A stretch of DNA of 64,000 nt from Desulfurococcales archaeon. GTDB taxonomy: Archaea; Thermoproteota; Thermoprotei_A; Sulfolobales; NBVN01. The notes beneath the pieces are model-generated. The model was not told the origin of the DNA and made no database searches. It saw nothing but the letters and a program-made list of their open reading frames with translations. The stretch covers positions 196 to 64,195 of the forward strand of contig JALWZB010000052.1 of assembly GCA_027002995.1 (NCBI GenBank), written 5' to 3'. Below, one piece after another: positions 1-64,000 of the stretch; within the stretch, counting starts at the first letter, position 1, and the number at the start of each line of letters is the position of its first letter. The translations under genes were made by a program, and so were the position numbers.

Positions 1-20
1 TTAAAGCCTTTGGTGTTGCT

Positions 21-1961
21 TTACACTCGTTCCAGAACGTCCATGCCTAGCGCCTTCATGCTGTTGGCTAATACTACAGACACGCCGTACGTAATGGCTA
101 GTTTGAGCGCCCTTAATCCCTCATCTACCTCTTTAGCTATGGGTTCGGCGCCGTACCACGTGTTGAAGGTGTCCGCAACCTTATTCATGTACGCAACCAG
201 ATCCTCAGGCCTTAGGCTCTCGAGCACTCTCTTCATGACGTGCGGGAACTTACCAAGTAACCATATTAGTTCACGACGTAGTCCCTTCCCCGCACCTTTG
301 AATTCCAGCTTATTCCATGGAACCCCTCCTGCCTTGGTGAGCACCGCTTTAGCCCTGGCGTAGGTGTACTGTATGTAGGGGCCTGACGCCTGACGTATGT
401 TCAGGGCTTTACTCACGTCGAAGACTAAGGTCTTGTTAGGTGATGTCGAGAGCATCATGTACCTGAAGGCTGACCTGGCCATCTTCTCCGCTATGTCCTC
501 GCTCCGTGACCCTCTCTCACTCATGATGTCAAGTATCCTCTCCTTCATCTGGTCTAGGAGGTCGTCTACGGTGACGTACCTGCCTCTCCTGCCAGCCATT
601 GAGGCGCCGACTAGGTTAACCATTTCGTAGGAGTAGTGAATAGTGTTTTCTGCCTCGAACTTGTGTCCGAGGGCGTAGAGGGCTAGCCTTAATTGAGCCT
701 GCGGTAGCGTTTGCTCTATAGCGATCACGTTGTACACTTTCTTTGCTTGAGCTTCCCTGAACTTCTTTAGGGTGTAGGCTATGTCCCTAGTCGTGTAGAG
801 TGTTGTTCCGTCAGACCTGACGAGTATTAATGGAGGTATCTCCAGTCCTTCAGGTATTCTTAACCTGCGACGCAAGTCCTTATCCTTGAGGAGTTCCTTG
901 AAGTCTAGGGCAGGTACCCCTCTGTGGATTGTGAAGTATTGTGATTTCCTCGCCTCCTCAAGAACTTTCCGGACTAATCCTTCCCGAACTAAGTCGCTTT
1001 CCCAGTCCCATACATCCATGTTGATCCCTAACCTGGTTAAGGTCTCCTTAATGCCTTCCATAACCTTCTCTGAGACCTCACGCATTACCTGCGCTTCCTC
1101 ATTACCGAATTCATAGTTGCGCATTAACGTGGCTATGGAGGCTCTCGGATCCTCATCCTTCGATATCTCCTCTATTAGCTCGTCAACCTCCTCGGGTATT
1201 CTCTCTCGTATCCTTGCTAAGTCACCCATTAGGGAGTCAAGTTCCCTTAACGCGTCACTGTATTCATGTCCGCCCTTCTCCTTCAGTGCCTCGACCTTCT
1301 TTTTTGCTTCGAGTAGGTCTACTATAGTTGCGGCAGCGGCGTAGATTAGGCCGTAGTACTTGTCCGGCTTCATTCCTTCAGGCGGGTTCGGCCTACCTAG
1401 TTTGAGGTAACCGTACGCTAGGTAAGCCACCTGAAGACCCATATCGTCGACGTAATACCTACGCTCAACGTTGTGGCCCGCCATGCTTAGGATCCTGTAG
1501 ATGAAATCACCTATCGCGGCGTTCCTCCCTGAACCGATGTGAAGCGGGTGGACAGGGTTCGCTGAGACGTACTCTACAACGATCTTTTGCGGCTCTTCAA
1601 CTCTCGGCACCCCGTAATTTTCGCTAAGCTCCTTAAGCGACTCGAGGACTTTGGACGCGTACTTCTCTGCGTCTATGAAGGCGTCGACGTAAGGCCCTAC
1701 GCGCGTGACCTTACTTATTACGTTGACATTCCTTAAGCCGGCCTCAACCGACGCAGCAACTTCCTGGAACTTCAGCCCCAGTTCCTTAGACAATCTAGGC
1801 ACGGGTATGCCTAGGTCTCCAAACTTTCTCAGCGGTGGTTCCTCGATCACTCTTACGATGAGGTCTGATGGCACGTCAGTACCTAGTGATTGCGAGAACT
1901 CCCTGGATATGGACTCAGCTATCGTTTTAAGTAAGTCCCTGTAGGGGTCGGCAGTCGTCAA
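21..1961 (-). CDS. argS: arginyl-tRNA synthetase
   Basis: 646-aa ORF; class I HIGH-type motif SANPVHPLHIGSGRN; ArgRS-like N- and C-terminal domains. Confidence 0.95.
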   Translation of the reverse strand: MTTADPYRDLLKTIAESISREFSQSLGTDVPSDLIVRVIEEPPLRKFGDLGIPVPRLSKELGLKFQEVAASVEAGLRNVNVISKVTRVGPYVDAFIDAEKYASKVLESLKELSENYGVPRVEEPQKIVVEYVSANPVHPLHIGSGRNAAIGDFIYRILSMAGHNVERRYYVDDMGLQVAYLAYGYLKLGRPNPPEGMKPDKYYGLIYAAAATIVDLLEAKKKVEALKEKGGHEYSDALRELDSLMGDLARIRERIPEEVDELIEEISKDEDPRASIATLMRNYEFGNEEAQVMREVSEKVMEGIKETLTRLGINMDVWDWESDLVREGLVRKVLEEARKSQYFTIHRGVPALDFKELLKDKDLRRRLRIPEGLEIPPLILVRSDGTTLYTTRDIAYTLKKFREAQAKKVYNVIAIEQTLPQAQLRLALYALGHKFEAENTIHYSYEMVNLVGASMAGRRGRYVTVDDLLDQMKERILDIMSERGSRSEDIAEKMARSAFRYMMLSTSPNKTLVFDVSKALNIRQASGPYIQYTYARAKAVLTKAGGVPWNKLEFKGAGKGLRRELIWLLGKFPHVMKRVLESLRPEDLVAYMNKVADTFNTWYGAEPIAKEVDEGLRALKLAITYGVSVVLANSMKALGMDVLERV

Positions 1962-1999
1962 TAAGCATCACCATAGTGTCCGAAGTGCCGTCGACACGC

Positions 2000-2329
2000 T
2001 TACACGAACATCGTAAGGTCCCTGAAGTCCACCGGAGGCGTCTGGCCTGATGACTTAAACCACTCGTACTTCTCCTCGAGGTATTCGACGAAGACTGGGC
2101 AACCGTCGAACCTGCCGTCCCTGTCACACCTGGTGTTCTTGGTGAACTTCAGTTGCTTTATGAAGCAGTTGCCGGTCTTCTTGTCGAAGTATGGGCATAT
2201 CTTGTGGTACTTCTTAGCTGACCTAAGCATTCTGTCTATCCATCTCTTCTTCGGGTCCGCCTTCTCCTTAGTGGGTGCCGTGGTTGAAAGCATCTTGTTC
2301 AGCTCTTCCTCACTTATTCGGGAGCTCAT
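2000..2329 (-). CDS. small cysteine-motif protein, function unknown
   Basis: 109-aa ORF directly upstream of argS on the same strand; motifs ICPYFDKKTGNC and GCPVFVEY. Confidence 0.6.
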   Translation of the reverse strand: MSSRISEEELNKMLSTTAPTKEKADPKKRWIDRMLRSAKKYHKICPYFDKKTGNCFIKQLKFTKNTRCDRDGRFDGCPVFVEYLEEKYEWFKSSGQTPPVDFRDLTMFV

Positions 2330-2484
2330 GGGATACCACCTCCTCTAACGCATGTCTAATAAGGTAAGGGAGTACAGATTATTAATAAATTGCGCCTTTA
2401 TACGGGTTCCTCCTGCATCAAATATTCTATTATCATTCTTAGGAAAACTGTTTTCGTCGCCATCGACTCCCCGTAGTATTTCTC

Positions 2485-2766
2485 TTATTCTAGACCCACT
2501 ATAGTGAATCTCCCGTCCTCAAGCACGTACACTCTTCCTTCATTGACTAGCCTTGTTAGGGCCCTTCGTATCTTATCCTCGCTTGCTAGTCCTGAAAGGA
2601 ATGAATGGAGTTCCTTAACTGACATTGGTCTGTCCCTAAGCAAGTCCGTCAATATATCTACAAGCTGATCCTCTGTTGGCGCCCTTACCACGACGACCTC
2701 AGAGTCTTCGTAAACCACCTGCAACCCGAGTCGCCTACTAGGATCGAGGTCTCTCTCGCCACCCAT
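2485..2766 (-). CDS. small winged-helix (wHTH) DNA-binding protein
   Basis: 93-aa ORF; C-terminal SVKELHSFLSGLASEDKIRRALTRLVNEGRVYVLEDGRF resembles a winged-helix recognition helix plus wing. Confidence 0.55.
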   Translation of the reverse strand: MGGERDLDPSRRLGLQVVYEDSEVVVVRAPTEDQLVDILTDLLRDRPMSVKELHSFLSGLASEDKIRRALTRLVNEGRVYVLEDGRFTIVGLE

Positions 2767-2829
2767 TTTTAAACCCTTATAGCCTACTGGGTTTACAGCT
2801 TATAAGTTATTAACCTCCCCTCTTACTGG

Positions 2830-3237
2830 GTGTTAGTCTTGCCATGCCCTTGGTATCGAGACGGTTATTGTCACTCTCCCGCATTAGGCGAGCCTTCAAG
2901 CGACCCCGTCATAAACGCTGTTTGTTTGGGTAGTGAGGCCGTATACAAGAAGTGTCCCTTCTATAGGGAGAGGGCGGAGGTGAGGAGAGAGGAGGAGGGT
3001 GTTAGGAGGAGAAGCGGTAGGTATGGGAGGCCCCTGCTACTCATACATTCACTGAAGAAATGCCCGAAGTCAGGTTGTGAGTTCTTCGTTGTTGAGGAGG
3101 ATGAGAGCGGTGCGTACCTAGCAGCATGTAACGTCCTGAGAAGATACTTAACGAGGTATGAGGTTCCTCTCTGTGAGAATCACTGGAAGGACTGCCCCTA
3201 CCGAAGAATAGGCGTAACCATAGAGTCAAGTGAGTGA
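2830..3237 (+). CDS. cysteine-rich protein, function unknown
   Basis: 135-aa ORF (GTG start); repeated Cys-Pro-aromatic motifs PCPWYRDGYC, KKCPFYRER, KDCPYRR; divergent from the wHTH gene across an AT-rich spacer (CTTATAAG). Confidence 0.55.
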   Translation: MLVLPCPWYRDGYCHSPALGEPSSDPVINAVCLGSEAVYKKCPFYRERAEVRREEEGVRRRSGRYGRPLLLIHSLKKCPKSGCEFFVVEEDESGAYLAACNVLRRYLTRYEVPLCENHWKDCPYRRIGVTIESSE

Positions 3238-3252
3238 AGGAGTGCGGCACCC

Positions 3253-3429
3253 TTACTTGATCTCCTCAATCACTACTGAAGGTATTGAGAGCCTGTCAAG
3301 CACTGCCTGCCTGCTTTCCGGGATCTGGACAATGGTTACTTCATCGAACCAGTCCTTGTACCTTCGGACTCTACGCAGAACCGACCTGCTTTTCTTGTCG
3401 TACCCAACGTAAACCACTAACCTCCTCAC
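3253..3429 (-). CDS. possible small protein (58 aa), unknown function
   Basis: GTG-initiated ORF below the track length cutoff: VRRLVVYVGYDKKSRSVLRRVRRYKDWFDEVTIVQIPESRQAVLDRLSIPSVVIEEIK; TTTTAAGG-like box about 35 nt upstream on the minus strand. Confidence 0.3.
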   Translation of the reverse strand: MRRLVVYVGYDKKSRSVLRRVRRYKDWFDEVTIVQIPESRQAVLDRLSIPSVVIEEIK

Positions 3430-3505
3430 CAGAACTCCCCAGGTGAGGGTTGGAAGCGTTAATACCTTAAAAGGCTGGAGACCGCGTGCACTGCTTAAGT
3501 GAGGG

Positions 3506-4732
3506 TTAGCGGAGGAAGTCGTCGAGTTTCCTGTACTTCACCGGTACTAGTAGTTCAACAACTTCCCTGCGTGTTGAAGGATCCATGCCGGCGACGGCGT
3601 CCTTCACGGCATCCAGTAGTGTGCGGTACTTGCGTGGTGGCTGAGATAGGGCATTCCGAACGGTTTCACGTATGTGCCAATTCCCGACACTTGCGTAGTA
3701 CTGCGGAGTTATCTCCCTAATCACTATTGCCGCCGCCTTCCTCCCTCTTCTGCTTAGGTGTTCAATCACGGCGAACTTGGCCGCGTCGAAGCCACCGTCC
3801 AGCGTCTCGGTTCTTCCTAAGGGCGTTGCTTTGTTGTATATTATGAGGGGTTTTAGCGCGGTCTGCGTGAATACCGTTAGCGGATACCATACCTCAACCC
3901 ACTCTATTAGTGGTCTGCCGGGATACAGGATCACCTTGAACTTATTGCCTAGATATTCGCCCTCGTAGAGCTCGACGTCACTTATTTCCGGTAATGTCCT
4001 CACCCTCCTCAGCATGTAGTTAGTTAGTGTTCTGTCGACAGCCGTTATAGCCCACCTAGTAGGCACTAGCTTCCTCCTGCGGACACGTCCTAGCAGGCCT
4101 AAGCTAAACGCCCTGATGATCGTGTACATGTCAACATCTCTCCTGTACAGCTCCACAGCACCTTCGGACGCTGGTAGGTCGTCCCACATCAGTCTCTCAA
4201 GGGGGCGAGGAAGGTGTGCATTACCAACCACGCGCACTTCCTCCGCCTCGGCCGCCGGCCCCACAGGGTCTAGCCCGGCGCTAAAGGTTAGTTTAGGCTT
4301 GGGTGGCTTACGTAGCACGGCTTCACTCTCAACAGGCTTTAATGATACTGCAGCCACACTTACCTCATTGTCGTAGAGCTTGAAGGGATCCGTAACCTTG
4401 ACCTTGACTATTGATGCTACTTGCTGAGCCCTCCTCATGATTATCTCGTCGAGGCTTACTCTTCCCCACCATCCTAGCGGGTCGTCGAACCCCTTCGCCG
4501 CATCACCCCGTACGTTAGGTGGGACATTAAATATTACGGGCACGTTAGGGTAGTGCGCCTCCCCCACTATCACGCTCGGCGGTGTTGCGCCCTCAACTTC
4601 CCTTCCTTTCACTGACATGATTGCCTTGATGTTCGCTCTGAACCTCTCCATAATAGGGCATACGGGGAGACCACAGAGTTTCCTGTAGCCCTTGCACTTC
4701 ACACATAGGTGCGGTGGGACCTTATTCATCAT
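3506..4732 (-). CDS. Nre-family (DUF650/DUF651-like) putative DNA repair protein
   Basis: 408-aa ORF; N-terminal Cys cluster CVKCKGYRKLCGLPVCP; C-terminal PIP-box-like YRKLDDFLR; family assigned from memory of archaeal Nre proteins. Confidence 0.55.
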   Translation of the reverse strand: MMNKVPPHLCVKCKGYRKLCGLPVCPIMERFRANIKAIMSVKGREVEGATPPSVIVGEAHYPNVPVIFNVPPNVRGDAAKGFDDPLGWWGRVSLDEIIMRRAQQVASIVKVKVTDPFKLYDNEVSVAAVSLKPVESEAVLRKPPKPKLTFSAGLDPVGPAAEAEEVRVVGNAHLPRPLERLMWDDLPASEGAVELYRRDVDMYTIIRAFSLGLLGRVRRRKLVPTRWAITAVDRTLTNYMLRRVRTLPEISDVELYEGEYLGNKFKVILYPGRPLIEWVEVWYPLTVFTQTALKPLIIYNKATPLGRTETLDGGFDAAKFAVIEHLSRRGRKAAAIVIREITPQYYASVGNWHIRETVRNALSQPPRKYRTLLDAVKDAVAGMDPSTRREVVELLVPVKYRKLDDFLR

Positions 4733-4870
4733 CCTTCTCGCTCACTCTACGGTATGTGTGTTTGCAGAGTGTTTAAAACTGGCTGGGGGGTAAGGAATAA
4801 GAATTTAAGACTAGTCTAACTTACCTTAGACGGGGGATACGAAACGGGTGCTACTAAGCAAGAATGCGAC

Positions 4871-6976
4871 ATTATCGTAGCGTTAGTCGGAAACCCGAAC
4901 GTCGGCAAATCCACACTATTTAACGTACTTACCGGGGAGACAGCACATGTAGGCAACTGGCCCGGCGTGACGGTCGAGCTGAAGCTGGGTATGCGCAAGT
5001 ACGAGGGCAGGAGGATATGCTTCGTTGACCTCCCTGGAACTTATGGAATCAGCGGCACTAGCCTCGAGGAGGTCGTCGCCCGGGAATTCATTGTTTCCAG
5101 CGAACCAGACGTCGTTATGGTGCTCGTCGACTCCACAGCCCCTGAAAGGACGCTCTACCTGGCGATCCAGGTGTTGGAGTTAACGCCGAACGTGATACTG
5201 GTTTTCACGAAGACTGATGAGGCACACCCGAGGGGAATTCACATACATTACGATAAGTTGGAGGAGTACCTAAGCGTCCCGGTAATCCCCGTCTCCGCGC
5301 TTAAGGGTGAGGGCATTAGGGACCTTCTCGAGGCACTCCTCAACTATAAGTCCAGGATTAAGCGGTCGGAACCCCTCACAATCGATTACGGCCCGCTGGA
5401 ACACTTCATACGTGAAATAGCGTCACTAATTGAGGAGGAGGGAGCCCTTCGCCAGTATCCCTCGAGATGGGTTGCTATTAGGTTGTTAGAGGGCGACATG
5501 CGTATTGAGGATCTGCTGAAGCAGGAAGGGAAGAAAGCCCTACTTAAGCGTGTGTGGAGCATCATCGACTCAGCGAGGAGGGTCCTCGGCGGCGACCTCA
5601 CGGAGCTCGCGATAAGGCAGCGTTTTGCGTTCGTTGATTCCCTGATAAGGAGGGTCGTGGTTAGGACGAAGGTTGAGGGAGGAAGTAGCCTTGAGAAGGT
5701 ACTACGTAGGCCGTTGGCTGGCCTCCTATTCAGTACGGCACTAACGCTGGGTGTCTTCCTGCTCATATTCTCGATAAACACAGGCTTCCCGCTGAACATC
5801 CTGCTTGAGTTGGCTGGGCAGGAGGGCTTAGCAGAGGCGGTGAGTACGTACAGCTTAAGCGGGATAGTCAGCATGGGATTCAACGAGCTCTCATCGCTGG
5901 CAGAGTCTGGGTTAAGTGCTGTGAACGCGCCCCACTGGTTCGTGTCCTTAGTGGCGAACGGCATCATACCGGGTGTTGGGTCTGTGCTCAGCTTCTTCCC
6001 CCTCATACTCATGGTGTTTCTGTTCCTGGCGATGCTTGAGGATAGCGGACTAATGCCTAGGATGGCCGTGGCGTTCCACTCCACCTTATCTAAGTTTGGT
6101 CTTTCCGGGAGGGCTGTTTACCCGTTAGTCATAAGCGTGGGCTGTAACGTGCCGGGCGTCATGACTAGCCGAACATCCCTCGACGATGTTGAGAGGCATG
6201 AGCTAATCTTCTCAGTTCCCTTTATCCCCTGCCAGGCTAGGTTAGTGGTTGGCTTAGCTTTCGCTATGGCTCTCTTCAAGAGCGCGGTCATGCAAGCAGT
6301 TGCCGTTGTATTCATCTATGCGCTAGGCACCGCGGCCGCCTTGCTGACAGCCATTATCATCCGTAGGGCTATCTACGGTATTCGCGAATCGCCTGAACTC
6401 ATAATGGAGTTACCACCCATACATAAGCCTAAGGCTAAGGTGGTGTGGTGGCTCACGTGGGACAACACTAAACACTTCCTCCGTAAGGCCGGGTTGATAA
6501 TATTCTCGCTAAGCATCGTTGTGTGGGCACTCCTCTACACGGGGCCTGAAGGGTACTTGCCTGACGTGTACGGAGAGAACTTCTTTCAGCACAGCTTCGC
6601 GGCAATCATAGGGAATGCTGTGGCCCCTGCCCTCACGCCTTTCGGGCTGAACTACACGCAGGCATGGAAAGTTGGGTTCGCGTTAGTGAATGGTTTCGTT
6701 GCGAAGGAAGTCGTGCTTGACAGCTTGTCCGTCCTGCATGGTGGCGCTAACCCGATAGTAGCCATTAGGGCGTTAGGGCTCAATGTTGCTCAAGGCCTCG
6801 GGATACTGGCGTTCATAACGCTTTATCTGCCCTGCTTAGCTACGCTCGCCGTCATGTATCAGGAGAGCAAGAGTTTAAGGAAGACCCTAATCTCCTTGAT
6901 GTACATGATGGGGTTAGCATACATTATCGCATTACTTGTTTACTACATTACAACCGCCCTACTCACCCTATTGTGA
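4871..6976 (+). CDS. feoB: ferrous iron transporter FeoB; 5' end unresolved
   Basis: P-loop VALVGNPNVGKSTLFN encoded at 4877-4924, then DLPGTYG and TKTD G-motifs and a polytopic membrane domain. The track start GTG 4967 lies downstream of the P-loop, and there is no ATG/GTG/TTG in frame between TAA 4817 and 4967. Confidence 0.85.
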   Translation: MIVALVGNPNVGKSTLFNVLTGETAHVGNWPGVTVELKLGMRKYEGRRICFVDLPGTYGISGTSLEEVVAREFIVSSEPDVVMVLVDSTAPERTLYLAIQVLELTPNVILVFTKTDEAHPRGIHIHYDKLEEYLSVPVIPVSALKGEGIRDLLEALLNYKSRIKRSEPLTIDYGPLEHFIREIASLIEEEGALRQYPSRWVAIRLLEGDMRIEDLLKQEGKKALLKRVWSIIDSARRVLGGDLTELAIRQRFAFVDSLIRRVVVRTKVEGGSSLEKVLRRPLAGLLFSTALTLGVFLLIFSINTGFPLNILLELAGQEGLAEAVSTYSLSGIVSMGFNELSSLAESGLSAVNAPHWFVSLVANGIIPGVGSVLSFFPLILMVFLFLAMLEDSGLMPRMAVAFHSTLSKFGLSGRAVYPLVISVGCNVPGVMTSRTSLDDVERHELIFSVPFIPCQARLVVGLAFAMALFKSAVMQAVAVVFIYALGTAAALLTAIIIRRAIYGIRESPELIMELPPIHKPKAKVVWWLTWDNTKHFLRKAGLIIFSLSIVVWALLYTGPEGYLPDVYGENFFQHSFAAIIGNAVAPALTPFGLNYTQAWKVGFALVNGFVAKEVVLDSLSVLHGGANPIVAIRALGLNVAQGLGILAFITLYLPCLATLAVMYQESKSLRKTLISLMYMMGLAYIIALLVYYITTALLTLL

Positions 6977-7023
6977 GTTCTGAGTTACGCTGGAAGCATG
7001 GAATTTTGTATCATAGCAAATCA

Positions 7024-7031
7024 CTTAAAAG
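7024..7031 (+). promoter_or_regulatory. TATA-box-like element upstream of the aRF1-family gene
   Basis: CTTAAAAG; a start about 26 nt downstream would fall at 7053-7058, next to GTG 7058. Confidence 0.4.
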
Positions 7032-7061
7032 GGCGGCTAGTGAGACTATGAGATAGGGTGA

Positions 7062-8168
7062 TCGGCATTTAGTGATAAGTTCAGGATATCGAAGAGCGAG
7101 CTGAAAAGGCTCCTGAGGGAGCTGAAGAAGTGGAGTGCCCATGCAACCACGCTCCTGAGCCTCTACATACCTCCGGGTAGGCCGATTGCTGACGTAGTTA
7201 ACGTTCTGCGTCAAGAGCTGTCCATAACCGAGAACATAAAGCTGAAAGCAACTAGGAACCGAGTTCAGACAGCGTTGAAGGCAGCCATAGATAGGCTTGT
7301 TAAGATACCGAAGGTCCCTCCGAATGGCTTAGTAATATTTGCGGGAGAGCATGATGAAACTGGTGAGACCATAGCCCTAGTGTTTGAGCCTCCAGAGCCC
7401 ATTAAGGCGTTCTTCTATAGGACCGACAAGTTCTTCCACACGGAGTTCCTTGAGGATATGGTTGCGGAGAACGACGTGTACGGCCTTATAGTAATTGAGA
7501 GAGATGAAGCAACAATAGGTCTGCTTAAAGGCAATGCCATAAGGGTTCTGGACGAGATCGAGGGCTACATACCGGGTAAGCATAGCCGAGGTGGGTGGTC
7601 TCAGAGGAGGTACGAGAGGATCATAGAGGAACTAACTAGGGACTTCTTCAAGAGCGTTGGGGAGAAAGCTACTAACCACTTCCTACCGCTCCTCCAAGAT
7701 GGTAAGCTCAAGGGAGTAATCATTGGAGGTCCCGGCTACACTAAGCTAGACTTCGTTAAGGGCGACTTCCTAGATTACAGACTTAAGCGCTTGGTGCTCC
7801 CCAAGACCATAGATGTGAGTGACCAAGGAGAGCCCGGGCTCAAGGAGCTGGTTATGAGGGCTGAAGACATGATAAAGCAACACATCTACATAAGAACCCA
7901 GAAGGCCCTTGAGGAATTTAACTACCACCTAGCCAAGGACGATGGCCTAGCAATCTACGGTGAGAAGGAAGTTATCGACGCCTTAAACCTCGGCGCTGTT
8001 AAACACATTATAATAACGGAGGATCACCCCAAGTTCGAGGAGATAGTTAAGCTTGCCGAGAAGAAAGGTGCTGAGGTCTACGTGCTCACTGATGAAGTAC
8101 CAGACTATATGTGGATTAAGAAGACGTTCAACGGCTTAGTAGGTGTTCTCAGGTACCAGATCTACTAG
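7062..8168 (+). CDS. prf1: aRF1-family protein (class I release factor homolog) with atypical motifs; 5' end unresolved
   Basis: Frame is open from 7062 (TGA at 7059-7061). Residues upstream of the track start TTG 7275 encode the conserved aRF1 N-domain (LLSLYIPPGRPIADVVNVLRQELSITENIKLKATRN). The middle domain has GKHSRGGWSQRRYERIIEE. No in-frame canonical start before 7275. Confidence 0.8.
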   Translation, partial: SAFSDKFRISKSELKRLLRELKKWSAHATTLLSLYIPPGRPIADVVNVLRQELSITENIKLKATRNRVQTALKAAIDRLVKIPKVPPNGLVIFAGEHDETGETIALVFEPPEPIKAFFYRTDKFFHTEFLEDMVAENDVYGLIVIERDEATIGLLKGNAIRVLDEIEGYIPGKHSRGGWSQRRYERIIEELTRDFFKSVGEKATNHFLPLLQDGKLKGVIIGGPGYTKLDFVKGDFLDYRLKRLVLPKTIDVSDQGEPGLKELVMRAEDMIKQHIYIRTQKALEEFNYHLAKDDGLAIYGEKEVIDALNLGAVKHIIITEDHPKFEEIVKLAEKKGAEVYVLTDEVPDYMWIKKTFNGLVGVLRYQIY

Positions 8169-8291
8169 GAAGAACCCTAACCCACTATTCCTCAGGTTGC
8201 TGGGTGTCCTAAATTCCCTATGTCGTTTTACTGCTGCTTAGTCAATCCACTTATAATGACTGTCTCGTAACGTTATGACAGGTGTGGAGGT

Positions 8292-11228
8292 ATGGTCAGC
8301 ACTAAGGACGCAGGTAAGAAGGGAGCTAAGCTAAGGTCACCAATAGTTACCGTGCTAGGACACGTAGATCATGGCAAGTGTCTTCACCCAGACGAGAGGG
8401 TGGTGTTAGCCAATGGTAGGTTAGTCAAGGTAAAGACGCTCTTTGAGGGTGTCGCAGGAGGCAACATCATTAATGCTGGGGATGGATATGAGTTCATTAA
8501 GAGAAAAATTGGGGTGACGACCCTCACCCCTCAAGCACGCGTGAGGCGCGGCAGGACGAGTAAAGTGTGGCGCGTTTGGTATGAAGGGTACCTATACGAG
8601 ATTACCCTAAGTGATGGAAGTAGGGTAAGGGTGACGCCAGAGCATCCGTTCCTGACTCTTGATGGATGGATTAGAGCGGGGGACATTACCGTGGATGACG
8701 CGGTCGCCGTAGCTACGAGCGTACCCAACCCGGAGAACTCGTGGAGCATTCTGGCCCGCATCGCACGCCTAGCGGGGATTAAGGAAGGTTTAGGACGTGT
8801 CGGTAGGGCCGCCTGGCGCCGTGCATTCGAACTCGTGGGCCTCAGGTGCGCTGGCCGGGTAATCGACTCGTCACTTAACGACACCATTGAAGCGGTAGCT
8901 GTCGCTAACGCTACGTCGGAGGTGCTCGCGGCCGCACTAGGGCTTAAGGTGAGTACCTCGGCTAAGCTCGCGGGGTGCGTACTCGCAGCCAGTAAGGCAT
9001 GGGGCGATAGTGTATTCGTGCCTGCCTCAGTCCTTCAAGCCCCGAATACCTTGCTTGGAGACTTCATCCGCGGCTTAGTGAAGGGGTCCGGAATCATAGA
9101 CCCTGAGACGCCTGAGATCCTGATCCCCGTCCCAAGCCTTGAGGCTGGTGTGGAGGTTAAGTATGTCCTAGCCCGCTTAGGCGTGTTCTCCTCCATCACC
9201 GAGTTAAGGACGCACCACTACGTTAGGGTTGCTGGCGTGAAGGACGTTGACTTACTCGCTAGGAAGGCAGGATTGAGAATCGATGTTATTGGTGAGGGTA
9301 GTATTGATGATGGCAGGGTCCTCAAGCTAGGTGACGTGCAGTTCATCAGCGTCAAGTCCATCCGCAGGATCCCGTATAAGGGATACCTTTACGACCTCTC
9401 CGTACCGCCAACGCAGTGTTTCATCGCCAATAACGTTGTAGTGCATAACACCACGCTCCTCGATAAGATACGTGGTACGGCAGTCGTTAAGAAAGAGCCT
9501 GGCGAAATGACCCAGCACGTCGGCGCATCAATGATTCCTGCCTCAGTAATAGAGAAGATCGTTGAGCCGCTCAAGTCAATGTTCCCAATAAAGCTTAAGA
9601 TCCCGGGCCTGCTCTTCATAGACACGCCTGGCCACGAGGCCTTCTCTAACTTAAGGAAGCGCGGAGGAAGCATAGCTGACTTCGCAATACTAGTCATCGA
9701 TGTTATGGAGGGCGTTGAGAAGCAAACCATCGAGAGTATCCAGATACTCATGAGTAGGAAGGTCCCCTTCGTTGTCGCCGCTAACAAGATAGATAGGATC
9801 TACGGGTGGAGGCCTCAGCCCGATCAACCCTTCCTCTTCTCAATGAGGCAGCAGAGCAAGAGGGCTTTAGAAGAGTTGGAACGGAGAATATATACCATCG
9901 CTGGACAGCTCTCTAGCTTAGGTATCCCTGCCGAGAGGTTCGACAGGATCAGGGACTTCACGAAGGCAATAGCGATCGTGCCAGTCTCAGCCAAGACAGG
10001 GGAGGGTATCCCCGAGCTACTTGCCGTCTTAGCCGGCTTGACGCAGAAGTACTTAACGAAGAGGATACTATTCACGGAGGGTCCGGCGAAGGGCGTTGTG
10101 CTGGAGGTTAAGGAAATACCTGGTCTGGGGACGTGCTTAGACGTCGTGATATATGACGGGATCCTGAGGCGTGGCGACATAATAGTCGTGGGCGGAATGA
10201 AGGAACCCATAGTTACTAGGGTTAGGGCCCTCCTCATGCCAAGGCCCCTCGAAGAGATGAGAGCCGCTAGTGAGTCGGCATTCAAGAACGTTGACGAGGT
10301 CGTGGCGGCGGCGGGCGTTAGGGTCAGCGCCCCCGGCCTTGAGGAAGCAATAGCTGGCGCGCCGCTGTACGCAGTGGAGAGCGAGGAGAAGGTTAAGGAG
10401 TATGTTGAGAAGGTGAGAGAGGAAGTAACGCAGGTGAGGTTCTCCAAGGACATTAACGGCGTCATAGTTAAGGCTGATACCCTAGGCACACTTGAGGCTG
10501 TCGTGGGCATGCTTGAGTCCAAAGGCATACCGGTTAGGCTAGCAGACGTAGGTCCCTTAACTAAGAGGGAGGTAATTGAGGCGTCAATAGTTGCGAAGCA
10601 GAACAGGTACTACGGTGTGGCGCTCCTGTTCAATGTCAAGCCACTACCAGACGCCGAGGAACTCGCTAGGAAGGAGGGTGTGCGCATATTCCAAGACTCG
10701 ATAATCTACAGGTTAATCGAGGCGTACGAGAACTGGGTGGCAAAGGAGAAGCAGAGGGAAGAATACTACGAACTCCTCAAAACGGTGTTCCCGGCTAAGT
10801 TCCAGGTGCTTCCCGGGTTCGTGTTCAGACGCAGTGACCCGGCAGTCGTCGGCATACGGGTGCTGGCGGGCGTGATCAGGCCTGGCTACCCGATAATGCG
10901 TGACGACGGAAGACCCCTTGGTAAGATATATCAAATCCAGAGCAAGGGTAAGAACTTAGATGAGGCGAAGGCTGGGAAAGAGGTCGCTATTTCAATTGAG
11001 GGCAACGTCTTAGTGGGTCGCCACTTCGATGAAGGCGACGTCCTCTACACCGACCCCAGCGAGAAGGATTTGGAGACTGTGTTAACTAGGTTCAGGAAGT
11101 ACGTGACTAAGGACATGCTACCCTTGATCGAGGAAATCATTAGGATCAAGAGGAAACGAGATAAGAGGTTCGGGTTACCTATACTCCTCAAGCTGAGGAG
11201 TTTGAAGAAGGAGTTTGAAGGTAAGTGA
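8292..11228 (+). CDS. infB: translation initiation factor aIF5B (IF2 homolog), intein-containing
   Basis: 978-aa ORF; GTPase P-loop GHVDHGK interrupted after Lys29; DTPGHEAF, NKID; extein is 621 aa after intein removal. Confidence 0.95.
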   Translation: MVSTKDAGKKGAKLRSPIVTVLGHVDHGKCLHPDERVVLANGRLVKVKTLFEGVAGGNIINAGDGYEFIKRKIGVTTLTPQARVRRGRTSKVWRVWYEGYLYEITLSDGSRVRVTPEHPFLTLDGWIRAGDITVDDAVAVATSVPNPENSWSILARIARLAGIKEGLGRVGRAAWRRAFELVGLRCAGRVIDSSLNDTIEAVAVANATSEVLAAALGLKVSTSAKLAGCVLAASKAWGDSVFVPASVLQAPNTLLGDFIRGLVKGSGIIDPETPEILIPVPSLEAGVEVKYVLARLGVFSSITELRTHHYVRVAGVKDVDLLARKAGLRIDVIGEGSIDDGRVLKLGDVQFISVKSIRRIPYKGYLYDLSVPPTQCFIANNVVVHNTTLLDKIRGTAVVKKEPGEMTQHVGASMIPASVIEKIVEPLKSMFPIKLKIPGLLFIDTPGHEAFSNLRKRGGSIADFAILVIDVMEGVEKQTIESIQILMSRKVPFVVAANKIDRIYGWRPQPDQPFLFSMRQQSKRALEELERRIYTIAGQLSSLGIPAERFDRIRDFTKAIAIVPVSAKTGEGIPELLAVLAGLTQKYLTKRILFTEGPAKGVVLEVKEIPGLGTCLDVVIYDGILRRGDIIVVGGMKEPIVTRVRALLMPRPLEEMRAASESAFKNVDEVVAAAGVRVSAPGLEEAIAGAPLYAVESEEKVKEYVEKVREEVTQVRFSKDINGVIVKADTLGTLEAVVGMLESKGIPVRLADVGPLTKREVIEASIVAKQNRYYGVALLFNVKPLPDAEELARKEGVRIFQDSIIYRLIEAYENWVAKEKQREEYYELLKTVFPAKFQVLPGFVFRRSDPAVVGIRVLAGVIRPGYPIMRDDGRPLGKIYQIQSKGKNLDEAKAGKEVAISIEGNVLVGRHFDEGDVLYTDPSEKDLETVLTRFRKYVTKDMLPLIEEIIRIKRKRDKRFGLPILLKLRSLKKEFEGK
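8379..9449 (+). mobile_element. intein (357 aa) in the aIF5B P-loop
   Basis: Starts with Cys (CLHPDERVVLANG) right after GHVDHGK, has block B VTPEHPF, ends VVVHN followed by Thr (TTLLDKIRG); central LLGDFIRGLVKGSG resembles a degenerate LAGLIDADG motif. Confidence 0.9.
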
Positions 11229-11254
11229 TTTTCCTGTTATACATAAACACGTCC

Positions 11255-11674
11255 TTAAAACTCACCGCAATCGGGGGAGAAGACCACGCTTATTTCATAT
11301 TCAGCTCTTTCAGGGCTGTCGGCTGCGTGCACTATGTTTTCTTGAATCGATAAGGCGTAATCGCCCCTAATGGTTCCCGGAGGTGCTTTGCGCCCATCGG
11401 TCGGGCCTATTAGGTTCCTGACGACGCTTATTGCCTCGTCACCCTCAACGATCATCGCTACTATGGGTCCGGAGCTCATGAAGGTTACTAAGTCCTCGAA
11501 GAATGGCTTGCCCTTATGGATGTCATAGAGCCTCTCCATGCACGCGCGTGTTGCGCGTATCATCCTTAGCTTAACTATTTTCAGGCCCTTGGCTTCCAGC
11601 CTCCTTATGACTTCGCCGATTAAGCCGCGCCTAACGCCGTCAGGCTTGACGATAACCAGCTCGCGCTGGTTCAA
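11255..11674 (-). CDS. ndk: nucleoside diphosphate kinase
   Basis: 139-aa ORF; [27 protein letters not shown] active-site region. Confidence 0.95.
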
Positions 11675-11679
11675 TCAGT

Positions 11680-11871
11680 TCACCTTCTTGACTTCTTGCC
11701 AAGGTAATACGCTGTCCATGGTAGCCTCTTCGGGTCCCTGCCTAACTTGAAGTTCTTGAAGCACTTGCTTGAGCAGAACCAGAGTATCGTGCCGTCATTC
11801 TTAACGTACATTATCCCCGTGCCAGGCTCGACAGGCCCCCCGCAGAATGAGCATCGCTTCGGCCTAGGCAT
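11680..11871 (-). CDS. rpl24e: 50S ribosomal protein L24e
   Basis: 63-aa ORF; zinc-ribbon CSFCG...[22 protein letters not shown]. Confidence 0.95.
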
Positions 11872-11921
11872 CCCTTACACCCCCTCAGACTAGTGAATCA
11901 ACTTAAAAGTTTGAGGCTACC

Positions 11922-12188
11922 TTACCTCCTAGTTGAGAGCTTCCTCGCTTCCCTCTCCGTCTCTCTTAGGATCACTATGTCGCCGATCCTCACCGGGCCC
12001 TTAATGTTCCTCGCTATGATCCTTCCCTTGTCCCTTCCTTCAAGAACCCTTACTCTGACCTGGGTTATCTCGCCGGTAACACCTGTCCTACCAACAATCT
12101 GTATTACCTCGGCTGGGAACCCGAACTCCTCGATGACGTTTACCTGCGGTTGACTGACGTCTATCTTCTTCTTACCTTCCTCTGCCAC
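11922..12188 (-). CDS. rps28e: 30S ribosomal protein S28e
   Basis: [57 protein letters not shown]. Confidence 0.9.
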
Positions 12189-12346
12189 GACCCAAGCACC
12201 GTAGTTTCTAGGTTCTGCGGTTTTAAAAGAATTCCTTAGTGCGTGGCATGCAGTTGTTAAGGATTGATGTAACGCTTCTAACTTTTGTGTGAGTAGTTAT
12301 TAAAAATGAGTGGTTCCCGTAGTTGTTTGCTTGCGTTGCCTTAGGT

Positions 12347-12751
12347 TTAGGCTTTAGTCTTGAGTTCTTCGTAGGCTTTGATTAGCTCATCGACTAGGTC
12401 CTTGGCTTCACCGGGGTCGACGATGGCTACTGAAGATGCTTGGACCTCGATGCCCGCCATCTCTCCGAGCTTCTTCTTGCTTGGGACGTATAGGTAGGGC
12501 ACCTTCTTCTCCTCGCAGAGGAGTGGTAGGTGCATGACTACCTCAGGTGGGTCGACGTCTTCGGCTATAAGTACTAGCTTCGCTAGTCCCCTCTCGACAG
12601 CCTTGGTTGTTTCGTTGACGCCCTTCCTAACCTTACCACCGGTTTCCCTAGCCTTCTTGACTGCTTCGTACGCTTTCTCGGCTATTTCAGGTGGCACCTC
12701 AAACCTTACGTATGGGGGCTTGCTCATTCTCATCCACCTCGGTCGTCGCAA
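12347..12751 (-). CDS. rpl7ae: 50S ribosomal protein L7Ae (K-turn binding)
   Basis: [43 protein letters not shown]; the true start may be an internal Met ([12 protein letters not shown]). Confidence 0.95.
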
Positions 12752-12790
12752 TCACTACTCTCTAGGGGCGCTTAAAAGCGTAGCGCCCTG

Positions 12791-14596
12791 TTACTTATGC
12801 ATGAATACTGCCTCGACCCTAACGCCTTCCTTAGAGCGGGTCACGCCCCGCACCTTAATGAACCCGTACCTCACGAACTGATACCTATCTCCCGGTGATG
12901 CCTGCGCTAAGGAGGGTTCCGCCATGCCCTCATCCACCATTAGCTCTAAGCCCTCAGGTACTTTCACACGCACCGTTACGGGGGTCGTTACCGGTACCCA
13001 CTGAATTATCCTCATCCTTTCCTGCTTTGCTTGCTCGACGCTACTTCCTAAGTACCTCGCTACCGCCTTAGTGTGCCCCTCAGTAGCGATTATCTCGACG
13101 TTACATAAGCCCATGAGCCTAACTCTCAACGCCTTACCCTTAGCAGTGAGGCTCTCTAAGTCCTTCTTCGATATGTAGACAACCGGCTTGCCGTTCTCTA
13201 CGCTGACCTCGATTTCCCTTGCGCCTAAGCCCTTATTATCTGGGTGGTATGGCAGGCTTGTCTTTCTTGGACCCTCGTATGATTCTATTACTAGCTTTAT
13301 CGGGTTGAAGACCGCCATTACCCTCCTCGTCGCCGAGTCTATGATACTTCTGTTGAGGGCCGCTATGTTATCCCAGCTTATGGTTGCGTCGTTGGGGTTC
13401 GTCCCTACCTGCAGTATTATCCTGCGCAGTGTTTCTGCCTCTATGCCCCTATTCCTCAGGGAGGCAACGGTCCCGAACCTTATGTCGTCCGGTCCGCTGA
13501 ACTTGCCTGGGTTCTCCTCAATTAGCTTCTTTATTTGCGACTTACTTAGTATCAGTCCCTCCAGCTTCAGCCTACCTAGGTTTATGACGGTTGGGTACTC
13601 CCAACCGAAATGTGTGTAGAGGTAGCCCTGCTTCACCGTGTTCACTGCGTGTTCCTTCCCTCTCAGTATGTGGGTCACTCCAAGGAGGTGGTCATCAACA
13701 GCTGCTGCGAAGTTGTATGTTGGCCACACAACATACTTCGACCCGACTATGGGGTGTGGATGCTTGTCCGTGTCTATTATCCTGAAGGCGACCCAATCTA
13801 TCACTGAGGGGTCCTTATGCGTGATGTCCGTCTTCACCCTCAGCACTGCCTCACCCTCACTGAAGTGGTCTGAGATCATCTTCTCGAAGAGCTCCAGGTT
13901 CTCTTCAACACTCTGGTCCCTGTGCGGGCATGGCTTCCTCCCGAGCTTGTACTTGAGGAACTCCTCTTGCGAACAGAGATCTACGTACGCTCCCCCTCTC
14001 CTAATCAATTCCTTAGCTAGGTCGTAGTATATCTCCATCCTCAGGGACTGGATGTACTCCTCATCCCACTTAACGCCCAGCCACTCAAGGTCCTCCCGAA
14101 TCAGCCTGTAGGCTTCAGGCATTGGGGGCTTGGTCTTAGGGTCGGTGTCCTCGAACCTAAGTATCATCTTCCCTTTGTACCTGCGGGCGTACTCGCAACT
14201 TAGTATTGCTGGCCTAGCGTTGCCTAGGTGTATTAGGAAGTCCGGGTTGGGGGCGAACCTAGTCACTACCTTCCCTTCAGACGCGTTGGGGAGGGGCGGT
14301 AACCCTCCCTTAGCCTTCCTTTCCTCCTTCCTGCTTTCCTCAGGGGGCTTTAGCTCGCTTAGCCTACGTTCCTGCTCCTCTAGGGTTAAGCTATTCACTT
14401 CCTTCACTACCCTAGCCACGAACCTTCCTAACTCCGGCATTACCTCCTTCCTACGTAGCTCAGGGTGCCTGCCTAACACCTTATTTATTACTGGGCCGGG
14501 CCTTGCCTTACCGCCGTGTTCCACCGCGTTCAGTAGTGCGTAGTATGTGACTTCATCGCGTATCTTCTCGAGGATCTCCTTAACATCGTCGCTCAT
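12791..14596 (-). CDS. gltX: glutamyl-tRNA synthetase (archaeal type)
   Basis: 601-aa ORF; HLGNARPAIL (HIGH), ILRFEDTDP, LSKS-type loop. Confidence 0.93.
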   Translation of the reverse strand: MSDDVKEILEKIRDEVTYYALLNAVEHGGKARPGPVINKVLGRHPELRRKEVMPELGRFVARVVKEVNSLTLEEQERRLSELKPPEESRKEERKAKGGLPPLPNASEGKVVTRFAPNPDFLIHLGNARPAILSCEYARRYKGKMILRFEDTDPKTKPPMPEAYRLIREDLEWLGVKWDEEYIQSLRMEIYYDLAKELIRRGGAYVDLCSQEEFLKYKLGRKPCPHRDQSVEENLELFEKMISDHFSEGEAVLRVKTDITHKDPSVIDWVAFRIIDTDKHPHPIVGSKYVVWPTYNFAAAVDDHLLGVTHILRGKEHAVNTVKQGYLYTHFGWEYPTVINLGRLKLEGLILSKSQIKKLIEENPGKFSGPDDIRFGTVASLRNRGIEAETLRRIILQVGTNPNDATISWDNIAALNRSIIDSATRRVMAVFNPIKLVIESYEGPRKTSLPYHPDNKGLGAREIEVSVENGKPVVYISKKDLESLTAKGKALRVRLMGLCNVEIIATEGHTKAVARYLGSSVEQAKQERMRIIQWVPVTTPVTVRVKVPEGLELMVDEGMAEPSLAQASPGDRYQFVRYGFIKVRGVTRSKEGVRVEAVFMHK

Positions 14597-15027
14597 TCCT
14601 CAACGCCCTCCGAAGCAACGTATATGCGGTAGTGATCCGGTTTCTCGCCGAGTACCTCCTCTATAAAGATTATCTTGCCTGCTTTGGGGGTTTTGATTGT
14701 TCTTCCCTCGCCTTTCCCCGTTATTATGTACCCTAGCTTGCTCCAGCGCTCCACGTCCTCGGTCTCGTCCTTTATTAGGTAGACCTCTCTTCCCTCGGCC
14801 TCTATTACTTCGATGCTCGTGCCTTTGGGTGCCTTAACGCATTTGCCTAGGCGTTCGTTGCACACTATCACTGTTTCCTTAGCCGTGCCTTCTCGCAGGA
14901 GTTCAGGTATGCTCTCGCAGGGAACCTCCTCTCTCCTTTCTTCACGCTCTACGTAGCACTTTGTCGCGCCGTAGTATTTCCTGAGTTTCTCGAGTTCCTT
15001 TCTTACGCGTTCGGTTGCGCGTCCCAT
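14593..15027 (-). CDS. conserved hypothetical protein (144 aa)
   Basis: ORF whose stop overlaps the gltX start by 4 nt (ATGA); the C-terminal ITGKGEGRTIKTPKAGKIIFIEEV weakly resembles a lipoyl/biotinyl-like hybrid barrel. Confidence 0.65.
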   Translation of the reverse strand: MGRATERVRKELEKLRKYYGATKCYVEREERREEVPCESIPELLREGTAKETVIVCNERLGKCVKAPKGTSIEVIEAEGREVYLIKDETEDVERWSKLGYIITGKGEGRTIKTPKAGKIIFIEEVLGEKPDHYRIYVASEGVEE

Positions 15028-15030
15028 CGC

Positions 15031-16050
15031 TTACTTTCCTCGCAGGATTACGTACTGGCCTAAATCCTCAAGTAATTTGCGTGCCTCCTCATCAACCGGT
15101 TTCGTGTTACGCAGAGCGCTTAACGCATCCTCAAAGTACTTCCTAGCTTCCTCCCGGGCGTACTCCACCGCGCCCGTCTTCTTTATTAGGTTAGCTGCTT
15201 CCTCCAGCTCCTCCCTAGTGGCGTCTTTCTTGCCTAGCGTGCCCAGCAACTTACTGCGTTCTTCGGGGCTGAGGTGTTTGAGCGCGTAGATCACTAGTAT
15301 TGTTTTCTTGCCTTCCCGTATATCGCTGTATACTGGCTTACCTAGCTTTTCCTCCGTAGAGGTCAGGCCCAGGATGTCGTCCTGTATCTGGAACGCTATC
15401 CCTATTCCGCGGGCGTAGCGGGATAGTTTCTCGAGTTCCTCCTGCGGCGCGCCAGCGAGTATTGCGCCTATTAGTAGGCTTGCTTCGAAGAGAGCCCCGG
15501 TCTTCTTGTAGACCATCGTTACGTACTCATCGAGGGTTACGTTGTCCCTCTTAACCATGTCAAACTCTAGGGCTTGACCCTCGGCTATCGTTGTCGACGC
15601 CCAACTTAGCTTATTGAGGGCCTCCACAACCCTGTCTGGCGGGACGCGCTCCGCTAGCTTACCTAGGGCTTCGAAGGCCTTTGCAAAGAGGAGGTCGCCA
15701 GCTATTATCGCTACGTCGGTGCCCCACAGTACGTGGACCGTGGGTACTCCCCTCCTTAGGTTGTCCCTGTCGATTATGTCATCGTGTATTAGGGTGAAGT
15801 TATGAAGTATCTCGACTGCCGCGCCTGCCTTAACGCCTAGTTCCTCCGGTAATCCGTACATTCGGCCAGCTAAAACCGTGGCTAGGGGCCTTAACCTCTT
15901 GCCCCCAGCCCTTATGAGGTGCATTGCGGCTTCGTAGAGGTACTGGGGTTCACCCTTAACTATCTCCTCTATGGTTCTGTTCGTGAGTTCGGCAATGTAT
16001 TTAGCATACTTTAACAGTCCTCCGAACCTCTCCCTTAACTCTTCGGTCAA
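15031..16050 (-). CDS. idsA: geranylgeranyl diphosphate synthase (trans-prenyltransferase)
   Basis: 339-aa ORF; both Asp-rich motifs, LIHDDIIDRD and FQIQDDILG. Confidence 0.9.
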   Translation of the reverse strand: MTEELRERFGGLLKYAKYIAELTNRTIEEIVKGEPQYLYEAAMHLIRAGGKRLRPLATVLAGRMYGLPEELGVKAGAAVEILHNFTLIHDDIIDRDNLRRGVPTVHVLWGTDVAIIAGDLLFAKAFEALGKLAERVPPDRVVEALNKLSWASTTIAEGQALEFDMVKRDNVTLDEYVTMVYKKTGALFEASLLIGAILAGAPQEELEKLSRYARGIGIAFQIQDDILGLTSTEEKLGKPVYSDIREGKKTILVIYALKHLSPEERSKLLGTLGKKDATREELEEAANLIKKTGAVEYAREEARKYFEDALSALRNTKPVDEEARKLLEDLGQYVILRGK

Positions 16051-16084
16051 GCGTTCAACACCAAGAGTTAGGTGGGGTACTGAA

Positions 16085-17173
16085 TTAATAAGTGAGGTAG
16101 TGACCTGGTTTCAGGCCCCGCGCGCTCACCCAGTGGGTTAGGGGCGGCGTTATTATTGGTTTCAGGCGCTTCAGTTCCTCTACGTTGCGGGCTCCCGTCA
16201 TGAGCACTGCCATCCTGAATGAATGTATTAAGGCTTTCGTGAACTCCCTCAGCTTGCCTGAAGCGTAGGCTTTGAGGAAAGGCAGGGCCATCCCTGCTGC
16301 GTCAGCCCCTATCACTATGGCTTTAACGACGTCGACCGCTGTTCTTATCCCTCCGGACCCTATGATGTAGGCGTCGGGAGCCGCGTTCCTCACCTCAATT
16401 ATTGAGGCCGCCGTCGGTATTCCCCACGTTAGGAGGTTCCTTGCTACTCCCTCCTTAACGTGGTCCCCTGCTTTCATCGCCCTGTACATCTCCACCTTGA
16501 CCCAGTTGGTTCCCCCGGCTCCCTCCACGTCGAAGTGCTTTATCCCCACGGACCTCAGCGTGCTTGCTACCTCCTTTGATAAGCCGTTTCCAACCTCCTT
16601 CACGATCACCGGTACTGGGGATTCGAGGATGAGCCTCTCTAAGCTCTTGATTATGCCTTTCATTGATGGTGTTCCTTCGGGTTGTGCCGCTTCCTGCGCT
16701 AGGTTTAGGTGCACTGCTAAGGCGTCAGCGTCAATCATCTCAACAACCTTCAGGATCTTTGCTGGCGGGTACTTGACCACCTCCACCGCACCTATGTTAG
16801 CTATTATTGGGGCTGTGGGGGCTGCCTTCCTAACTACCTTGAACGTGTATTCTAGGTTCGGGTTCTCCAGTGCCGCCCTCTGGCTACCGACGCCCAGGGC
16901 GAGCCTTTCCTCTTCGGCGATCGAGGCTAGGGCTGCATTTATTTTCTCAGTTCCTGGAGCGCCGCCGGTCATTCCCGAAATTATTAGCGGTGCAGATAAC
17001 TCCTTGCCTAGGAACCTTACCCTAGTGTCCACATCCTCGGGGCCTGCGTCGATGAGGGCTTGGTGCGGTATGTGAACGCATTCGAGGAGCGTTGTTAGTG
17101 GACCCTCTACGTCCTCCTTGAGAACTACGTCTATGTGCTGCAACTTTCTTTCCGCGTTATCGTCTAGAACCAT
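16085..17173 (-). CDS. fni: isopentenyl-diphosphate delta-isomerase, type 2 (FMN-dependent)
   Basis: 362-aa TIM-barrel ORF; ISGMTGG, VKEVGNGLS, GSGGIRT motifs. Confidence 0.92.
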   Translation of the reverse strand: MVLDDNAERKLQHIDVVLKEDVEGPLTTLLECVHIPHQALIDAGPEDVDTRVRFLGKELSAPLIISGMTGGAPGTEKINAALASIAEEERLALGVGSQRAALENPNLEYTFKVVRKAAPTAPIIANIGAVEVVKYPPAKILKVVEMIDADALAVHLNLAQEAAQPEGTPSMKGIIKSLERLILESPVPVIVKEVGNGLSKEVASTLRSVGIKHFDVEGAGGTNWVKVEMYRAMKAGDHVKEGVARNLLTWGIPTAASIIEVRNAAPDAYIIGSGGIRTAVDVVKAIVIGADAAGMALPFLKAYASGKLREFTKALIHSFRMAVLMTGARNVEELKRLKPIITPPLTHWVSARGLKPGHYLTY

Positions 17174-17967
17174 ACTACAGTACCTCTCACTTTCCTTCCT
17201 TGGAGGGCATTAATTAAGTTGTGAGGTTTGAGCCCGTTAATTATGAGGGCCTTAACCCCCTTCACACCGAGCCTTAACCCTGCTTCGATCTTGAACTTCA
17301 TCGCGCCCGTCACGTCTGCTTTCCCTCTAGTATCGGTCGATAGCGTCGCTAGGCCCCGCACTAGTTCCTGTGCCTGAACCTCAGGTATTAGCTTCGCGTG
17401 AGGATTTAGGCGGGGATCTGCGGTGAATATTCCGTCAACGTCCGTCAGGAATATCACGGTGTTCGCCCTCAATTCCTTCGCAAGCAACCATACTAAGACG
17501 TCTCCTGAGATCACCTTAAAACCCCCGCCCTTCGCGGGGGCTACATCCCCGAACATTACTGGGATCACGCCTGCGTGAACGAGTTCCTTAACCATGCTTA
17601 GGTCGCAGTCCGCTAGGTCATCCTTTAATGCGATACACACAGCGCGGGTGGGTGTGGAGACCGCCGGCACACCACCCAGCACTAAGGCTCTCACGACCTC
17701 TGCGTTCAGTATGGTCATGTAGTGCGCCACCCTCGTAAAGCACTCCCTACTTATCACGCCCCCATGCTCTAAGCACTCCCTAACCAAGGGATGGCCGAAG
17801 GAGCCGCCGCCATGGACTAGGGCAATGTAGGCGTCGCCGCTAGCCCCTCTTAAGTACGTGCTTAGGTCTGCAGCTATGCTGGCTAGGACGTCCCTCCTGA
17901 TGGAGAAGGGCTTGCTCTTATCGGTTATGACGGAGCCTCCTAGCTTGATTATTGTTGCGTTGCTCAA
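17164..17967 (-). CDS. ipk: isopentenyl phosphate kinase
   Basis: 267-aa amino-acid-kinase fold; IIKLGGSVITDK, VHGGGSFGH; TTG start. Confidence 0.88.
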   Translation of the reverse strand: MSNATIIKLGGSVITDKSKPFSIRRDVLASIAADLSTYLRGASGDAYIALVHGGGSFGHPLVRECLEHGGVISRECFTRVAHYMTILNAEVVRALVLGGVPAVSTPTRAVCIALKDDLADCDLSMVKELVHAGVIPVMFGDVAPAKGGGFKVISGDVLVWLLAKELRANTVIFLTDVDGIFTADPRLNPHAKLIPEVQAQELVRGLATLSTDTRGKADVTGAMKFKIEAGLRLGVKGVKALIINGLKPHNLINALQGRKVRGTVVWF

Positions 17968-18746
17968 GGGCTCCTCACCCTTAAAACAATTGCCTTGTCT
18001 CTAAGCCCCTCCACCACTGCGTGTGTTTCCTCGCGCGTCGTCGCGGGTAGTTCCACGCCGTAGAGGGCGTGCCATAGCGCGTTGGCTAAGCGTAGCGCGG
18101 GGATCAGTCCCTGAAGCGTACCTCTCTCCTCCAGGGCTCTAAAGGCCGTCACTACCGCCATGCCTGCCAAGTGTGTTAGGGTGTTGACTTCGACGGGTTC
18201 GTCAAGCATGCTTAGGTCTCTGACTGCTACGGTGTTGATAGCGGTCGTGAACTCCCTTGAGGCTTCAATTATTCCTTCACCTGAACGCCATACGTACGGC
18301 CTGCTCTTAACGGCTGAGAATCTTAAGGCCTTAACACCGTCCCCCACGCCAAGCGCCGAGTCCACAGTGGTGGCTGCCCACAATATTTCCTCATCCACCC
18401 CACCACTTAGCGCCCCTACGACAGCGTTCGTTACCGCTACGTACGCGTAGGGCACGTAAGCCGTGTTCCCGACGTAAGCGGTGATCTCCACCGACGCGTT
18501 TATGCCGACCTCCTCAAGCAACTTCGAGTAGAAGTTAGTAATGATTTCAACTACCCCTTGAGGGATATTCGCGGGCAGTTTAAGGGATCTTCCTTCAGGG
18601 GTTACTTTAACCTCCACCATTACCCTGTTGGTCGTGGGCACTACTAAGACGGGGTTCTGCCTACCGGGTATCAGCACGTGTATTAGTGGGACGTGCTCGG
18701 TGAACTCATACTTAACCCTAACTACTTCTCCGCTCAACCACGGCAC
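17964..18746 (-). CDS. hypothetical protein directly upstream of ipk, the position mevalonate kinase occupies in many archaea
   Basis: 260-aa ORF; its stop overlaps the ipk start by 4 nt (TTGA); no PxGSGLGSSA or GEH GHMP motifs seen. Confidence 0.7.
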   Translation of the reverse strand: MPWLSGEVVRVKYEFTEHVPLIHVLIPGRQNPVLVVPTTNRVMVEVKVTPEGRSLKLPANIPQGVVEIITNFYSKLLEEVGINASVEITAYVGNTAYVPYAYVAVTNAVVGALSGGVDEEILWAATTVDSALGVGDGVKALRFSAVKSRPYVWRSGEGIIEASREFTTAINTVAVRDLSMLDEPVEVNTLTHLAGMAVVTAFRALEERGTLQGLIPALRLANALWHALYGVELPATTREETHAVVEGLRDKAIVLRVRSP

Positions 18747-18787
18747 CTACTTACTTCTTCGGCGGGGCGCTTATTTTGGGTACCGTG

Positions 18788-19636
18788 TTAGAGGGTCCTA
18801 GCCGCTGCGTACCCCACTACCCAGGCCTTCTCTCCCGTCACGTCACCTGACGTCGCGTACTTCAGTACCTCTCCCTTAGTCGCGCCCAAGGACTTGCTGA
18901 AGTACAGCATGACCATTGTGGGGCCGGGACCGCACATTGATATGTCCCTAGTGAGGACGGCGTCGTATAGTCCTTCAGGGTCTAAGGCCTCTATCCTGTC
19001 CAGTACTATGCGGTCCTTCCTCACCGCTAGTTCGTGTGGTTCGTAGTGACTCATGTCCGTTGACGCTATTACCATTACGTCCCTGCCCAGTTCCTTCGCT
19101 GCCTCAACTATTGCGTTGGCTAGGTCCTTAGCTATCTGAGGTGTTTGGTAGAGCATGGCTATCGGAACTATCGATACTTCACCGAAGATGTACTGTAAGA
19201 AGGGCAGCTGCACCTCTATGGAGTGCTCAGACTCGTGAGCCGACTTGTCGGGAGCAGTGACCTTCGACCTCCTGAGTATCTCCGCCGCTAACTCAGCATC
19301 CACTATGGCCTTGCCTAGTGGGGTTAGCCACTCACCGTCCGGGTATACCGCTACGGGAGCACCTCTCCCAGTATGATTTGGACCTAGAATGATGAAGGTG
19401 TCGGGCTTCCCTTCCTCAGCTATTTTGAGGTACGTGTGGGCTGCTATGGGTCCGCTGAACATGTAGCCTGCGTGGGGGGCTATGAAGCCCTTGCTTTCTG
19501 GCTTCCTGGTTCCGCTGGGTCTGGGTAGCTTACCGGGGCCTAGTTTATGTGTGAAGCACCACTCTATCCTAGACCTAAGCCTGTCTGGGTCCGCCTCGTA
19601 GAACTGCCCCGCGACTGCTGGGGGGCGTGTCACCAC
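18788..19636 (-). CDS. Memo-like / AmmeMemoRadiSam system protein B family
   Basis: 282-aa ORF; [34 protein letters not shown]. Confidence 0.85.
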
Positions 19637-20265
19637 CTCATGGTCACCTTGGTCTCAAAAGAGTCTACGCTTACGGGTAGGTCACCGTCGGGCGGTATGA
19701 CTCCGCGCTCCCTCAGCACCTGCCTTGCTAGGAGCCAGTATATCAGTGCTAGGGACTTCCTACCCTTGTTGTTGCCGGGTATTACTAGGTCGACGCTGCT
19801 TAGCTTGGCATCGGTGCTCGCTATCGCTATTACCGGTATGCCTATCTTGGAGGCTTCTAGTATTGCTTGCTGATCTACTCTAGGGTCGGTCGCTATGAGT
19901 ATGTCTGGCTCGACGTAGTGCTTGAGCCAAGGGTTGGTTAGGGTTCCGGGTATGAACCTCCCAGTCACCGCCTTGCCGCCCGTCACCTCGGCGAACTTCC
20001 TTACGGGGGTGTAGCCGTACTGCCTTGCGGAGACCGCTAGGACGGCTTCCTGCGGGTACCTGGCTATGAACTTCGCCGCTATCCTTATTCGCTCGTCTAT
20101 CTTCCTTATGTCGAGGACATAGGGTCCCTCGGGCTTTTGCTTGTAGACGAACTTCTTCATGTGCTTCGTGCACATGTGGGTGCCTATGTGGACACCTGAC
20201 TCTAAATATACGTTTAGGGGAACTAGGAGTTCTATTGATCCACTTCTCTCACCTGACTCACTCAC
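19630..20265 (-). CDS. rps2: 30S ribosomal protein S2
   Basis: 211-aa ORF; [40 protein letters not shown]. Confidence 0.95.
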
Positions 20266-20269
20266 GGCT

Positions 20270-20473
20270 TCACACCCTCCTCGTGTACATCACCATTTCC
20301 TCGATGAGGTTGACGTGTGAAATAAAGACGCGTCTACAGCAGTACCTCTTTATCCCTAGGCTGTCAAGAACTTCCTTTGGATCCTCCCCTCTCTTGACTC
20401 TCTCCGCGAATTGTTCCCACTTGTCCCCTATTACGGCGCCGCAGGTCGGGCACCTTACAGGTATTAGCACCAT
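20270..20473 (-). CDS. rpoN: DNA-directed RNA polymerase subunit N (Rpb10 homolog)
   Basis: 67-aa ORF; [24 protein letters not shown]. Confidence 0.95.
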
Positions 20474-20480
20474 GCACGCA

Positions 20481-20912
20481 TCACCTGTATGACTTCTGCC
20501 TCCACCTCCTGGCGGAGTACCTCATCCACTTTTCTGGCTCCGTCCTTCTGGGGTCACCTGCCAGCATGGGGCGGCTATACTCCTTGTATATCCTTTTCAG
20601 CTCCTCGCTACCAGTGAACTCCACTAAGCCCCTAGCTATGGCTGTCCTCACGGCCTCGGCCTGAGCCATGAAGCCTCCTCCCTCAACGCTTACCTTGATA
20701 TCCACCTGATCCCAGATCTGTCTGCCTGCAAGTAGGAGGGGCTCCATCATCTTCAGCCTAGCCATCTCGACAGGCCATATTTCTAGGGGTATGCCGTTGA
20801 TCCATACTCTGCCCTTGCCTGGCTTGATTATTGCCCTAGCTATGGCAGTCTTCCTCTTCCCCGTTGCAATAACTATTTTTCCGGTTTCCTGCTTTGCACT
20901 CATCCTTTCCAC
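20481..20912 (-). CDS. rps9: 30S ribosomal protein S9
   Basis: 143-aa ORF; GKRKTAIARA, GGGFMAQAEAVRTAIARGL, C-terminal RRWRQKSYR. Confidence 0.95.
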   Translation of the reverse strand: MERMSAKQETGKIVIATGKRKTAIARAIIKPGKGRVWINGIPLEIWPVEMARLKMMEPLLLAGRQIWDQVDIKVSVEGGGFMAQAEAVRTAIARGLVEFTGSEELKRIYKEYSRPMLAGDPRRTEPEKWMRYSARRWRQKSYR

Positions 20913-21358
20913 CCCATGGCTCTCGCGACTTCCGCTAGGGTTACGTATTCCCTCCCGAGGCGGGAGGCATCCGCGTCCGGTACCTTAATGAATTCCTTCC
21001 CTCTTAACTCCTTCGGGACGCCGACATAGACCTTTAGGTTTGTTAGGGCTTCCCTGCCCTTCAGGAAGTTCTTAGGTAGCATTCCCTTGACGGCGCGCTT
21101 AAATAATAATTCGGGGCTTCTAGGCCTCTTCGGTGAGCGCTTCTGTGGGTTGCGTAAGGTCTTTATCCTTAGCCAGACCCTGTAACCCTCAATCACCATG
21201 TTCTTCTTCCCCGAGAGAATTGACTTCTCGACGTTAACTACGTACACTTTGAAGCCCTCCTGTAGAGCCTTAGCTACGTGGGTCGCTAACCTCCCTAGGA
21301 CCGCGCCTTCCGCGTCTATTATTATTGTTCTCTTCAGCTTGGGTTTCCCCTCACTCAT
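20900..21358 (-). CDS. rpl13: 50S ribosomal protein L13
   Basis: 152-aa ORF; IIDAEGAVLGRLATHVAKAL, AVKGMLPKN. Confidence 0.95.
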   Translation of the reverse strand: MSEGKPKLKRTIIIDAEGAVLGRLATHVAKALQEGFKVYVVNVEKSILSGKKNMVIEGYRVWLRIKTLRNPQKRSPKRPRSPELLFKRAVKGMLPKNFLKGREALTNLKVYVGVPKELRGKEFIKVPDADASRLGREYVTLAEVARAMGWKG

Positions 21359-21732
21359 TACGCCATCACCCTAACGCCACTTCCTTTCGGGTTCTCACGA
21401 ATTAAGTCTTCTATGGTTATTGCTTTACCGCCAGCCGCCTTTATTTTGAGGAGGGCTGACTCGCTGAATGCGTAGGCGGCGACCGTTACTTTCTTCGTTA
21501 GGGTTCCTGCACCTAGGACTTTGCCTGGAACAACTATGGTTTCACCTTCCTTGGCGTAGCGTTCTATACGGGAGACGTTAACCACTACCCTCCTCCTAGC
21601 GGGTCTTGAGAGTAGTTCCGCGACGTAATCCCATATTGGTGCGTTATTCTCATTTGCAGCCTTCTTGAGTTTCCTTATGAGTTTCCTTAGCACTATGTTC
21701 GTTGGACCCGTTCTCCTGACCATGTGACTCAC
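21358..21732 (-). CDS. rpl18e: 50S ribosomal protein L18e
   Basis: 124-aa ORF; RRTGPTNIVLRKLIRKLKK, VVVNVSRIERYAKEGETIVVPGKVLG. Confidence 0.93.
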   Translation of the reverse strand: MSHMVRRTGPTNIVLRKLIRKLKKAANENNAPIWDYVAELLSRPARRRVVVNVSRIERYAKEGETIVVPGKVLGAGTLTKKVTVAAYAFSESALLKIKAAGGKAITIEDLIRENPKGSGVRVMA

Positions 21733-22574
21733 CCTCCTGCCCCCTCAATTCCTTCAATCTTGCTTAAAAGTGTGTCCAGCTTGCGGATTATTTCCTTCAC
21801 GGCCTCAACAACTATGGTTTCGGGTTTGAGCGCACCTGACGACTCGATGTAGAGCCTGTACTCGTTCGGTCTCGCCCTAAGCGTTATTGCGTCGTGCTCA
21901 CATACCCTGACACACTGGCGACAGAAAGTGCATTTGTCGTTGTCGGCCACCAGCTTTCCTCCCTCGATCCTTAGGGCGCCTGTCGGGCAGTACCTGACGC
22001 AGGCTCCGCAGAGGGTGCAGTCCTCCTCACTCACCTTTATGTCGGCAACGTATGTTGAGACTGCCACGGTCGCTGGGGACCACTTTATGTGCTCAACTCC
22101 CCTGCCTAGGCGTGCGTAGGCTTCAAGCTCTATTCGCTGTCCAGGGCCGAGCACGACTATTGGGACGCGTTCCGTGACTGGCTTGACATTGGGGTCGGTT
22201 ATTGGTCTCAGCTCACCTGAGTAAACAGTCTTGATTTCGTCCTCCCCAGCTTCAGCCTCAAGCATTAGTATGGCGTAGCATTCCGGGTCATTCTCAGCTT
22301 CCGGCTCCTTGCATTCCTCGGGTTGCTTATACCTCTTGATGGCTTCCTCAGATGTTAGTGGAATTAGCCCTATTCTGTGGGCTATGATTTCGTCGTGAAG
22401 TACTGAGGTGTTAGTGCGGAAGTAAATGAAGTCAACAGCCATTGAGGGGACATACTCTAGGGTTGCTCTCCTAACAGCGTTTACAAGGGGTAGCGGGACA
22501 TTTTTGAGGTGTAGTTTCACGTGCGTGTCGTTTCTCTCTAAAACCCTAATTTCTGGTTTCCCTTCATTATTCAT
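21729..22574 (-). CDS. rpoD: DNA-directed RNA polymerase subunit D (Rpb3 homolog) with ferredoxin-like Cys clusters
   Basis: 281-aa ORF; VNAVRRATLEYVPSMA, CTLCGACVRYCP and CTFCRQCVRVCE. Confidence 0.93.
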   Translation of the reverse strand: MNNEGKPEIRVLERNDTHVKLHLKNVPLPLVNAVRRATLEYVPSMAVDFIYFRTNTSVLHDEIIAHRIGLIPLTSEEAIKRYKQPEECKEPEAENDPECYAILMLEAEAGEDEIKTVYSGELRPITDPNVKPVTERVPIVVLGPGQRIELEAYARLGRGVEHIKWSPATVAVSTYVADIKVSEEDCTLCGACVRYCPTGALRIEGGKLVADNDKCTFCRQCVRVCEHDAITLRARPNEYRLYIESSGALKPETIVVEAVKEIIRKLDTLLSKIEGIEGAGG

Positions 22575-22586
22575 TGCCCGGCACCT

Positions 22587-22988
22587 TCAGACTCTCCTTC
22601 CTCTCCTGCCGCCGGGTCTCCTCGTTGTGTCGTGAGGTATTGGCGTCACGTCCTCTATCCTCCCTATAATGAAGCCGGCCCTCGCTAGGGCTCTGATTGC
22701 TGCTTGGGCTCCGGGTCCAGGTATCTTGGGTCCGTGACCTCCAGGGCCTCTGACTTTAATGTGTATGGCCATTATGCCCTTTTCCATTGCCTGTTGTGCC
22801 GCCCTGTACGCGATCATCATGGCTACGTAGGGTGACGGCTTCTCCCTATCTGCCCTAACAACCATTCCCCCTGACATCCTGGCGACCGTCTCTGCGCCAC
22901 TTAAGTCGGTTATGTGGACTATCGTGTTGTTAAAGGAACTAAATATGTGTGCGACGCCCCACTTAATCTCCCTTGATGCGAACGCCAT
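22587..22988 (-). CDS. rps11: 30S ribosomal protein S11
   Basis: 133-aa ORF; [33 protein letters not shown]. Confidence 0.95.
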
Positions 22989-23007
22989 GCGTGATCACCT
23001 CTATCCA

Positions 23008-23559
23008 TCATGCTTGAGTGGTGAGTGCCTTGGCCTCCCCCTCCTGCTGGGCTAGCCTTTCCTTGATCCTTTGGGCTAGGGGGGAGCCGGGCGCTATGTC
23101 TATTAGGTCTTCCTCCTCCCTCGTGACTAGGTAGCCCGGGGACGTTACTCTACGGCCCGCTATGGCTATGTGGCCGTGCACTATTAGTTGCCTTGCCTCA
23201 TGGATCGTTCTGGCGAAGCCCTTCCTGTAAACTATTGTCTGTAACCTCCTCTCGAGGACGTGCTCTGTGGTTAAGCCAAGGATCTCGTCGATAGTTGCTG
23301 ACTCGCTCTCAAGTAAGCCCATGTGGTAGAGCTTCCTTATTAGCTCGGCCTCCCTAGCGGCTCTAATCTCTGGTGGGAGTGATAGGAGTGCCTTCGCCTT
23401 CTCTCTGATCCTCCTGAGGAGTGTTTGAGCTTTCCAGATCTCCCTCTTGTTCCTTAAACCGTACTTACCCAGTAGCTCCATCTCCTCAAGTAGCCTCTCC
23501 TTGATCCATGGGTGCCCGGGACGTTCCCACTTTTTCCTCGGCTTCTTTGGATCACCCAC
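23008..23559 (-). CDS. rps4: 30S ribosomal protein S4
   Basis: 183-aa ORF; S4 RNA-binding domain [37 protein letters not shown]; GGAGGTGATC SD upstream. Confidence 0.95.
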
Positions 23560-23574
23560 CCACGATCACCTCCA

Positions 23575-24027
23575 TCACTTCTTGCCCTTCGTCACGCCAA
23601 CAACTGGGCCGAGCCTGCCGGTTGTATGTGTCCTCTGTCCCCTTACCTTTAGTCCTAGTGAGTGCCTTATGCCTCTCCAGCACCTTATCCTCTTTAAACG
23701 CTCTATGTCCTGCCTTGCCTCGTAGATTAGGTCAGCGCCAATTAAGTGCCTGTCCTCGCCCGTCACGTAGTCCTTCCTCCTGTTGAGGTACCATGAAGGT
23801 AAGCCAATAGCCTTCGGATTCTTGACGGCTTCTTCTATCTTGGCTACGTCCTCCTCACTGAGGTAACCTATCCTTAGCCTGGGGTCTAGGCCGAGCTTCC
23901 TTGCTATAGCTAGGCCTGTGTGGTAGCCTATCCCCTTAATCTTAGCTAGGCCATACGCGAGGGGGAGTTCCCCCTCAACGTCAACGCCGGCGATCCTGAC
24001 TATGTGCTTGTATGTTTCCTCAGGCAT
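23575..24027 (-). CDS. rps13: 30S ribosomal protein S13
   Basis: IVRIAGVDVEGELPL, KRIRCWRGIRHSLGLKVRGQRT; start taken at ATG 24027 (MPEETYKH), while the track offers an alternative start at 24057. Confidence 0.93.
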   Translation of the reverse strand: MPEETYKHIVRIAGVDVEGELPLAYGLAKIKGIGYHTGLAIARKLGLDPRLRIGYLSEEDVAKIEEAVKNPKAIGLPSWYLNRRKDYVTGEDRHLIGADLIYEARQDIERLKRIRCWRGIRHSLGLKVRGQRTHTTGRLGPVVGVTKGKK

Positions 24028-24102
24028 GATTACTACACCCACGCACCTACCAACCAAGACAGAACATAGTATTTAAGTTTTAAAGGTTGTTCGGCCCGTG
24101 TA

Positions 24103-24891
24103 TCACGTGCTTAGGGGCTTAATGGCCTCCTTTGGATTTATTGAGGTTAGCCTGTAGGCCTCCGTTACGTACCCTTTCCTTACGAGTGCTTCGTAAGTTT
24201 CAGCCACGGCTAGCGGATTTGAGGGATCCCTCCCAGCGTCGCTGTTCACTACTACGTGGCTAAGTACGTCGGGTATGGACTCTACTAAATATTCTAGGTC
24301 CTGCACGCTTGCCTTGCCTGGCTGGATCGTTATGCCTGCCCATGCCCCCAACCCAATCACCTCATTCAGTAGTGCGGGTTCCGGGGTTAGGTGGTCTATG
24401 ATCACGTTCTCGGGCTTGATGCCCGATTCCTTAACCGCGTTGATTATTACTTTAAGCACTTCCCTCTTCCGGTTGCGTGGCGTGTGTATTACCGCTGTTA
24501 GGTCAGCTTCCTTAGCCATGATTAGCTGAGCCCTCAGCACCTCGGCCTCAAGGTTGGAGTCCGGGTTCTCGATCCCTACCTCTCCCAGCACCTGCGCCTT
24601 AGGTAGCCACTTCCTCACAACCTCTAACTGGGCGGATGCATGCTCCGGCTTAATGCACCTAGGGTGCAGGCCCACACCCACAATCACCCTCAACCCCAGG
24701 GACTTGAGCCTCGCCACCTCCGCCCCCAAGTGAGTGAAGTGATCCTCCAGCGACGCTGGGTGCGAGGGCACATAGGGAGTGTAGGCTAACGTGACTACCG
24801 CTTCGTAACCTGCTTCCGCTAGATAGGTTAAGTCCCTCCAGCTAAGGAAAGCTGTGTGCATATGCGGGTCAATTAACCCCGTCTTAACCAC
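24103..24891 (-). CDS. TatD-related metal-dependent hydrolase (amidohydrolase fold)
   Basis: 262-aa ORF; N-terminal LIDPHMH metal-binding motif, later HTPR and DH motifs. Confidence 0.7.
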   Translation of the reverse strand: MVKTGLIDPHMHTAFLSWRDLTYLAEAGYEAVVTLAYTPYVPSHPASLEDHFTHLGAEVARLKSLGLRVIVGVGLHPRCIKPEHASAQLEVVRKWLPKAQVLGEVGIENPDSNLEAEVLRAQLIMAKEADLTAVIHTPRNRKREVLKVIINAVKESGIKPENVIIDHLTPEPALLNEVIGLGAWAGITIQPGKASVQDLEYLVESIPDVLSHVVVNSDAGRDPSNPLAVAETYEALVRKGYVTEAYRLTSINPKEAIKPLST

Positions 24892-25055
24892 CGTTCCGTA
24901 ATGGCTGGTGAGGCATTAACCCTTGCGCTCACTAAAGATACGTTAACTCATATGCATGGGGCTTAAAGCAAGGTAACTACAAGTTAAGGCTAAGGATAGG
25001 GTTCTAATGCGTAACGACACGACTTTTGGAAGCAGAAGTTGCTGGTTTGCTCTTC

Positions 25056-26168
25056 TCATACCTTCTTCTCAGCGCTTGCTTTAGTTCTCGCTTCCCTCCT
25101 TACCCTCCCTGTTTCTCTCCGTTTCTTGGCTTCCTTCCTTATTAGTGTCTCCATGGCTTTCAGCGCTACTCTAACCGCCACTTCCCTCGGTAGTCCCAGC
25201 TTGATGCTTGGTGGATGATGTGGTCCCGTAAGCATCGGTGGGTGCCGCGAGCCTCGCTCAGGGGACGGTATTCCAGGGGCCAGCTCCTCTAACATTGTTG
25301 CAAGTCTCCTCGAGGAATGCTTGGCAGCTGGGCCCGTTACCGTGGTTGCAGCCTTAGCCACCCCACCCTCCTCTAGGATCACGACCACATACGCGGTGCT
25401 TGGTTTATCCAGTAGCTCCTGCGTTATAACTGCGGTTCCATACCTCGCAGGCCTAGCGATCCATCCATCAACGACTAGTTTCGACCCATCATCACCCACG
25501 ACTACGTATCCCATAACACCTCCTAAGCCCACCTGTGCCTCAATCTTAGCGACGTGTCCACAAGCCCTAACAACGCGTTCACCAACACTTCCCAGCACCT
25601 CAAGAACCTCCTCAACACCCTCTAAACCTCGGGAAGCATGATATCTCCACCCCATGTCCTCGGCAAGGGCTGAAAGCCCCACAAACCTGGGATCCCTCAT
25701 AAGGGATGGTGGTGGTGGAAACATCGTTATGGCGGATTCAACAGACTCAGTAAAGTCCATTACAGAGGAAGGCATAGGAAGCCCAACAATAAGGGAAACG
25801 ACGCCCGCAGACCCGCACTTAACCGACCCAAACCTATAAACACTGGCCACGCTCCCACCCCTAAACAGGATCGCTAAGCCATGCCCACCCTCATCAACAC
25901 CTAACGCAAGAGCCTCAACACAACAACCGCTAACTAAGCCAACACCTGGTGGGGGAGCACCCACAAAAACAACCCTCCCGCCGCCAGGAAACGAAGTAGC
26001 GCTACCCAAACCAACGGGTTCAATGGAACCCCTCAAACCACCCTCAACTAGGAGGGCAGCACCAACGAAATCACCCCACCTCAAACCAAACAAACAACCC
26101 TGACAGCCTAACACAAAACCACGAAGAAAGGAAATATCTGAATGAGGGATTAATCCCACACCATGCAC
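25056..26168 (-). CDS. orphan hypothetical protein (370 aa)
   Basis: Long ORF; the N-terminal third is Gly/Val/Leu-rich and coincides with a G+T-skewed coding strand; ordinary-looking middle domain; strongly basic tail KEAKKRRETGRVRREARTK; no family recognised. Confidence 0.5.
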   Translation of the reverse strand: MHGVGLIPHSDISFLRGFVLGCQGCLFGLRWGDFVGAALLVEGGLRGSIEPVGLGSATSFPGGGRVVFVGAPPPGVGLVSGCCVEALALGVDEGGHGLAILFRGGSVASVYRFGSVKCGSAGVVSLIVGLPMPSSVMDFTESVESAITMFPPPPSLMRDPRFVGLSALAEDMGWRYHASRGLEGVEEVLEVLGSVGERVVRACGHVAKIEAQVGLGGVMGYVVVGDDGSKLVVDGWIARPARYGTAVITQELLDKPSTAYVVVILEEGGVAKAATTVTGPAAKHSSRRLATMLEELAPGIPSPERGSRHPPMLTGPHHPPSIKLGLPREVAVRVALKAMETLIRKEAKKRRETGRVRREARTKASAEKKV

Positions 26169-26280
26169 CTACCACCAAACGCGCAAACAAGCCATAAACC
26201 TAACTAACCACAATACAAAAAACGCAAAAGAAAACAAACAACACTAGAACCTAAAAGTCAAACCACTCAACAACACTACT
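25860..26280. other. strand-asymmetric A+C-rich tract (plus strand)
   Basis: Hand count: 100 of 120 nt are A or C in 26161-26280 and 89 of 120 in 26041-26160. The tract covers the 5' part of the 370-aa ORF and continues about 110 nt upstream of its ATG. Confidence 0.7.
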
Positions 26281-26525
26281 TACTGGAAGTAGGTAGGGCT
26301 CGGTCTCCAAGTTATATCATCTTAGGCCGAAAGTGCTTTGCTACCTTTACCTTCTTAATAATAAAAATGGAACTTATAAGAGCGCGTCACCAAACAATTT
26401 TCTTCATGGAACGAAAACAAAGCCGTTTTCGTAAGGTAGTGATGTTGCCGTTCAAAGTAGTGCTCAGCCCGCAATCGCGTCTTAGCAATCTAGCACATAG
26501 TGATGAACTATCTCTACGGACTCTG

Positions 26526-27971
26526 TTACCTGCCTGTTGCTTTCTTAGCTATAGTGGTGATCATGTTTGTTACTTCCCTTAGGTTTACGGTTTTTGTTAT
26601 GTGTATTGCTACTAGGGTTGTTGCTGCGGCGGCCACCGCTGTGGTCGCTGCCTGTGCTAGTGTCGGACTGGGCGTTAGGGTTAGGGCTATGAGTGTTAGC
26701 GTGGATTGAGTGCCCCAAGTTACTAGGAGTGGTTTCAGGGTTCCGGGCGCTTTCCTTGCGGCTATGGGTAGTGGGGTTATGTTAGCTACTAGGTAAGCTA
26801 GGGCTACTCCATCTGTACCTGCCACCTGCGCTAATGGTGGGAGGAGTGCTAGTAAGGTGATGAGTCGCGCTATACCTAGCGCGGCTATCGTTTTGTGGTT
26901 GCCTTCTTTGTTTGCCTTCATTAGGGCGGCCGTGGCTACAGCTGTTGGGGGTATTGTTAGGGTCAATATAGTTAGGGTTGACGCCCCCTTAACCAAGGCT
27001 GGGTTGATGAGGTAGAGAGGTAGAAGAGGTGCGACCGACACCGCCGTTGCGAGGGGGGTGGCGATAGCGAGGGCAAGCCTTAGCGTTTCAGTGAATGGAT
27101 CCATGCCTCTCCTCAGGCTGACTGAGAGAGAGGCATTAAGGGCCGAACCCACGACCGCGTTTAGGATTAGAACGATCATTAAGGAGAGGTAGAGGGTGCC
27201 AGTATCCACAGCCTTACCGGTGAGGATCGCGAAAAAGTACACGCTAAGCATGTTGAGGATCTGCGTGGAAAAGAGGAAGGGGTAGTTGGAGTAGGTTAGC
27301 TTAAGGAGAGGTAGCACACCACTGCCTAAGGATCCCCCACCCCTAGGATCCCCGTGGGGTCGGGTAAAGTACGTGGTGGCGAGGAAGTAGGCAGTGACAA
27401 ACAACACGACGAGAGGGTAAGCGACATACCCTAGGAGAGGGGCTAGGGCACCCCAACCCAGTAAAGCTAGCCCAACACCCACCACAACCTTGGCGAGAGA
27501 TGCGGCTAGAGTTGAGGCGAAGTACTCCATGAAGCGCCCGAGCCCGACAAGGGCTTGAAGTCCGGCCATACTCATGATCGTCATTAAGGATAGGGTCGGC
27601 GGGACCCATAGGGGAACACCGAAGCTGAGAGGTAGGGCAGTAACCATTAGGGTGGCGGTAAGGGCTGAGGCAACACCTAACACAAGGGTCACAAGAACTG
27701 CTGAGGGGAGCACCTTGAGTCCCTTTGCGGCGAACTCACGCATGATAGCTATGGGTAGACCTGCAGCGATGAGGGTTGAGGCCACACCTGCAGCGCTTAC
27801 TGCGGCCGAGGTGACGCCCACGACCTCGACGCCTAGGAGGCGAGAAACAATTACCCATAGGACGAAGCCTGAGGCCGAGATCACGAGGGTCGCGAAGAAG
27901 ATCCATGCACCACCAACGACAACCTCAGTGATACCGAAGTCATCACTAATTGCTAACCACCTCACCAGCAC
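26526..27971 (-). CDS. polytopic membrane protein, probable oligosaccharide flippase (MOP/Wzx-like)
   Basis: 481-aa ORF that is hydrophobic throughout (about 12-14 predicted TM segments by eye); sits in a glycan-locus context. Confidence 0.55.
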   Translation of the reverse strand: MLVRWLAISDDFGITEVVVGGAWIFFATLVISASGFVLWVIVSRLLGVEVVGVTSAAVSAAGVASTLIAAGLPIAIMREFAAKGLKVLPSAVLVTLVLGVASALTATLMVTALPLSFGVPLWVPPTLSLMTIMSMAGLQALVGLGRFMEYFASTLAASLAKVVVGVGLALLGWGALAPLLGYVAYPLVVLFVTAYFLATTYFTRPHGDPRGGGSLGSGVLPLLKLTYSNYPFLFSTQILNMLSVYFFAILTGKAVDTGTLYLSLMIVLILNAVVGSALNASLSVSLRRGMDPFTETLRLALAIATPLATAVSVAPLLPLYLINPALVKGASTLTILTLTIPPTAVATAALMKANKEGNHKTIAALGIARLITLLALLPPLAQVAGTDGVALAYLVANITPLPIAARKAPGTLKPLLVTWGTQSTLTLIALTLTPSPTLAQAATTAVAAAATTLVAIHITKTVNLREVTNMITTIAKKATGR

Positions 27972-28132
27972 CTCAAATCTCTACACTGGGATGACTAATT
28001 AAAGGTACTACATAAGTAATACAAACGAACGAAGTAAACAGGATTGAAGCACATAACTCAAGAAAGGACACGTTATTTTTAATCATCTCTTGGTAGGAAC
28101 GTTTATATGTAATTATGCCTAAAGAATAGGTA

Positions 28133-28783
28133 GTGGAGGTGCTGAATGACATGAGGCTTATCAAGGGTAGGAGCCCTGTACTCATAGCGATGCTTGCAGT
28201 AGTGGCGGTAGCGATAGCTGGGTACTCAGTTAACTCCGCATTACTGCCAGTACCTCCAAGCCTTATGGGATACTATTATTACTACACGACAACGTACTAT
28301 TACACAACAACTATAACAACAACCACAACCGCGACCGCAACTACCACTTCGTCAGTACCAATAACCACGACCGTAACAGTACCGGTAACGGTCACTAGGA
28401 CAAACTATGTAACGACCACAATAACAACCTCATATCCCGTCATAACAACAGTAACGTCTGTCGAAACCATAACTTCACCAACTAAAACCTACATAACGAA
28501 GACTATGACTAAAACTAACTACATAACCGTAACCACCGTAACCACAATGCCAGTAACGCGTGTAAGCACAACAACGACAACATCACCAGTAACCATAACC
28601 TCCTCAGGAACTGTGACGAAAACCTTAGTGAGCACAGCAACGACTACATCCCAAGTCACTAAGACCGTCACTAGCGTTGCTGGCCCACCAGCCTTCACAC
28701 CACTTGACGCTGGTCTAATAGTAGCCCTTGTCGTGGTGTTAATAGCCCTCTTCGCCATAGCTCGTAGGAGACCCGCCACGTAA
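28133..28783 (+). CDS. Thr-rich, membrane-anchored surface protein
   Basis: N-terminal signal/anchor LIAMLAVVAVAIAG, long Thr/Val/Tyr-rich core, C-terminal TM plus basic stop-transfer (GLIVALVVVLIALFAIARRRP); the start is possibly ATG 28151. Confidence 0.75.
   Translation: MEVLNDMRLIKGRSPVLIAMLAVVAVAIAGYSVNSALLPVPPSLMGYYYYYTTTYYYTTTITTTTTATATTTSSVPITTTVTVPVTVTRTNYVTTTITTSYPVITTVTSVETITSPTKTYITKTMTKTNYITVTTVTTMPVTRVSTTTTTSPVTITSSGTVTKTLVSTATTTSQVTKTVTSVAGPPAFTPLDAGLIVALVVVLIALFAIARRRPAT
28271..28675 (+). repeat. low-complexity Thr-codon (ACN) rich coding tract
   Basis: YYYYTTTYYYTTTITTTTTATATTTSS...TTTTTSPVTITSSGTVTKT; no exact tandem period seen. Confidence 0.75.
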
Positions 28784-28910
28784 TTGCTTAGTTTTTAACC
28801 TGACCTCTTAACGTGATGATGATATCGTTATTTTCCTTAAATAACTCAGATACTTAAGCATATCATATCCCTGAGTCCCTTACACGAGCGCTTGGCCCGG
28901 TGACTGAGGT

Positions 28911-29591
28911 ATGGATGAAGCTAGAGAAACAAATGCCGTCCCGACCCACCTCCTCCTCACGACCATCTTAGCACCTATGTTTCCCGTAAGCGTCATTACA
29001 GCCGGTTACGTTGCATACGTTTCATGGAGGCGACGTGACCTTGCCTTCCTTGTTGGGTCGATCGCTTGCGTTGTGCTAGCTGCTCTCAGGAACGTGTTTG
29101 TCGGTGCAGTAGCCGCTACGTCCGTGGCCATGCTTTACTATATTATTAATAGGAGGCTACCTAAGGGTGTTGAGGTAATTCTGTGGATTGCGGCTTGTCT
29201 ATCGCTCACATCCACTTACTTCATGAGGGGTGCATGGGGGCTTCCAGAGTATGTAGCTGGGTTTAGAGCGTGGTGGTCTGGGTCGGCTGGCCAGTCTTCA
29301 CTGGTACCAGCTCATTTTGTCTTAGCGTTCACATCGTTGTCAGTAGCGTATACCTCAGGGCTTAGGGTTAGGGGTGGGAGGTTAGGGATTCTCGCTAATT
29401 ATCTGAGGGAGAATCCGGGTGCTGTACCGGTTATTGCGTTCATGGTGTTGCTTATAATGGCTGCAGGGTGGCTTGCGCTGGGATTAGAGGGAACTGCGAA
29501 TAAGGCGGCAGAGCTTGCGTACTACTTCCTAGTTGCTGGAGTCGCGCTTCAACTTTACGCAACCCTTAAGGAGGGTGAGGCGGAGGATTGA
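28911..29591 (+). CDS. integral membrane protein (226 aa), unknown function
   Basis: ORF with multiple hydrophobic segments; its stop overlaps the start of the next ORF. Confidence 0.65.
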   Translation: MDEARETNAVPTHLLLTTILAPMFPVSVITAGYVAYVSWRRRDLAFLVGSIACVVLAALRNVFVGAVAATSVAMLYYIINRRLPKGVEVILWIAACLSLTSTYFMRGAWGLPEYVAGFRAWWSGSAGQSSLVPAHFVLAFTSLSVAYTSGLRVRGGRLGILANYLRENPGAVPVIAFMVLLIMAAGWLALGLEGTANKAAELAYYFLVAGVALQLYATLKEGEAED

Positions 29592-31153
29592 GTTACTTCA
29601 GTCTCCACAACATACTTCGAGGAATTATTAGGACCCTAGCTGAGCATCCTAGATCTGCTGGGTTTGGGGTAGCCTTAATCTTAGGAGCGTGTGTATCCCT
29701 CGCCTTTAGCGGGCCACATCCATTCGTAGTTGTTCAGAGAGTTTCGGTTCCCTACGGCCTTAGAGTTGAGGGTGTTTGGGTGACGGCCTTAATAGCGTCT
29801 TGGGTAGCTATGGTTGCGGGTGCGGCTCCGTTCCTTAGAATTAAGTCAATACTTGGGTATTGGGTGACCCTTGCCTACCTCGTATTCATAGTCGGGTTTA
29901 TTGGTGGTGTGACAGCGTTAAGTGGTGGGCGTTGGCTTGCGTACGTTCTCCTGTCATTGTATGTTGCGGGCATGCCTTCCGCTAAGGTATGGTACGTTAC
30001 CTTGGCTGTGTGTACTGGGTTGTTAGTTGCTTCATTACTAAGGCAGGTTAGGAGGCTTAAGTGGAGCTGGTTGCTTAGGGTTAAGGTATTAGGTAATATA
30101 GATAGTAATTCCTTAACACTTGGTGAGGCGGTTACTGCTTGGCTGGTTGCTTTCATAGTGCTTATGGCTCCTTATTACCCATGGCTGAATCCTAGGGGTG
30201 TGTTAGTGGATGTTGATCATATTTACTATTGGCGCTGGCTACGGAGCACTGACTGGGGCAACATAACAGTTAGGTTACTGGAGTTCAATCAAGGTGATAG
30301 ACCACTCTTCGTGGGGTTCGTCTTCCTGATAACTAGGCTTATTCCGTTCAGGGTATTCGACGTGCTCTACACAGCTGGTGCTGGTGCCTTAGTGACGGTG
30401 CTTGCGGAAGGCGTTTGTAGGAGGGTGGGGATCGGGAAGTGGTTTGGGTTCATGGCTGCACTCCTTGCCTCTGTTCCCCTTTACTTCGTCTTTGGCGGTT
30501 ACCACGCTAACCTCGCGGCAATGTGCTTAGCGTTAGCTACCCTTTATTGGCGGCTTGGATGGCGTGAAAGTTCCGTGAAGCTCCGTAGGCTTGCATTGCT
30601 TGGGGCAGCATCCCTAGCTGTAGCAGCTACCCACTCAGAAGCCTGGGTACTGTATACGCCACTCTTCCTTCTAGACGTCCCCACCTTCATTACGTGGGTC
30701 GTTAGCGGTTCCTCGTGGTTAGTGGCAAGGGAGTTGCTAGTATCCCCGAGGTATGCGGTGCTAGCGGGCAAGTTATTGGCTAGTGGCGCACCAACAATAA
30801 CTCAGTTGGACTTCCAGCTAATAATCATGCTTTGGGGGGTTCCAGCAACATGGCTAACTTATTTATTGGCAACGGCCGGGGGCATTAGGGTATGGAGAGA
30901 GGGAGAGTTAAGCAAATACTTACCATTCTTAACCTCGACCGCATTAACGCTTGTCCCGCTACTCACCCTAACCCCTCGATACATGGTTCATAGAGTACTC
31001 ATGAACACCGCGTACTGGTTGTTCGTAGCTTACGCGTTAAGTCAGGCATGGGGATCGAGAAAGTGGAGGTGGGTAATTCCGCTGTATGTTGGACTCCAGT
31101 GGCTGTACGTTGCTTGGCTCTTAAGTAATGCTGTACCTTCTAAGTTACCATGA
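29588..31153 (+). CDS. large polytopic membrane protein, possibly a GT-C-type glycosyltransferase or glycan polymerase
   Basis: 521-aa ORF (TTG start within TTGA overlap); more than 10 hydrophobic segments; acidic loop VLVDVDHIYYWRW after the early TMs. Confidence 0.6.
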   Translation: MSYFSLHNILRGIIRTLAEHPRSAGFGVALILGACVSLAFSGPHPFVVVQRVSVPYGLRVEGVWVTALIASWVAMVAGAAPFLRIKSILGYWVTLAYLVFIVGFIGGVTALSGGRWLAYVLLSLYVAGMPSAKVWYVTLAVCTGLLVASLLRQVRRLKWSWLLRVKVLGNIDSNSLTLGEAVTAWLVAFIVLMAPYYPWLNPRGVLVDVDHIYYWRWLRSTDWGNITVRLLEFNQGDRPLFVGFVFLITRLIPFRVFDVLYTAGAGALVTVLAEGVCRRVGIGKWFGFMAALLASVPLYFVFGGYHANLAAMCLALATLYWRLGWRESSVKLRRLALLGAASLAVAATHSEAWVLYTPLFLLDVPTFITWVVSGSSWLVARELLVSPRYAVLAGKLLASGAPTITQLDFQLIIMLWGVPATWLTYLLATAGGIRVWREGELSKYLPFLTSTALTLVPLLTLTPRYMVHRVLMNTAYWLFVAYALSQAWGSRKWRWVIPLYVGLQWLYVAWLLSNAVPSKLP

Positions 31154-31239
31154 TGAGAGCCTATAAGGAAGCGTCATCCTTTAATAATCCCACCCTTAAT
31201 ATTTCTCTTTGAATAAGTTCTGAGGAGGAGGGACAGGGA

Positions 31240-31566
31240 GTGAGTAAAGATCAAGTAGTTGGGGCTGGCTTAGTTGCGGTTTCCATAGCTGTAATCGTGG
31301 TTTACGTGTGGCTCGTGTTTTTCCCTCCATGGGCTGGGATTGACTTAATTGTGCTGAAGTTAACCGGGGCAATAGCGGTTGCAGGAGTCTTCGGGATCCT
31401 AGCGTGGATAGGGTACACCCTAGCAACCACGCCTCCGCCGAAACCCATTGAGGAGATTGAGAAGGAGCTGGAGGAGGAGCTGAAGAGGCTGGAGAAGGAG
31501 TTAGAAAGTGGTGAAAGCACGTCAACACCCCCTACTGGGCAGGCAGGTGGTGAGGAGGGAAAGTAA
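31240..31566 (+). CDS. small two-TM protein with acidic coiled-coil tail
   Basis: 108-aa ORF; two hydrophobic segments, then PPPKPIEEIEKELEEELKRLEKELESGE. Confidence 0.55.
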   Translation: MSKDQVVGAGLVAVSIAVIVVYVWLVFFPPWAGIDLIVLKLTGAIAVAGVFGILAWIGYTLATTPPPKPIEEIEKELEEELKRLEKELESGESTSTPPTGQAGGEEGK

Positions 31567-31803
31567 GCCCTTAATGTTCCCCTACCACTTTTTCGGTGTC
31601 TCCATAACCTTTAGGTTTACTGAGGAGGGGCATTGATTAGGTGATTACCTAGTAATGTTACCTTAACTAACGAGCATGAAACTAGCGTAGAAGCTCACAA
31701 GAGGTCTTTTGGAAGAACTCGAAGTGAGTGCACCACGGTGTCCATAAGGGAGCAAGTTAAACTATAATTCCACTCCACTAGAATGAATGGAGGCTGAATT
31801 CGC

Positions 31804-32418
31804 GTGAGTGGGTCTGGGAAGAGCAGGTCTTACTTTGTACACCCTACTGCCATCGTTGAGGAGGGAGCTGAGATAGGTGAGGGGACGAGGATATGGCACT
31901 TTGCACATGTACGCACGGGCGCTAAGATAGGGAGGAACTGTAACATAGGTAAGGGCGTGTACATTGATGTTGGTGTCGAGATAGGTGATAGGGTAAAGAT
32001 ACAGAACTTCGTCTCCGTCTACAGGGGAGTTAAGGTTGAGGACGATGTTTTCCTCGGCCCGCACGCCACGCTCACGAACGACCTGTATCCGAGGTCTTTC
32101 AATGAGGATTGGGAGGTCGTGCCGACTCTGATTAAGAAGGGTGCGTCCATAGGTGCGAATGCGACGATCGTGTGTGGTGTGACTATAGGGGAGTATGCGA
32201 TGGTTGGTGCTGGGGCGGTCGTCACTAGGGACGTGCCTCCGCACGCCCTAGTTTACGGGAATCCTGCACGTGTTAGGGGTTTCGTGTGTTACTGTGGTAG
32301 ACCGTTAGACTTGAGTAAGCCTGTTAAGGAGGATGAGGAGGCGGTGACGTTCAGGTGCACGCACTGCGGGAAGGAGGTGAGGATACCTAGGAAGCACCTA
32401 GCACTCCTTGAGAGGTAG
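31804..32418 (+). CDS. sugar N-acetyltransferase, left-handed beta-helix (WbpD/WlbB-like) with C-terminal zinc ribbon
   Basis: 204-aa ORF; hexapeptide repeats ([45 protein letters not shown]), GNPARVRGF, then CYCG...CTHCG. Confidence 0.85.
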
Positions 32419-32424
32419 TGAGTA

Positions 32425-33366
32425 GTGAGGGTAGTTGTCACTGGCGGTGCTGGTTTCATAGGGCACCACATAGTTGCGAAGTTAGTGGGGCGAGGTCATG
32501 AGGTAGCCGTTATAGACAACCTTTCAAGACCCTCTCCGGGAGGGTTAGCGATACTCAAGCAACTCAACGTAGACCTGCTTAAGGTAGACATAACGGACTA
32601 CGCCGCAATGCTTGAAGCCCTAAACCGCTTGAGGCCCGACGCGGTAGTGCATTCGGCCGCATTAATAGATGTTGCTGAGAGCGTTGAGAAGCCGCACACG
32701 TACATGCACGTCAACGCGGAAGGAACGGCCGCGGTGGCTAGGGCCGCAATTAGCGCTGGCGTAGAGAAGGTGATCTACCTGAGTTCGGCCGCGGTGTACG
32801 GTGTCCCGAAGTACCTACCCATAAATGAGGAGCACCCGACGAAGCCAATATCACCTTACGGAGCTTCGAAGCTCGCGGGGGAGCTCGTCCTCGAGAGCTT
32901 TATGGAAAGCTTGGGGAAGCCTAAATACGTTATCTTACGCTTATTCAACGTGTACGGTCCGGGGCAAAATCCCTCAAGCCCTTACTCTGGAGTCATAACG
33001 AAGTTCATCCACGCAGTGACGAGCGGGAAGGAAATAGTAATATATGGTGACGGTGAGCAGAGCCGGGACTTCATACATGTTGAGGATGTGGTGGAGGCGG
33101 TGATTAAGGCGCTAACCGCTACTGAAGCGTGCGTAACCCTAAACATAGGGACGGGAATGAGAACGACTATCAACGAGCTAGCTAAGTTGGTAATGAGCGT
33201 GGCGGGGAGGGAGGTTCCGGTTAGGCACGCCCCGCCCAGGAAGGGTGACATAAGGCACAGTGTCGCGTCGGTGGAGAGGGCCAGGAAGGTATTGGGGTGG
33301 GAGCCTAGGATAGGGCTTGTTGAGGGGCTAAGGACGCTTCTCAAGGTCACCGACACCCAGCACTAG
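32425..33366 (+). CDS. NAD-dependent nucleotide-sugar epimerase/dehydratase (GalE-like SDR)
   Basis: 313-aa ORF; VVVTGGAGFIGHH Rossmann motif, catalytic YGASK. Confidence 0.9.
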   Translation: MRVVVTGGAGFIGHHIVAKLVGRGHEVAVIDNLSRPSPGGLAILKQLNVDLLKVDITDYAAMLEALNRLRPDAVVHSAALIDVAESVEKPHTYMHVNAEGTAAVARAAISAGVEKVIYLSSAAVYGVPKYLPINEEHPTKPISPYGASKLAGELVLESFMESLGKPKYVILRLFNVYGPGQNPSSPYSGVITKFIHAVTSGKEIVIYGDGEQSRDFIHVEDVVEAVIKALTATEACVTLNIGTGMRTTINELAKLVMSVAGREVPVRHAPPRKGDIRHSVASVERARKVLGWEPRIGLVEGLRTLLKVTDTQH

Positions 33367-34722
33367 TAGCCTGCCCTCAACGCTGTAGCTAACATCGTCG
33401 TGGAGCACATTAACGGCGTCAACGATCAGTGGCTCACGCCCGGAGAACTCGGTTATGCTGGACACCTTAAGCCCCCTGTAAGCTGAGTGCCTAACACATA
33501 CGATTACCAGTAATGAGTCCTTGAGGGCCTCACGTAGGTTGTTGGTTAAGCCCACACCTAACTCACTAAAGTAGTCATCCTTAGCCACGAGTGGGTCGTG
33601 CACGATAATGTCCCTATACCCCTTACTGAGGAGGGCGGAAACCACGCCATGTGTCGGTGATAAGCGTGGGTCGTCGATGTTCCCTCTGAAGGCATCGCCA
33701 AGGACAGCTACCCGCACATCCCTAGGCTTCAGTCCATGCTTAACCACAAGCCTGTGGGCTAAGTCAGCGACGATCGAGGGCATGGACTCGTTAATGATTC
33801 TAGCAAGCCTCGTTAACTCCATCGGGACCCCAACCTTCATTGCCTCACCCATCAGGAAGTATGGATACGAGGGTATGCACGGCCCACCCACGCCGGGGCC
33901 TGGCAGGAGTAGGTGGCAGTAAGGCTGAGTGTTAGCTGCCTCCATAACCTCGTAGTAGTTAACGCCTAGTGCTTGGGCCGCTAAGGCAAGCTCATTAGAA
34001 AGCGCTATCACTACGTCCCTATACACCCCCTCAGCAAGCTTCTCGAACTCCGCCGCGATCGTCGAGGAAAGCCTCACGACGCCCTTACGAGCGACTAGCG
34101 AGTAGAGGCGCGCTACCGCGTCAAGGCTGTGGGGACCAATTCCAGCCACGATCTTGGGGTAGTTCTCCTCAATGTCCCTTAAAGCTCTGCCAACGTAAAC
34201 GCGCTCCGGACTGTAGGCGAGGAGAAAGTCCTCCTCAGCTCTTAACCCACTTATGGATTCAAGGACCGGTCTAGCGACACGCTCAGTAGTGCCTGGCGGT
34301 GCGCTGGACTCGATCACCACTAGGTCTCCGGCGCTTAGCCCCTCACCCACGGATGTTACTGCGTCAATGAAAGCATCGAACCTCACAGTCCTGTGGCTCC
34401 AGTCGAAGTGTATAGGGACCGTAACTACCTTAACCCTTGATTGACGGGACGCCTCGACAGCATCACTCGTTAATTTCAAGGTACCTACCTTAAGACCTTC
34501 AGCAATAGCCTCCCTGACCTCTGCTTCAAAGAACTTCACACGGCCCTCTCGAATGTCATTTAGCTTACTCCTATCAATATCGACGCCGATTACCCGCAGA
34601 CCACGTCTGAGGAAAGCCGCGGTTAATGCCCTGCCGACGTACCCCATGCCGTAAATAGCTATCCACGCCTCCCCACTAATGACTGCGTCCACCGGGTCAC
34701 GGTTGCTTACGCTCAATATCAA
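33328..34722 (-). CDS. UDP-sugar 6-dehydrogenase family (UDP-glucose / UDP-N-acetylhexosamine dehydrogenase)
   Basis: 464-aa ORF; IAIYGMGYVGRALT, GPGVGGPCIP catalytic Cys region. Confidence 0.88.
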   Translation of the reverse strand: MILSVSNRDPVDAVISGEAWIAIYGMGYVGRALTAAFLRRGLRVIGVDIDRSKLNDIREGRVKFFEAEVREAIAEGLKVGTLKLTSDAVEASRQSRVKVVTVPIHFDWSHRTVRFDAFIDAVTSVGEGLSAGDLVVIESSAPPGTTERVARPVLESISGLRAEEDFLLAYSPERVYVGRALRDIEENYPKIVAGIGPHSLDAVARLYSLVARKGVVRLSSTIAAEFEKLAEGVYRDVVIALSNELALAAQALGVNYYEVMEAANTQPYCHLLLPGPGVGGPCIPSYPYFLMGEAMKVGVPMELTRLARIINESMPSIVADLAHRLVVKHGLKPRDVRVAVLGDAFRGNIDDPRLSPTHGVVSALLSKGYRDIIVHDPLVAKDDYFSELGVGLTNNLREALKDSLLVIVCVRHSAYRGLKVSSITEFSGREPLIVDAVNVLHDDVSYSVEGRLLVLGVGDLEKRP

Positions 34723-34815
34723 CTCCTCAAGAGGTGGTTGCTCAACCCAAATTAACGTTGGCGGGGAACCTCATCCTTTTAAGTAAAGTGTCTAAGTAGG
34801 TTAGGGTCGGTAGCC

Positions 34816-35361
34816 ATGAAGTGCATAGAGAAAGGCTTAGTCGCGTGGTTCACGGGGCTCCCCGCAAGCGGTAAGACGACCGTGGCTTCCCTAGTTAAGG
34901 AGGAGTTAAGTAAGGCGGGGTATAGGGTGGAGCTCCTAGACGGGGACTGGGTCAGGAAAACAATAAACGTTGGGGCCGGCTTCACGAAGGAGGAGAGGGA
35001 ACGCCACCTCCTCAGGGTCGCATGGATAGCGAGGCTACTAGCGAGGAACGGCGTGATAGTTCTATGTAGCTTCGTGTCGCCCTACAGGGACGTGAGGAAG
35101 AAAATCAAGGACATTATAGCTGAGGAGGTCCCCTTCCTGGAAATCTGGGTTAAGTGTAGTGTCGAGGAATGCATAAGAAGGGATCCGAAGGGGCTCTACA
35201 AGAAGGCCTTGAAAGGGGAGATACAGCACTTCACAGGCATAAGCGACCCATACGAACCGCCGGAGAACCCTGACTTAGTAATAGACACTGAGCACGATCC
35301 GCCAGAGAAGAATAAGGAGGCTGTGCTCAACCTACTTAGGAAGCACGGGATCGAGATTTAA
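34816..35361 (+). CDS. cysC: adenylylsulfate (APS) kinase
   Basis: 181-aa ORF; WFTGLPASGKTTVA P-loop, LDGDWVRK, SFVSPYRDVR. Confidence 0.93.
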   Translation: MKCIEKGLVAWFTGLPASGKTTVASLVKEELSKAGYRVELLDGDWVRKTINVGAGFTKEERERHLLRVAWIARLLARNGVIVLCSFVSPYRDVRKKIKDIIAEEVPFLEIWVKCSVEECIRRDPKGLYKKALKGEIQHFTGISDPYEPPENPDLVIDTEHDPPEKNKEAVLNLLRKHGIEI

Positions 35362-35432
35362 GTCCGGGGCAATGTTTTCTTGACCGCTTCTTCAGGCATC
35401 CCGTACATGAGCCTTCTCCGCGACATTAAGAG

Positions 35433-35448
35433 TAATTATTTTTAATTA
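35433..35448 (+). promoter_or_regulatory. AT-rich palindromic 16-mer upstream of TSUP-1 (copy 1)
   Basis: TAATTATTTTTAATTA, followed by two ATAATTAT copies (35452-35459, 35462-35469); 14 of 16 identical to 36627-36642. Confidence 0.35.
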
Positions 35449-36255
35449 GTGATAATTATAGATAATTATGGGGAGAGAATGCTGTTAGAGCCAGTATCGC
35501 TAGCGTGGACCGCGACCCTAATCACCTTAGCACTAGTGACACAGTACGTCAGTGGCGTCATAGGGATGGGGTACGGGACAATCTTAACGCCAGTACTCAT
35601 ACTTCTAGGGGTTGACCCGCTCAACGCTATTTCTTCGGTAGTTGCTTCCCAGCTAGCGGGGAACTCTGTGCTCTCCCTTATGCATCATAGGTTTGGGAAC
35701 GCCGACCTAAGGCCGGGAGGCGAGGAATCGAGGCGAGCCATAATACTGGGGGTCTCAGGGATAGTGGGTCCGCTTGTTGCTGTGATCCTTATGCTACACA
35801 TGCCGGTGAACTTGCTTAAGGCCTACGTAGCCATCTTAATGCTATCCATGAGCGCTCTGGTCGTGTTGAGCAGGAGGGTCAGGGTTAAGTACTCGACTAA
35901 GAAGCTTTTCCTCATAGCCGCTATTGCCAGTTTCAACAAGGGATTAACTGGTGGTGGGTACGGCCCCGTAGTGACTGCTGGGCAACTAATACTGGGGGTT
36001 GATCCGAAGTCGGCAGTTGCTGTCACGTCTATGGCAGAATTCATAACTGAGGTAACCGCAGTTACCCTGTATGGGCTTGCCGGGCTACTTAATCCAGCAC
36101 TCATAGCGCCGATGACCGCCGGAACAGTGCTGAGCGCGCCGTTGGTAGCCAAGACCGTTAAGGTCGCGCCAAACACGACTTTAAGGAAGGTCATAGCGGC
36201 AGGCATGACTTTCCTGGCCTTAGCCGTGCTCGTAAAGGCACTCACCGTAGTGTGA
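35449..36255 (+). CDS. TSUP (TauE/SafE, DUF81) family anion permease
   Basis: Polytopic ORF; two-repeat TSUP topology and Gly-rich TM1 (VSGVIGMGYGTILTPVL); the likely real start is ATG 35479 (MLLEPV). Confidence 0.78.
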   Translation: MIIIDNYGERMLLEPVSLAWTATLITLALVTQYVSGVIGMGYGTILTPVLILLGVDPLNAISSVVASQLAGNSVLSLMHHRFGNADLRPGGEESRRAIILGVSGIVGPLVAVILMLHMPVNLLKAYVAILMLSMSALVVLSRRVRVKYSTKKLFLIAAIASFNKGLTGGGYGPVVTAGQLILGVDPKSAVAVTSMAEFITEVTAVTLYGLAGLLNPALIAPMTAGTVLSAPLVAKTVKVAPNTTLRKVIAAGMTFLALAVLVKALTVV

Positions 36256-36331
36256 GGAGTGCGTCTCCCAACATTAAGCTAGTACTGCGTGTTCATGCAA
36301 ACACTCTTATTGGGAGCAATTCCTCATTAGA

Positions 36332-36562
36332 TTGAGGGCTAATGAGATGGGTGAGGAAACCGTAAGTATTGAGATATCGAAGGAGCTCTATGAGAAGGTG
36401 AAGAAGTATATTGAGGAGAACGGGGGCTTCTCCTCAGTAAGGGAGTTCGTTGAGTTCGTCATTAACGAGGTACTCTCAACTGAGGAGGAAGCTGGTACTG
36501 GTTACACTAAGGAAGAGGAGGAGAAGGTTAAGGAGAGGCTCAGATCCTTAGGGTACCTGTGA
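36332..36562 (+). CDS. small ribbon-helix-helix (CopG-like) protein, paralog 1
   Basis: VSIEISKELYEKVKKYIEENGGFSSVREFVEFVINEVL, acidic linker, tail KERLRSLGYL; likely start ATG 36347. Confidence 0.68.
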   Translation: MRANEMGEETVSIEISKELYEKVKKYIEENGGFSSVREFVEFVINEVLSTEEEAGTGYTKEEEEKVKERLRSLGYL

Positions 36563-36626
36563 GGGCACGTAGTTAAAGTAATACGCTAGCTTTTTAGGAA
36601 TAACTTTCTGCTCAATTAATTACGGG

Positions 36627-36642
36627 TAATTATATTTAATTG
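36627..36642 (+). promoter_or_regulatory. AT-rich 16-mer upstream of RHH-2/sat (copy 2)
   Basis: TAATTATATTTAATTG, about 29 nt upstream of TTG 36671. Confidence 0.35.
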
Positions 36643-36670
36643 CTACTGCAACTTATTCCCGGGTGCCCAC

Positions 36671-36916
36671 TTGCCGGAGGGAGAGAGGAAAAGCGGTAGA
36701 AGCCGCTACACCACGGTCTCAATACCCGTGACGTTGTATAATAGGATAAAGAAACTCATAGAGGGTACGGGCTTCGCTAATGTTTCCCAGTTCGTTACCT
36801 ATGTACTCAGGGAAGTTGTTGTTGAGTATGAGAGGGCTCGTGAGGCTGAGGAGCCGTTCACCGAAGAGGAAAAGGAGAAGATTATTGAGAAGCTCCGTAG
36901 GTTAGGCTACATTTAA
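36671..36916 (+). CDS. small ribbon-helix-helix (CopG-like) protein, paralog 2
   Basis: TVSIPVTLYNRIKKLIEGTGFANVSQFVTYVLREVV, acidic linker, tail IEKLRRLGYI; 14 nt upstream of sat. Confidence 0.68.
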   Translation: MPEGERKSGRSRYTTVSIPVTLYNRIKKLIEGTGFANVSQFVTYVLREVVVEYERAREAEEPFTEEEKEKIIEKLRRLGYI

Positions 36917-36930
36917 GGAGGTGGTGCGGG

Positions 36931-38079
36931 ATGGTGTCTAAACCGCATGGGGGTAGGTTAGTTAACAGAGTTGCTAAGGGGAGAAGGAGAGAAGCCCTCC
37001 TCGAGGAGGCGAAGGAGCTTCACAGTATTGAGGTAACAAAGAATACGGCGTCAGATATCCACAACATAGCGTATGGTGCGTACTCACCCCTCCAGGGATT
37101 CCTGCTTAGGGAGGACTACGAACACGTACTCTACGATATGAGGTTGTCGGACGACACGCCCTGGACCATACCCATAGTACTCGACGTACGCAAGGATGAG
37201 ATCCAAGGAGTCAAGGAAGGTGATGACGTGGCCTTAACGCACGAGGGTCAGATCCTAGCCGTCATGAAGGTCGAGGAGATTTACGAGTGGGATAAGAAGG
37301 AGTTCGCTAGGCACGTGTTTAAGACTGAGGACCCCAACCACCCCGGTGTTGCCCGCACGTACGCCCGTAAGGAACTACTGATTGGGGGCCCGATAGATCT
37401 GCTTAACCCGCTGAAACACCCCTTCGACAGATACGCGCTCACACCGCTTGAGACGAGGGTGCTGTTCAAAGAGAAGGGGTGGAGAACCATAGTGGCGTTC
37501 CAGACACGTAACGTGCCGCACTTAGGGCATGAGTACGTCCAGAAGGCTGCCTTAACATTCGTTGACGGCCTCCTAATCCACCCATTAGTGGGGTGGAAGA
37601 AGCCCGGCGACTTCAAGGACGAGGTCATAGTGGCTGCTTACGAGGCACTAATCAAGCACTACTACCCGAAGGACTCGGTCGTGTTCTCCGTGCTCTGGAT
37701 GCAGATGAGGTACGCAGGACCTAGGGAAGCAATACACCACGCGATAGTTAGGAAGAACTTTGGCTGCACACACTTCATCGTGGGCAGGGACCACGCCGGC
37801 GTAGGTAATTACTACGGACCGTACGAGGCGTGGGATCTCTTCAACGAGTTCCCCGACCTAGGCATAACGCCGCTATTCATACGTGAGTCATTCTACTGCA
37901 AGAAGTGTGGAGGCATGGTAAACGCTAAGATCTGCCCGCACAGCGACGAATTTAGGGTGAGGATAAGCGGGACCAAACTCAGGAAAATGATAAGGAATAA
38001 GGAGAAACCACCGGAATACATGATGAGGCCGGAGGTAGCGGAGGTTGTCCTCAGCTTCGACAACCCGTTCGTCACTTAG
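36931..38079 (+). CDS. sat: sulfate adenylyltransferase (ATP sulfurylase)
   Basis: 382-aa ORF; QTRNVPHLGHEY, VGRDHAGVGNYYG, C-terminal Cys cluster CKKCG...CPH. Confidence 0.95.
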   Translation: MVSKPHGGRLVNRVAKGRRREALLEEAKELHSIEVTKNTASDIHNIAYGAYSPLQGFLLREDYEHVLYDMRLSDDTPWTIPIVLDVRKDEIQGVKEGDDVALTHEGQILAVMKVEEIYEWDKKEFARHVFKTEDPNHPGVARTYARKELLIGGPIDLLNPLKHPFDRYALTPLETRVLFKEKGWRTIVAFQTRNVPHLGHEYVQKAALTFVDGLLIHPLVGWKKPGDFKDEVIVAAYEALIKHYYPKDSVVFSVLWMQMRYAGPREAIHHAIVRKNFGCTHFIVGRDHAGVGNYYGPYEAWDLFNEFPDLGITPLFIRESFYCKKCGGMVNAKICPHSDEFRVRISGTKLRKMIRNKEKPPEYMMRPEVAEVVLSFDNPFVT

Positions 38080-39139
38080 GGAAATCCCCGCATGCTCTGA
38101 GTTTATTGAGGGGGTCCTTAGGGAGGGTAGGAAGGTTTACGTGCTACATCACTGGGATGCTGACGGCGTGGCGTCCGCAGCAATACTCCTGCGGGTGCTG
38201 GGACCCCGCATAGTGGGTATGAGCACGCCTAAGATAGGTGTGTATGGGGCAAGCGCCCTGAACCTCAATGAGATTAAGAAGAGCGGAGCTGACGCCCTGG
38301 TGGTGTTGGATTATGGGGCACGCCCCGACGAGGTGTTAGCGCGAGTGCCTCAGGGGCTTCAGACATTCATCGTTGATCACCACGCTGTTGAGTTAAGCTA
38401 TAATGCTCGGGAACGCTGCTGTAACCCCGTAGCACTAGGCATGGGCGAGGCCGAGTACCCCTCAACCACGTGGGTGCTCTACGAACTCCTCAACACACCC
38501 TCTGACATCGTTGATTTAGTGGCGCTAGGTATTGTTGGAGACCTTGGGCCAGCACTCGCTACGAGCGAGCACGTGACGTTTGTTGATAACGTTGCTGCTG
38601 AGCTCAACATGACCCTCAACGACTTCGTTAGGGCGGCTGAACTCATAGACTCTTGCTACAGGATTATGAACAGCGAGTGTATCGAGCACGCGGTTCAAGT
38701 GCTTGCAGAGGAGGGTGTTAAAGGTGTTTTACATGACGAAGTATTAATTAATGCTCATGAGTCAGCGTCACGTTACGTTGATAGTGCCTACGACCGTCTC
38801 CAAAGCCTTGAAGAACCCTGTCCCGGTGTGAAGCTATGGAAGTTAAGCCTAGACTCCCTAGTGACTTCATACGTTGGAAGGTCGCTAGCACGCGCGTACC
38901 CGGACAACGTGATCTTACTAGCGCACAATATACCGTCGCTCAACGTGACGTACGTGTATGTCAGAAGCTATTCCGTACCGCTGAGGAGGTTCCTTGAGAA
39001 GCTGAGAGAGGAGGGACTGAGCGTGGGTGGTAAGGACATGGTGTTCGTGGTGACGTGCTCCGAGGGAGAGGACTGTGATGAGGTGCTAAGTAAAATAACC
39101 ACACATTTATGCCGTGACCTAAGTAGGGAGGGGCAGTAG
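38045..39139 (+). CDS. DHH-family phosphoesterase (candidate pAp phosphatase / nanoRNase-like)
   Basis: 364-aa ORF; LHHWDADGVAS and FIVDHH motifs; TTG 38045 has GGAGGT 8 nt upstream; 35-nt overlap with the sat 3' end. Confidence 0.72.
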   Translation: MSSASTTRSSLREIPACSEFIEGVLREGRKVYVLHHWDADGVASAAILLRVLGPRIVGMSTPKIGVYGASALNLNEIKKSGADALVVLDYGARPDEVLARVPQGLQTFIVDHHAVELSYNARERCCNPVALGMGEAEYPSTTWVLYELLNTPSDIVDLVALGIVGDLGPALATSEHVTFVDNVAAELNMTLNDFVRAAELIDSCYRIMNSECIEHAVQVLAEEGVKGVLHDEVLINAHESASRYVDSAYDRLQSLEEPCPGVKLWKLSLDSLVTSYVGRSLARAYPDNVILLAHNIPSLNVTYVYVRSYSVPLRRFLEKLREEGLSVGGKDMVFVVTCSEGEDCDEVLSKITTHLCRDLSREGQ

Positions 39140-39141
39140 AT

Positions 39142-40491
39142 TTGAGGAAAGTGTTCGTGCTTGGGCTGGACTCGGCACCGCCGAAAACCCTATATGAGAG
39201 GTACGGTGTCGACATTCCTGCGTTGGGCTCCCTCATAGATGACTCCAGAAGGTGGTTAATGCGCACCTGCCACCCGCCAATAACGATACCGGCGTGGCTA
39301 GTGATGTTCACCGGTAAGACTCCTGGAGAGCTAGGCATTTACGGGTTCAGGCATAGGAAGCCTGGGGACGTTGGACACACCTACATAATAAACTCGAACT
39401 TCATTAAGCACCAGACATTATGGGATACCGTCGGCCGCGCTGGCGGCCGCGTAGGGATTTTCGGGGTGCCCCCAACATACCCGCCAAGGCCCGTGAGGGG
39501 CTTCATGATAACGGACTTCATGACTCCTGGCCCGGAAAACCAGTACGCGTTCCCGCCGTGGCTTAAGCGTGAGCTAGAGTCGAGGTTCGGACCACTCATA
39601 TTCGACGTGAAGTTCAGGAGGCATGATAAGGAGAGGGTTAGGGACGAACTCTTCCAGATGACTAGGCAGCACCTGAAGATAATCGAGTACCTAGTTAAGC
39701 GCAAAGCGTGGGACCTCTTCATATACGTTGAGATAGGTATTGATAGAATACACCACGCCTTCTGGAAGTACTTCGACGTCTCCCACCCTAGGTACGAGGA
39801 GAACGAGGAGCTATCACGTGTGATCCCCGACTACTACAAGTTAATAGACGAGGGATTCGAGAGGATCAGGAAAGCATTGCCGAAGGACACGATAATAGTT
39901 GTTGCGTCCGACCACGGCGTTAAGTCAATGGCCGGCGCGTTCGCCGTGAACGAATGGCTCATTAAGGAGGGGTACCTGAAGCTGAAGGAGAAGCCGAAGA
40001 AGCCCGGCACTGACCTAACCAGAGAGATGATTGACTGGGACTCAACAATAGCTTGGGGCTGGGGAGGCTACTACTCACGCATCTTCATCAACCTAAAGGG
40101 CAGAGAACCGAAAGGAATTGTCGGTAGGGAAGAATTCGATGACATCATAACGCAACTCTCCAACGACTTACGGAGAGTGAAAGGCGATAATGGCGCGTTA
40201 TGGCGCAACATAGTGCTTAGACCAGAGGAAATATACCCTGAAGTGCGGGGTGACCCGCCTGACCTGATGGCGTACTTCGACGATCTAAGCTGGCGCGCTG
40301 CTGGAACCGTTGGGTGGGACACTCCGTTCCTTCCGGAGAACGATAGGGGGCCTGACGACGCGGTTCATGACTGGCATGGCGTGTTCACGGTCTACGACCC
40401 TGAAGGGACGGTGTCTCGCGGGATGGGTGGTGAGATGCCTATAGAGCGCATAGCTGATTACTTGAGGGAACTGATACTCTCTAAATCCTAA
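39142..40491 (+). CDS. alkaline-phosphatase-superfamily hydrolase (type I phosphodiesterase / nucleotide pyrophosphatase family)
   Basis: 449-aa ORF; VFVLGLDSAPP, PPITIPAW (candidate Thr nucleophile), VVASDHG; starts 2 nt after the DHH gene stop. Confidence 0.78.
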   Translation: MRKVFVLGLDSAPPKTLYERYGVDIPALGSLIDDSRRWLMRTCHPPITIPAWLVMFTGKTPGELGIYGFRHRKPGDVGHTYIINSNFIKHQTLWDTVGRAGGRVGIFGVPPTYPPRPVRGFMITDFMTPGPENQYAFPPWLKRELESRFGPLIFDVKFRRHDKERVRDELFQMTRQHLKIIEYLVKRKAWDLFIYVEIGIDRIHHAFWKYFDVSHPRYEENEELSRVIPDYYKLIDEGFERIRKALPKDTIIVVASDHGVKSMAGAFAVNEWLIKEGYLKLKEKPKKPGTDLTREMIDWDSTIAWGWGGYYSRIFINLKGREPKGIVGREEFDDIITQLSNDLRRVKGDNGALWRNIVLRPEEIYPEVRGDPPDLMAYFDDLSWRAAGTVGWDTPFLPENDRGPDDAVHDWHGVFTVYDPEGTVSRGMGGEMPIERIADYLRELILSKS

Positions 40492-40545
40492 AGGCGATTT
40501 CAATGCAGGTTTAACTCAACCACTAAGTAAGCGGGTGCATGCGCC

Positions 40546-41319
40546 ATACATTGGTTAACGTACGTTGCCTACGCCGGCATCGCCGTTGCTATATCCTTGC
40601 TCTCCTCCATGGCCGGAATTGGGGGCGGGGTATTCATGGTCCCCCTATTCTACTTCTTAGGGCTAGGAATGAGCAACGCCGTGGGAACCAGCAAGTTCGT
40701 AATCACCTTCATAAGCTTCGTGAGTATGGTGAGCTACTTAAGAAGTGGTAAGGTGAACTACCGCGTAGGGCTAGTGGCTCTCGCAACAATGATACCATCA
40801 TCATACGTTGGCGCCTGTCTTTCAGGGCTCCTGAACTCATCGATACTGAAGTTCATCGTCGGTTCATTCATAATGATCTACAGCCTCAGACTCCTCTCCA
40901 CGTACATCAGGAAGAAAGTGAGAAAGGAAGGGGAGGGAAACGACTATGGCACCAGCCCATCACTAAGCACGTTACTTAGGTGCGCCTTCGTAGGCCTCAT
41001 AGCAGGCTTCATAGCAGGAATAACAGGGACGGCGGGCGGCTCCGTGAACATGCCGCTCTACACCACGGTTTTAGGTATGCCCATACACAACGCCGTGGCT
41101 ACGTCGTTCTTCACGATATTCCCCACAGCAGTGATAGCTACAACCCAACACATACTCCATGGCGAGGTAATTTACAATGTCGCTATACCTTTCGTTACTG
41201 GGTCGCTTGTAGGTGCGTCCATAGGGTCCCGGCTGGCGGTTAAGATGAAGCCTCAAACACTCAGGTTAATTATCGGTTGCGTGCTTCTCGTAACGTCCGT
41301 TAAGATGTTGTTACCGTGA
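40546..41319 (+). CDS. TSUP (TauE/SafE) family anion permease, second copy; 5' end unresolved
   Basis: MAGIGGGVFMVPLFYFLG signature. TM1 (WLTYVAYAGIAVAISLLSS) is encoded upstream of the first canonical in-frame start TTG 40597. The frame is open from 40531; ATA 40546 has GGGTG 8 nt upstream. Confidence 0.72.
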   Translation: MHWLTYVAYAGIAVAISLLSSMAGIGGGVFMVPLFYFLGLGMSNAVGTSKFVITFISFVSMVSYLRSGKVNYRVGLVALATMIPSSYVGACLSGLLNSSILKFIVGSFIMIYSLRLLSTYIRKKVRKEGEGNDYGTSPSLSTLLRCAFVGLIAGFIAGITGTAGGSVNMPLYTTVLGMPIHNAVATSFFTIFPTAVIATTQHILHGEVIYNVAIPFVTGSLVGASIGSRLAVKMKPQTLRLIIGCVLLVTSVKMLLP

Positions 41320-41383
41320 CTTCCTAGGAGGGTACCTAGATTAACGCCTTTATCCCCTCAAAACCATACCTCACTTGGGCGGG

Positions 41384-41437
41384 ATGACGCGAACCGGGTT
41401 GCCTGAGAATAAAAATGATGCTCCTTCAGCGGATAGA
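41384..41437 (+). ncRNA. weak C/D box sRNA-like element
   Basis: AUGACGC-12nt-CUGA-8nt-AUGAUGC-12nt-UAGA. The spacing is canonical but the terminal boxes are degenerate; lies between convergent genes. Confidence 0.25.
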
Positions 41438-41459
41438 CCGCCCACGCCACGCATTGCCT

Positions 41460-43817
41460 TCAAGCGCTGCATAGCACGCTTAGCGGTACAGTGAAGTAAA
41501 TTACGCCATCCTCAACCCTAGCGTCAACCCTTACCCCATTAAGGCTTACTTCCCTAATCACTCCTGAACTGAATACCTTGAACACCACGTCCTTTATTTC
41601 AGGTGAGTACCTCAAGGATTTTGGCTCTGTGCTTACCTTTAGCATGTCCTCACGCTTCCTGAGGGTCACAGCTAGTTCGAAGTACTCGCCGTTAAGGCTC
41701 TCGCCATCATCATCGTAGATAATTACCTCGGCATCATGATTAACGAAGGACTCAACATATAGCGGATCCCACACTTCATGCGCTGTCCGTTTGGGATCCG
41801 TGGTTATGACGGCTGTGTCCTCCCTAATGAATAAGGGAATCCTGTCTAAGGGAGCGTTAACGAGTTTCCAACCCGGTTCAAGAACTTCGCCTGTCCAGTA
41901 ATTAACCCACTTAACCACCGGTAAGTACGCCGCCCTAGCCTCCTTCCCTGGGGCCGTCACTGGCGCCACGAGTAATGACTTACCAACCATGAATTCATCG
42001 CTTATGGTGTAGGACCGCTCATCCTCGGGGAACTCCAGAAAGAGTGCACGCATGACTGGCTTACCGCTCCTGCTAGCTTCAACAAATACGCTGTAGATAT
42101 ATGGTAGGAACCTGTACCTCAACTTAATGGCATCAGCTATTAGCTTCTCCCACTCAGGACCGAAGACCCACGGTTCTTGTCTTCGCGTACCTTTACTGCT
42201 GTGGTTCCTGAAGAATGGGTAGAAGGCGCCTAACTGCGTCCATCTTAGGAGGAGTTCCGGTTCTGTGTCACCCTCGAAGCCTCCTACGTCCGCGCCGACG
42301 AAGTGAAGTCCACTTAAACTCATATTCAATAATATAGGTATTGAGATAGAGAGGTGTTCCCAGCATGACTGATTATCTCCTGACCATACCGCCGCGTACT
42401 TCTGTATGCCAGCGTAGGCCCCCCTACTGAGGATGAACCACCTGCTTCCGGGGCTATGCTTCTTGAATGCTCGGAGGGTTGCTTCCGCCTCTAATAGCGG
42501 GTACGCGTTGTGAATGCTGTCATGATGCACCTTAAGCCCGTTACCAGTCTCATGGACGGCGTCTATTCGCGGCACACCCAGCCAGGGCCATCCGTACGTG
42601 GAGATCAGTGCTGGGGCATTGCGAAGAAGTTCGCCAAGCTCGTGCGTTCTGCCCTCACTCAGTAGAGCACTCGCTTTCCTGACCACGGACTCGACGTCGC
42701 TTACCTTGTAAAATATTGCCGGTTCATTCATGTCTAACCAAATGCCGCTAACACCCTTTGAGAGCAACTCACACGCTACCAGCTCTCCCCACCACTCACG
42801 CACGTCCTCACGAAGGAAGTCTGGGAACACACATACCCCCGGCCACACACCACCGCGGAATAGTTCGCCGTTAGGGGTCTTCATGAATGCGTTGATCGCC
42901 ACGCCTTCCTCAAACACTCTGTACCCTCGCTCCTCCTTAACACCTACGTCCAGTATCGTTACCAGTCGAATGCCTAGCTTACGTAACTCCTTAGCTAGCT
43001 TCTCAGGCTCCCTGAAATCCCTACTCCACGTGAATATCCTGTACCCTTCCATGTAGTCTATATCAAGGTGTATGGCGTCGCAAGGTATGCCTCTCTCCCT
43101 GAAGGCCCTAGCTATGTTGAGGACCTCCTCTGAACTCATGTAGCTGTACCTGCTTTGGTGATAGCCTAACGCCCACTTAGGCGGTAAGTAAGGCTTCCCG
43201 GTTAGGGATGTGTACGCCTCGATAACCTCTAACGGGTTCCTGCCAGCCATTACGTAAGCTACTAACGCATCACCGTAGATTGAGGTCCTCACCAGACCCG
43301 GGGACCTAGCACCTACGTCAATCTCTGCGTACCCCGTGTGGTTTACGAATACGCCAAGGTACCTTCCAGGCTTTAGTGCTAAGTAGAAGGGGATTGACGC
43401 GTACATCGGCTCCCCCAGCGGAAGATGAACTGGCTGGTCAACGTTCCATAGCCTGTACGTCCTCCCCCGCCTATCGAGTGGACCATATTTCTCGCCTAAG
43501 CCATAAATGTGTGAGTCCCCCACATAATGCTCGAGTACAAGCATGCCGTCCTTTGGGGACGTGACGCTGAGTTCTGTTAATGCCTTGCCCTCCCAAGCTA
43601 TCTTGAGGCTTGCTTCCTCGATCCTCACATCCCAAGCCCTGACCGTGCGTTGAGCGCTTGTTACAGTAGTTGCTGGTATTAGCTTTAGTAATTCCTCAAG
43701 TTTTCTTAATGATTCTTCACGCCCTTCACGGCACGCGCTTATCTTGAGGATGTTGTTACTTAGAGGTTTGTAAGTGAGGCGCACTGCTTCTTTCCTGAAG
43801 GTCCCCTCGTTTATCAA
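41460..43817 (-). CDS. GH31 alpha-glucosidase
   Basis: 785-aa ORF; GIWLDMNEPA catalytic nucleophile region, WSGDN motif. Confidence 0.9.
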   Translation of the reverse strand: MINEGTFRKEAVRLTYKPLSNNILKISACREGREESLRKLEELLKLIPATTVTSAQRTVRAWDVRIEEASLKIAWEGKALTELSVTSPKDGMLVLEHYVGDSHIYGLGEKYGPLDRRGRTYRLWNVDQPVHLPLGEPMYASIPFYLALKPGRYLGVFVNHTGYAEIDVGARSPGLVRTSIYGDALVAYVMAGRNPLEVIEAYTSLTGKPYLPPKWALGYHQSRYSYMSSEEVLNIARAFRERGIPCDAIHLDIDYMEGYRIFTWSRDFREPEKLAKELRKLGIRLVTILDVGVKEERGYRVFEEGVAINAFMKTPNGELFRGGVWPGVCVFPDFLREDVREWWGELVACELLSKGVSGIWLDMNEPAIFYKVSDVESVVRKASALLSEGRTHELGELLRNAPALISTYGWPWLGVPRIDAVHETGNGLKVHHDSIHNAYPLLEAEATLRAFKKHSPGSRWFILSRGAYAGIQKYAAVWSGDNQSCWEHLSISIPILLNMSLSGLHFVGADVGGFEGDTEPELLLRWTQLGAFYPFFRNHSSKGTRRQEPWVFGPEWEKLIADAIKLRYRFLPYIYSVFVEASRSGKPVMRALFLEFPEDERSYTISDEFMVGKSLLVAPVTAPGKEARAAYLPVVKWVNYWTGEVLEPGWKLVNAPLDRIPLFIREDTAVITTDPKRTAHEVWDPLYVESFVNHDAEVIIYDDDGESLNGEYFELAVTLRKREDMLKVSTEPKSLRYSPEIKDVVFKVFSSGVIREVSLNGVRVDARVEDGVIYFTVPLSVLCSA

Positions 43818-43856
43818 GAGGGATGTTCACCTCCCCCAATGTGTTGATAGGGTTTG

Positions 43857-44795
43857 TCAGTGTTTCTGCGTTGTTAGGACATACTCGAGTATGCCGCGTA
43901 GGGCTGTCTTGGCAGAGTTCCTGAATATGGGGTTATTCTCGCGGGCAGCCATTATCTTAGCTACTTCGGGATCCTCCTTAAGGATTATCTCGAACACTGC
44001 GCTAGGGTCCGTTAAGCCTTTCCTTACCGCGTTCTCCACTATGTTTAACCACCGCAGTATCTTGTTCTTTGCTTTCTCGAGGGCTTCTTCACCCCGCCAC
44101 GGCAGGATCCCATAGTGTGAGACTGTCACTACGTTAGGGCGTTCCTCCTTAATCTTCTCAATGCTTGCTAGCGCTAGGTCTGCCTGGAAGGGTGGTGGGG
44201 TGACGGGGTGTAGCTTGCCATCGTGGTGAATGGCTAACGCGTCGCCAGTCACCGCAACTGAGTCGGGGATCACTATGTATGCTACGTGGTGTGGTGCGTG
44301 GCCTGGCGTGTATATCGCCTTGACCTTAACGTCCCCTAAGTCGATTATCTCGCCGTCCTCCACGCCACGCACGTACTTAGGGTCTATGGGTTCCGGCTTA
44401 CCCATGGCGTTCGCCCTTTCCTCCCCAAGCACTGTTAGTGCTGATGACCACAGCTTCGTTGGGTTGACGACGTGTTTGACACCGCGGGGGTGAACTAGGA
44501 TCTCTCCCTCGTATCCTTCATTGATTAGGGTTTTGAGGAGTGAGGCTGCGGCGCCCCCATGGTCTAGGTGTATGTGGGTCAGTGCCACGAAGAGCTTCCT
44601 AACGTTATTACTGCTTAGCAGTGGCCTAAGTTCTGTTATCAGGTTCCTCAATCCCGTCATTGCTCCGGCATCAATTAGTGCCGCCTTGCCTTCACCCACA
44701 ACTAGGTAAACCCCTATCAACTGAGGCACACCCAAGGGCTTCGTGTCTATCAAGTAAACGTGGTTAGTCACTTTCTCCGCACTCACCCTGATCAC
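43857..44795 (-). CDS. metallo-beta-lactamase superfamily hydrolase
   Basis: 312-aa ORF; LTHIHLDHGG metal-binding motif, TPGHAPHH. Confidence 0.85.
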   Translation of the reverse strand: MIRVSAEKVTNHVYLIDTKPLGVPQLIGVYLVVGEGKAALIDAGAMTGLRNLITELRPLLSSNNVRKLFVALTHIHLDHGGAAASLLKTLINEGYEGEILVHPRGVKHVVNPTKLWSSALTVLGEERANAMGKPEPIDPKYVRGVEDGEIIDLGDVKVKAIYTPGHAPHHVAYIVIPDSVAVTGDALAIHHDGKLHPVTPPPFQADLALASIEKIKEERPNVVTVSHYGILPWRGEEALEKAKNKILRWLNIVENAVRKGLTDPSAVFEIILKEDPEVAKIMAARENNPIFRNSAKTALRGILEYVLTTQKH

Positions 44796-44797
44796 CT

Positions 44798-45979
44798 CTA
44801 GATTTTTGCGAACGCCTTGCCTAAATCCTCTATTAAGTCGTTGACGTCCTCCAGCCCGACGGAGAGCCTTAGTAGCGTGTCCTTAATGCCTAACTCCTCC
44901 CTAACGTCTGGCGGTATGTACTTGGCTGCGGAGGCACTTGCTATGGATATCAGTGATTCAGGCCCGCCTAGGCTTGGTGACGGTGTGATTACCTTAAGTT
45001 CCTTAAGGAACCTTATGATCGAGTCCCTACCACCGCGCGGGACGAAGCTAACTACGGCGCCGTAAAGCTTCGTGCGGAATATCTTATTGGCTATGCTGTG
45101 GTAGGGACTGCTAGGCAGTCCGGGGTACATAACGTCCTCAACTTTCGGGTGATCCAGGAGATATTCTGCTATGGCTCTAGCGTTCTCGCATTGCTTAACG
45201 AACCTCACCCGCAATGTCTTAATCCCACGTATCGTTAGGTACGCCTCGAAGGGCTGCATTACGGTCCCCAACATCCTACGCCAATCCCAGAGATCCTGGA
45301 TGACGGCGCTTGATGCCGCCACCGCGCCCCCGATAACATCGTTATGCCCGGCTAAGTACTTCGTGAGGCTATGGATCGTCGCTGAGGCACCATAGTCCTT
45401 AGGATGCAATAGAATAGGGGTGGTGAAAGTATTGTCAACAACTAATGTAGTGTCTCCACGGTCTCGCACGACCCTCGATATTCTATCCAAATCTATTACC
45501 TTCAGCGTCGGGTTACTCATAACTTCCAAGAAAACCACAGTTTTTACTGCCCTGTCGTCACCCTCTAACGCGTCTATTATCGCATCAGCAGAGGGCCAGA
45601 CCTTGATGACGTCAAACCCCATCTTCCCGGATAGCGACTCCAGAAGCTGAAGGGTGGTGCTATACATCTCTAGCGGCACGATCAACCTGCAACCTGGCTC
45701 AAGAACCCTTAACATTAACGTAGATATTGAAGCCATCCCACTCGAGAAGGCTAGGGCGTCATCGTAACCCTCTAACGACGCGATCACACGCTCCAGGGCC
45801 CGTACGGTTGGTGTCTCTTCCCGAGCGTATTTAATTACCTTACCCCTATCGCTCACCATAGCATGCTCCTCGTCTAGGTACCTGTAAACAGTGCTGAGGT
45901 ACACTGGCGTAACTACTGAACCAAACTGCTCTTCACTCCACTTCCACCCATGCACAGCACTCGTATCATCCCTAACCAC
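44798..45979 (-). CDS. PLP-dependent Cys/Met metabolism enzyme (cystathionine gamma-synthase/lyase or O-acylhomoserine sulfhydrylase family)
   Basis: 393-aa ORF; HSLTKYLAGHNDV with the PLP lysine, LGGPESL. Confidence 0.87.
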   Translation of the reverse strand: MVRDDTSAVHGWKWSEEQFGSVVTPVYLSTVYRYLDEEHAMVSDRGKVIKYAREETPTVRALERVIASLEGYDDALAFSSGMASISTLMLRVLEPGCRLIVPLEMYSTTLQLLESLSGKMGFDVIKVWPSADAIIDALEGDDRAVKTVVFLEVMSNPTLKVIDLDRISRVVRDRGDTTLVVDNTFTTPILLHPKDYGASATIHSLTKYLAGHNDVIGGAVAASSAVIQDLWDWRRMLGTVMQPFEAYLTIRGIKTLRVRFVKQCENARAIAEYLLDHPKVEDVMYPGLPSSPYHSIANKIFRTKLYGAVVSFVPRGGRDSIIRFLKELKVITPSPSLGGPESLISIASASAAKYIPPDVREELGIKDTLLRLSVGLEDVNDLIEDLGKAFAKI

Positions 45980-46113
45980 TCTACATCACTAGTTACGAAT
46001 ACCATGACGCGCCTTTTTAGTTAATTCTCCGCAGTTACGCCATTCAAGCCAGAACACAATTAGTTAGGCTAATCCTGTAGCACAAGAAAATTAATGGGTA
46101 ACTAAGGAAATTC

Positions 46114-46162
46114 TCAGTCGAAAACTCCGCGATCATCCATCACTACTCTACGGGCTCATCAT
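46114..46162 (-). ncRNA. C/D box sRNA candidate
   Basis: Minus strand: AUGAUGA-GCCCGUAGAGUA-GUGA-UGG-AUGAUCG-CGGAGUUUUCGA-CUGA (7-12-4-3-7-12-4). Same internal GUGA-UGG-RUGAUCG unit as 63662..63709. Confidence 0.55.
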
Positions 46163-46286
46163 CGATAATGCCCTAAGATAACCCTGCGTCACCCTTATTC
46201 TCCTTAACCCTGGAGCTGAAGTTAACCCGAATCGATAAGGCCAGAGATAACTTGGTACAAGCATGGTTGAACGAGCATGATTGAGG

Positions 46287-46374
46287 TGGCGCCGGGGGCG
46301 GGATTTGAACCCGCGTGGGCGCGTAGCCCACCGGCTCTCCAGGCCGGCCCCTTGGGCCGCTCGGGCACCCCGGC
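46287..46374 (-). tRNA. tRNA-Ser (anticodon GGA), type II long variable arm, CCA encoded
   Basis: GCCGGGG acceptor pairs with CCCCGGC; anticodon stem CCGGC/GCCGG with loop CUGGAGA; variable arm UGGGCUACGCGCCCACG; T arm CGGGUUCAAAUCCCG. Confidence 0.93.
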
Positions 46375-46399
46375 TCCAAGTAAGTTATTTGTTGTGTGG

Positions 46400-46407
46400 T
46401 TTTAAAG
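46400..46407 (-). promoter_or_regulatory. TATA-like box for tRNA-Ser
   Basis: CTTTAAAA on the minus strand, centred about 29 nt upstream of the tRNA 5' end. Confidence 0.4.
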
Positions 46408-46465
46408 CATGGGGTTCATTAAGGGAGTTGTTCTGCTTACCGGAAATAATTTAGGGTTTTTCCTC

Positions 46466-46777
46466 TTACCTTAAAAGTTCTAGTTCTATGTATACGTCGT
46501 CCGGTACCCTTACCCTCATTATTTGTCTCATCACTTTCTCGTCGGCCGCTATGTCTATGAGGCGCTTGTGTATCCTCATCTCCCACTTCTCGTAGACTTT
46601 AGTGCCTTCACCGTGCGGTAGCCTCAGCACTGGGACTACTAGCCTCTTAACTGGTAGGGGGACGGGGCCCCTTACCTCGACACCCGCTTTCTTCGCTATG
46701 CTCACTAGCTGCTCTGCTACGGCCGTTAGGTGCTGAACGTTAGTGCTCCACAGCCTGATCCTTACTTTGCTTGTCAT
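46466..46777 (-). CDS. rps10: 30S ribosomal protein S10
   Basis: 103-aa ORF; [33 protein letters not shown]. Confidence 0.95.
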
Positions 46778-46823
46778 GACGGCATACCCTTAAGGTTTGT
46801 GAGGTTGATTAGTTAAAAGGCTT

Positions 46824-48143
46824 TTACTTCTTCCTAATCTCTACAGCCCTGGGCTTAACGTCCATTACGATGCCAATGCCAATGGTCTTACCCATGTCCC
46901 TCATGGCAAACCTGCCAAGTTGCGGGAACTCTGAGTACTTCTCCAGTACCATCGGCTTTATCGGCTTGAACTTTATGATTGCTGACTCGCCTGGCCTCAC
47001 GAACTGCGGGTTCTTCTCAGCTACCTTACCGGTCTTCGGGTCCAGCTTGCCGGGTATCTCAATGATTCTAGACGCTATTGAGGCTGTGTGGGCGTGGATC
47101 ACCGGGCTGTAACCTACGTGGATCGCTGTTGGGTGCCATACGACATAGACCCTGGCGGTGAATTCATCTACTACGGTCGGTGGGTTGTCTAGGTGACCCG
47201 CCACGTCACCTCTCCTAATCTGGTTCTTAGCGACGCCTCTGACGTTGAAGCCTATGTTGTCACCAGGTATGGCCTCCTGAAGCTTCTCATGGTGCATCTC
47301 GATTGACCTGACCTCGCCGACGACGCCTGGAGGCATGAAGACTACCTTGTCACCGACCTTCAGCTTGCCGGTCTCTACCCTACCGACAGGGACTGTGCCG
47401 ACGCCGGAGATACTGTAGACCTCCTGTATCGGGATCCTGAGTGGCTTGTCAATGGGCTTTGGTGGCGGAGTTACTGAGTCAAGGGCTTCCACGAGGGTTG
47501 GACCTTTGTACCAAGGCATGTTCGGTGACTTCTCGATGATGTTGTCGCCAGTCCAGCCAGAGACAGGTACGAAGGGTATCTTGTCGACCTTGTAGCCGAG
47601 CCTCTTCATGAAGTTCTTAAGGATCGTCACTACCTTATTGTACCTCTCCTGGCTCCATGGCGGATCAGTAATATCCATCTTAGTAACAGCAACGATCACT
47701 TGGTCGATACCCATGGTTCTAGCCAGCACGATGTGCTCCATTGTCTGGCCTTCCCTGCTCATGCCGGCCTCGAACTCACCGGTCTTTGCGGAGACTACGA
47801 GTAGTGCTACGTCGGCTTGGCTGGTTCCGGTGATCATGTTCTTGATGAAGTCTCTGTGGCCGGGGGCGTCGATGATGGTCCAGTAGTACTTTGGTGTCTC
47901 GAACTTCATGAAGGTTAGCGCGATGGTTACGCCTCTGTCACGCTCCTCCTTGAGCCTGTCAAGGAACCATGCGTACTTCTCCGATTCCTTGCCTCTCTTC
48001 TTAGCCTCCTCCTCTACCTCCTTAACCAGCTTGGGATCTAGAGCACCTAGCTTTAGTAGCATATGACCTACTAGGGTACTCTTACCATGGTCGACGTGTC
48101 CTATGACGACCAGGTTTAGGTGTTCCTTCTTTGGCTTGCTCAT
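46824..48143 (-). CDS. tuf: translation elongation factor EF-1 alpha
   Basis: 439-aa ORF; GHVDHGKSTL, DAPGHRDF, TKMD; GGGGTGAT SD 5 nt upstream of the ATG. Confidence 0.97.
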   Translation of the reverse strand: MSKPKKEHLNLVVIGHVDHGKSTLVGHMLLKLGALDPKLVKEVEEEAKKRGKESEKYAWFLDRLKEERDRGVTIALTFMKFETPKYYWTIIDAPGHRDFIKNMITGTSQADVALLVVSAKTGEFEAGMSREGQTMEHIVLARTMGIDQVIVAVTKMDITDPPWSQERYNKVVTILKNFMKRLGYKVDKIPFVPVSGWTGDNIIEKSPNMPWYKGPTLVEALDSVTPPPKPIDKPLRIPIQEVYSISGVGTVPVGRVETGKLKVGDKVVFMPPGVVGEVRSIEMHHEKLQEAIPGDNIGFNVRGVAKNQIRRGDVAGHLDNPPTVVDEFTARVYVVWHPTAIHVGYSPVIHAHTASIASRIIEIPGKLDPKTGKVAEKNPQFVRPGESAIIKFKPIKPMVLEKYSEFPQLGRFAMRDMGKTIGIGIVMDVKPRAVEIRKK

Positions 48144-48221
48144 TACGCATCACCCCTACACGGCATCAAGTAGTTATGGTGGGTACCTTATAAAAGTTTT
48201 TTAATGAGAGTTGAAGCCGCC

Positions 48222-48824
48222 TTATCTGGAGCTTAGGGCTATCCTCTCTATCTCCTCTTTTCTTGCGACTGCATAGCTCTTCGGATCATTGTTGGCGGCG
48301 TTTATGATCTCATCAGCTAAGCACTCGGCTATACTCTTCGGGGATCTGAAGGCCGCGTTCCTAGCCCCCTCGGTGAGGTGTCTGAGAGCTAGGTCAACGC
48401 GCCTTAAGGGGGCAACGTCCACGGCGACGTGGTAAATGATGCCACCGTACATTATCCTTGTGGTTTCCTCCCTAGGGGCAGCGTTCTCTATTGCCCTAAC
48501 CAGCACCTGTATCGGGTTCTCCCCTGTCTTAATGTGAATTATTTCAAAGGCGCGTTTCACTATGTTGTAGGCTAGGTGCTTCTTACCGGCGTTCCTTCCA
48601 TGCCTCATGAGGTTGTTTATCAGGCGCTCAACGATGGGTACCTCAGCCTTACCGAACCTCCTGTGCTCATGCCTTCCGCCAGTGTGGGGTAGGTACACTG
48701 GCCTCAACGATATGTACTTCTTGAGGCTCGGGTCCCTAACCACCACGCCCTCGAAATTCCACTTACCGAAGAGCTTTATCTCAATAGTTCTTGTCGTGTA
48801 CTCACCCGCACTCATGGTTACCAC
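48222..48824 (-). CDS. rps7: 30S ribosomal protein S7
   Basis: 200-aa ORF; [29 protein letters not shown]. Confidence 0.95.
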
Positions 48825-48909
48825 TCAACCCTAGGCAATTCCTCTGCAGAGCTTTAAAAGATTTTAAGTGTGACACGAAGCACAGAGAGGCTATTGGATT
48901 CTAATCGGA

Positions 48910-49434
48910 GTGTGCAATGTCATGTGGGCTGATGAAGCAGGAGGTAACCTCGTAAGGGTAACGGACGTGGAACCCTTCGTTACTGAGGCAGACGACTTCA
49001 TGAGTGGGGCACTTACGTGTTACCTAGAGCGCGGAGGCAGCGTCGTCCTATATTATGTACCACTGGAAGTGGCTAGAGCCATAGCTAGGCTCAAAGCGAT
49101 GGAGGAGGTAATTGAGGCTGCCCAAGACTTTAGAGACAGTATTTACGAGTTACTGATAATGATGGCGCCAAAACTCCGTGACCTCGGAGAATCCATAGAG
49201 ATGGTGGTGATAGACGGGTATAACGAGAAGAACGCAACATACAGTGCCAGCCTTTACCTAAACGCTGACGGAATCAAAGTTAAGTACACGTTAATTCCCA
49301 GCCACGCAATATTCCTCGCAATGCTCTTCAACAAACCTATATACGTCACGGAGGAAATCGTTAAGATTTCGCAGGAGCTTGAGAGCATTAGCGAAGAAGA
49401 CGAATTCTATGATGAGTTCGAAGACGAATTCTAG
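48910..49434 (+). CDS. bifunctional-nuclease (BFN, DUF151-like) domain protein with acidic tail
   Basis: 174-aa ORF; LIPSHAIFLAMLFNKPIYVTEEIV resembles the RPSDAIALA...PIYV core of BFN domains; tail EEDEFYDEFEDEF. Confidence 0.6.
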   Translation: MCNVMWADEAGGNLVRVTDVEPFVTEADDFMSGALTCYLERGGSVVLYYVPLEVARAIARLKAMEEVIEAAQDFRDSIYELLIMMAPKLRDLGESIEMVVIDGYNEKNATYSASLYLNADGIKVKYTLIPSHAIFLAMLFNKPIYVTEEIVKISQELESISEEDEFYDEFEDEF

Positions 49435-49535
49435 CATAGATGCGGCAGGGATCTTTGTAAAGCAACCTTGACCTAAGCTAAAGCTAGGAAAACCGTTAAG
49501 AGGAGCTAAGGGTATGAGTTGCTATTGCTTAAGTA

Positions 49536-49979
49536 TTAACGCACTGGCTTCTGCTTCTTGCCTTTAATTAAGGCATCTAGTGAGACGCCGTTAACCATTA
49601 TTACCTTATACCTGACTCCGGGTAGGTCGCCGAGGGACTTACCCTGGCTACCACCTATGCCCGCTATTATTACTTCGTCGTGCTCGTCAATGAACGTCAC
49701 ACCACCGTCATAAGGGACGAATGCCGTGACCACTTTCCCGTTCTTCACTAATTGCACCCTAACACACTTCCTGAGTGCTGAGTTAGGCTGTCTAGCCTCG
49801 ACACCTACTTTCTCAAGCACTATTCCCCTAGCCATTGGAGCGCCGCCTAACGGGTCGTGCTTCTCCTTAAGCCTAAGCATCCTTATCCTGAACTCCTTCT
49901 GACTCCATCTGAACTTCAGTCTCTTCTGCCTTAACTTCCTCGCTGCGTAGAGGCCGTAGGGTGATTTCTTGCCAGGCAT
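49536..49979 (-). CDS. rps12: 30S ribosomal protein S12
   Basis: 147-aa ORF; [26 protein letters not shown]. Confidence 0.96.
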
Positions 49980-50043
49980 ACCGACACCTCCATGCCTAGT
50001 AGGGGTTACCTTTCATTTCCTTATAAGCATTTACTTGCATCAT

Positions 50044-50487
50044 TCACGCGACGGAAACAATGTCTATGTCGTAGTACCTCTTTAGTATTAGCTTCGCTTT
50101 AGCGACGTTCCTTCCTCCCCTACCTATTGCTATTCCTCTGTCCTCAGGCGCTACCCTAACGTACAGTACCTTCCTCCCGTCGGGCATCTTGTTCAGTCTT
50201 ATGCCGAGAACCCTGGCCGGCAGGAATATGTTCTTGACGAAGTCCTCCAGCGTGTCGGCCCACTCAACTATCTCTACTCTCCTTCCTAGGATCTTAGATA
50301 ATCTCTTCACGTTCCTACCCTTAGCACCGACGGCTAAGCCTGCCTGACCTGGCGGGACAACGAATACTATGGTCCCAGTGTCGTCATCGATTATGCAGTC
50401 CTTAGCGGATACTCCCGTGATGTCGCTCAGCAACGCGATGTACCTTAGTTCCTCTGCCGTTAGCTTTACTGGCAAGCCTTCACTCAC
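50044..50487 (-). CDS. nusA: NusA-like transcription termination/antitermination factor (two KH domains)
   Basis: 147-aa ORF; GLAVGAKGRNVKRL and GIAIGRGGRNVAKA GXXG loops. Confidence 0.9.
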   Translation of the reverse strand: MSEGLPVKLTAEELRYIALLSDITGVSAKDCIIDDDTGTIVFVVPPGQAGLAVGAKGRNVKRLSKILGRRVEIVEWADTLEDFVKNIFLPARVLGIRLNKMPDGRKVLYVRVAPEDRGIAIGRGGRNVAKAKLILKRYYDIDIVSVA

Positions 50488-50788
50488 CCTCTTCCAGCAG
50501 GTTTGAGTCGCCCGGGTCTATTATCGCTATGGTCGTTATTGGGAACGGCTTACCTACCACCGTCCCCAATTCATAACTACTGCCTGGGAACCTAATGACT
50601 TTAATGCCACTGAGCTTGGCGTAGTAGAGGACGTCGTCCTCAATGTACTTCGGTAGCTTCGTTGCTAAAACGACTCCTTTAGCCTTACCTAGCCTTATCG
50701 CGTCTAAAGACCTCTTAGCGCCTATCACGACTTTCCCGGTCTTTAGGAGACGCCTCAGTTCGTTATCCAGCGAGGATGTCCTAGGCAC
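50480..50788 (-). CDS. rpl30e: 50S ribosomal protein L30e
   Basis: 102-aa ORF; LLKTGKVVIGAKRSLDAIRLGKAKGVVLA. Confidence 0.93.
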   Translation of the reverse strand: MPRTSSLDNELRRLLKTGKVVIGAKRSLDAIRLGKAKGVVLATKLPKYIEDDVLYYAKLSGIKVIRFPGSSYELGTVVGKPFPITTIAIIDPGDSNLLEEGE

Positions 50789-50804
50789 TCCTCCTCACCT
50801 CCCC

Positions 50805-52271
50805 CTACCTCTTACTCAAGGGTTTTATTTTAGTTGGGTCCATTTTAAGCTGTACTTTCGCGGTTCCGACAGGGGCTAGCTGACCTATAATCACGTTCTC
50901 GGTCACGCCGCGAATTAAGTCTACCTCGCCGCGTGCGCTGGCGTCGAATAGGTGCTTCACTGTGACCTCGAAGGCGGCCCTAGCTAGGACGCTGGGCTTT
51001 TCGCCAGCGACTCCATGCCTACCTATTTGCCTAACGACTCCCGTCCTAGTCATCATGTCTGCTAGCAACATTATGTGGCGTATGTCCACGTCAAGACCTT
51101 GCTCATCCAGTGTATTCTTTATTTCCCTGACAAGGGCCTCCCTAGCCGCCTCGATCCCAAGGACGTTTTCTATTTCATGGACACTATTGGACTTCGTGTG
51201 GGTTGGGTCAACACCCTCCACCTTCATTACGGCCGCTAGGTTGGTTCCGTCAGTTATTAGGACGTAGTATTCCCTCCCTGTTTCTGGGTCTTTCCGTTTT
51301 TGCGGTATGACCTTCTTAATGTCCTTTATCCCCTTAAGCTTCATCCTAAGTATCCTGTCCCTGAATTTCTGCGCCTTTATGGGGTCCTTCGTAGGCATGT
51401 CAATTATTATGGTATAAGGATCGTCCGGATCTGGGTTCACCTTACCTGCTAGGGACTTGCTCTTAGAAAGCACCCGTATTATGTCGTCCCTCGTGAGACC
51501 CTTGTCCTGAAGCATGATGGGGTCTAGCTTAATCACTAGTTGCTTGGTAGCAATGGATATGTCGACGACGTCCACCACATTCTCTATGCGGGTCATCTCT
51601 ATCCTTCTAGCAACCTCTATTGCCTTCTCCCTGTCGTACTTATGTTCCTCATCTAGGTGTATCTCCATCATCGGTGTTTCAGGGGTTTTCCTTGCGTCAA
51701 CTAATTCTATTAGCCTAGGGAGACCTAGGGTTACGTTTAACTCCTTAACACCTGCGTAGTGGAAGGTTCTCAGAGTCATCTGCGTGCCGGGCTCACCTAT
51801 TGATTGAGCGGCAACAGTCCCTACAGGCTCCCCTGGATCAACTATGGCTCTCAGGTACGTCCTTACCACGTCATCACGAATTGTCCTTAATTCATCATCG
51901 TCTAACTCTATCCTTGTGTTGACTCTAAATAAAGACGTTACTAGCTCAAGGTAAATACCCTCTGGGAGCACTTCCCTAGCTACCTCTGAAATTGCGATGA
52001 TCTTCTTAGCTTTATCAATGAACTCGTTAAGCTTCTCCTTTAACGCGTCTTCATCTTCAACACTGAAATCTAAGACTTCCCTCAGGAGGGCCCTGCGTAT
52101 CTCCTCCCTGAGTTCCTCTGGTATTTTCCTTCTCGTTAACTTCATCACGCGCTCGACTAGTTTGTCCGGCCGCGTTATCTCCTCTAGAATCTTCTCCGTC
52201 TTAGCTCTCTTTGCTTCAGTCTCGGTCTTCTTTTTCTTCTTACTTGTTTTCTTACCTGTCATTTCTTCCAC
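50805..52271 (-). CDS. rpoA2: DNA-directed RNA polymerase subunit A''
   Basis: [22 protein letters not shown]. 488 aa with a Lys-rich N-terminal extension; the alternative start ATG 52262 forms an ATGA overlap with the rpoA1 stop. Confidence 0.93.
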
Positions 52272-54907
52272 CCCACGTGCTTCTCAATGATCCTCTCTAC
52301 GTTGACTGCCTTGCCGAAGGACGTGTTCTTCGGGTCAACACCGTCCTCACCGTACCTGAACTGCACCAGCTCACCGTATGCGCTCCTTACTGTTCCGTCG
52401 TACTCGACGACTAGGTCTATGAGTGAGTTTATGAGTCGGCGCTGCATGTAGCCACTCTGTGATGTTCTGACAGCGGTGTCCACTAAGCCTTCCCTACCTC
52501 CGGCTGCGTGGAAGAACATTTCTATGGGGCTTAGCCCTTTAACGAATGAGCTTGCTACGAAGCCTCTTGCCTCCGGACCTATGTCGCCGCGCTTGAAGTG
52601 CGGTAAGGTCCTCCCTCTGTAGCCTCTGGAGATTCTCTGACCGCGTACTGACTGCTGGCCCAGCATGGCGGTCATCTGCGTTATGTTTAACGCGCTTCCC
52701 CTAGCGCCAGTCTTAGCCATTATGAAGACATTATTGAACGGGTCTAGGTACTTAACAGCCCTTTCACCCGCCTTGTCTCTCGCTTTCGAGAGGACGTCGA
52801 GAATCTTGATCTCTAGGGTCTCCTCAAGCGTTCTTCCGGGCATGGATTCGAGCTTCCCTTCCCTATACATCTTTATTAATTCCTCGATCTCCTTCTTAGC
52901 TTCCTCAACCACTTCCTTGATTTCCTCGTAAGCTTGCTCGGGTATCATTATGTCGGTGAGCGCCATCGTGAAGCCTCGCATTTCAATGAATCTTAGGAAT
53001 AGCTTGAATGCCCTATCCATGAACTCCTTGCCGAACGCGTTCCCGTATTCCCTGACAAGGAAGTGGAGCATTGATTCGGGCTGCTGCGCACCTATTGCTG
53101 CTTTATCGAGTACTCCTAGGAGTAGCTTGCCCTTCTTGACGACTAAGTATGAGTCCCAGAAGCACTCCTCATCCGTGCACTTAAGGACACCGCTCGAGAT
53201 CTTGGCTTCCTTCGAGAAGTTGAAGTTCTCTGGTAGGAGCAGGCTTATTATTTGCTTGCCGGTCCACACTCGCTTCGGGGAGAGTACGGCAGGTTCTGGG
53301 ATCTCGCCGTCGTAGTTGATGCTTGCCAGCAGGTCCGAGACCTGATCCTGCGTTAGCAACGTCACCTTGGATGAGAGCAGGTAAGCACCGCTGATGTAGT
53401 CCTGGATACCCCCTATTATTGGGCCTCCGTACCTGGGGCTCAGGATGTGCTCCTGCACCAGAAGTAACGTCTTAGCCTCCGCCCTAGCCTCGATGTTCTG
53501 AGGTACGTGGAGGTTCATCTCGTCCCCGTCGAAGTCTGCGTTGTATGGCGGGCACACAGCTAGGTGGAGTCTGAAGGTCCTGCCTGGCAGGACCCTAACT
53601 ATGTGACCCATTATGGACATCCTGTGAAGTGATGGTTGCCTGTTGAACAGCACTATGTCGCCGTCAATTAAGTGCCTCTCAACCACGTAGCCGGGCTTAA
53701 GGCTTTCGGCAACCGCCTTCAGGTCCCTGATGAACCTTAAGTCTATCCTCCTTCCTGTGGGATCTATAACGTAGTTTGCGCCGGGGTACTTGTTAGGGCC
53801 GTTGAGGACGTACTTCCTTATCTCATCAATGTTCCATGGCGTCACTCTGACAGGGACCGTCACAGTCTTAGCGATCTCTATGGGGACGCCTACCTCATTT
53901 ATGCTTATGTATGGGTCCGGGCTAATCACCGTTCTAGCGGAGAAATCTACTCTCTTGCCCGATAGGTTCCCTCTGAACCTGCCTTCCTTACCCTTCAGCC
54001 TCTGCGCCAAGGTTCTTAACGGCATTCCGGAGCGTCTTCTTGCAGGCGGCACACCAGGCACTTCGTTGTCTATGTACGTGGTTATGTGGTACTGGAGGAG
54101 TTCCCAGAGGTCCTCGACTATGACTTCAGGCGCGCCAGACGCTATGCTTTCCCTTAGCTTCTCGTTAGTTCTGACGATATCCACTAGCTTGTGGGTGAGG
54201 TCGTCTTCGGACCTGATGCCGGTCTCGAGAAGTATTGAGGGCCTCACACAGATTGGCGGGACAGGGAGAACGCGAATGATCATCCACTTCGGGTGGGAGA
54301 AGTTGGGGTCGTACCCGAGGAGGCGTAGGTGGTCGCTGGGGATCTGGTCGAGCCAGTTGAAGATCTTATTTGGCCAGAGCCTACCCAGCGGTCCTTCCTC
54401 AATGAATGTTGTGGGCTTCTCCAACCTGATCTTGTATTGCTTGGCGTGGCAGTGGGGGCACTCCATATTCTTTATTGCTTTACGCTTGACGAACTCTGAA
54501 AGACTGCGGGCTAGTTGCGGCCACTTGTCCTTTAGCCTTTCGTACAGGTTCAAGTACTTATCTATCTCGTCCTTCGGTATCTTTAAGTGCCCGCACTTCC
54601 TGCACGTGGCTCTCAAGAGGTCATATATGTGCTTGACGAACCCTATGTGGATTACCGGTCTTGCGAGCTCAAGGTGGCCGAAATGACCTGGGCATCTTGC
54701 TAGGGTGTTGCCGCAGGTGGCGCATCTCTGTCCTGGCTCTATGACACCTAGCCTCGGGTCCATGACGCCTCCCTCTACAGGCAGTCCGTTTTCGTCGTAA
54801 ACCTCTGAAGTAACTATGGCTGTTGCTGACATCTTCCTTATAAGGTCTGGGGATAGTATCCCGAACTTAATGGCTCCTATGAACTTCTCTTCCTTCATCA
54901 CTGTCAC
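52259..54907 (-). CDS. rpoA1: DNA-directed RNA polymerase subunit A'
   Basis: 882-aa ORF; zinc motifs CATCGN...CPGHFGH, catalytic [10 protein letters not shown]. Confidence 0.97.
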
Positions 54908-57900
54908 TCACCCCCGAACCTGTCTTTGAGTATTAGCTTGGGATAGATTAGCATGCTCATCATCTCCTGTATGAGGAGTTTGAAGGCGTACGAAACTGTT
55001 ACGGGGTGTAGCTTGCCTTTATCGCCGTGTATCGGGCACACTAACTTACCGCGGCGCCTGTCGTACCACCCTATCATGCCGCACTCCTCACACACGTATA
55101 TCACGGTCTTGTCGGAGTTCTCAAGGAGCCTCTCCCTTAGGAGTATCGGGGCTCCGTGACCAATGATACAGTCCCTCTCCATCTCACCGAACCTTAGACC
55201 ACCTTCCCTTGCCCTGCCCTCGGTTGGCTGCCTGGTAAGTAGCTGTACCGGGCCTCTTGCCCTAGCATGTATCTTGTCCGTCACCATGTGGTGCAGTCTC
55301 TGGTAGTATACTATGCCTATGAAGACCGGGGTCATTATGAGTTCACCTGTCCTACCATCGTACATGGGCTCTGTGCCGTCCGCTGGATACCCGAGGAGTA
55401 GTAGCTCCCTCTGCAGATCCTCAACCTTCTCGCCGTAGAATGGCGTACCGTCAACACTCCTTCCAGCAAGGGCCGCGACCTTACCAGCTATGGTTTCTAT
55501 GAGCTGACCCACGGTCATTCGTGAGGGCAGTGCGTGCGGGTTAATTATGAGGTCAGGTGTTATCCCGTCTGGCGTGTAGGGCATGTCGTACTGAGGCACT
55601 AGGAGACCTATGACACCTTTCTGTCCGTGCCTTGATGCGAACTTATCTCCTATCTCAGGTATCCTTAAGTCCCTCACCTTTATTCTCACTAACCTGTTAC
55701 CCTCGCCGCTGACGGTTATGACGACGCTGTCCACTACACCCTTATCACCGTGTCTTAGCGTTACTGATGTGTCCCTTCTCGAGACGCCGGTTAAGCCGAA
55801 CTCCTTGTATTCCTCAAGGAACCTGGGCGGGGATGTTTTACCTACTAAGACGTTACCTGCGTTCACCTCAATCTCCGGGCTTATTATGCCGTCACTGTCG
55901 AGGAGGAGGTAGTTGTCCCTGCCCTTGTATCCCCTAACGCTGGGGTCAGGTATCTCTATTCTATCCCTCTGCCCTCCAGCGTACCTTAACTCCTCTGTGC
56001 TGTACTCACGGAAGAATGTTGAGCGGGCTAAGCCACGCTCGACGGATGACTTATTCATTATTAGGGCGTCCTCCATGTTGTAGCCAGTAAATGAAAGCAC
56101 AGCAACGATGAAGTTCTGCCCTGAGGGTCTGTCGTTGTATCCGGTGACGTCCAGGAACTTCGTCTGGACTAGTGGTCTCTGCGGGTAATGTAGGAAGTGA
56201 CCGCGGCTATCGAACCTCAAGTGGAAGTTAGCTGCATAGAGACCTACTGCCTGCTTAGCCATGGCTGACTGGTACGCGTTTCTGGGTGACTGGTTATGCT
56301 CAGCGTAAGGTATTGTTGCGGCCGCTATCCCGACTATGGCTGGCGGCCATATCTCTAGGTGCGTGTGCTCCGGGGTTAGATCCTCTGGGTCTATCGCTAT
56401 GTACGTGTCCTCTTCCTCCTCCGCGTCAAGGTATTCCACTACACCCAACCTTACTAGGTCGGAGAACCTTAACTCACCACTCTTAAGCTTCTCTATGATC
56501 TCCTTGGTTATCTTTGGCTTACCGTTCTCCACTATCAGCAACGGCCTCCTAACACGGCCGGGATCGCAGTTGACGTAAACTTCATTCAGGTATTCAGTCT
56601 TGAGGTACGATATGTTGACCTCGTGATGTAGCCTTCCTGACCTCCTTAACTCACGCACTTTCTTGACAAGGTCCGACGCGTCCTCCTTCAGATAGTACCC
56701 AACTAGGGTTCCGTTGAGGAAGACCTTAGCGTAGCGTGACAGGTTCGTTAGGAGGTTGACGTCACCGTTCCTTAGCCGCTCATATACCTCAACCGCCGGG
56801 ACTACGCCTAACTCCTTCAGGACGGCAAAGACTGCCCTTTCGTCAGTGCCTACCGAGATGTACGCGCTGAGGGCTAAGTTCTTGACTAAGCCACAGTTAG
56901 GACCTTCAGGGGTCTCGAATGGACAGATTCTACCCCACTGAGTTGGGTGGAGATCACGTGCCTCGAAGTGGGGTTGCCCCCTGCTTAGTGGGGCTACGGT
57001 ACGCCTTAGGTGGCTGTGCATTGAGACCCAGTTCATCCTATCGATTATCTGGCTCACACCTGTTCTTCCGCCTACCCAATTGCCTGTGGCTAACGCGTGC
57101 TTTATCCTGTCTGTAACTAAGTCGGGTCTCGCCAGGGCTCTTAAGTTGAGTCTCCTTCCCTTGAGCCTATGCTTCTCGATTTGGTACCTGAAGTCCTTTA
57201 TGAACTGCTTGAGCGCAACCCTGAAGAGCTGCGCCATTAGGTCACCTGCTAACCTCAGCCTCCTGTTAGCATAGTGATCCTTATCATCAGGTTCTCTACG
57301 CCCTAGCGCGAGTTCAAGGAGCTTACACGCCATCTGCCCTAGGTAGAGGGCCTTAGCTAACCTAGCCTCAGGCGTCGTACCTAGGTGCGGTAGGAAGTAA
57401 TTGTCCAGTATCTGTAATGCCCTCTCAATCCTTGCTTCCCTCGCTTGACCTAATGCTACCCTGGAACCGATGAAGTCTAACGCATCCTCCTGTGTTCTTA
57501 TCTCCCTAGCGTGATATAGTGAGGGTATTAGCTCATTCTGTATCTCAGGGTCAGTCGAGACAGCTAAGGCAATATCCCTGTCTTTCTCCAACCCCAGCGC
57601 ACGCATCATGACGACAAACGGCACCTTAGTGGGTATTGGCGGGAAGTTAATCATTAATACGCCGTCCTTATGCCTGTCGAGGATTATCGGCACTCTGTAC
57701 CCTGCCGATGCTGAGATTACTTTAGCTGAGTGCGTGATGTTTGAGCCCTCTTTAGAAACATCCACGAATACTCTGTTGTGAGCTAGGTCTTCCTGAGTAA
57801 CTATCACTTTCTCAGAACCATTGACTATGAAGTAACCTCCAGGATCTCTCCAGTCCTCCCCTATACGTATTAGCTCCTCCTTACTCATCCTCGATGTTGG

Positions 57901-58326
57901 GTCGAGGACTGACCTAACCATGACTGGCAAGTTACCGAGCGGTATTTCCTGCCTAGCTACTTCGATCCCGTTCTCGTAGAGCACCACCGTTAACCGCATG
58001 GGGGCTGCATATGTTAGGTTCCTTATCCTAGCAATCATGGGTGTTAGGCGTTCAATGTTCCCTTCGACCTCACGGAACTGCGGTTCACCAATCTTTATGT
58101 CTTGAATCTCTATGTACACACCCGCTTGATTAGTCTCTATTCGACCGAATTCCTTAACTATGCGTTTAATCCATGAGGTTACGAAGGCGTTGAAGGAGTC
58201 GAGGTGCTGCCTGACCAGCCCCTTCTCCTGCAGGAAAGCCTGCATTAGCACCCAACGATCCTCGGGTGTCAGCACATCATCATTCTTTTTACTTACTTCC
58301 TGCGCCACTCTCCCATCACCCCGCAA
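54904..58326 (-). CDS. rpoB: DNA-directed RNA polymerase subunit B (unsplit)
   Basis: 1140-aa ORF; [24 protein letters not shown]-terminal Zn ribbon CEECG...CPIHG. Confidence 0.97.
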
Positions 58327-58564
58327 TCACGAACCTGTAAATAACTATCTTGCCCGCGGTTGGCGAATTCCTAATTATCCTAACAACATCGCCTGGCTTA
58401 GCCCCAATTTCCCTAGCAACGGGGTCTGATGCCCTAAGTAAGGGGAGCTGCTGAGGCGTTACACCCAATTCCTTCAATATTTTAATAGCTTCCTCTTTCG
58501 GCACTACCTCATGCTTCGGGACGAGCTCATGATCCATGATTCTGATTTTCTTCTTTCCGGACAT
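58316..58564 (-). CDS. rpoH: DNA-directed RNA polymerase subunit H (Rpb5 homolog)
   Basis: 82-aa ORF; [35 protein letters not shown]. Confidence 0.94.
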
Positions 58565-58684
58565 GAATTATCAACCCGCTACTCCCAGCTAACTAGGAAA
58601 TCTGGAATCCTAATTATAAGCTTTAACGCGTGAATCAACGCCTCACTCGATAAGTTTAAGTTTGCGATATAATAAAGATGTTGG

Positions 58685-58799
<115 letters not shown>

Positions 58800-58868
58800 C
58801 AATTACCACTCATATGGATCCTCTGGAGGGAATGATTTTTACTTTGTAAGGAACCGCATTAATGAGGG

Positions 58869-58918
58869 ATGATCTAGGTCTATAAGCGCTGAATAATGAT
58901 GAGAAACCCACGCGGTGA
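58869..58918 (+). ncRNA. C/D box sRNA candidate with swapped box quality
   Basis: AUGAUCU-AGGUCUAUAAGCG-CUGA-AUA-AUGAUGA-GAAACCCACGCG-GUGA. The canonical boxes are internal and the degenerate ones terminal. Confidence 0.35.
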
Positions 58919-58967
58919 CTTCGTTCGTTCTCGACCCTAGTTTGCTTTTAATTGCACAGGATAATTA

Positions 58968-59022
58968 TCAGGCAAATGCCTTCTCATCAACCACGTAGGT
59001 CAGTACCGGAGGTACTCATCAC
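58968..59022 (-). ncRNA. C/D box sRNA (canonical architecture)
   Basis: Minus strand: GUGAUGA-GUACCUCCGGUA-CUGA-CCUACGUGG-UUGAUGA-GAAGGCAUUUGC-CUGA (7-12-4-9-7-12-4). AATTTAAG TATA-like box is centred about 32 nt upstream of box C. Confidence 0.8.
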
Positions 59023-59088
59023 GTGATGCTCTACTATCGAGTCCTCCACTTAAATTAGGTTTACTATAACCTTATTTAGGGCTTAAGT

Positions 59089-59334
59089 ATGGTGAGCATC
59101 ACGCGAATACTGCGGGCGATTGAGATACCCTTGATGCTGGTGCTTTACGGCATTGTCTGGATTGCCGTGCAACCATTTCTGATTATGGGTTTACGTATAC
59201 TTGATACCGGCACGCCCGTCCTACGTCAAGTCATCAGTGTCGTTGCGTACCTGTTAATTAATGCTGCCTGGCTCTTCCTATGGTACAAGCTTACGAAGTA
59301 TATACGTGATCGTTCACTTCTGAAGCAAAAATGA
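59089..59334 (+). CDS. small membrane protein (81 aa), unknown function
   Basis: ORF with two hydrophobic segments (LMLVLYGIVWIAV, VVAYLLINAAWLFLWY). Confidence 0.5.
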   Translation: MVSITRILRAIEIPLMLVLYGIVWIAVQPFLIMGLRILDTGTPVLRQVISVVAYLLINAAWLFLWYKLTKYIRDRSLLKQK

Positions 59335-59338
59335 GGGC

Positions 59339-59388
59339 TCAGCGCTACAGTGGTTCATCACGTTCAGTCCGCCCGTCGTAGACATCAT
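59339..59388 (-). ncRNA. C/D box sRNA candidate immediately downstream of leuS
   Basis: Minus strand: AUGAUGU-CUACGACGGGCGGA-CUGA-AC-GUGAUGA-ACCACUGUAGCG-CUGA. The 3' half is perfect; the 5' guide is 14 nt and the K-loop spacer 2 nt. Starts 13 nt after the leuS stop. Confidence 0.6.
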
Positions 59389-59401
59389 AGCCCAAGAGTA
59401 G

Positions 59402-62395
59402 TTACTTAGCACCGGTTACATAGATTCCGGGTTTCCACGGAAGGGCTTGCTTCTTCTTCCCGCTCATGTCTGGAGCTTCGGGGTCGTCGGCTCGGTAGAT
59501 CCCAACAACCTTCACCCCAACCTCACGCTCTACGTAATGCCTTAACTCGCTAATAGCTTCCGCCTCGTCGATCCCGCCTGCCTTCTTGAGCATATTCATT
59601 ACCTCAGGATCTATCGACACTGCGAGCTCTAGTAATGCCTTGCCTACTCTCGGAACTTCCTTCCCCTTCACACCCATTTCTTTAGCAACGTACCGCATTA
59701 CGTCCCCGATCTTGCCTCCTGCGTTTATGATTTCAGCTACCTTGAGGAGGTGAGTGTATGACTCCTTAGGAACTACGTAAACCACGATACCCTCACCCTT
59801 GCCGATGACTTTCAGTACCTCCTTGACGTCCTGAATTAGCCTCCTAACGTACTCGACCTTCAGTAGCGCATCCTCATGCGTCATCCTCCTTAACTCGTCC
59901 TCCGGAAGCCAGCGCTCCCTTACAACTAGCGTATCCTTGCCGATAGCGTGCCATAGTTCCTCAGCTATGAAGGGTGTATAGATCGACATCAGTTTTATCC
60001 ATTCCTCAATAATTCTCTTGAGGATCTTTGAAGGCTTATCAACCATCTTGAGGTACTCCTCAATGTCTTGGGGTATTAGGTAGAATATCCTGATCCCAGC
60101 CGCCCTTACGCGGACGTTCTCCAACTCGCCGATCGCTCTCCTCACATGTAACGCGAATCGGGACATTATCCACTTCTCAGCTATGCCCTCACCCTCCGCA
60201 TCGCACTTGCCGTACAGGTCCCTAATCATGGTCTCCACTTTCCTGAGCCTACTGCCGACGTTATCCACTAGCTCTACGGTGAAGTTCATGTCTGCTTCAA
60301 CTTCAGCACCTAACGTCATTGCTAACCTAACTACGTCTGGCGAGAACGTGTTCACTAGACCGTGTAGGATCATCACGTTACCTTTTGACTTCGACATCTT
60401 CTCCCCTTTAACGAGGACCCAACCGTTGGCCACTATCTGCTTAGGCCACTTTTCCGGTGGGTATATGGCTGCGTGGTTGAATATGAAGAACGTTAGGTGA
60501 CTAGGTATTAAGTCCTTACCGCTGTTCCGGGAGTCTAGGGGGTACCAGTAGTTGAATTCTTCCCTTAACTCCTTAAGCACGTCCTCACTGACACCTGTCT
60601 TGATGGACACTTCCTTAGCGTCTCCTTCACCTAGCATTACGTAATCCCAGAACTCCGGTGTTAGCTGAGTGTCGCTTATCCCATATTTCCTTACTTTATG
60701 TATAACTGTGTAGAACGCCATGTAGATCGTCGAGTCGCTTAAGGACTCTATTATCCATCCTTTATCCCACGGTAACTCCGTGCCTAGCCCCCGGCTCCTA
60801 GCGCATGCCCTCGCCTTAAGCCATTCTATGGTTGCTATGAACTCACTACGTCTTGCCTCAGGTATTATCCTCATCCTAGCTAGTAGCTTCCTTGCTAATT
60901 CCTTCCATTCGGGGTTACCGTAGTCTAGGAACCACTGATCTCTCAGTAACTTAACAACGATTTCAGCACCGCACCTGCAGTATACTGGGGCATTCATTAA
61001 TTCGTACGCGATGTACGCATAATTATTCTTCGTTAGGTACTCCTTTATCCTCTCCCTAGCCTCCTGTACTGGTACGCCGTTAATTGACTCAGTGATGAAT
61101 TGCCTCGCGCCTGGAATTATCTCCTTAACTACTAGCTTTTCTAAGCCCTCCCTCATGATGCCCTTACTGTGTTCTGCCCTGTATATCTCCTTCGTGGCGT
61201 CCTCGAGCTTCTCTGTATCCTCCTGAGACTTTACGCCCCTACGCTCTACCGCATCCTTCGCAGGAACATCACTGTAGCCCTCAACGACTATTAACGGAAT
61301 GGGCGTCAGATCGCCCCACTCTCTCTCTCGGAACTTCATCACGTAGTCCCTGAGAGCCGCGTAGTCGTAGGGTGCATGGGCCGGCACACTCATCACTATG
61401 CCCGTTCCGAAGCCCTCAGACACGAACGTTGCGGGCAGTATCTCAGCCTCACGCCCTGTTAAGGGGTTAATGACCTTCCTACCTACCAGTTCTTTCCCAG
61501 GAACCCTCTCAACCACCTTAAGGTCTAGCTGGAAGGACAGGCGCCAGGCCGCCTTACATGCAAGGAACCACTTCTCAGTCCTCCCACCTACGTTAACATC
61601 GCAGATGCAGTACTCTACGTTAGGGTTGACCCAGATGTTCGTTACTCCAAGCACGGTTTCCGGCCTTAACGTGGCTGTGGGGTAGAACTTCCCTGAATTA
61701 TCCACGAACTTTATGAGGGTGACTTCCCCAATCTCCGGTTCCACGTCGTCCTTGGTGTCATGCATCCCAACAGGCATCTCGTCCCTAGGGCACCATCCAA
61801 CCGGGTGTGATCCCTTAACTAGGTATCCCTTCTCCTTTAGCTTACTGAACTGCCACCGGATGAATGCCTTGAATTCAGGGTCTACTGTAGTGAATTCACG
61901 TCTCCAGTCTATTGACAGGCCGTAGAACCTCATGGCATCCTTCGATATGCTGTGGAAGTACCTGGCTAGCTTCAGTGGCTCCGTTAACTTGCGGAACTCC
62001 TCCTCAGGTATTCCGAAGGCTGCAGCCATGCTCCTTATGAAGTTCTCATCGCCTGACGCTACCTTGCTTGCTGTTGAGAGTATTGGCGTGCCCGTGTAGT
62101 GAAAGCCCATTGGGAACAGCACGTCGTATCCTAAAGCCCTCTTGAACCTGGCGATGACGTCGGGTATCACGTAGGTCCTAGCATGACCTATGTGCGCTGG
62201 TCCGTTGGGGTACATGAAGGCAGCCGTTATGAAGTACTTCCTCCTGCTTGGGTCTGGGTCTGCTTCGTAAACTTTCTCCTTCTCCCAAACCTCAAGCCAC
62301 TTCCTTGCGATACTCTTTAAATAATCGATGTAAGAAGCCATGTCATTGACATTACTTGGAACCTGCGTTCCTTTACCGCTATTCTCGTTAACCAA
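59402..62395 (-). CDS. leuS: leucyl-tRNA synthetase
   Basis: 997-aa ORF; PNGPAHIGHARTY (HIGH), KMSKSKGN, CP1 editing domain. Confidence 0.96.
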   Translation of the reverse strand: MVNENSGKGTQVPSNVNDMASYIDYLKSIARKWLEVWEKEKVYEADPDPSRRKYFITAAFMYPNGPAHIGHARTYVIPDVIARFKRALGYDVLFPMGFHYTGTPILSTASKVASGDENFIRSMAAAFGIPEEEFRKLTEPLKLARYFHSISKDAMRFYGLSIDWRREFTTVDPEFKAFIRWQFSKLKEKGYLVKGSHPVGWCPRDEMPVGMHDTKDDVEPEIGEVTLIKFVDNSGKFYPTATLRPETVLGVTNIWVNPNVEYCICDVNVGGRTEKWFLACKAAWRLSFQLDLKVVERVPGKELVGRKVINPLTGREAEILPATFVSEGFGTGIVMSVPAHAPYDYAALRDYVMKFREREWGDLTPIPLIVVEGYSDVPAKDAVERRGVKSQEDTEKLEDATKEIYRAEHSKGIMREGLEKLVVKEIIPGARQFITESINGVPVQEARERIKEYLTKNNYAYIAYELMNAPVYCRCGAEIVVKLLRDQWFLDYGNPEWKELARKLLARMRIIPEARRSEFIATIEWLKARACARSRGLGTELPWDKGWIIESLSDSTIYMAFYTVIHKVRKYGISDTQLTPEFWDYVMLGEGDAKEVSIKTGVSEDVLKELREEFNYWYPLDSRNSGKDLIPSHLTFFIFNHAAIYPPEKWPKQIVANGWVLVKGEKMSKSKGNVMILHGLVNTFSPDVVRLAMTLGAEVEADMNFTVELVDNVGSRLRKVETMIRDLYGKCDAEGEGIAEKWIMSRFALHVRRAIGELENVRVRAAGIRIFYLIPQDIEEYLKMVDKPSKILKRIIEEWIKLMSIYTPFIAEELWHAIGKDTLVVRERWLPEDELRRMTHEDALLKVEYVRRLIQDVKEVLKVIGKGEGIVVYVVPKESYTHLLKVAEIINAGGKIGDVMRYVAKEMGVKGKEVPRVGKALLELAVSIDPEVMNMLKKAGGIDEAEAISELRHYVEREVGVKVVGIYRADDPEAPDMSGKKKQALPWKPGIYVTGAK

Positions 62396-62473
62396 CTCAG
62401 CGCCACCTAACCTACTAGTACTGGCGTCATTTAAGCATTTAACGCATGCGAACCTAATACTGCGGGAGGACGG

Positions 62474-63658
62474 TTGTCAAGGTATATAGAGGCACGTAAG
62501 TTCCCTGCAAGGGGGTTGGGGGAGAAGGTGTTTGAGCTCCTAGATGAGTTGAGTGAGCGTGAACCCGAGCTAGGGGACCACCGCTCTTTAGGTCCGATGA
62601 TGTCCGCACCTCTGCCCGTGTCGTTGAAGGCACACATGGTTTTTCTCAGAAGGAATTTGAATGACCTTCACTGGTTTAGGGTGTCGGCTGACCTTCTTCA
62701 CGAAACAGTCACTATGCTAGGAGACCTTCTCGGCAACCCTGAGGCTCGAGGCATATCGACGTATGGCGGTAGCGAGTCTAACCTAACGGCCCTCTACGCG
62801 TTGCGGGAGGCGGGTTACGAGAACGTGGTTGTGCCGCGCTCTGCACACGCCTCTGTTTTCAAGGCATGCAGAGTGTTGCAGATGCGTATATTCGTTGCTG
62901 ACGTAGATGAGGAGCTTAGGGTTGTGCCTGAGAGCGTCCGTGCGGTCGTTCGTGAAGCGGATGGTGATTCAGTAATCCTCCTCACTGCAGGCAATACTGA
63001 GACGGGGGTCATAGATGATGTGAGGGCTGTTCATGACTTAGTACCGGATGCTCCGATATTCGTTGATGCCGCGTTCGGCGGTTTAATAGCCCCATTTATT
63101 ACAGGCTTAAGGAAATTACCTGATTTTGACTTCCGTATTGATGGCGTTGTCGCGCTGAGTTTGGATGGGCATAAGGCTGGGTTGACCCCCATACCCTCCG
63201 GCATGCTATTATTTGGAAGGGAGGATCTGTATGATAACGTGGTCTTCGAGAGCGAGTACATGGGGTCTGAAAAGCAGTTAAGCTTGCTGTGGACTAGGAC
63301 AGCTGCGTCAGTTGCGTCGCTTTGGGCCTCAATAAAGTACCTTGGGCGTGAGGGCTTCGAGAAAACCTACAGTGAGTGTATAAGGATAGCTGACTACGCG
63401 TATGAGCGCCTCCTCAGTGAAGGCTTTAACCCTACTAGGCCGGAACTTCCCCTCATGTGCATACGGCATGATGAGTTACCTGGTATAGAGCTCCTTTGGA
63501 GGCTACGTAAGATGGGGTGGTACGTGTATTCATGCCCTAGCCTTGGCGGGATCAAGATCACCATAATGCCTCACATAACAAAGGAAGTGATTGATGCTTT
63601 CATCGATGACTTAGTGAGGGTGGCTAGGGACATTAAGGCTTCAAGCGTGAACAGTTAA
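62474..63658 (+). CDS. mfnA: group II PLP-dependent decarboxylase (MfnA-type L-tyrosine/L-aspartate decarboxylase)
   Basis: 394-aa ORF (TTG start); SLDGHKAG with the PLP lysine, GGSESNL, TAGNTETG. Confidence 0.82.
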   Translation: MSRYIEARKFPARGLGEKVFELLDELSEREPELGDHRSLGPMMSAPLPVSLKAHMVFLRRNLNDLHWFRVSADLLHETVTMLGDLLGNPEARGISTYGGSESNLTALYALREAGYENVVVPRSAHASVFKACRVLQMRIFVADVDEELRVVPESVRAVVREADGDSVILLTAGNTETGVIDDVRAVHDLVPDAPIFVDAAFGGLIAPFITGLRKLPDFDFRIDGVVALSLDGHKAGLTPIPSGMLLFGREDLYDNVVFESEYMGSEKQLSLLWTRTAASVASLWASIKYLGREGFEKTYSECIRIADYAYERLLSEGFNPTRPELPLMCIRHDELPGIELLWRLRKMGWYVYSCPSLGGIKITIMPHITKEVIDAFIDDLVRVARDIKASSVNS

Positions 63659-63661
63659 GTT

Positions 63662-63709
63662 TCAGAAATGCGGGGTCGATCACCCATCACGCCGTGTTCC
63701 GCTCATCAT
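63662..63709 (-). ncRNA. C/D box sRNA candidate
   Basis: Minus strand: AUGAUGA-GCGGAACACGGC-GUGA-UGG-GUGAUCG-ACCCCGCAUUU-CUGA (7-12-4-3-7-11-4). Its 3' end lies 4 nt from the convergent mfnA stop. Confidence 0.6.
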
Positions 63710-63811
63710 CGAACATCACTGCCGTCTGAAGGGTAAAAATTGTTTTGTACTATGCTTGAGGAACCTTCTTTACTTCATTTTCCACCCTAATCGTTGGGGG
63801 AATCTTGGCAC

Positions 63812-64000
63812 ATGTCGTTAAGGGCACTTGTTAAGGTGGACAGTAAGGGAAGGGTAACCATACCCCTTTACTTAAGGGAGGCTATCGGCATAGAGCCTGA
63901 ATCGTACGTGGAGCTTGAGGTAAACAGGGATGAGGGCGTGATTATCCTGCGACCAGCATCGACGCCTGGAGAACTTGCTGTCGACTTCGAGGTGCTCCTG
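63812..64000 (+). CDS. AbrB/SpoVT-type (MazE/VapB-like) DNA-binding protein, partial at the window edge
   Basis: ATG 63812; KVDSKGRVTIPLYLREAIGIEPESYVELEV is a swapped-hairpin AbrB motif; the ORF is still open at 64000. Confidence 0.7.
   Translation, partial: MSLRALVKVDSKGRVTIPLYLREAIGIEPESYVELEVNRDEGVIILRPASTPGELAVDFEVLL

Follow-up and report, generated by a model that had tools for sequence, protein, structure and literature searches.

The release factor gene aRF1 in the window (the whole stretch of 64,000 nucleotides that was analysed) appears to be expressed through a programmed +1 frameshift at the stop codon of a four-codon reading frame, ORF0, a reading that is strongly supported by sequence comparison. 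Two further genes on the same forward strand, feoB and TSUP, share with aRF1 the lack of an in-frame ATG, GTG or TTG before their conserved N-terminal sequence, as the initial annotation had described and as we confirmed on the sequence. In frame, the earliest canonical starts are GTG 4967 (feoB), TTG 7275 (aRF1) and TTG 40597 (TSUP), and the family-profile matches begin before them, at 4874 (FeoB_N), 7092 (TIGR03676, aRF1) and 40573 (TauE). The candidate codons proposed earlier, ATG 4864, GTG 7058, ATG 40539, ATT 4871, ATA 7086 and ATA 40546, all stand where they had been placed. The idea of one anomaly common to the three genes is not confirmed, as the out-of-frame ATG codons of feoB and TSUP are by-products of coding sequence. 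It is likely that the mechanisms are separate, with a programmed +1 frameshift in aRF1, a start at ACG 4844 in feoB and a start at AUA 40546 in TSUP.

The putative promoter of aRF1 is a TATA-like box, CTTAAAAG (7024..7031), which in relatives lies at a near-constant 20-26 nt upstream of a GGTG motif. Crenarchaeal promoter geometry predicts the 5' end of the mRNA a few nucleotides before GTG 7058. A G-rich, Shine-Dalgarno-like element, GGGTGATC (7056..7063), includes the start codon of ORF0, GTG ATC GGC ATT TAG (7058..7072), which encodes Met-Ile-Gly-Ile. At the candidate shift site ATT TAG T (7067..7073), AUU would occupy the P site and UAG the A site, and the first codon after the shift would be AGU (Ser). 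Since the stop codons TAG, TGA and TAA follow one another in the 0 frame (7070..7078), readthrough of TAG would not rescue it. The aRF1 body, with TIGR03676 and the eRF1_1/2/3 domains, lies in the +1 frame (7071..8168, 365 codons and the stop). This frame contains an in-frame TGA at 7059-7061, and the canonical start at 7275 is downstream of the NIK motif. The predicted frameshift product, MIGI followed by SDKFRISKSELK..., has 369 amino acids and three eRF1 domains (PF03463, PF03464 and PF03465); it scores 431.5 bits against TIGR03676, the cutoff being 234.7, and matches only the aRF1/eRF1 families. The shift site retains TTT, although this codon is used 4.5 times per 1000 in the genome and TTC 25.2 times.

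The same arrangement is widespread among relatives. We compared 109 aRF1 loci, which represent 95 unique 5' regions. In 87 of the 95, an ATG (44) or GTG (43) is followed in the same frame, with no intervening stop, by one or two codons, an NTT codon and a stop. The shift codon is NTT in all 87 (ATT 54, TTT 20, CTT 12, GTT 1); the stop is mostly TAG (75), with ten TGA and two TAA, and the base after it is C or T in 82. Thus the +1 configuration that the initial annotation wished to see compared with relatives is conserved for aRF1, but not for feoB or TSUP. Across the 21 unique close relatives, the island GGTG N6 A TTTAG[C/T], including its GGTG, is invariant amid unconserved flanks. The constant element is NUU-U-stop rather than a peptide: read in the +1 frame, TAG gives Phe-Ser/Arg, TGA gives Phe-Asp/Glu and TAA gives Phe-Asn. 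Whether ORF0 has three or four codons, the G-rich block occupies positions -11..-7 relative to the shift codon, overlapping or abutting the start codon. In 71 of the 87, an upstream stop closes the aRF1 frame and no canonical start intervenes; for 46 of them this stop is only two or three codons away. The cassette reads ATG AGT CTT TGA C in Saccharolobus islandicus, its last seven bases being those of the Escherichia coli prfB shift site, ATG AGC CTT TAG C in Desulfurococcus amylolyticus, and GTG GGT CAT ATT TAG C in Zestosphaera tikiterensis. aRF1 reads all three stop codons, and the use of all three in the cassette fits such an omnipotent factor. With RNAalifold, no base pairs were predicted around or downstream of the shift site in 17 sequences.

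The coding signature also changes at this site. In the 33 nt after it, substitutions at the first, second and third positions of +1-frame codons number 197, 136 and 507, as compared to 266, 41 and 1002 in the gene body and 31, 18 and 13 upstream of ORF0, so that the third-position excess begins directly after the shift site. This signature weighs against the alternative that aRF1 is translated without a frameshift from a downstream in-frame codon (ATA 7086 here; GTG, TTG or ATG in relatives), ORF0 being a regulatory upstream frame that overlaps the leader. Many relatives, unlike the window, do have an in-frame GTG, TTG or ATG 5-10 codons past the site, which the databases have chosen and which could yield a slightly shorter aRF1, and the Pfam eRF1_1 profile starts only about ten residues after the site. 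However, the codon at 7086 varies among ATA, ATT, ATC, GTG, GTT, GTC and GTA as an internal Ile/Val codon would, coding-type conservation reaches further upstream, and the window and many relatives offer no canonical start for tens of codons. Furthermore, the alignment with the solved A. pernix aRF1 (3AGK) spans the region and extends upstream of the database-annotated Saccharolobus start, and the predicted frameshift product equals the normally started aRF1 proteins of Pyrodictium and Hyperthermus in N-terminal length. We consider translation without a shift unlikely, and ATA 7086 is refuted as the start. Database annotations of aRF1 in relatives have N-termini that are too short, or start at ATA, ATT or ATC. 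A few lineages with an in-frame start just before Phe-Ser (L038, L051-53 and L070) still keep TTTAGC, so the shift site is not required in every lineage, and some of the TTTAGC conservation may be at the protein level; three loci (L023-25) possess both an in-frame start and the cassette.

We propose that translation of aRF1 begins at GUG 7058, on an mRNA that is probably leaderless or nearly so, and reads Met-Ile-Gly-Ile until the ribosome reaches UAG (7070), at which point AUU and its tRNA-Ile occupy the P site. When aRF1 is plentiful, the tetrapeptide would be released and no aRF1 made. When it is scarce, the A site would remain empty, and the P-site tRNA could re-pair in the +1 direction from AUU to UUU with two of the three base pairs preserved, as in the CUU to UUU movement of E. 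coli prfB; alternatively, Ser-tRNA could read AGU out of frame. Translation in the +1 frame would then yield full-length aRF1. Both the shift itself and this feedback are what we infer from the cassette. The G-rich element lies 6 nt before the shift codon and, by analogy with prfB, may act as a stimulator, pushing the ribosome ahead through base pairing with 16S rRNA. The junction peptides predicted from the shift are MIGISDK in the window organism, MSLDEYALNK in S. islandicus and MSLSYSEDQIESMR in D. amylolyticus.

The same shift could follow from another start, in which the Shine-Dalgarno-like GGUGAU sets the initiator tRNA on AUU 7067, the first A-site codon is UAG, so that start and stop adjoin, and the weakly paired initiator tRNA permits reading in the +1 frame. 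Other genes of the window carry GGTG, 5-8 nt and the start codon, with 7 nt the commonest; measured from the GGTG of aRF1, ATT stands at 6 nt and TTT at 7 nt, and the distance from promoter to GGTG matches that of genes such as L24e and S28e. The usual gap of about 7 nt would set an initiating ribosome on ATT/TTT instead of GTG 7058, which leaves GTG as no more than the probable start codon in the four-codon class. Nevertheless, the three-codon class has CTT or TTT at this position, which could not initiate, together with a plain ATG 6 nt upstream. The invariable frame relation of GTG/ATG to the NTT-stop also speaks for initiation at the first codon of ORF0, and the roughly 31 nt between the TATA box and the ORF0 ATG of D. 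amylolyticus fit a leaderless start. Initiation on the shift codon is thus very unlikely, and we retain GUG 7058 as the probable start.

An artefact or slippage was also considered, in view of the two or three T at every shift point proposed earlier. A strain from another sample, 2% divergent, has the same frames, with no indel over 21 kb. More than 100 independent assemblies, produced by different technologies, show the aRF1 configuration; the complete genome CP001731.1 and three named organisms (complete or draft genomes) are among them. Sequencing or assembly error, at T runs in particular, is excluded. Transcriptional slippage would act on a three-T run too short for it, and would leave the obligatory 0-frame stop, of varying identity, without explanation. 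Frame restoration by any of these routes has next to no probability. The earlier argument that three indels within 15 nt of a start could not be chance is moot, as no indel is present and the out-of-frame starts of two of the genes derive from coding sequence.

Early +1 recoding, which the initial annotation offered for all three genes as a shift from an out-of-frame ATG or GTG at a short T run, is strongly supported for aRF1, exactly at the proposed ATT T|AG, and is not supported for feoB and TSUP. Near the 5' end of each gene there is indeed an NTG displaced by one base from the reading frame. However, when 1.68 Mb was scanned for the aRF1-type cassette, all 90 occurrences lay at aRF1 and none elsewhere. 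In feoB, the frame is translated upstream of ATG 4864, and the [AG]TG there is forced by Glu-Cys codons; in TSUP, the ATG arises from Ala-Cys codons, a GTG stands in the other frame of one relative (L030), and for 70 codons the 0 frame meets no stop or pause site. A shift in all three genes is therefore extremely unlikely. Ten other genes of the window have a long stretch before their first start, and their stop-to-stop translations contain no Pfam domain upstream of it. No further gene of the window was seen to carry the anomaly.

The second earlier proposal, initiation at AUU or AUA, is supported for TSUP at ATA 40546, and not for ATT 4871 of feoB or ATA 7086 of aRF1. The upstream region of feoB fits the usual layout of the window, a TATA box, about 21 nt, a G-rich element, 5-8 nt and the start: a TATA-like box, ATTTAAGA (4803..4810), precedes a Shine-Dalgarno-like GGGGGAT (4832..4838) that ends 5 nt upstream of ACG 4844. 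Its GGGGA core is conserved in four relatives (L003, L005, L006 and L007), and in another (L008) TGGGGAC, CTGGC and an ATG follow one another at equal spacing, with the ATG at the position of ACG 4844. An in-frame ACG, at the position that holds ATG in relatives, is found in all six sequences of the feoB clade that lacks a canonical start. In this small sample of six distinct sequences the codon is conserved, in frame and at normal Shine-Dalgarno spacing, and the coding signature sets in past it and not ahead of it. As changes in codons 4847-4870 are mostly at third positions of the feoB frame, the sequence upstream of ATG 4864 is evidently read in that frame. Cys-Asp (4865-4870), just upstream of ATT 4871, is invariant in ten sequences despite TGC/TGT and GAC/GAT variation, which refutes ATT 4871 as the start. 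The out-of-frame ATG is dictated by the Glu-Cys codons GA[AG] TG[CT]. The best candidate, and from the comparison the most likely start, is the near-cognate ACG 4844 (4844-4846), which would give a gene of 4844..6976. We rejected GTG 4848 as the origin of a -1/+2 shift to the frame of feoB, as this GTG is absent in L003.

In TSUP, the proposed ATA initiation codon (40546-40548; gene 40546..41319, PF01925 match from 40573) is preceded by a Shine-Dalgarno-like GGGTG (40533..40537), 8 nt upstream as previously noted. Five distinct sequences (the window, L026, L028, L030 and L032) have GGTG, 8 nt and ATA, and a sixth (L027) has ATT at this position after a G-rich GAGGGCG; across these six, again a small sample, the codon is conserved, in frame and normally spaced, and the coding signature follows it and does not precede it. 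In L030, a TAA five codons upstream leaves the ATA as the sole near-cognate codon. The Ile-x-Trp-Leu-Thr that follows is kept with synonymous changes, and the out-of-frame ATG corresponds to the Ala-Cys codons GC[AG] TGC. ACG 40558, which aligns with an ATG of L027, is weakened as a candidate by the ACC of L030. AUA 40546 is the most likely start of TSUP, judged from these comparisons.

A rival reading is that feoB and TSUP are decaying, or that they begin at GTG 4967 and TTG 40597. The start region of TSUP does vary in state among relatives, two of which (L032 and L033) have a true frame break inside the first transmembrane helix, TM1. However, dN/dS is about 0.05 for feoB and 0.05-0.14 for TSUP, among relatives that also lack a canonical start; a feoB product begun at GTG 4967 would lose the P-loop; and ACG and ATA/ATT are conserved at a spacing appropriate to the Shine-Dalgarno element. 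Decay or a late canonical start is decidedly unlikely. To our knowledge, neither ACG nor AUA initiation has been demonstrated in archaea, and we know of no recognition of ACG as a prokaryotic start codon. The likeness here is to the AUU start of autoregulated bacterial infC (IF3) and to other near-cognate starts, and it concerns the weak start in a normal Shine-Dalgarno context, not regulation; the factors differ, being aIF1 and aIF2 in archaea.

The aRF1 of the window departs from its family in a second respect. At the position of the universal GGQ motif, which catalyses peptidyl-tRNA hydrolysis, GGT GGG TGG (7590..7598) encodes Gly-Gly-Trp. GGW marks one clade, with 36 unique loci, and the sister groups have GGQ; the synteny of the window gene with aIF5B, NDK, L24e, S28e and L7Ae is also that of the GGQ-type orthologues. 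A strict link between GGW and the cassette was rejected, since the cassette accompanies GGQ in L036, L037, L063 and L065-67, and GGW occurs with an in-frame GTG in L038 and L051-53. We found no mention of GGW in aRF1 in the openly searchable literature.

Self-regulation of release factors through a frameshift at their own stop codon is textbook recoding. In bacterial prfB, which encodes release factor 2, an autoregulatory +1 programmed frameshift occurs at CUU UGA C with an upstream Shine-Dalgarno-like stimulator. The aRF1 cassette is alike in its short ORF0 ending in a stop read by the encoded factor, with the body of the factor in the +1 frame, in a P-site NUU codon able to re-pair on UUU, in the C that mostly follows the stop and in the nearby upstream G-rich element; Sulfolobaceae even carry the identical heptamer CTT TGA C. 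It differs in that aRF1 is not a homologue of RF2, so that it would work like prfB outside that gene family. In addition, its ORF0 has three or four codons rather than the roughly 25 of E. coli, it uses all three stops where prfB uses UGA only, its P-site codon varies (AUU, UUU, CUU and GUU), its mRNA may be leaderless, and the distance from the end of its G-rich element to the shift codon is 6 nt instead of 3 nt. Eukaryotic antizyme (UCC UGA) and Euplotes (AAA UAA) likewise shift by +1 at a stop in competition with termination, but antizyme senses polyamines and Euplotes shifts genome-wide, and neither is linked to a release-factor gene. Related by family are the eRF1-like genes Mimivirus R726 and Megavirus mg280, which need frameshift and readthrough (Jeudy et al. 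2012, PMC3521657). Like aRF1 under the reading proposed here, these viral genes encode a release factor of the eRF1/aRF1 family and depend for expression on frameshifting at a stop within the gene; they differ in undergoing two recoding events deep inside the gene. According to the same study, archaeal and eukaryotic homologues lack such mechanisms, and reviews as well as a comparative paper say outright or imply that archaeal aRF1 has no known recoding of this kind. In the openly searchable literature, we found no description of the aRF1 frameshift.

Taken together, we lean towards the view that a prfB-like, termination-sensitive shift at codon 3-4 of aRF1 goes back to the ancestor of much of the Thermoprotei, namely the Sulfolobaceae, the Desulfurococcaceae and relatives, including model Saccharolobus strains, and has gone unrecognised, with one clade among them also carrying GGW in what is apparently its only class-I release factor. 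As far as we know, release-factor autoregulation by frameshifting has counted as a bacterial trait with a single odd exception in viruses, and archaeal and eukaryotic factors have been taken to lack it. If GGW resides in the sole release factor of these organisms, it challenges the assumed universality of GGQ and its methylation. The putative ACG start of feoB and AUA start of TSUP would show that gene callers shorten real genes in this lineage, and the N-terminus of aRF1 would have to be corrected in hundreds of genome annotations. The cassette would be a natural reporter of termination efficiency on archaeal, eukaryote-like ribosomes, and its carriers include Saccharolobus and Sulfolobus, organisms with genetic tools. 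If the frameshift is real, it would be the first widespread programmed +1 frameshift in archaea, and bacteria, giant viruses and archaea would each have reached the same feedback logic on non-homologous release factors, a strong case of convergent evolution.

The window derives from a metagenome contig (ENA ERZ23491050, scaffold_79) of an uncultured member of the Desulfurococcales. In a bona fide feoB (TIGR00437), in aRF1 (TIGR03676, 431 bits; cutoff 235) and in a TauE/TSUP permease gene (PF01925), the profile match begins 5′ of the first in-frame ATG, GTG or TTG, and the sequences and coordinates of the three genes are as the initial annotation described. That annotation had seen no frame disruption within the body of any other gene in the window; among the ~58 other genes, a Pfam scan of the ten with the longest pre-start stretch detected no domain ahead of the first canonical start. 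A strain from a second sample retains the same frames, with 453 differences over ~21,000 positions and no indels, which eliminates the assembly artefact that had been offered as one explanation. The profile matches ahead of the starts and the indel-free second strain together establish that a canonical start is truly absent from all three genes. However, the single +1 anomaly proposed to unite them does not hold. Early recoding is favored for aRF1, which carries a conserved cassette, whereas feoB and TSUP most likely use near-cognate start codons.

The feoB relatives with 62–64% identity have an in-frame ATG or GTG 4–8 codons ahead of the conserved segment Cys-Asp-[Ile/Val]-x-[Val/Ile]-Ala-Leu-x-Gly-Asn-Pro-Asn-Val-Gly-Lys. 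A canonical start is lacking in all six sequences of the clade to which the window's feoB belongs, where identity falls as low as 71%. In the codons between positions 4847 and 4870 the changes are mostly at third positions of the feoB frame, and Cys-Asp is retained through TGC/TGT and GAC/GAT variation, indicating that translation begins 5′ of both ATG 4864 and ATT 4871, the two starts previously considered. The [AG]TG at 4864 is imposed by Glu-Cys codons. In all six clade sequences an ACG lies in frame (window position 4844), 4–6 nt after GGGGA or GGGGGAT, the same geometry as TGGGGAC, CTGGC and ATG in the relative's locus L008, and this ACG fits the window layout of TATA, ~21 nt, G-rich block and start. 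The dN/dS of ~0.05 indicates that feoB is functional.

In TSUP, ATA or ATT occupies position 40546 in all six distinct sequences, five of them with GGTG 8 nt ahead of it (in the relative's locus L027 a G-rich GAGGGCG takes the place of GGTG), in line with the earlier suggestion of near-cognate initiation at ATA 40546. The following Ile-x-Trp-Leu-Thr is kept through synonymous changes, and dN/dS is 0.05–0.14. GCG 40531 is GTG in L026 and L027, unchanged in L028 and TAA in L030, which has no canonical start. The relatives do not bear out a +1 shift from the out-of-frame ATG 40539: it sits within Ala-Cys codons (GCA TGC), and in L030 it is replaced by a GTG of the other frame, so that no +1 configuration is conserved. 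Separately, a TSUP relative with 72% identity has a real frame break within the first transmembrane helix in two independent assemblies (L032 ~560–700 and L033 ~330–470), its N-terminal part AIHWLTCVVYVGATLLIS being out of frame with MVGVGGGVFMVPL.

The aRF1 frame of the window contains TGA at 7059–7061, and its next canonical start is only TTG 7275, downstream of the NIK motif. One base 5′ of this frame, on the forward strand, lies a mini-ORF (ORF0), GTG ATC GGC ATT TAG (7058–7072), followed directly in its own frame by TGA TAA. We compared 23 aRF1 loci from genome assemblies (54–99% protein identity). In the 20 closest, GGTG N6 A TTTAG[C/T] is invariant within unconserved flanks. The base preceding TTT is a constant A and the two bases ahead of it vary, the reverse of the pattern expected for an aRF1-frame codon. 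At the shift site Phe is always TTT, despite a genome preference for TTC (25.2 versus 4.5 per 1000 codons), and the following Ser is always AGY, a pair of choices that preserves TAG in the other frame. Within the aRF1 frame the downstream codons show synonymous variation (GAG/GAA, TAT/TAC, AGG/AGA, GTN; Ser TCC/TCT/TCG). ATA 7086, previously proposed to initiate aRF1, was rejected, as ATA, ATT, ATC, GTG, GTT, GTC and GTA all occur there, the behavior of an internal Ile/Val codon. In L036 (~3860–3890) and L067, a second GTTTAGT lies a few codons 5′ of the shift site (TAG TTT TAG TTT AGT TGG TGG ...), resembling a short motif duplication.

A metagenome scan with the aRF1 alignment added 80 loci, and named organisms were added by look-up; the 109 loci of the final set contribute 95 unique 5′ regions. 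In 87 of the 95, the aRF1 body occupies the +1 frame relative to a 0-frame mini-ORF, which consists of a start codon, one or two further codons, NTT and a stop. The mini-ORF start is ATG (44) or GTG (43), its shift codon ATT (54), TTT (20), CTT (12) or GTT (1), and its stop TAG (75), TGA (10) or TAA (2), mostly followed by C (69) or T (13). Since the +1-frame residue after Phe tracks the stop (Ser/Arg with TAG, Asp/Glu with TGA, Asn with TAA), the conserved element is NUU-U-stop, not the peptide. An upstream stop closes the aRF1 frame without an intervening canonical start in 71 of the 87, and just 2–3 codons ahead of the shift site in 46 of those. Between related pairs, substitutions at +1-frame codon positions 1/2/3 numbered 197/136/507 in the 33 nt 3′ of the site, a pattern like that of the gene body (266/41/1002) and unlike that of the region 5′ of ORF0 (31/18/13). 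As a control, the structural pattern was sought on both strands of all 1.68 Mb of fetched sequence; all 90 matches were at aRF1. On a neighbour-joining tree nearly every lineage sampled has the cassette, and its shift codons and stops are specific to clades. Exceptions do occur: L115 and L118 start ordinarily and lack the motif, an in-frame start is present in L070, L038 and L051–53, and both options exist in L023–25. L095 (~1470–1500) reads ATG GGT CTT TTA GC, with four T against three in its close relative L102 (ATG AGT CTT TAG C), and would require a −1/+2 shift, not +1; the extra T may reflect genuine variation or, the metagenome being an older one, a homopolymer error.

These sequence comparisons point to a conserved prfB-like cassette for a predicted +1 frameshift. 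The ribosome would initiate at the ORF0 ATG or GTG; initiation on AUU instead in the GTG class is unlikely, given that the shift codon of the ATG class is CTT or TTT. Promoter geometry, with TATA 20–26 nt 5′ of GGTG, agrees with an ORF0 start that is leaderless or nearly so, and is also compatible with AUU initiation in the GTG class. After 2–3 translocations the P site would hold an NUU-decoding tRNA and the A site a stop codon, where termination by aRF1 would compete with the shift. As in prfB, the P-site tRNA would re-pair on UUU, retaining its second- and third-position pairs, and scarce aRF1 would lead to more shifting and thus more aRF1 synthesis. Both ORF0 classes have a G-rich block at −11 to −7 from the shift codon, reading GRGGG-ATG where ORF0 has three codons and GGGTG where it has four. 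The block ends 6 nt before that codon, one below the commonest distance from GGTG to the start in window genes (~7 nt), so that pairing with 16S rRNA could push the ribosome toward the forward position. No conserved RNA structure was found at the shift region.

In Saccharolobus islandicus (CP001731.1) the site reads ATG AGT CTT TGA C, the last seven bases being identical to the shift site of Escherichia coli prfB; its RefSeq start is a TTG ten codons 3′ of the shift site. The site is ATG AGC CTT TAG C in Desulfurococcus amylolyticus, where two aRF1-frame stops lie just upstream, and GTG GGT CAT ATT TAG C in Zestosphaera tikiterensis. The predicted frameshift products equal in N-terminal length the normally started Pyrodictium and Hyperthermus proteins, and the alignment of the solved A. 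pernix aRF1 (3AGK) runs through the region 5′ of the annotated Saccharolobus start. Every annotated aRF1 N-terminus of the Sulfolobaceae is truncated, and the NCBI pipeline assigns ATA, ATT or ATC starts in several assemblies (L017, L019, L022, L037). Prodigal-type callers give N-termini short by 10–70 residues. Given these calls, the database aRF1 sequences of the whole group probably have wrong N-termini.

The GGQ motif of release factors is catalytic and universally conserved. In this aRF1 clade it is replaced by Gly-Gly-Trp (GGT GGG TGG, 7590–7598), also found in L002–L022, L034 and L038–L062. GGW occurs in 39 of the 120 best protein matches and in 36 unique loci. The GGW sequences constitute a single clade within the GGQ sequences and share their syntenic position beside aIF5B; the literature searched contained no mention of GGW in release factors. 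The adjoining aIF5B (IF-2) gene (8292–11228) carries an intein (Pfam Intein_splicing) and encodes 978 aa, versus 608 aa in L036 and L037. A recurrent window layout consists of an 8-nt TATA box, ~20–22 nt, GGTG or GGAGGTG, 5–8 nt and the start codon (for example 11871, 12188, 8292, 22988 and 23559), a spacing that places the Shine-Dalgarno element at or very near the predicted mRNA 5′ end.

We know of no report of an aRF1 frameshift. It is unmentioned in a 2016 frameshifting review, a 2021 archaeal recoding review and the 2013 GeneTack survey, and further searches of literature available without subscription returned no description. Jeudy et al. (2012; PMC3521657) described autoregulatory recoding of release factors as absent from archaeal and eukaryotic homologues. 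On the available evidence, the cassette thus appears to be undescribed so far, and it is directly testable in model Sulfolobales.

What the first reader, a model, noticed from the sequence alone, without database searches (positions are those of the whole stretch)
7024..7110. The aRF1-family gene lacks an in-frame start; its 5' end resembles the prfB +1 recoding site and carries TAG-TGA-TAA in tandem
The conserved aRF1 N-domain is encoded at 7062-7274 in the same frame as the 7275..8168 ORF. That frame is closed by TGA 7059-7061 and has no ATG/GTG/TTG before TTG 7275. A TATA-like CTTAAAAG (7024-7031) predicts transcription start near 7053-7058, at GTG 7058. From GTG 7058 the reading is GTG ATC GGC ATT TAG TGA TAA: four sense codons, then all three stop codons in a row (7070-7078). 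Skipping T7070 joins this mini-ORF to the aRF1 frame (M-I-G-I-S-D-K-F-R-I-S-K-S-E-L-K-R-L...). The layout is GGGUGAUC (complement of the 16S 3' end, 7056-7063), then 3 nt, then AUU UAG U. This parallels E. coli prfB (AGGGGG, 3 nt, CUU UGA C), where RF2 controls its own synthesis by +1 frameshifting at a stop codon it recognises. Because aRF1 reads all three stops, a triple stop at the head of its own gene would fit such a feedback device. I am not aware of a recoding site of this kind described for an archaeal release factor. Alternatives are SD-directed GTG 7072 (8-nt spacing, which would need a -1 shift before TGA 7102), a non-canonical in-frame start such as ATA 7086, or a 1-nt error in the TTT run at 7068-7070.
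Basis: partly seen in the sequence, partly recalled or inferred. Interest (0 to 1): 0.85.

Follow-up and report, generated by a model that had tools for sequence, protein, structure and literature searches.

The report
Frameshift-dependent archaeal release factor gene
The gene for the archaeal stop-codon-reading protein (aRF1) has no start codon of its own and apparently can only be made when ribosomes slip forward one base at a stop codon four codons into a tiny upstream reading frame; this layout is conserved in about 80 related archaeal lineages and probably lets the protein limit its own synthesis, as release factor 2 does in bacteria.

Summary
The sequence facts are correct. The aRF1 frame (7071..8168) is closed upstream by TGA 7059-7061 and has no ATG/GTG/TTG before TTG 7275. 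GTG 7058 opens a 4-codon mini-ORF, GTG ATC GGC ATT TAG, and aRF1 lies in its +1 frame.

Comparative data turn this into a strong case for programmed +1 ribosomal frameshifting. 80 non-identical orthologous loci share the layout: start codon, 2-4 sense codons, NTT, stop, then aRF1 in +1. They are Desulfurococcales and Sulfolobales, including Desulfurococcus amylolyticus, D. mucosus, Thermogladius, Saccharolobus islandicus and Sulfodiicoccus.
- P-site codon: ATT 40, TTT 20, CTT 19, TAT 1.
- Stop codon: TAG 66, TGA 13, TAA 1.
- Sulfolobales carry AGGG ATG AGT CTT TGA C, close to E. coli prfB.
- Coding-type substitution begins at the first +1 codon.
- 65 of 80 loci have no in-frame start upstream of the shift site.
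- Natural fused variants, one base shorter, encode the same N-terminus.

Not supported: any significance of the TAG-TGA-TAA triple (window-specific), the Thermoproteales assignment, and the exact prfB-like Shine-Dalgarno (SD) spacing. Autoregulation is inferred, not shown. I found no prior description in the searchable literature.

Side observation: this clade has GGW in place of the catalytic GGQ motif.

The parts
7024..7031 (+). TATA-like box CTTAAAAG. It predicts a transcript 5' end about 7054-7056, giving a leader of only 2-4 nt before GTG 7058.
   Evidence: Read in the sequence. The same or a similar box lies 21-26 nt upstream of the ORF0 start in the window's clade (L001-L005, L007-L009, L014-L016, L019-L020, L031-L033, L035, L039). 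The transcription start site itself is inferred from the usual archaeal TATA-to-start spacing and was not measured.
7056..7063 (+). GGGUGAUC, complementary to the 3' tail of archaeal 16S rRNA (SD-like). It contains both the ORF0 start codon GTG and the TGA that closes the aRF1 frame.
   Evidence: A conserved block R-G-K-G-A-T-G lies at -13..-7 relative to the stop in 80 loci. Its function as a frameshift stimulator is not established.
7059..7061 (+). TGA closing the aRF1 reading frame immediately upstream of the shift site.
   Evidence: In 50 of 80 loci a TGA in the aRF1 frame overlaps the ORF0 start codon (ATGA/GTGA).
7058..7072 (+). ORF0: GTG ATC GGC ATT TAG (M-I-G-I-stop).
   Evidence: An equivalent mini-ORF of 3-5 sense codons is present in 80 non-identical orthologous loci.
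7067..7073 (+). Shift heptamer A_UU_UAG_U: P-site codon AUU, A-site stop UAG, then a 3' U.
   Evidence: NTT-stop is universal: ATT 40, TTT 20, CTT 19, TAT 1; TAG 66, TGA 13, TAA 1. T is invariant at -2, -1 and 0.
7071..8168 (+). ORF1: the aRF1 coding sequence in the +1 frame (first codon AGT = Ser; stop TAG 8166-8168). Predicted product is M-I-G-I + 365 residues = 369 aa.
   Evidence: A codon-position substitution pattern and an excess of synonymous changes start at the first +1 codon.
7073..7078 (+). TGA TAA following the TAG in the ORF0 frame: incidental, not part of the device.
   Evidence: Absent in the 99%-identical L001 and L002 (TAG CGA TAA) and in all other orthologs.
7590..7598 (+). 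GGT GGG TGG = Gly-Gly-Trp at the position of the catalytic GGQ motif.
   Evidence: 39 of 120 closest database homologs have GGW. The GGW sequences form one clade in the neighbour-joining tree.

Best explanation
The aRF1 gene of this Desulfurococcales archaeon is expressed through an obligatory, evolutionarily conserved +1 programmed ribosomal frameshift at the fifth codon.

Proposed sequence of events:
1. Ribosomes start at GTG 7058 on a nearly leaderless mRNA and read GTG-AUC-GGC-AUU (M-I-G-I). UAG 7070-7072 then enters the A site.
2. If aRF1 acts promptly, a useless tetrapeptide is released.
3. If termination is slow, one of two things happens. Either peptidyl-tRNA(Ile) on AUU re-pairs with the overlapping UUU, or the first U of UAG is skipped.
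4. Ser-tRNA then reads AGU 7071-7073, and the ribosome goes on to make the 369-aa aRF1.

The reaction that competes with the shift is termination by the gene's own product, so the site should act as a negative-feedback sensor of aRF1 activity. This is the same logic as bacterial prfB (RF2), but the protein family is unrelated and the factor reads all three stop codons.

Shown here: there is no in-frame start; the ORF0/NUU-stop/+1 ORF layout is conserved; coding begins exactly at the shift site.
Inferred: ribosomal (not transcriptional) slippage; the tRNA re-pairing details; the transcript 5' end; a stimulatory role for the SD-like block; and the feedback itself.
For: (1) The window's aRF1 frame has no ATG/GTG/TTG between TGA 7059 and TTG 7275, although the conserved N-domain is encoded there.

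(2) 80 non-identical loci have a start codon, 2-4 (rarely 5) sense codons, NTT and a stop, with aRF1 in +1. They come from 23 GTDB species genomes, 80 metagenome contigs and isolate genomes. T is invariant at -2/-1/0. The internal ORF0 codons vary freely (ATC/ATG/AAG/CCG/TCG/CTA...). Thermogladius also has the layout but is not among the 80 counted.

(3) All three stop codons occur at the site in different lineages (TAG 66, TGA 13, TAA 1), as expected if the sensor is an omnipotent factor. Sulfolobales carry AGGG ATG AGT CTT TGA C (S. islandicus CP001731). Desulfurococcus carries ATG AGY CTT TAG C.

(4) Coding starts at the shift. In the first 10 +1 codons, substitutions by codon position are 1007/620/1901. 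Synonymous versus non-synonymous codon differences are 1185:1242 in the aRF1 frame, against 268:2352 and 243:2491 in the two other frames. The first +1 codon is Ser in 66 loci and is always AGY, although AGY makes up only 49% of Ser codons elsewhere in the same ORFs.

(5) 65 of 80 loci have no in-frame canonical start between the upstream stop and the shift site. In those 65 the next in-frame start is a median 17 codons downstream.

(6) Natural fused variants exist: L029/L103 (GTG CAC GGA TTT AGC) and L036 (GTG TCT AGA TTT AGT). They are exactly one base shorter and encode M-x-x-F-S-E-Y, the same length as the predicted frameshift product M-x-x-I-S-E-Y of their sister lineages.

(7) In a neighbour-joining tree the frameshift-type loci form one large clade, with at least two nested losses in the tree. 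L115 (not in the tree) is probably a third.
Against: - There is no experimental evidence: no N-terminal peptide, ribosome profiling or reporter data.
- AUU-to-UUU re-pairing by tRNA(Ile) is weaker than the classical CUU or UUU cases. One locus (L034) has UAU-UAG, where re-pairing is poor.
- A shift only 3-5 codons after initiation has no characterised precedent.
- 15 of 80 loci also have an in-frame start upstream of the site. An example is the Thermosphaera-like group, ATG AGG CTG TGG GTT TTT AGC. Some lineages may therefore bypass the shift.
- The SD-like block is not at the prfB spacing.
- No conserved RNA structure accompanies the site.
- The window's protein has GGW instead of GGQ, so its catalytic behaviour as a release factor is itself uncertain.
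Confidence: 0.8

Rival explanations
1. The frameshift is real and obligatory but not a feedback sensor. It would simply set a low, fixed translation yield for aRF1, or respond to something else such as Ser-tRNA or aEF1-alpha availability, or temperature.
For: Nothing computed here measures dependence on aRF1 concentration. The site sits so close to the start that early-elongation kinetics could dominate. The SD-like spacing differs from prfB.
Against: The shift codon is followed by a stop in 80 of 80 loci, never by a rare sense codon, and any of the three stops is used. That is what selection for competition with termination predicts. The gene product is the only factor known to read those stops.
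Confidence: 0.12
2. Transcriptional slippage: RNA polymerase drops one U in the T run (ATTTAG, CTTTGA, GTTTTTAG), producing an mRNA in which the start codon is in frame with aRF1.
For: The site always contains at least 3 T, and some lineages have 5-6 T (L021-L023, L078). The predicted protein would be identical to the +1 ribosomal frameshift product.
Against: Most loci have only T3, far below the homopolymer lengths known to support productive slippage (established knowledge). Slippage would not require the next two bases to complete a stop codon, yet 80 of 80 do, and TTTGG never occurs.
Confidence: 0.04
3. Non-canonical in-frame initiation (e.g. ATA 7086, AAG 7077 or AGG 7083), or termination-reinitiation after the mini-ORF, produces aRF1 without any frameshift.
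For: ATA 7086 aligns with the Val codon that gene callers use as a GTG start in several orthologs ('MSKEEL...'). The neighbouring feoB gene in this window also lacks a canonical in-frame start, so unusual initiation may occur in this lineage.
Against: The aligned codon is GTG, GTA, GTT, GTC, ATA or ATT in different loci, so it is not a conserved start. Protein-coding constraint begins upstream of it, at the first +1 codon. Between the closing TGA and the shift site there are only 2-3 codons, none near-cognate (TCG GCA TTT here; GTC TTT in Sulfolobales). This reading does not explain the invariant NTT-stop.
Confidence: 0.03
4. Sequencing or assembly indel, or a decaying pseudogene.
For: The window resembles metagenome-assembled genomes, and a single extra base would give this picture in one sequence.
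Against: The same frame structure is found in about 80 independent assemblies, including finished isolate genomes. The ORF is intact for 365 codons, with strong purifying selection.
Confidence: 0.01

Closest known systems
Bacterial prfB (RF2) autoregulatory +1 programmed frameshift (E. coli AGG GGG UAU CUU UGA C)
   Same: - The gene encodes the class-I release factor that reads the ORF0 stop.
- There is a short ORF0, and the main ORF lies in +1 without its own start.
- The P-site codon is NUU followed by the U of the stop, so the +1 codon is UUU.
- C usually follows the stop.
- A G-rich block complementary to the anti-SD lies upstream.
- Some lineages have lost the shift by a one-base change, as about 30% of bacteria have (figure from PMC3521657).
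- Sulfolobales even carry CUU UGA C.
   Different: - The protein is aRF1/eRF1-fold, not homologous to RF2.
- ORF0 is only 3-5 sense codons (25 in E. coli, from my own knowledge), so the shift happens right after initiation.
- Any of UAG, UGA or UAA is used, whereas RF2 sites use UGA only.
- AUU and UUU are as common as CUU at the P site.
- The G-rich block overlaps or abuts the start codon, 6-8 nt in aligned spacing from the shift codon rather than 3.
- The mRNA is probably (near-)leaderless.
Mimivirus R726 / Megavirus mg280 eRF1-type release factor genes (Jeudy et al. 2012, PMC3521657)
   Same: - An eRF1/aRF1-family release factor whose synthesis needs a +1 shift at CUU UAG C (Mimivirus) or CUU UAA C (Megavirus).
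- CTT TAG C is exactly the heptamer of Desulfurococcus and several metagenome loci.
   Different: - The viral genes also need an upstream UGA readthrough, and the events lie after a long 5' coding segment.
- The archaeal genes have a single event at codon 4-5 and no in-frame stop elsewhere.
- That paper states such autoregulation is absent from archaeal and eukaryotic homologs.
Eukaryotic +1 frameshifts at or near stops or slow codons (antizyme UCC UGA U; yeast Ty1/ABP140 CUU AGG C; Euplotes AAA UAA/UAG), from my own knowledge and PMC5009743
   Same: - +1 shifting is driven by a slow A-site event on ribosomes of the archaeal/eukaryotic type.
- A stop codon serves as the pause signal (antizyme, Euplotes).
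- CUU is a favoured P-site codon (yeast).
   Different: - Different genes and sensors (polyamines, rare tRNA).
- Antizyme uses a downstream pseudoknot, whereas no structure is detectable here.
Saccharolobus solfataricus fucA1 -1 frameshift: per the 2021 review, the only programmed frameshift reported in an archaeal cellular gene (PMC8211752)
   Same: Programmed frameshifting in a crenarchaeal cellular gene.
   Different: fucA1 shifts -1 at A-AAA-AAT with a putative stem-loop, in one species and a non-essential enzyme. The aRF1 site shifts +1 at a stop, is conserved across two orders, and sits in an essential translation factor.

Membership tests
prfB-type release-factor +1 frameshift cassette (functional class) | The gene product is the class-I release factor that recognises the ORF0 stop codon. 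| tested here: met
   TIGR03676 aRF1_eRF1 at 431.5 bits (cut-off 234.7) and eRF1 domains 1-3. That aRF1 reads all three stop codons is established knowledge.
prfB-type release-factor +1 frameshift cassette (functional class) | A short ORF0 ends at a stop, and the main ORF lies in the +1 frame with no initiation codon of its own. | tested here: met
   for the window. 80 orthologous loci share the layout, and 65 of them have no in-frame start upstream of the shift.
prfB-type release-factor +1 frameshift cassette (functional class) | A slippery P-site codon whose tRNA can re-pair in +1 (NUU-U gives UUU). | tested here: met
   ATT 40, TTT 20, CTT 19 and TAT 1 of 80. Actual tRNA re-pairing is not testable here.
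prfB-type release-factor +1 frameshift cassette (functional class) | An SD-like element at a short (about 3 nt) spacing 5' of the shift codon that stimulates +1 shifting. | tested here: inconclusive
   The conserved G-rich block R-G-K-G-A-T-G lies at -13..-7. In the window, GGGUGAUC ends 3 nt before AUU. Aligned to the anti-SD, however, the spacing is about 8 nt, and in most lineages 6-7 nt. No 16S rRNA gene is in the window to check against.
prfB-type release-factor +1 frameshift cassette (functional class) | Frameshift efficiency falls as release-factor activity rises (autoregulation). | not testable with these tools
   Needs reporter assays with varied aRF1 levels.
Bacterial RF2 protein family (homology) | The protein belongs to the bacterial class-I RF fold (RF-1/PCRF domains). 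| tested here: not met
   Pfam finds only eRF1_1/2/3 and related archaeo-eukaryotic RF families. The resemblance to prfB is functional, not by descent.
Giant-virus eRF1-type RF with dual recoding (R726/mg280) | A +1 shift at CUU UAG/UAA C in an eRF1-family gene. | tested here: met
   The window has ATT TAG T. Relatives have CTT TAG C (7 loci) and CTT TGA C (8 loci). The motif is quoted from PMC3521657.
Giant-virus eRF1-type RF with dual recoding (R726/mg280) | An additional in-frame UGA readthrough is required. | tested here: not met
   The frame 7071-8165 is uninterrupted.
Canonical aRF1 (TIGR03676) | The catalytic GGQ motif in domain 2. | tested here: not met
   The window has GGW (GGT GGG TGG, 7590-7598). 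39 of the 120 closest database homologs share it, 80 have GGQ and 1 has GGK.
Canonical aRF1 (TIGR03676) | The stop-codon recognition motif NIKS or a variant in domain 1. | tested here: met
   The motif is NIKL in the window and in 119 of the 120 closest homologs, GGQ-bearing ones included; the remaining one (P0007) is N-terminally truncated and lacks the region. NIKL is therefore the normal form in this group.

The most novel reading that the evidence does not exclude
An ancient +1 programmed frameshift cassette (start, 2-4 codons, NUU, stop) governs synthesis of the omnipotent release factor aRF1 throughout Sulfolobales and Desulfurococcales. It uses UAG, UGA or UAA interchangeably and works as a negative-feedback sensor of termination capacity. 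It would be the first conserved +1 recoding event in archaeal cellular genes. It would also be a third, independent (or ancestral) occurrence of release-factor autoregulation by frameshifting, after bacterial RF2 and the giant-virus RFs. It is directly testable in genetically tractable Sulfolobus and Saccharolobus species.
Probability: 0.65. Interest if true: 0.92.

Novelty: new variant of a known kind. Interest (0 to 1): 0.88.

Why it matters
1. Release-factor autoregulation by +1 frameshifting has been regarded as a bacterial speciality. The giant-virus paper says explicitly that archaeal and eukaryotic homologs lack it (PMC3521657). The 2021 review of archaeal recoding lists a single -1 case and no cellular +1 case (PMC8211752). 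A conserved cassette in aRF1 would change that picture. It would also bear on whether the mechanism is convergent or ancestral.

2. It offers a natural system for studying +1 frameshifting, stop-codon recognition kinetics and SD-like effects on archaeal/eukaryote-type ribosomes. The site is present in the genetic model Saccharolobus islandicus.

3. It exposes systematic mis-annotation. Database aRF1 entries for these clades start at arbitrary downstream GTG/TTG/ATG codons or spurious upstream ones (297-390 aa). Annotation pipelines could add a ribosomal-slippage rule, as they have for prfB.

4. Use of all three stop codons at one homologous site is a new kind of comparative evidence about how an omnipotent factor is sensed.

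Tried and rejected
- **Triple stop as a functional unit:** rejected. TGA 7073 and TAA 7076 are not conserved even in the 99%-identical loci.
The GTG is GCG in L001 and L002 and absent elsewhere.
- **ATA 7086 as the start:** rejected as the main start. The aligned codon varies (GTG/GTA/GTT/GTC/ATA), and coding constraint begins upstream of it.
- **One-base sequencing error:** rejected.
- **Downstream or flanking RNA structure as a stimulator:** the window 5' region folds no better than shuffles (z = -0.92). RNAalifold on 27 diverse sites predicts no pairs.
- **Rfam:** no hit at E <= 10 in 6900-7400.
- **Bacterial-type promoter/terminator scan:** uninformative for an archaeon.
- **Second aRF1 copy** that might explain GGW: none in the 64-kb window, and none of the 20 GGW genomes gave a second locus in the genome scan. 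That scan's patterns were tuned to close relatives, so this is weak evidence.
- **My first automatic classifier** mis-called several loci by taking the wrong ORF0-frame stop. I replaced it. L099 was a false positive and L089 is ambiguous; both were excluded from the counts.
- **Literature:** nine full-text searches found no description of an aRF1 frameshift. Many subscription-journal papers are outside the library.
Full report
**1. The observation**

- CTTAAAAG lies at 7024-7031.
- GTG 7058 is followed by ATC GGC ATT TAG TGA TAA (7061-7078).
- One base to the right, the frame TGA(7059-7061) TCG GCA TTT AGT GAT AAG TTC AGG ATA ... runs uninterrupted to TAG 8166-8168.
- That frame contains no ATG, GTG or TTG before TTG 7275. 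The mechanical ORF list therefore gives only a 297-aa product.

The full conceptual product is a clear aRF1. It scores 431 bits on TIGR03676 against a cut-off of 235 and has Pfam eRF1 domains 1, 2 and 3. Domain 1 is encoded upstream of TTG 7275. The closest solved structure is Aeropyrum pernix aRF1 (3AGK/3VMF), which aligns from residue 2 of the +1 product.

**2. Whose gene it is**

A scan of one genome per GTDB species returned 23 orthologous loci. The best, at 99% identity, are Desulfurococcales MAG contigs WAOL01000008.1 and JALVVU010000167.1. The window is therefore a Desulfurococcales archaeon, not Thermoproteales.

**3. The decisive comparison**

I printed the 5' ends of those 23 loci. 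Every one has the same architecture: a start codon, two or three further sense codons, then (A/T)TT TAG C, with the aRF1 frame one base to the right.

I then sampled more widely:
- isolate genomes through exact-protein look-ups;
- 80 metagenome contigs through a profile scan.

After removing identical sequences and two doubtful calls, 80 non-identical loci carry the layout.

| Feature | Counts in 80 loci |
|---|---|
| Last ORF0 sense codon | ATT 40, TTT 20, CTT 19, TAT 1 |
| Stop codon | TAG 66, TGA 13, TAA 1 |
| Next base | C 65, T 12, G 2, A 1 |

- The three T's spanning the junction are invariant.
- ORF0 usually has 3 or 4 sense codons, and its internal codons vary freely.
- Cultured organisms are included:
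  - Desulfurococcus amylolyticus: ATG AGC CTT TAG C
  - D. mucosus: ATG AGT CTT TAG C
  - Thermogladius: ATG GGT TTT TAG C
  - Saccharolobus islandicus: AGGG ATG AGT CTT TGA C
  - Sulfodiicoccus acidiphilus: ...CTT TGA G
  - a contig carrying the Metallosphaera yellowstonensis protein: ...CTT TGA C
- The Sulfolobales heptamer CUU UGA C is the E. coli prfB heptamer. CUU UAG C is the Mimivirus one.

**4. Is the +1 frame really translated from the junction?**

Yes, by three tests.
- **Substitution pattern.** Across pairs of loci, substitutions in the first ten +1 codons fall 1007/620/1901 on codon positions 1/2/3. About half of all codon differences are synonymous (1185 against 1242). In the two other frames only about 10% are (268:2352 and 243:2491).
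- **Ser codon choice.** The first +1 codon is Ser in 66 loci and is always AGY, the only Ser codons that complete a TAG with the preceding T. Elsewhere in the same ORFs AGY makes up 49% of Ser codons. Where the stop is TGA the residue is Asp or Glu (GAC/GAT/GAG/GAA), and with TAA it is Asn (AAT).
- **Natural fusions.** L029/L103 read GTG CAC GGA TTT AGC GAG TAC and L036 reads GTG TCT AGA TTT AGT GAG TAT. Both are in frame, exactly one base shorter than sister loci such as GTG ATC GGT ATT TAG CGA ATA C. They encode M-x-x-F-S-E-Y where the frameshift model predicts M-x-x-I-S-E-Y. An Acidilobales locus (L115) has a different repair: one extra base plus an in-frame ATG.

**5. Are there alternative starts?**

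- In 65 of 80 loci there is no ATG/GTG/TTG in the aRF1 frame between its upstream stop and the junction. In those 65 the next in-frame start is a median 17 codons downstream (maximum 89), which would delete conserved N-terminal sequence.
- In 50 of 80 the aRF1 frame is closed by a TGA that overlaps the ORF0 start (ATGA or GTGA).
- The 'MSKEEL' starts of many database entries are the GTG of an R-V-S-K-E-E-L segment. That codon is GTA, GTT, GTC or ATA in other loci (ATA 7086 here), so it is not a conserved start.
- Fifteen loci do have an in-frame start upstream, notably a Thermosphaera-like group. In those lineages the shift may be optional.

**6. Distribution**

In a neighbour-joining tree of the proteins, frameshift-type loci form one large clade containing the Sulfolobales and Desulfurococcales sequences. 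Plain-start genes are nested in it at least twice: the Pyrodictiaceae/Hyperthermus group and L029/L036. L115, which is not in the tree, is probably a third such case. The outgroups use ordinary in-frame starts. They include sequences starting TTG GAG GAG CTT..., which I take to be Thermoproteales-like without having checked their taxonomy. The simplest history is one origin and several losses, as for prfB.

**7. Signals around the site**

- **Conserved upstream block.** A block R-G-K-G-A-T-G occupies -13..-7 relative to the stop, and G/T are favoured at -5/-4. Coding in the aRF1 frame does not explain this. The block is complementary to the 3' tail of archaeal 16S rRNA. My knowledge of that tail (...GAUCACCUC...) comes from the literature, as no 16S gene is in the window.
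- **Most lineages.** The core is GAGG/GGG directly 5' of ATG, 6-7 nt from the shift codon.
- **Consequence.** The block is too close to the start codon to act as an initiation SD. It is not at the compressed spacing that makes the prfB SD push ribosomes forward. Its role is open.
- **RNA structure.** No structure is conserved and no Rfam family matches.
- **Transcript 5' end.** A TATA-like box lies 21-26 nt upstream of the ORF0 start in the window's clade, which implies a near-leaderless mRNA. It lies 31-32 nt upstream in Sulfolobales, implying a leader of about 8 nt that would include the G-rich block. These 5' ends are inferred.

**8. Mechanism and rivals**

The best-supported reading is a programmed +1 ribosomal frameshift at NUU-stop, made obligatory by the lack of any other start. 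The alternative fate at the site is termination by aRF1, so the arrangement should give negative feedback. Use of all three stop codons fits a sensor for an omnipotent factor. I put 0.8 on the frameshift-with-feedback statement as a whole. The frameshift alone I rate higher, and the feedback component is the weaker part.

Rivals:
- a real shift without feedback (0.12);
- transcriptional slippage (0.04), which is disfavoured because T3 runs are short and a stop is always completed;
- non-canonical initiation or reinitiation (0.03);
- sequencing or assembly error, or a pseudogene (0.01).

**9.

- The TAG-TGA-TAA triple is peculiar to this window. T7073 is a synonymous AGC>AGT change, and L001/L002 have TAG CGA TAA.
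- The spacing analogy with prfB is not general.
- The taxon was wrong.

**10. Novelty**

Nine full-text searches and targeted reading found no description of recoding in an archaeal aRF1 gene.
- Jeudy et al. 2012 (PMC3521657) describe frameshift plus readthrough in giant-virus eRF1-type genes. They state that such autoregulation is absent from archaeal and eukaryotic homologs.
- The GeneTack survey (PMC3711429) and the 2016 frameshifting compendium (PMC5009743) do not list it.
- The 2021 review of archaeal recoding (PMC8211752) reports a single -1 case and no cellular +1 case.
- Current RefSeq-style annotations start these genes at downstream TTG/GTG/ATG codons.

The library lacks many subscription papers, so prior description cannot be excluded. 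I class the finding as a new variant of a known kind: a known regulatory principle found in a new domain of life, in an unrelated protein family, and with a different site geometry.

Noticed in passing
window 7590-7598 (GGT GGG TGG); also L001-L020, L029, L031-L037, L039, L042: The catalytic GGQ motif, usually described as universally conserved, is GGW in this aRF1 and in 39 of its 120 closest database homologs. One further homolog has GGK. The GGW sequences form a single clade spanning many species-level lineages, and most keep the frameshift cassette. No second aRF1 is present in the window, and no second locus appeared for the GGW genomes in the genome scan. Whether these organisms have another GGQ-type factor was not resolved. 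I found no literature on it.
   Followed up: partly
window 4817-4967 (5' end of feoB, listed as 4967..6976): feoB also lacks a canonical in-frame start. The G1 motif GNPNVGKS (about 4889-4912) and conserved upstream residues (E-T-G-A-T-K-Q-E-C-D-I-I-V-A-L-V-G) are encoded in a frame that is open from TAA 4817, yet that frame has no ATG/GTG/TTG before GTG 4967. ATG 4864 lies in the -1 frame. Close relatives share this: L004 has GGGG ATG TGA AAC with feoB in +1, and L003 has ATA TGA AAC. More distant relatives (L006, L008, L013) have a plain in-frame ATG. This could be non-canonical initiation or a second early +1 event. It remains unexplained.
   Followed up: partly
window 8292-11228: The downstream aIF5B/IF2-type GTPase gene appears to carry an intein inserted in its P-loop (...VLGHVDHGK | CLHPDER ... 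VVVHN | TTLLDKIRGT...). This is seen only in the ORF translation.
   Followed up: no
database proteins P0001-P0120, P0121-P0208: Public aRF1 entries for Sulfolobales and Desulfurococcales have very inconsistent N-termini (297 to about 413 aa). Some start inside domain 1 (MLRQEL..., MLSLYVP...) and others start at spurious upstream codons that read through the site as ...W-V-F-S-Y-S-E-E.... This is a systematic annotation artefact of the unrecognised frameshift.
   Followed up: yes
L034:about 1467-1490: One lineage has GTG ATG AAG TAT TAG C. Its P-site codon UAU cannot re-pair well in +1, which suggests the shift may not strictly require tRNA slippage.
   Followed up: no
L021-L023, L073, L078 (Thermosphaera-like): These loci carry both the mini-ORF (GTG/ATG GGT TTT TAG C) and an in-frame ATG 6-12 codons upstream in the aRF1 frame. 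In L021-L023 and L078 it is preceded by the conserved GGG block (GGG ATG AGG CTG TGG GTT TTT AGC). Either route could be used.
   Followed up: partly
window 58686-58796 (+) and 46290-46374 (-): Two tRNA genes were found. The first spans 111 nt for a 71-position model and so probably contains an intron.
   Followed up: no

What the first reader, a model, noticed from the sequence alone, without database searches (positions are those of the whole stretch)
7062..8168. The release-factor homolog has all three functional signatures altered: NIKL, YxTxxxF and GGW
The alignable motifs read ITENIKLKATRN (NIKS becomes NIKL), FFYRTDKFFHTEF (YxCxxxF becomes YxTxxxF) and GKHSRGGWSQRRYERIIEE. The last has GGW where archaeal aRF1 has RGGQSQRRFERL; the codon is TGG at 7596-7598. 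By established knowledge, the GGQ glutamine is needed for peptidyl-tRNA hydrolysis in class I release factors. The ORF is otherwise intact over about 368 codons and sits next to aIF5B. It is therefore either a neofunctionalised aRF1 paralog (a stop-codon or ribosome binder that cannot hydrolyse, like a rescue or regulatory factor), or the organism's termination factor is highly unusual. This is in tension with the autoregulation idea at its 5' end, and both cannot be settled from this window.
Basis: partly seen in the sequence, partly recalled or inferred. Interest (0 to 1): 0.8.

Follow-up and report, generated by a model that had tools for sequence, protein, structure and literature searches.

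The report
Archaeal release factor with GGW loop
This is the organism's ordinary stop-codon release factor (aRF1), but its "universally conserved" catalytic GGQ loop reads GGW in a whole family-level group of heat-loving archaea, and the gene appears to be switched on by a bacterial-style +1 ribosomal frameshift at a stop codon.

Summary
The motifs are in the sequence exactly as described (NIKL 7233-7244, YRTDKFF 7416-7436, GGW 7590-7598, W = TGG 7596-7598). Two of the three "alterations" are not alterations. NIKL and YxTxxxF occur in Aeropyrum pernix aRF1 (PDB 3AGK) and in all 120 closest homologues, and both are described in the literature.

GGW is real and conserved. It is found in 39 of the 120 best homologues and in 21 GTDB species, including Zestosphaera tikiterensis. 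These form one clade (bootstrap 99/100, Q/W column removed). dN/dS is 0.02-0.12, the same as in GGQ relatives. Q179W is the only column in the protein that separates the clade.

The gene sits next to aIF5B, as the GGQ gene does in the sister lineage, so it is the positional ortholog and not a paralog. A second, unrelated GGW clade exists in a DPANN-like lineage.

The reading frame has no in-frame start codon. A 4-codon leader (GTG ATC GGC ATT TAG) in the -1 frame, conserved in 73 of 81 related loci, implies a prfB-like +1 frameshift.

The most likely reading is a working, autoregulated termination factor that lacks the catalytic glutamine. I could not check whole genomes for a second release factor, and no biochemistry exists.

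The parts
7024..7031 (+). TATA-box-like element CTTAAAAG, about 30 nt upstream of the leader ORF start
   Evidence: An element of this type peaks 42-51 nt upstream of the shift-site stop codon across 73 related loci. Its role as a promoter is inferred, not tested.
7058..7072 (+). Leader mini-ORF in the -1 frame relative to aRF1: GTG ATC GGC ATT TAG (M-I-G-I-stop)
   Evidence: The pattern 'start, 2-3 codons, NTT, stop' is present at the homologous place in 73 of 81 loci.
7067..7073 (+). Putative +1 frameshift site ATT TAG T. The P-site tRNA would slip from AUU to UUU, after which AGU is read.
   Evidence: The aRF1-frame codon over the site is TTT in 73/73 loci, while Phe is TTT only 30% of the time elsewhere in these genes. 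The stop is TAG in 64, TGA in 6 and TAA in 3. Sulfolobaceae have CTT TGA C, identical to the E. coli prfB site. Frameshifting itself is inferred.
7071..8168 (+). aRF1 coding frame after the shift, stop TAG 8166-8168. The predicted product is 369 aa: MIGI + SDKFRISKSEL...
7104..7463 (+). N (stop-codon recognition) domain, Pfam eRF1_1, residues 15-134
   Evidence: E = 1.7e-13; AlphaFold model.
7233..7244 (+). NIKL (AAC ATA AAG CTG), the crenarchaeal form of the NIKS loop
   Evidence: PMC3467058 states 'NIKL for A. pernix aRF1'.
7416..7436 (+). YRTDKFF, the YxTxxxF form of the YxCxxxF motif
   Evidence: PMC2613156 reports YXTXXXF in Sulfolobus, Caldivirga and Hyperthermus.
7479..7877 (+). M (catalytic) domain, Pfam eRF1_2, residues 140-272
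   Evidence: E = 4.7e-42.
7590..7598 (+). [quoted passage not shown]
   Evidence: TGG is present in all 22 GGW loci while the flanking synonymous sites vary. GGQ relatives use CAG (36) or CAA (23).
7887..8162 (+). C domain (binds aEF1-alpha), Pfam eRF1_3, residues 276-367. It contains L290, W351 and GVLRY.
   Evidence: contact residues are taken from PMC3467058.

Best explanation
The gene encodes the organism's orthologous, and probably only, class-I translation termination factor aRF1.

Expression (inferred). A transcript starts just upstream of a 4-codon leader ORF (GTG ATC GGC ATT TAG). When aRF1 is scarce, termination at that UAG is slow. The peptidyl-tRNA-Ile then slips from AUU to UUU (+1) and the ribosome reads on into the aRF1 frame. 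This is the same feedback logic as bacterial prfB.

Decoding (shown by sequence). The decoding motifs NIKL and YxTxxxF are the normal crenarchaeal versions.

The unusual part (shown). The catalytic-loop glutamine was replaced by tryptophan once, in the ancestor of a family-level clade (Zestosphaera and relatives). It has been kept under strong purifying selection, with no other clade-specific change in the protein.

Mechanism (inferred). GGW still supports peptidyl-tRNA hydrolysis. The two glycines keep the backbone geometry. The main-chain NH of residue 3 and the peptidyl transferase centre do the chemistry. The indole ring supplies the packing against the peptidyl transferase centre that N5-methyl-glutamine normally supplies. 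Any loss of rate would be buffered automatically by the frameshift feedback, which raises aRF1 synthesis when termination is slow.
For: Identity as aRF1:
- TIGR03676 scores 431.5 bits against a cut-off of 234.7.
- All three eRF1 Pfam domains are present.
- The match to A. pernix aRF1 3AGK has E = 1e-132 over its full length.
- The AlphaFold model has pLDDT 87 and its best PDB match is 3AGK, TM 0.77-0.82.

Lineage-normal motifs.

GGW is fixed, old and selected:
- 39 of 120 best homologues have it.
- 21 GTDB species have it, including Z. tikiterensis NZ3.
- The clade is monophyletic, 99/100 bootstrap with the Q/W column removed.
- Pairwise identity within the clade goes down to 59%.
- dN/dS is 0.02-0.12, against 0-0.07 in GGQ relatives.
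- There is no rate acceleration: distance to the outgroup is 0.43, against 0.41 for the sister group.
- Q179W is the only column in the whole protein that discriminates the clade.
- Codons flanking TGG vary freely.

Orthology:
- aRF1 is directly followed by aIF5B both in GGW loci and in sister GGQ loci L021, L023, L029 and L041.
- All 80 best loci come from different assemblies.
- There is no second aRF1 in the 64-kb window or in the 10-kb flanks.
- The gene lies in a core translation neighbourhood.

The product still acts at stop codons:
- The stop-codon-dependent shift site is kept in about 17 of 22 GGW species.
- All three stop codons end ORFs in the window.

Convergence: an unrelated DPANN-like lineage has a conserved GGW clade. 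P0157 and its 7 closest relatives are all GGW, with intact NIKS and YxCxxxF.

Chemistry: the glutamine side chain is reported to have 'a packing role' and its methylation adds van der Waals contacts (PMC5799190). The backbone amide is described as catalytic (PMC5378476). From my own knowledge, not re-read here: Shaw & Green 2007, Santos et al. 2013 and Seit-Nebi et al. 2001 report that Gln substitutions other than Pro keep partial release activity in vitro.
Against: - No biochemical data exist for a Trp at this position.
- The literature treats the glutamine as universally conserved and as the mark of catalytic competence (PMC2613156, PMC6514570).
- From my own knowledge, GGQ mutants are lethal or dominant-negative in yeast and E. 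coli.
- Trp is far bulkier than Gln and cannot hydrogen-bond a water molecule the way the Gln carbonyl is proposed to (PMC5799190).
- Whole genomes of the GGW clade could not be searched. A divergent second release factor or another peptidyl-tRNA hydrolase is therefore not excluded.
- Frameshifting is inferred from comparative sequence only.
- Three GGW species have an in-frame GTG instead of the leader ORF, and two (L017, L020) have an arrangement I cannot explain.
Confidence: 0.65

Rival explanations
1. The GGW protein binds stop codons in the A site but cannot hydrolyse peptidyl-tRNA. Release would be carried out by a second, undetected factor: a divergent aRF1 copy, an aVLRF1-like protein or some other hydrolase. 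The GGW protein would then act as a decoding, regulatory or rescue factor in the manner of Pelota or Balon.
For: - The glutamine is the accepted criterion for catalytic competence in the eRF1 superfamily (PMC6514570).
- Members that lack it, such as Dom34/Pelota, Balon and most baeRF1 families, are non-catalytic.
- Whole genomes were not searched, and the genome scan was truncated.
Against: - The gene is the positional ortholog of the GGQ gene in sister lineages, next to aIF5B, so it is not an extra copy.
- No genome among the 80 best loci has two copies.
- Non-catalytic relatives have lost the whole loop and the NIKS and YxCxxxF motifs. Here every other residue of the loop (KHS[KR]GG-SQRR) and both decoding motifs are invariant, and only one column differs.
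- Selection and evolutionary rate are indistinguishable from GGQ relatives.
- Pelota and Balon models score far below their cut-offs: 78 against 177.65, and 24.5 against 320.
- The stop-codon feedback site is retained.
Confidence: 0.15
2. The gene is decaying (a pseudogene), or TGG and the missing start codon are sequencing or assembly errors of this one genome.
For: There is no in-frame start codon for 213 nt, and a catalytic residue is changed.
Against: - Both features recur in many independent assemblies from different laboratories and habitats.
- dN/dS is 0.02-0.12.
- The frame is intact in all 22 GGW loci.
- CAG or CAA to TGG needs 2-3 substitutions.
- The 'missing start' is a conserved leader ORF plus shift site in 73 of 81 loci.
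Confidence: 0.01
3. The TGG codon is not expressed as tryptophan. RNA editing or site-specific miscoding would restore glutamine, so the protein would be a normal GGQ factor.
For: None directly. The only motive is the extreme conservation of Gln elsewhere.
Against: - TGG encodes conserved tryptophans elsewhere in the same protein: W24 in LKKW, and W351, which is invariant across all 39 aligned sequences.
- No mechanism is known in archaea that would turn UGG into CAG or CAA.
- An independent DPANN-like clade shows the same codon change.
Confidence: 0.02
4. Translation of aRF1 starts conventionally at a non-canonical in-frame codon, for example ATA 7086-7088, which aligns with the annotated Met/Val of 'MSKEEL' in relatives. 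The conserved 5' motif would then be a promoter or leader element and not a frameshift site.
For: - Gene callers place starts at this position in several relatives (P0003, P0004, P0024: MSKEEL...).
- The neighbouring feoB also lacks a canonical in-frame start, so unusual initiation may occur in this organism.
Against: - The codon at that position is GTT, GTC or GTA in L004, L005 and L012, which are not initiators.
- 49 loci have no in-frame start upstream of the shift site, and several have none before the LSLYIPP anchor at all.
- The conserved helix (ISKSELKRLL) and the 'FSEY' block lie upstream of most alternative starts.
- The constraint is at nucleotide level: TTT in 73/73 loci and AGY in 62, with a stop codon always in the -1 frame and a start codon 3-4 codons before it.
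Confidence: 0.12

Closest known systems
Aeropyrum pernix aRF1 (PDB 3AGK, 3VMF), the canonical crenarchaeal class-I release factor
   Same: - Full-length homology: E = 1e-132, about 60% identity.
- Same three domains, and the same NIKL and YxTxxxF motifs.
- Same loop context: GKHxxGG-SQRRYERIIE.
- Same aEF1-alpha contact residues (L293 and W354, equivalent to L290 and W351 here).
- The predicted fold matches at TM 0.77-0.82.
   Different: - A. pernix has GGQ; this protein has GGW.
- A. pernix and its relatives (Acidilobaceae, Pyrodictiaceae loci L068, L070, L072) have an ordinary in-frame start and no leader or shift site.
Bacterial prfB (RF2) autoregulatory +1 programmed frameshift
   Same: - A release-factor gene is interrupted near its 5' end by an in-frame stop codon.
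- The shift heptamer is NUU-stop-N. Sulfolobaceae aRF1 genes read CTT TGA C, identical to E. coli.
- The base after the stop is mostly C.
- A purine-rich GGTG/GAGG element lies just upstream.
- The logic is that low release-factor activity gives more frameshifting and therefore more release factor.
   Different: - The proteins are unrelated (RF2 versus aRF1).
- The leader ORF is only 3-4 codons, against about 25.
- The stop is mostly UAG, although aRF1 reads all three stop codons.
- The feature has not been shown experimentally and is described in the literature as absent from archaea (PMC3521657).
Mimivirus R726 and Megavirus mg280 eRF1-like release factors
   Same: An eRF1/aRF1-type gene whose expression needs recoding at internal stop codons, proposed to be autoregulatory (PMC3521657).
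   Different: - These are viral genes.
- They need one frameshift plus one readthrough, located in the body of the gene.
- They keep GGQ, NIKS and YxCxxxF.
Pelota/Dom34 and Balon, eRF1-superfamily members without the catalytic glutamine
   Same: They share the superfamily fold, bind in the A site and lack Gln at the loop tip.
   Different: - They lack the NIKS and YxCxxxF motifs and the conserved GG-loop altogether, and they are separate paralogous families.
- The window protein fails their models: 78 against 177.65 bits, and 24.5 against 320.
- It differs from true aRF1 at a single residue.
Engineered GGQ mutants (eRF1 AAQ, RF GGA/GGP, human eRF1 Q185 variants)
   Same: The change is in the same tripeptide. 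AAQ proteins are used as hydrolysis-dead traps in cryo-EM (PDB 5LZV and 3JAG appear).
   Different: - Dead mutants change the glycines. Here both glycines are kept and only the third residue changes.
- This variant is natural, fixed and selected.
- No report of a Trp substitution was found.

Membership tests
aRF1/eRF1 class-I release factor (NCBIfam TIGR03676; Pfam PF03463, PF03464, PF03465) | Full-length match to the family's equivalog model above its curated cut-off | tested here: met
   431.5 bits against a cut-off of 234.7.
aRF1/eRF1 class-I release factor | Three-domain N/M/C architecture and fold | tested here: met
   eRF1_1, eRF1_2 and eRF1_3 are all above their cut-offs. The AlphaFold model has pLDDT 87.2. 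The best PDB matches are aRF1 3AGK/3VMF, followed by eRF1 structures.
aRF1/eRF1 class-I release factor | NIKS loop for stop-codon recognition | tested here: met
   Present as NIKL at 7233-7244. This is the form found in A. pernix aRF1 and in all close homologues. PMC2613156 notes that the S is sometimes L, N or D.
aRF1/eRF1 class-I release factor | YxCxxxF motif | tested here: met
   Present as YRTDKFF (YxTxxxF), the documented crenarchaeal variant.
aRF1/eRF1 class-I release factor | [quoted passage not shown] | tested here: not met
   The tripeptide is GGW (GGT GGG TGG, 7590-7598), and it is conserved in 21 species. The protein is therefore an aRF1 by descent (an ortholog) but fails this defining motif. 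I file it as a variant and not as a standard member.
aRF1/eRF1 class-I release factor | C-domain surface that binds aEF1-alpha, and a GILRY-like C-terminus | tested here: met
   L290, W351 and GVLRY are conserved, and W351 is invariant in A1. Contact residues are from PMC3467058. K290 of A. pernix is N287 here.
aRF1/eRF1 class-I release factor | Stop-codon-dependent peptidyl-tRNA hydrolysis on the ribosome | not testable with these tools
   This needs an in vitro release assay.
aRF1/eRF1 class-I release factor | Single-copy, vertically inherited gene (ortholog, not paralog) | tested here: inconclusive
   Positional orthology with sister GGQ genes is met. No double hits were found among 80 loci, the window or the flanks. 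Whole genomes were not searched, and the scan was truncated.
Pelota/Dom34 | Match to TIGR00111 above its cut-off; Sm-like N domain; no NIKS or GGQ loops | tested here: not met
   78 bits against a cut-off of 177.65, covering the M and C domains only. The NIKL and GG-loop are present.
Balon / Rv2629-type hibernation factors and baeRF1 | Match to NF052289 or the baeRF models above their cut-offs | tested here: not met
   NF052289 scores 24.5 against a cut-off of 320. The baeRF family 10 and acVLRF1 Pfam hits lie under the far stronger eRF1_2 hit.
prfB-type autoregulatory +1 frameshift (mechanism, not homology) | A short upstream ORF in the -1 frame ending in NUU-stop, with the main frame open from the shift site and no in-frame start upstream | tested here: met
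   In the window: GTG ATC GGC ATT TAG T at 7058-7073. The pattern is present in 73 of 81 loci, and 49 of these have no in-frame start upstream.
prfB-type autoregulatory +1 frameshift | Conservation at nucleotide level beyond what the protein requires | tested here: met
   TTT in 73/73 loci against 30% TTT elsewhere. AGY in all 62 loci where the next codon encodes Ser, against 51% elsewhere. dS between these lineages is saturated.
prfB-type autoregulatory +1 frameshift | Shine-Dalgarno-like stimulator a few nucleotides upstream of the slippery codon | tested here: inconclusive
   GGTG(AT) or GAGGG lies 3-6 nt upstream in most loci. No 16S rRNA of these organisms was available to check complementarity. 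The element overlaps the leader start codon.
prfB-type autoregulatory +1 frameshift | A trans-frame protein product, and a response of frameshifting to release-factor level | not testable with these tools
   This needs proteomics, ribosome profiling or reporter assays.

The most novel reading that the evidence does not exclude
The catalytic glutamine of class-I release factors, and with it its N5-methylation, is dispensable in living cells. GGW would be a natural alternative catalytic loop that evolved at least twice: once in a Zestosphaera-type family of Thermoprotei and once in a DPANN-like lineage, each serving as the sole termination factor. In addition, aRF1 of most Sulfolobales and Desulfurococcales would be autoregulated by a prfB-like +1 frameshift at a 3-4-codon leader ORF. 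This would be the first such case in a cellular non-bacterial release factor, and the feedback may be what allowed the Gln-to-Trp change to be tolerated.
Probability: 0.55. Interest if true: 0.88.

Novelty: new variant of a known kind. Interest (0 to 1): 0.8.

Why it matters
GGQ is the textbook example of a motif conserved in every class-I release factor of all three domains. Its glutamine is methylated by dedicated enzymes in bacteria, archaea and eukaryotes. Whether its side chain takes part in catalysis or only packs the active site has been argued for two decades from mutants that cells do not tolerate.

A cultured organism (Zestosphaera tikiterensis) and about 20 related species appear to live with tryptophan at that position. 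That makes the question directly testable: does release work, at what rate, with what nucleophile specificity, and what becomes of the Mtq2 methyltransferase?

It also warns against using "has Q / lacks Q" as the sole criterion for calling eRF1-superfamily proteins active or inactive.

The 5' leader and shift site, if real, show that release-factor autoregulation by +1 frameshifting arose independently in archaea. They also mean that aRF1 genes of model Sulfolobaceae are mis-annotated at their N-termini.

Tried and rejected
- **Pseudogene or sequencing error.** Rejected by conservation in many assemblies and by dN/dS.
- **Recent paralog.** Rejected because synteny with aIF5B is shared with sister GGQ genes, which come from different assemblies.
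- **Compensatory changes within aRF1.** I searched for them and found none. Q179W is the only discriminating column.
- **Faster evolution after the change.** Not seen.
- **In-frame non-canonical start at ATA 7086.** The homologous codon is GTT, GTC or GTA in other species.
- **Other recoding routes.** A frameshift or readthrough from ATG 7048 (ATG AGA TAG) or from GTG 7072 does not lead into the aRF1 frame through any plausible slip.
- **Known RNA family or stable structure at the 5' end.** No Rfam match at E <= 1, and the fold z-score is -1.07.
- **GGF as a second conserved variant.** P0172 is a lone sequence among 119 GGQ Nanohaloarchaea relatives, so I do not count it as a clade.
- **Literature on GGW.** No paper links GGW with aRF1. 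None describes an archaeal aRF1 frameshift.
- **Papers not held in the library.** Seit-Nebi 2001, Shaw & Green 2007 and Korostelev 2011 could not be read. What I say about them rests on my own knowledge.
- **Second release factor in complete genomes.** This could not be tested.
Full report
**1. Observation**

- NIKL is at residues 58-61 (nt 7233-7244).
- YRTDKFF is at residues 119-125 (nt 7416-7436).
- G177-G178-W179 is encoded by GGT GGG TGG at nt 7590-7598.
- The C-terminus reads GVLRYQIY and the stop is TAG 8166-8168.

The protein is unmistakably an aRF1.
- All three eRF1 Pfam domains are present.
- The NCBIfam aRF-1 equivalog scores 431.5 bits against a cut-off of 234.7, while Pelota scores 78 against 177.65.
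- The full-length match to Aeropyrum pernix aRF1 (3AGK) has E = 1e-132.
- An AlphaFold model (pLDDT 87.2) is closest to 3AGK and 3VMF (TM 0.77-0.82). It places GGW in the loop before the long helix 181-212.

The frame is open for 368 codons, but it has no ATG, GTG or TTG between the TGA at 7059-7061 and TTG 7275.

**2. Two of the three "altered signatures" are the lineage norm**

The HMMER alignment to A. pernix aRF1 shows ITDNIKLKRTR and YYRTDKRF in that solved protein. All of the 120 closest homologues that cover these regions have NIKL and YRTDK.

The literature says the same.
- PMC3467058 writes "NIKL for A. pernix aRF1".
- PMC2613156 says the S of NIKS is "sometimes present as L, N or D". 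It also reports YXTXXXF in Sulfolobus, Caldivirga and Hyperthermus.

Only GGW departs from the family. A. pernix and Sulfolobus acidocaldarius both read GGQSQRR.

**3. GGW is a fixed, old, selected character of a clade**
- Among the 120 best database homologues, 39 have GGW, 80 have GGQ and one has GGK.
- A scan of one genome per GTDB species returned 80 loci. Of these, 21 species carry GGW. They include Zestosphaera tikiterensis NZ3, Zestosphaera sp., and MAGs labelled Desulfurococcales, Desulfurococcaceae or Sulfolobales, from both marine vents and terrestrial hot springs.
- L001 (WAOL01000008.1) is 99% identical to the window.
- The GGW sequences form one clade in neighbour-joining trees. 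Support is 99/100 bootstrap after the Q/W column is removed.
- Pairwise identity within the clade goes down to 59%.
- The codon is TGG in all 22 loci, while the neighbouring Gly, Ser, Gln and Arg codons vary freely. GGQ relatives use CAG or CAA, so at least two substitutions were needed.
- dN/dS within the clade is 0.02-0.12, indistinguishable from GGQ relatives at 0-0.07.
- There is no rate acceleration relative to the sister group.
- Position 179 is the only alignment column in the whole protein that separates the clade from the 59 GGQ species. The rest of the loop, KHS[KR]GG-SQRR[YF][DE]RI, is unchanged.

**4. Ortholog, not paralog**

In the window and in 11 other GGW loci, aRF1 is directly followed by aIF5B. 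The same adjacency is found in the nearest GGQ loci (L021, L023, L029, L041), which come from other assemblies. The sister GGQ clade is therefore the same gene in other organisms, not a second copy.
- All 80 best loci come from different assemblies.
- The 64-kb window has no other eRF1-family gene.
- The 10-kb flanks of the 81 loci hold only one Pelota-like hit, in L078.
- The window is core chromosome: ArgRS, Nre, FeoB, aRF1, aIF5B, NDK, L7Ae, GluRS and a ribosomal-protein/RpoD cluster.

What I could not do is search complete genomes. A divergent second factor is therefore not excluded.

**5. The 5' end: a prfB-like +1 frameshift**

This feature explains the missing start codon and bears on function.

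The site.
- In the -1 frame the window reads GTG(7058) ATC GGC ATT TAG(7070-72).
- A +1 slip of the P-site tRNA from AUU to UUU puts AGU (7071-73) in the A site and continues as S-D-K-F-R-I-S-K-S-E-L.
- The predicted product is 369 aa, MIGISDKFRISKSEL....

Conservation.
- The arrangement "start codon, 2-3 codons, NTT, stop" sits in the -1 frame at a fixed distance from the LSLYIPP anchor in 73 of 81 loci.
- 49 of those loci have no in-frame start upstream.
- Sulfolobaceae (Metallosphaera, Acidianus, Stygiolobus, Ca. Aramenus) read ATG AGT CTT TGA C, the very heptamer of E. coli prfB.
- Desulfurococcus, Thermogladius and Staphylothermus read ATG GGT TTT TAG C.
- The constraint is on nucleotides. 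The aRF1-frame codon over the site is TTT in 73/73 loci, against 30% TTT elsewhere in these genes. The next codon is AGY in all 62 loci where it encodes Ser, against 51% elsewhere. The stop is TAG in 64, TGA in 6 and TAA in 3. The base after the stop is C in 51 loci.
- A TATA-like element peaks 42-51 nt upstream of the stop (CTTAAAAG at 7024-7031 in the window). This places the leader start at or near the 5' end of the transcript.
- Pyrodictiaceae, Acidilobaceae and A. pernix have an ordinary in-frame start and no such site.

Alternatives and literature.
- The alternative of an in-frame non-canonical start at ATA 7086 fails in species where that codon is GTT, GTC or GTA.
- No Rfam family and no notable RNA structure is present.
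- The 2016 recoding review has no archaeal release-factor case.
- My library searches found none.

In the GGW clade, 16 species have the canonical site and one (L008) has TAT TAG. Three (L010, L012, L013) have an in-frame GTG instead. Two (L017, L020) are unexplained. A device that senses termination at a stop codon has thus been kept for the GGW protein. This argues that the protein still works at stop codons.

**6. How it most likely works**

Shown: identity, orthology, fixation and selection of GGW, intact decoding and aEF1-alpha-binding motifs, and the conserved leader and shift site.

Inferred: GGW still promotes hydrolysis. The basis for this inference is as follows.
- The glycines, which need glycine-only backbone angles, are intact.
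- The glutamine's main-chain amide is regarded as the catalytic group (PMC5378476).
- Its side chain is described as having "a packing role", and methylation adds van der Waals contacts with U2506, A2451 and A2452 (PMC5799190).
- From my own knowledge: in vitro, Gln substitutions other than proline retain partial activity in RF1/RF2 and human eRF1 (Shaw & Green 2007; Santos et al. 2013; Seit-Nebi et al. 2001). These papers were not held in the library.

A large hydrophobic side chain could fill the pocket without methylation. If release is slower, the frameshift feedback would raise aRF1 synthesis automatically. This may be why the change could be fixed; that last point is speculation.

The archaeal Mtq2 methyltransferase, reported in all archaeal phyla and shown to methylate Haloferax aRF1 (PMC6144793), would have no aRF1 substrate here. 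That is a testable prediction.

**7. Wider survey**

A profile search of 1.84 billion 50%-identity representatives gave 150 aRF1-like representatives. At the motif position they read:

| Motif | Representatives |
|---|---|
| GGQ | 123 |
| GGW | 12 |
| GGF | 5 |
| GGM | 4 |
| GGE | 2 |
| GGA | 1 |

- The non-Q representatives are scattered among GGQ neighbours and keep NIKS, YxCxxxF and the GILRY-like end.
- Most are singletons.
- One GGF case proved to be a lone variant among 119 GGQ relatives.
- One GGW case is a real second clade. P0157 and its seven closest relatives (60-66% identity) are all GGW, and the next relatives (50% identity or less, Diapherotrites-like) are all GGQ.
- P0157 lies among housekeeping genes on a 43-kb contig of MAG GCA_003558235.1.

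Gln-to-Trp has therefore been fixed at least twice independently. This favours functional equivalence over accident.

**8. Comparison, novelty and verdict**

By descent this is an aRF1. By the strict motif definition it fails GGQ, so I file it as a new variant of a known kind.
- It works like aRF1 for decoding and delivery.
- It works like prfB for regulation.
- It differs from Pelota and Balon, which lost the whole loop and the decoding motifs.

I found no publication on GGW release factors.

The remaining uncertainty is whether these genomes hold another hydrolase and whether GGW is catalytically competent. Both can be settled with simple experiments.

Scores: interest 0.8; confidence 0.65 that this is a working, sole termination factor.

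Noticed in passing
window 7024-7073; loci L001-L080, 82-103 nt upstream of the LSLYIPP codons: A conserved 3-4-codon leader ORF in the -1 frame ends in NTT-stop (window: GTG ATC GGC ATT TAG T; Sulfolobaceae: ATG AGT CTT TGA C, identical to the E. coli prfB site). It is present in 73 of 81 Sulfolobales and Desulfurococcales aRF1 loci and has a TATA-like box about 30-38 nt upstream. It implies a prfB-like autoregulatory +1 frameshift in archaeal aRF1, which the literature I could read describes as absent from archaea.
   Followed up: yes
window 4820-4967 (feoB 5' end); L001, L002: feoB also lacks a canonical in-frame start. Its conserved N-terminus and P-loop (DIIVALVGNPNVGKS) lie in a 147-nt start-less open stretch. 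The only nearby start is ATG 4864-4866 in the -1 frame, one codon before the conserved Asp (ATG CGA C; L001: GTG TGA C; L002: ATG CGA T). Relatives L003, L005, L007 and L008 have ordinary in-frame starts. aRF1 and feoB are the only two of 56 long ORFs in the window with such stretches.
   Followed up: partly
proteins P0157, P0271-P0277; locus L081 10001-11197: There is a second, independent GGW clade of aRF1 in a DPANN-like 'archaeon' lineage (MAG GCA_003558235.1). Its NIKS and YxCxxxF motifs are intact and it has a normal ATG start. The nearest relatives at 50% identity or less all have GGQ.
   Followed up: yes
representative proteins P0121-P0269: Other aRF1-like representatives carry GGF, GGM, GGE or GGA at the GGQ position, scattered over the tree. 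Most are singletons. The one GGF case I checked (P0172, Nanohaloarchaea-like) is a lone variant. P0049 is a single GGK sequence among near-identical GGQ sequences.
   Followed up: partly
representative proteins such as P0171, P0174, P0181, P0184, P0207 (500-1187 aa): About 45 of the 150 aRF1 representatives appear to carry an intein inserted directly after the third residue of the motif (GGQ|C..., and also GGW|C, GGF|C and GGM|C). This is inferred from their length, the split of the profile match at position 171/172 and the Cys that follows.
   Followed up: partly
window 8292-11228 (+): The aIF5B gene next to aRF1 contains an intein in its GTPase domain (Pfam Intein_splicing, residues 82-386; CLHPDERVV...VVVHN). 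Several related loci have aIF5B at a shorter distance from aRF1, which suggests that the intein is present in some and absent in others.
   Followed up: partly
loci L010, L012, L013; L017, L020; L008: There are exceptions at the aRF1 5' end within the GGW clade. Three species have an in-frame GTG four codons before TTT AGY, so the frameshift is apparently replaced by normal initiation. Two Zestosphaera sp. MAGs have one extra nucleotide, which puts the GTG in the +1 frame. One species has TAT TAG instead of NTT TAG.
   Followed up: partly
window 58686-58796 (+) and 46287-46374 (-): Rfam calls a 111-nt tRNA at 58686-58796 that ARAGORN does not report, so it is probably intron-containing. tRNA-Ser(GGA) lies at 46287-46374.
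   Followed up: no
window 7070-7078: In this strain the shift-site stop is followed in the leader frame by two more stops (TAG TGA TAA), so all three stop codons occur in tandem. The 99%-identical L001 has TAG CGA TAA, so the triple stop is not conserved.
   Followed up: partly
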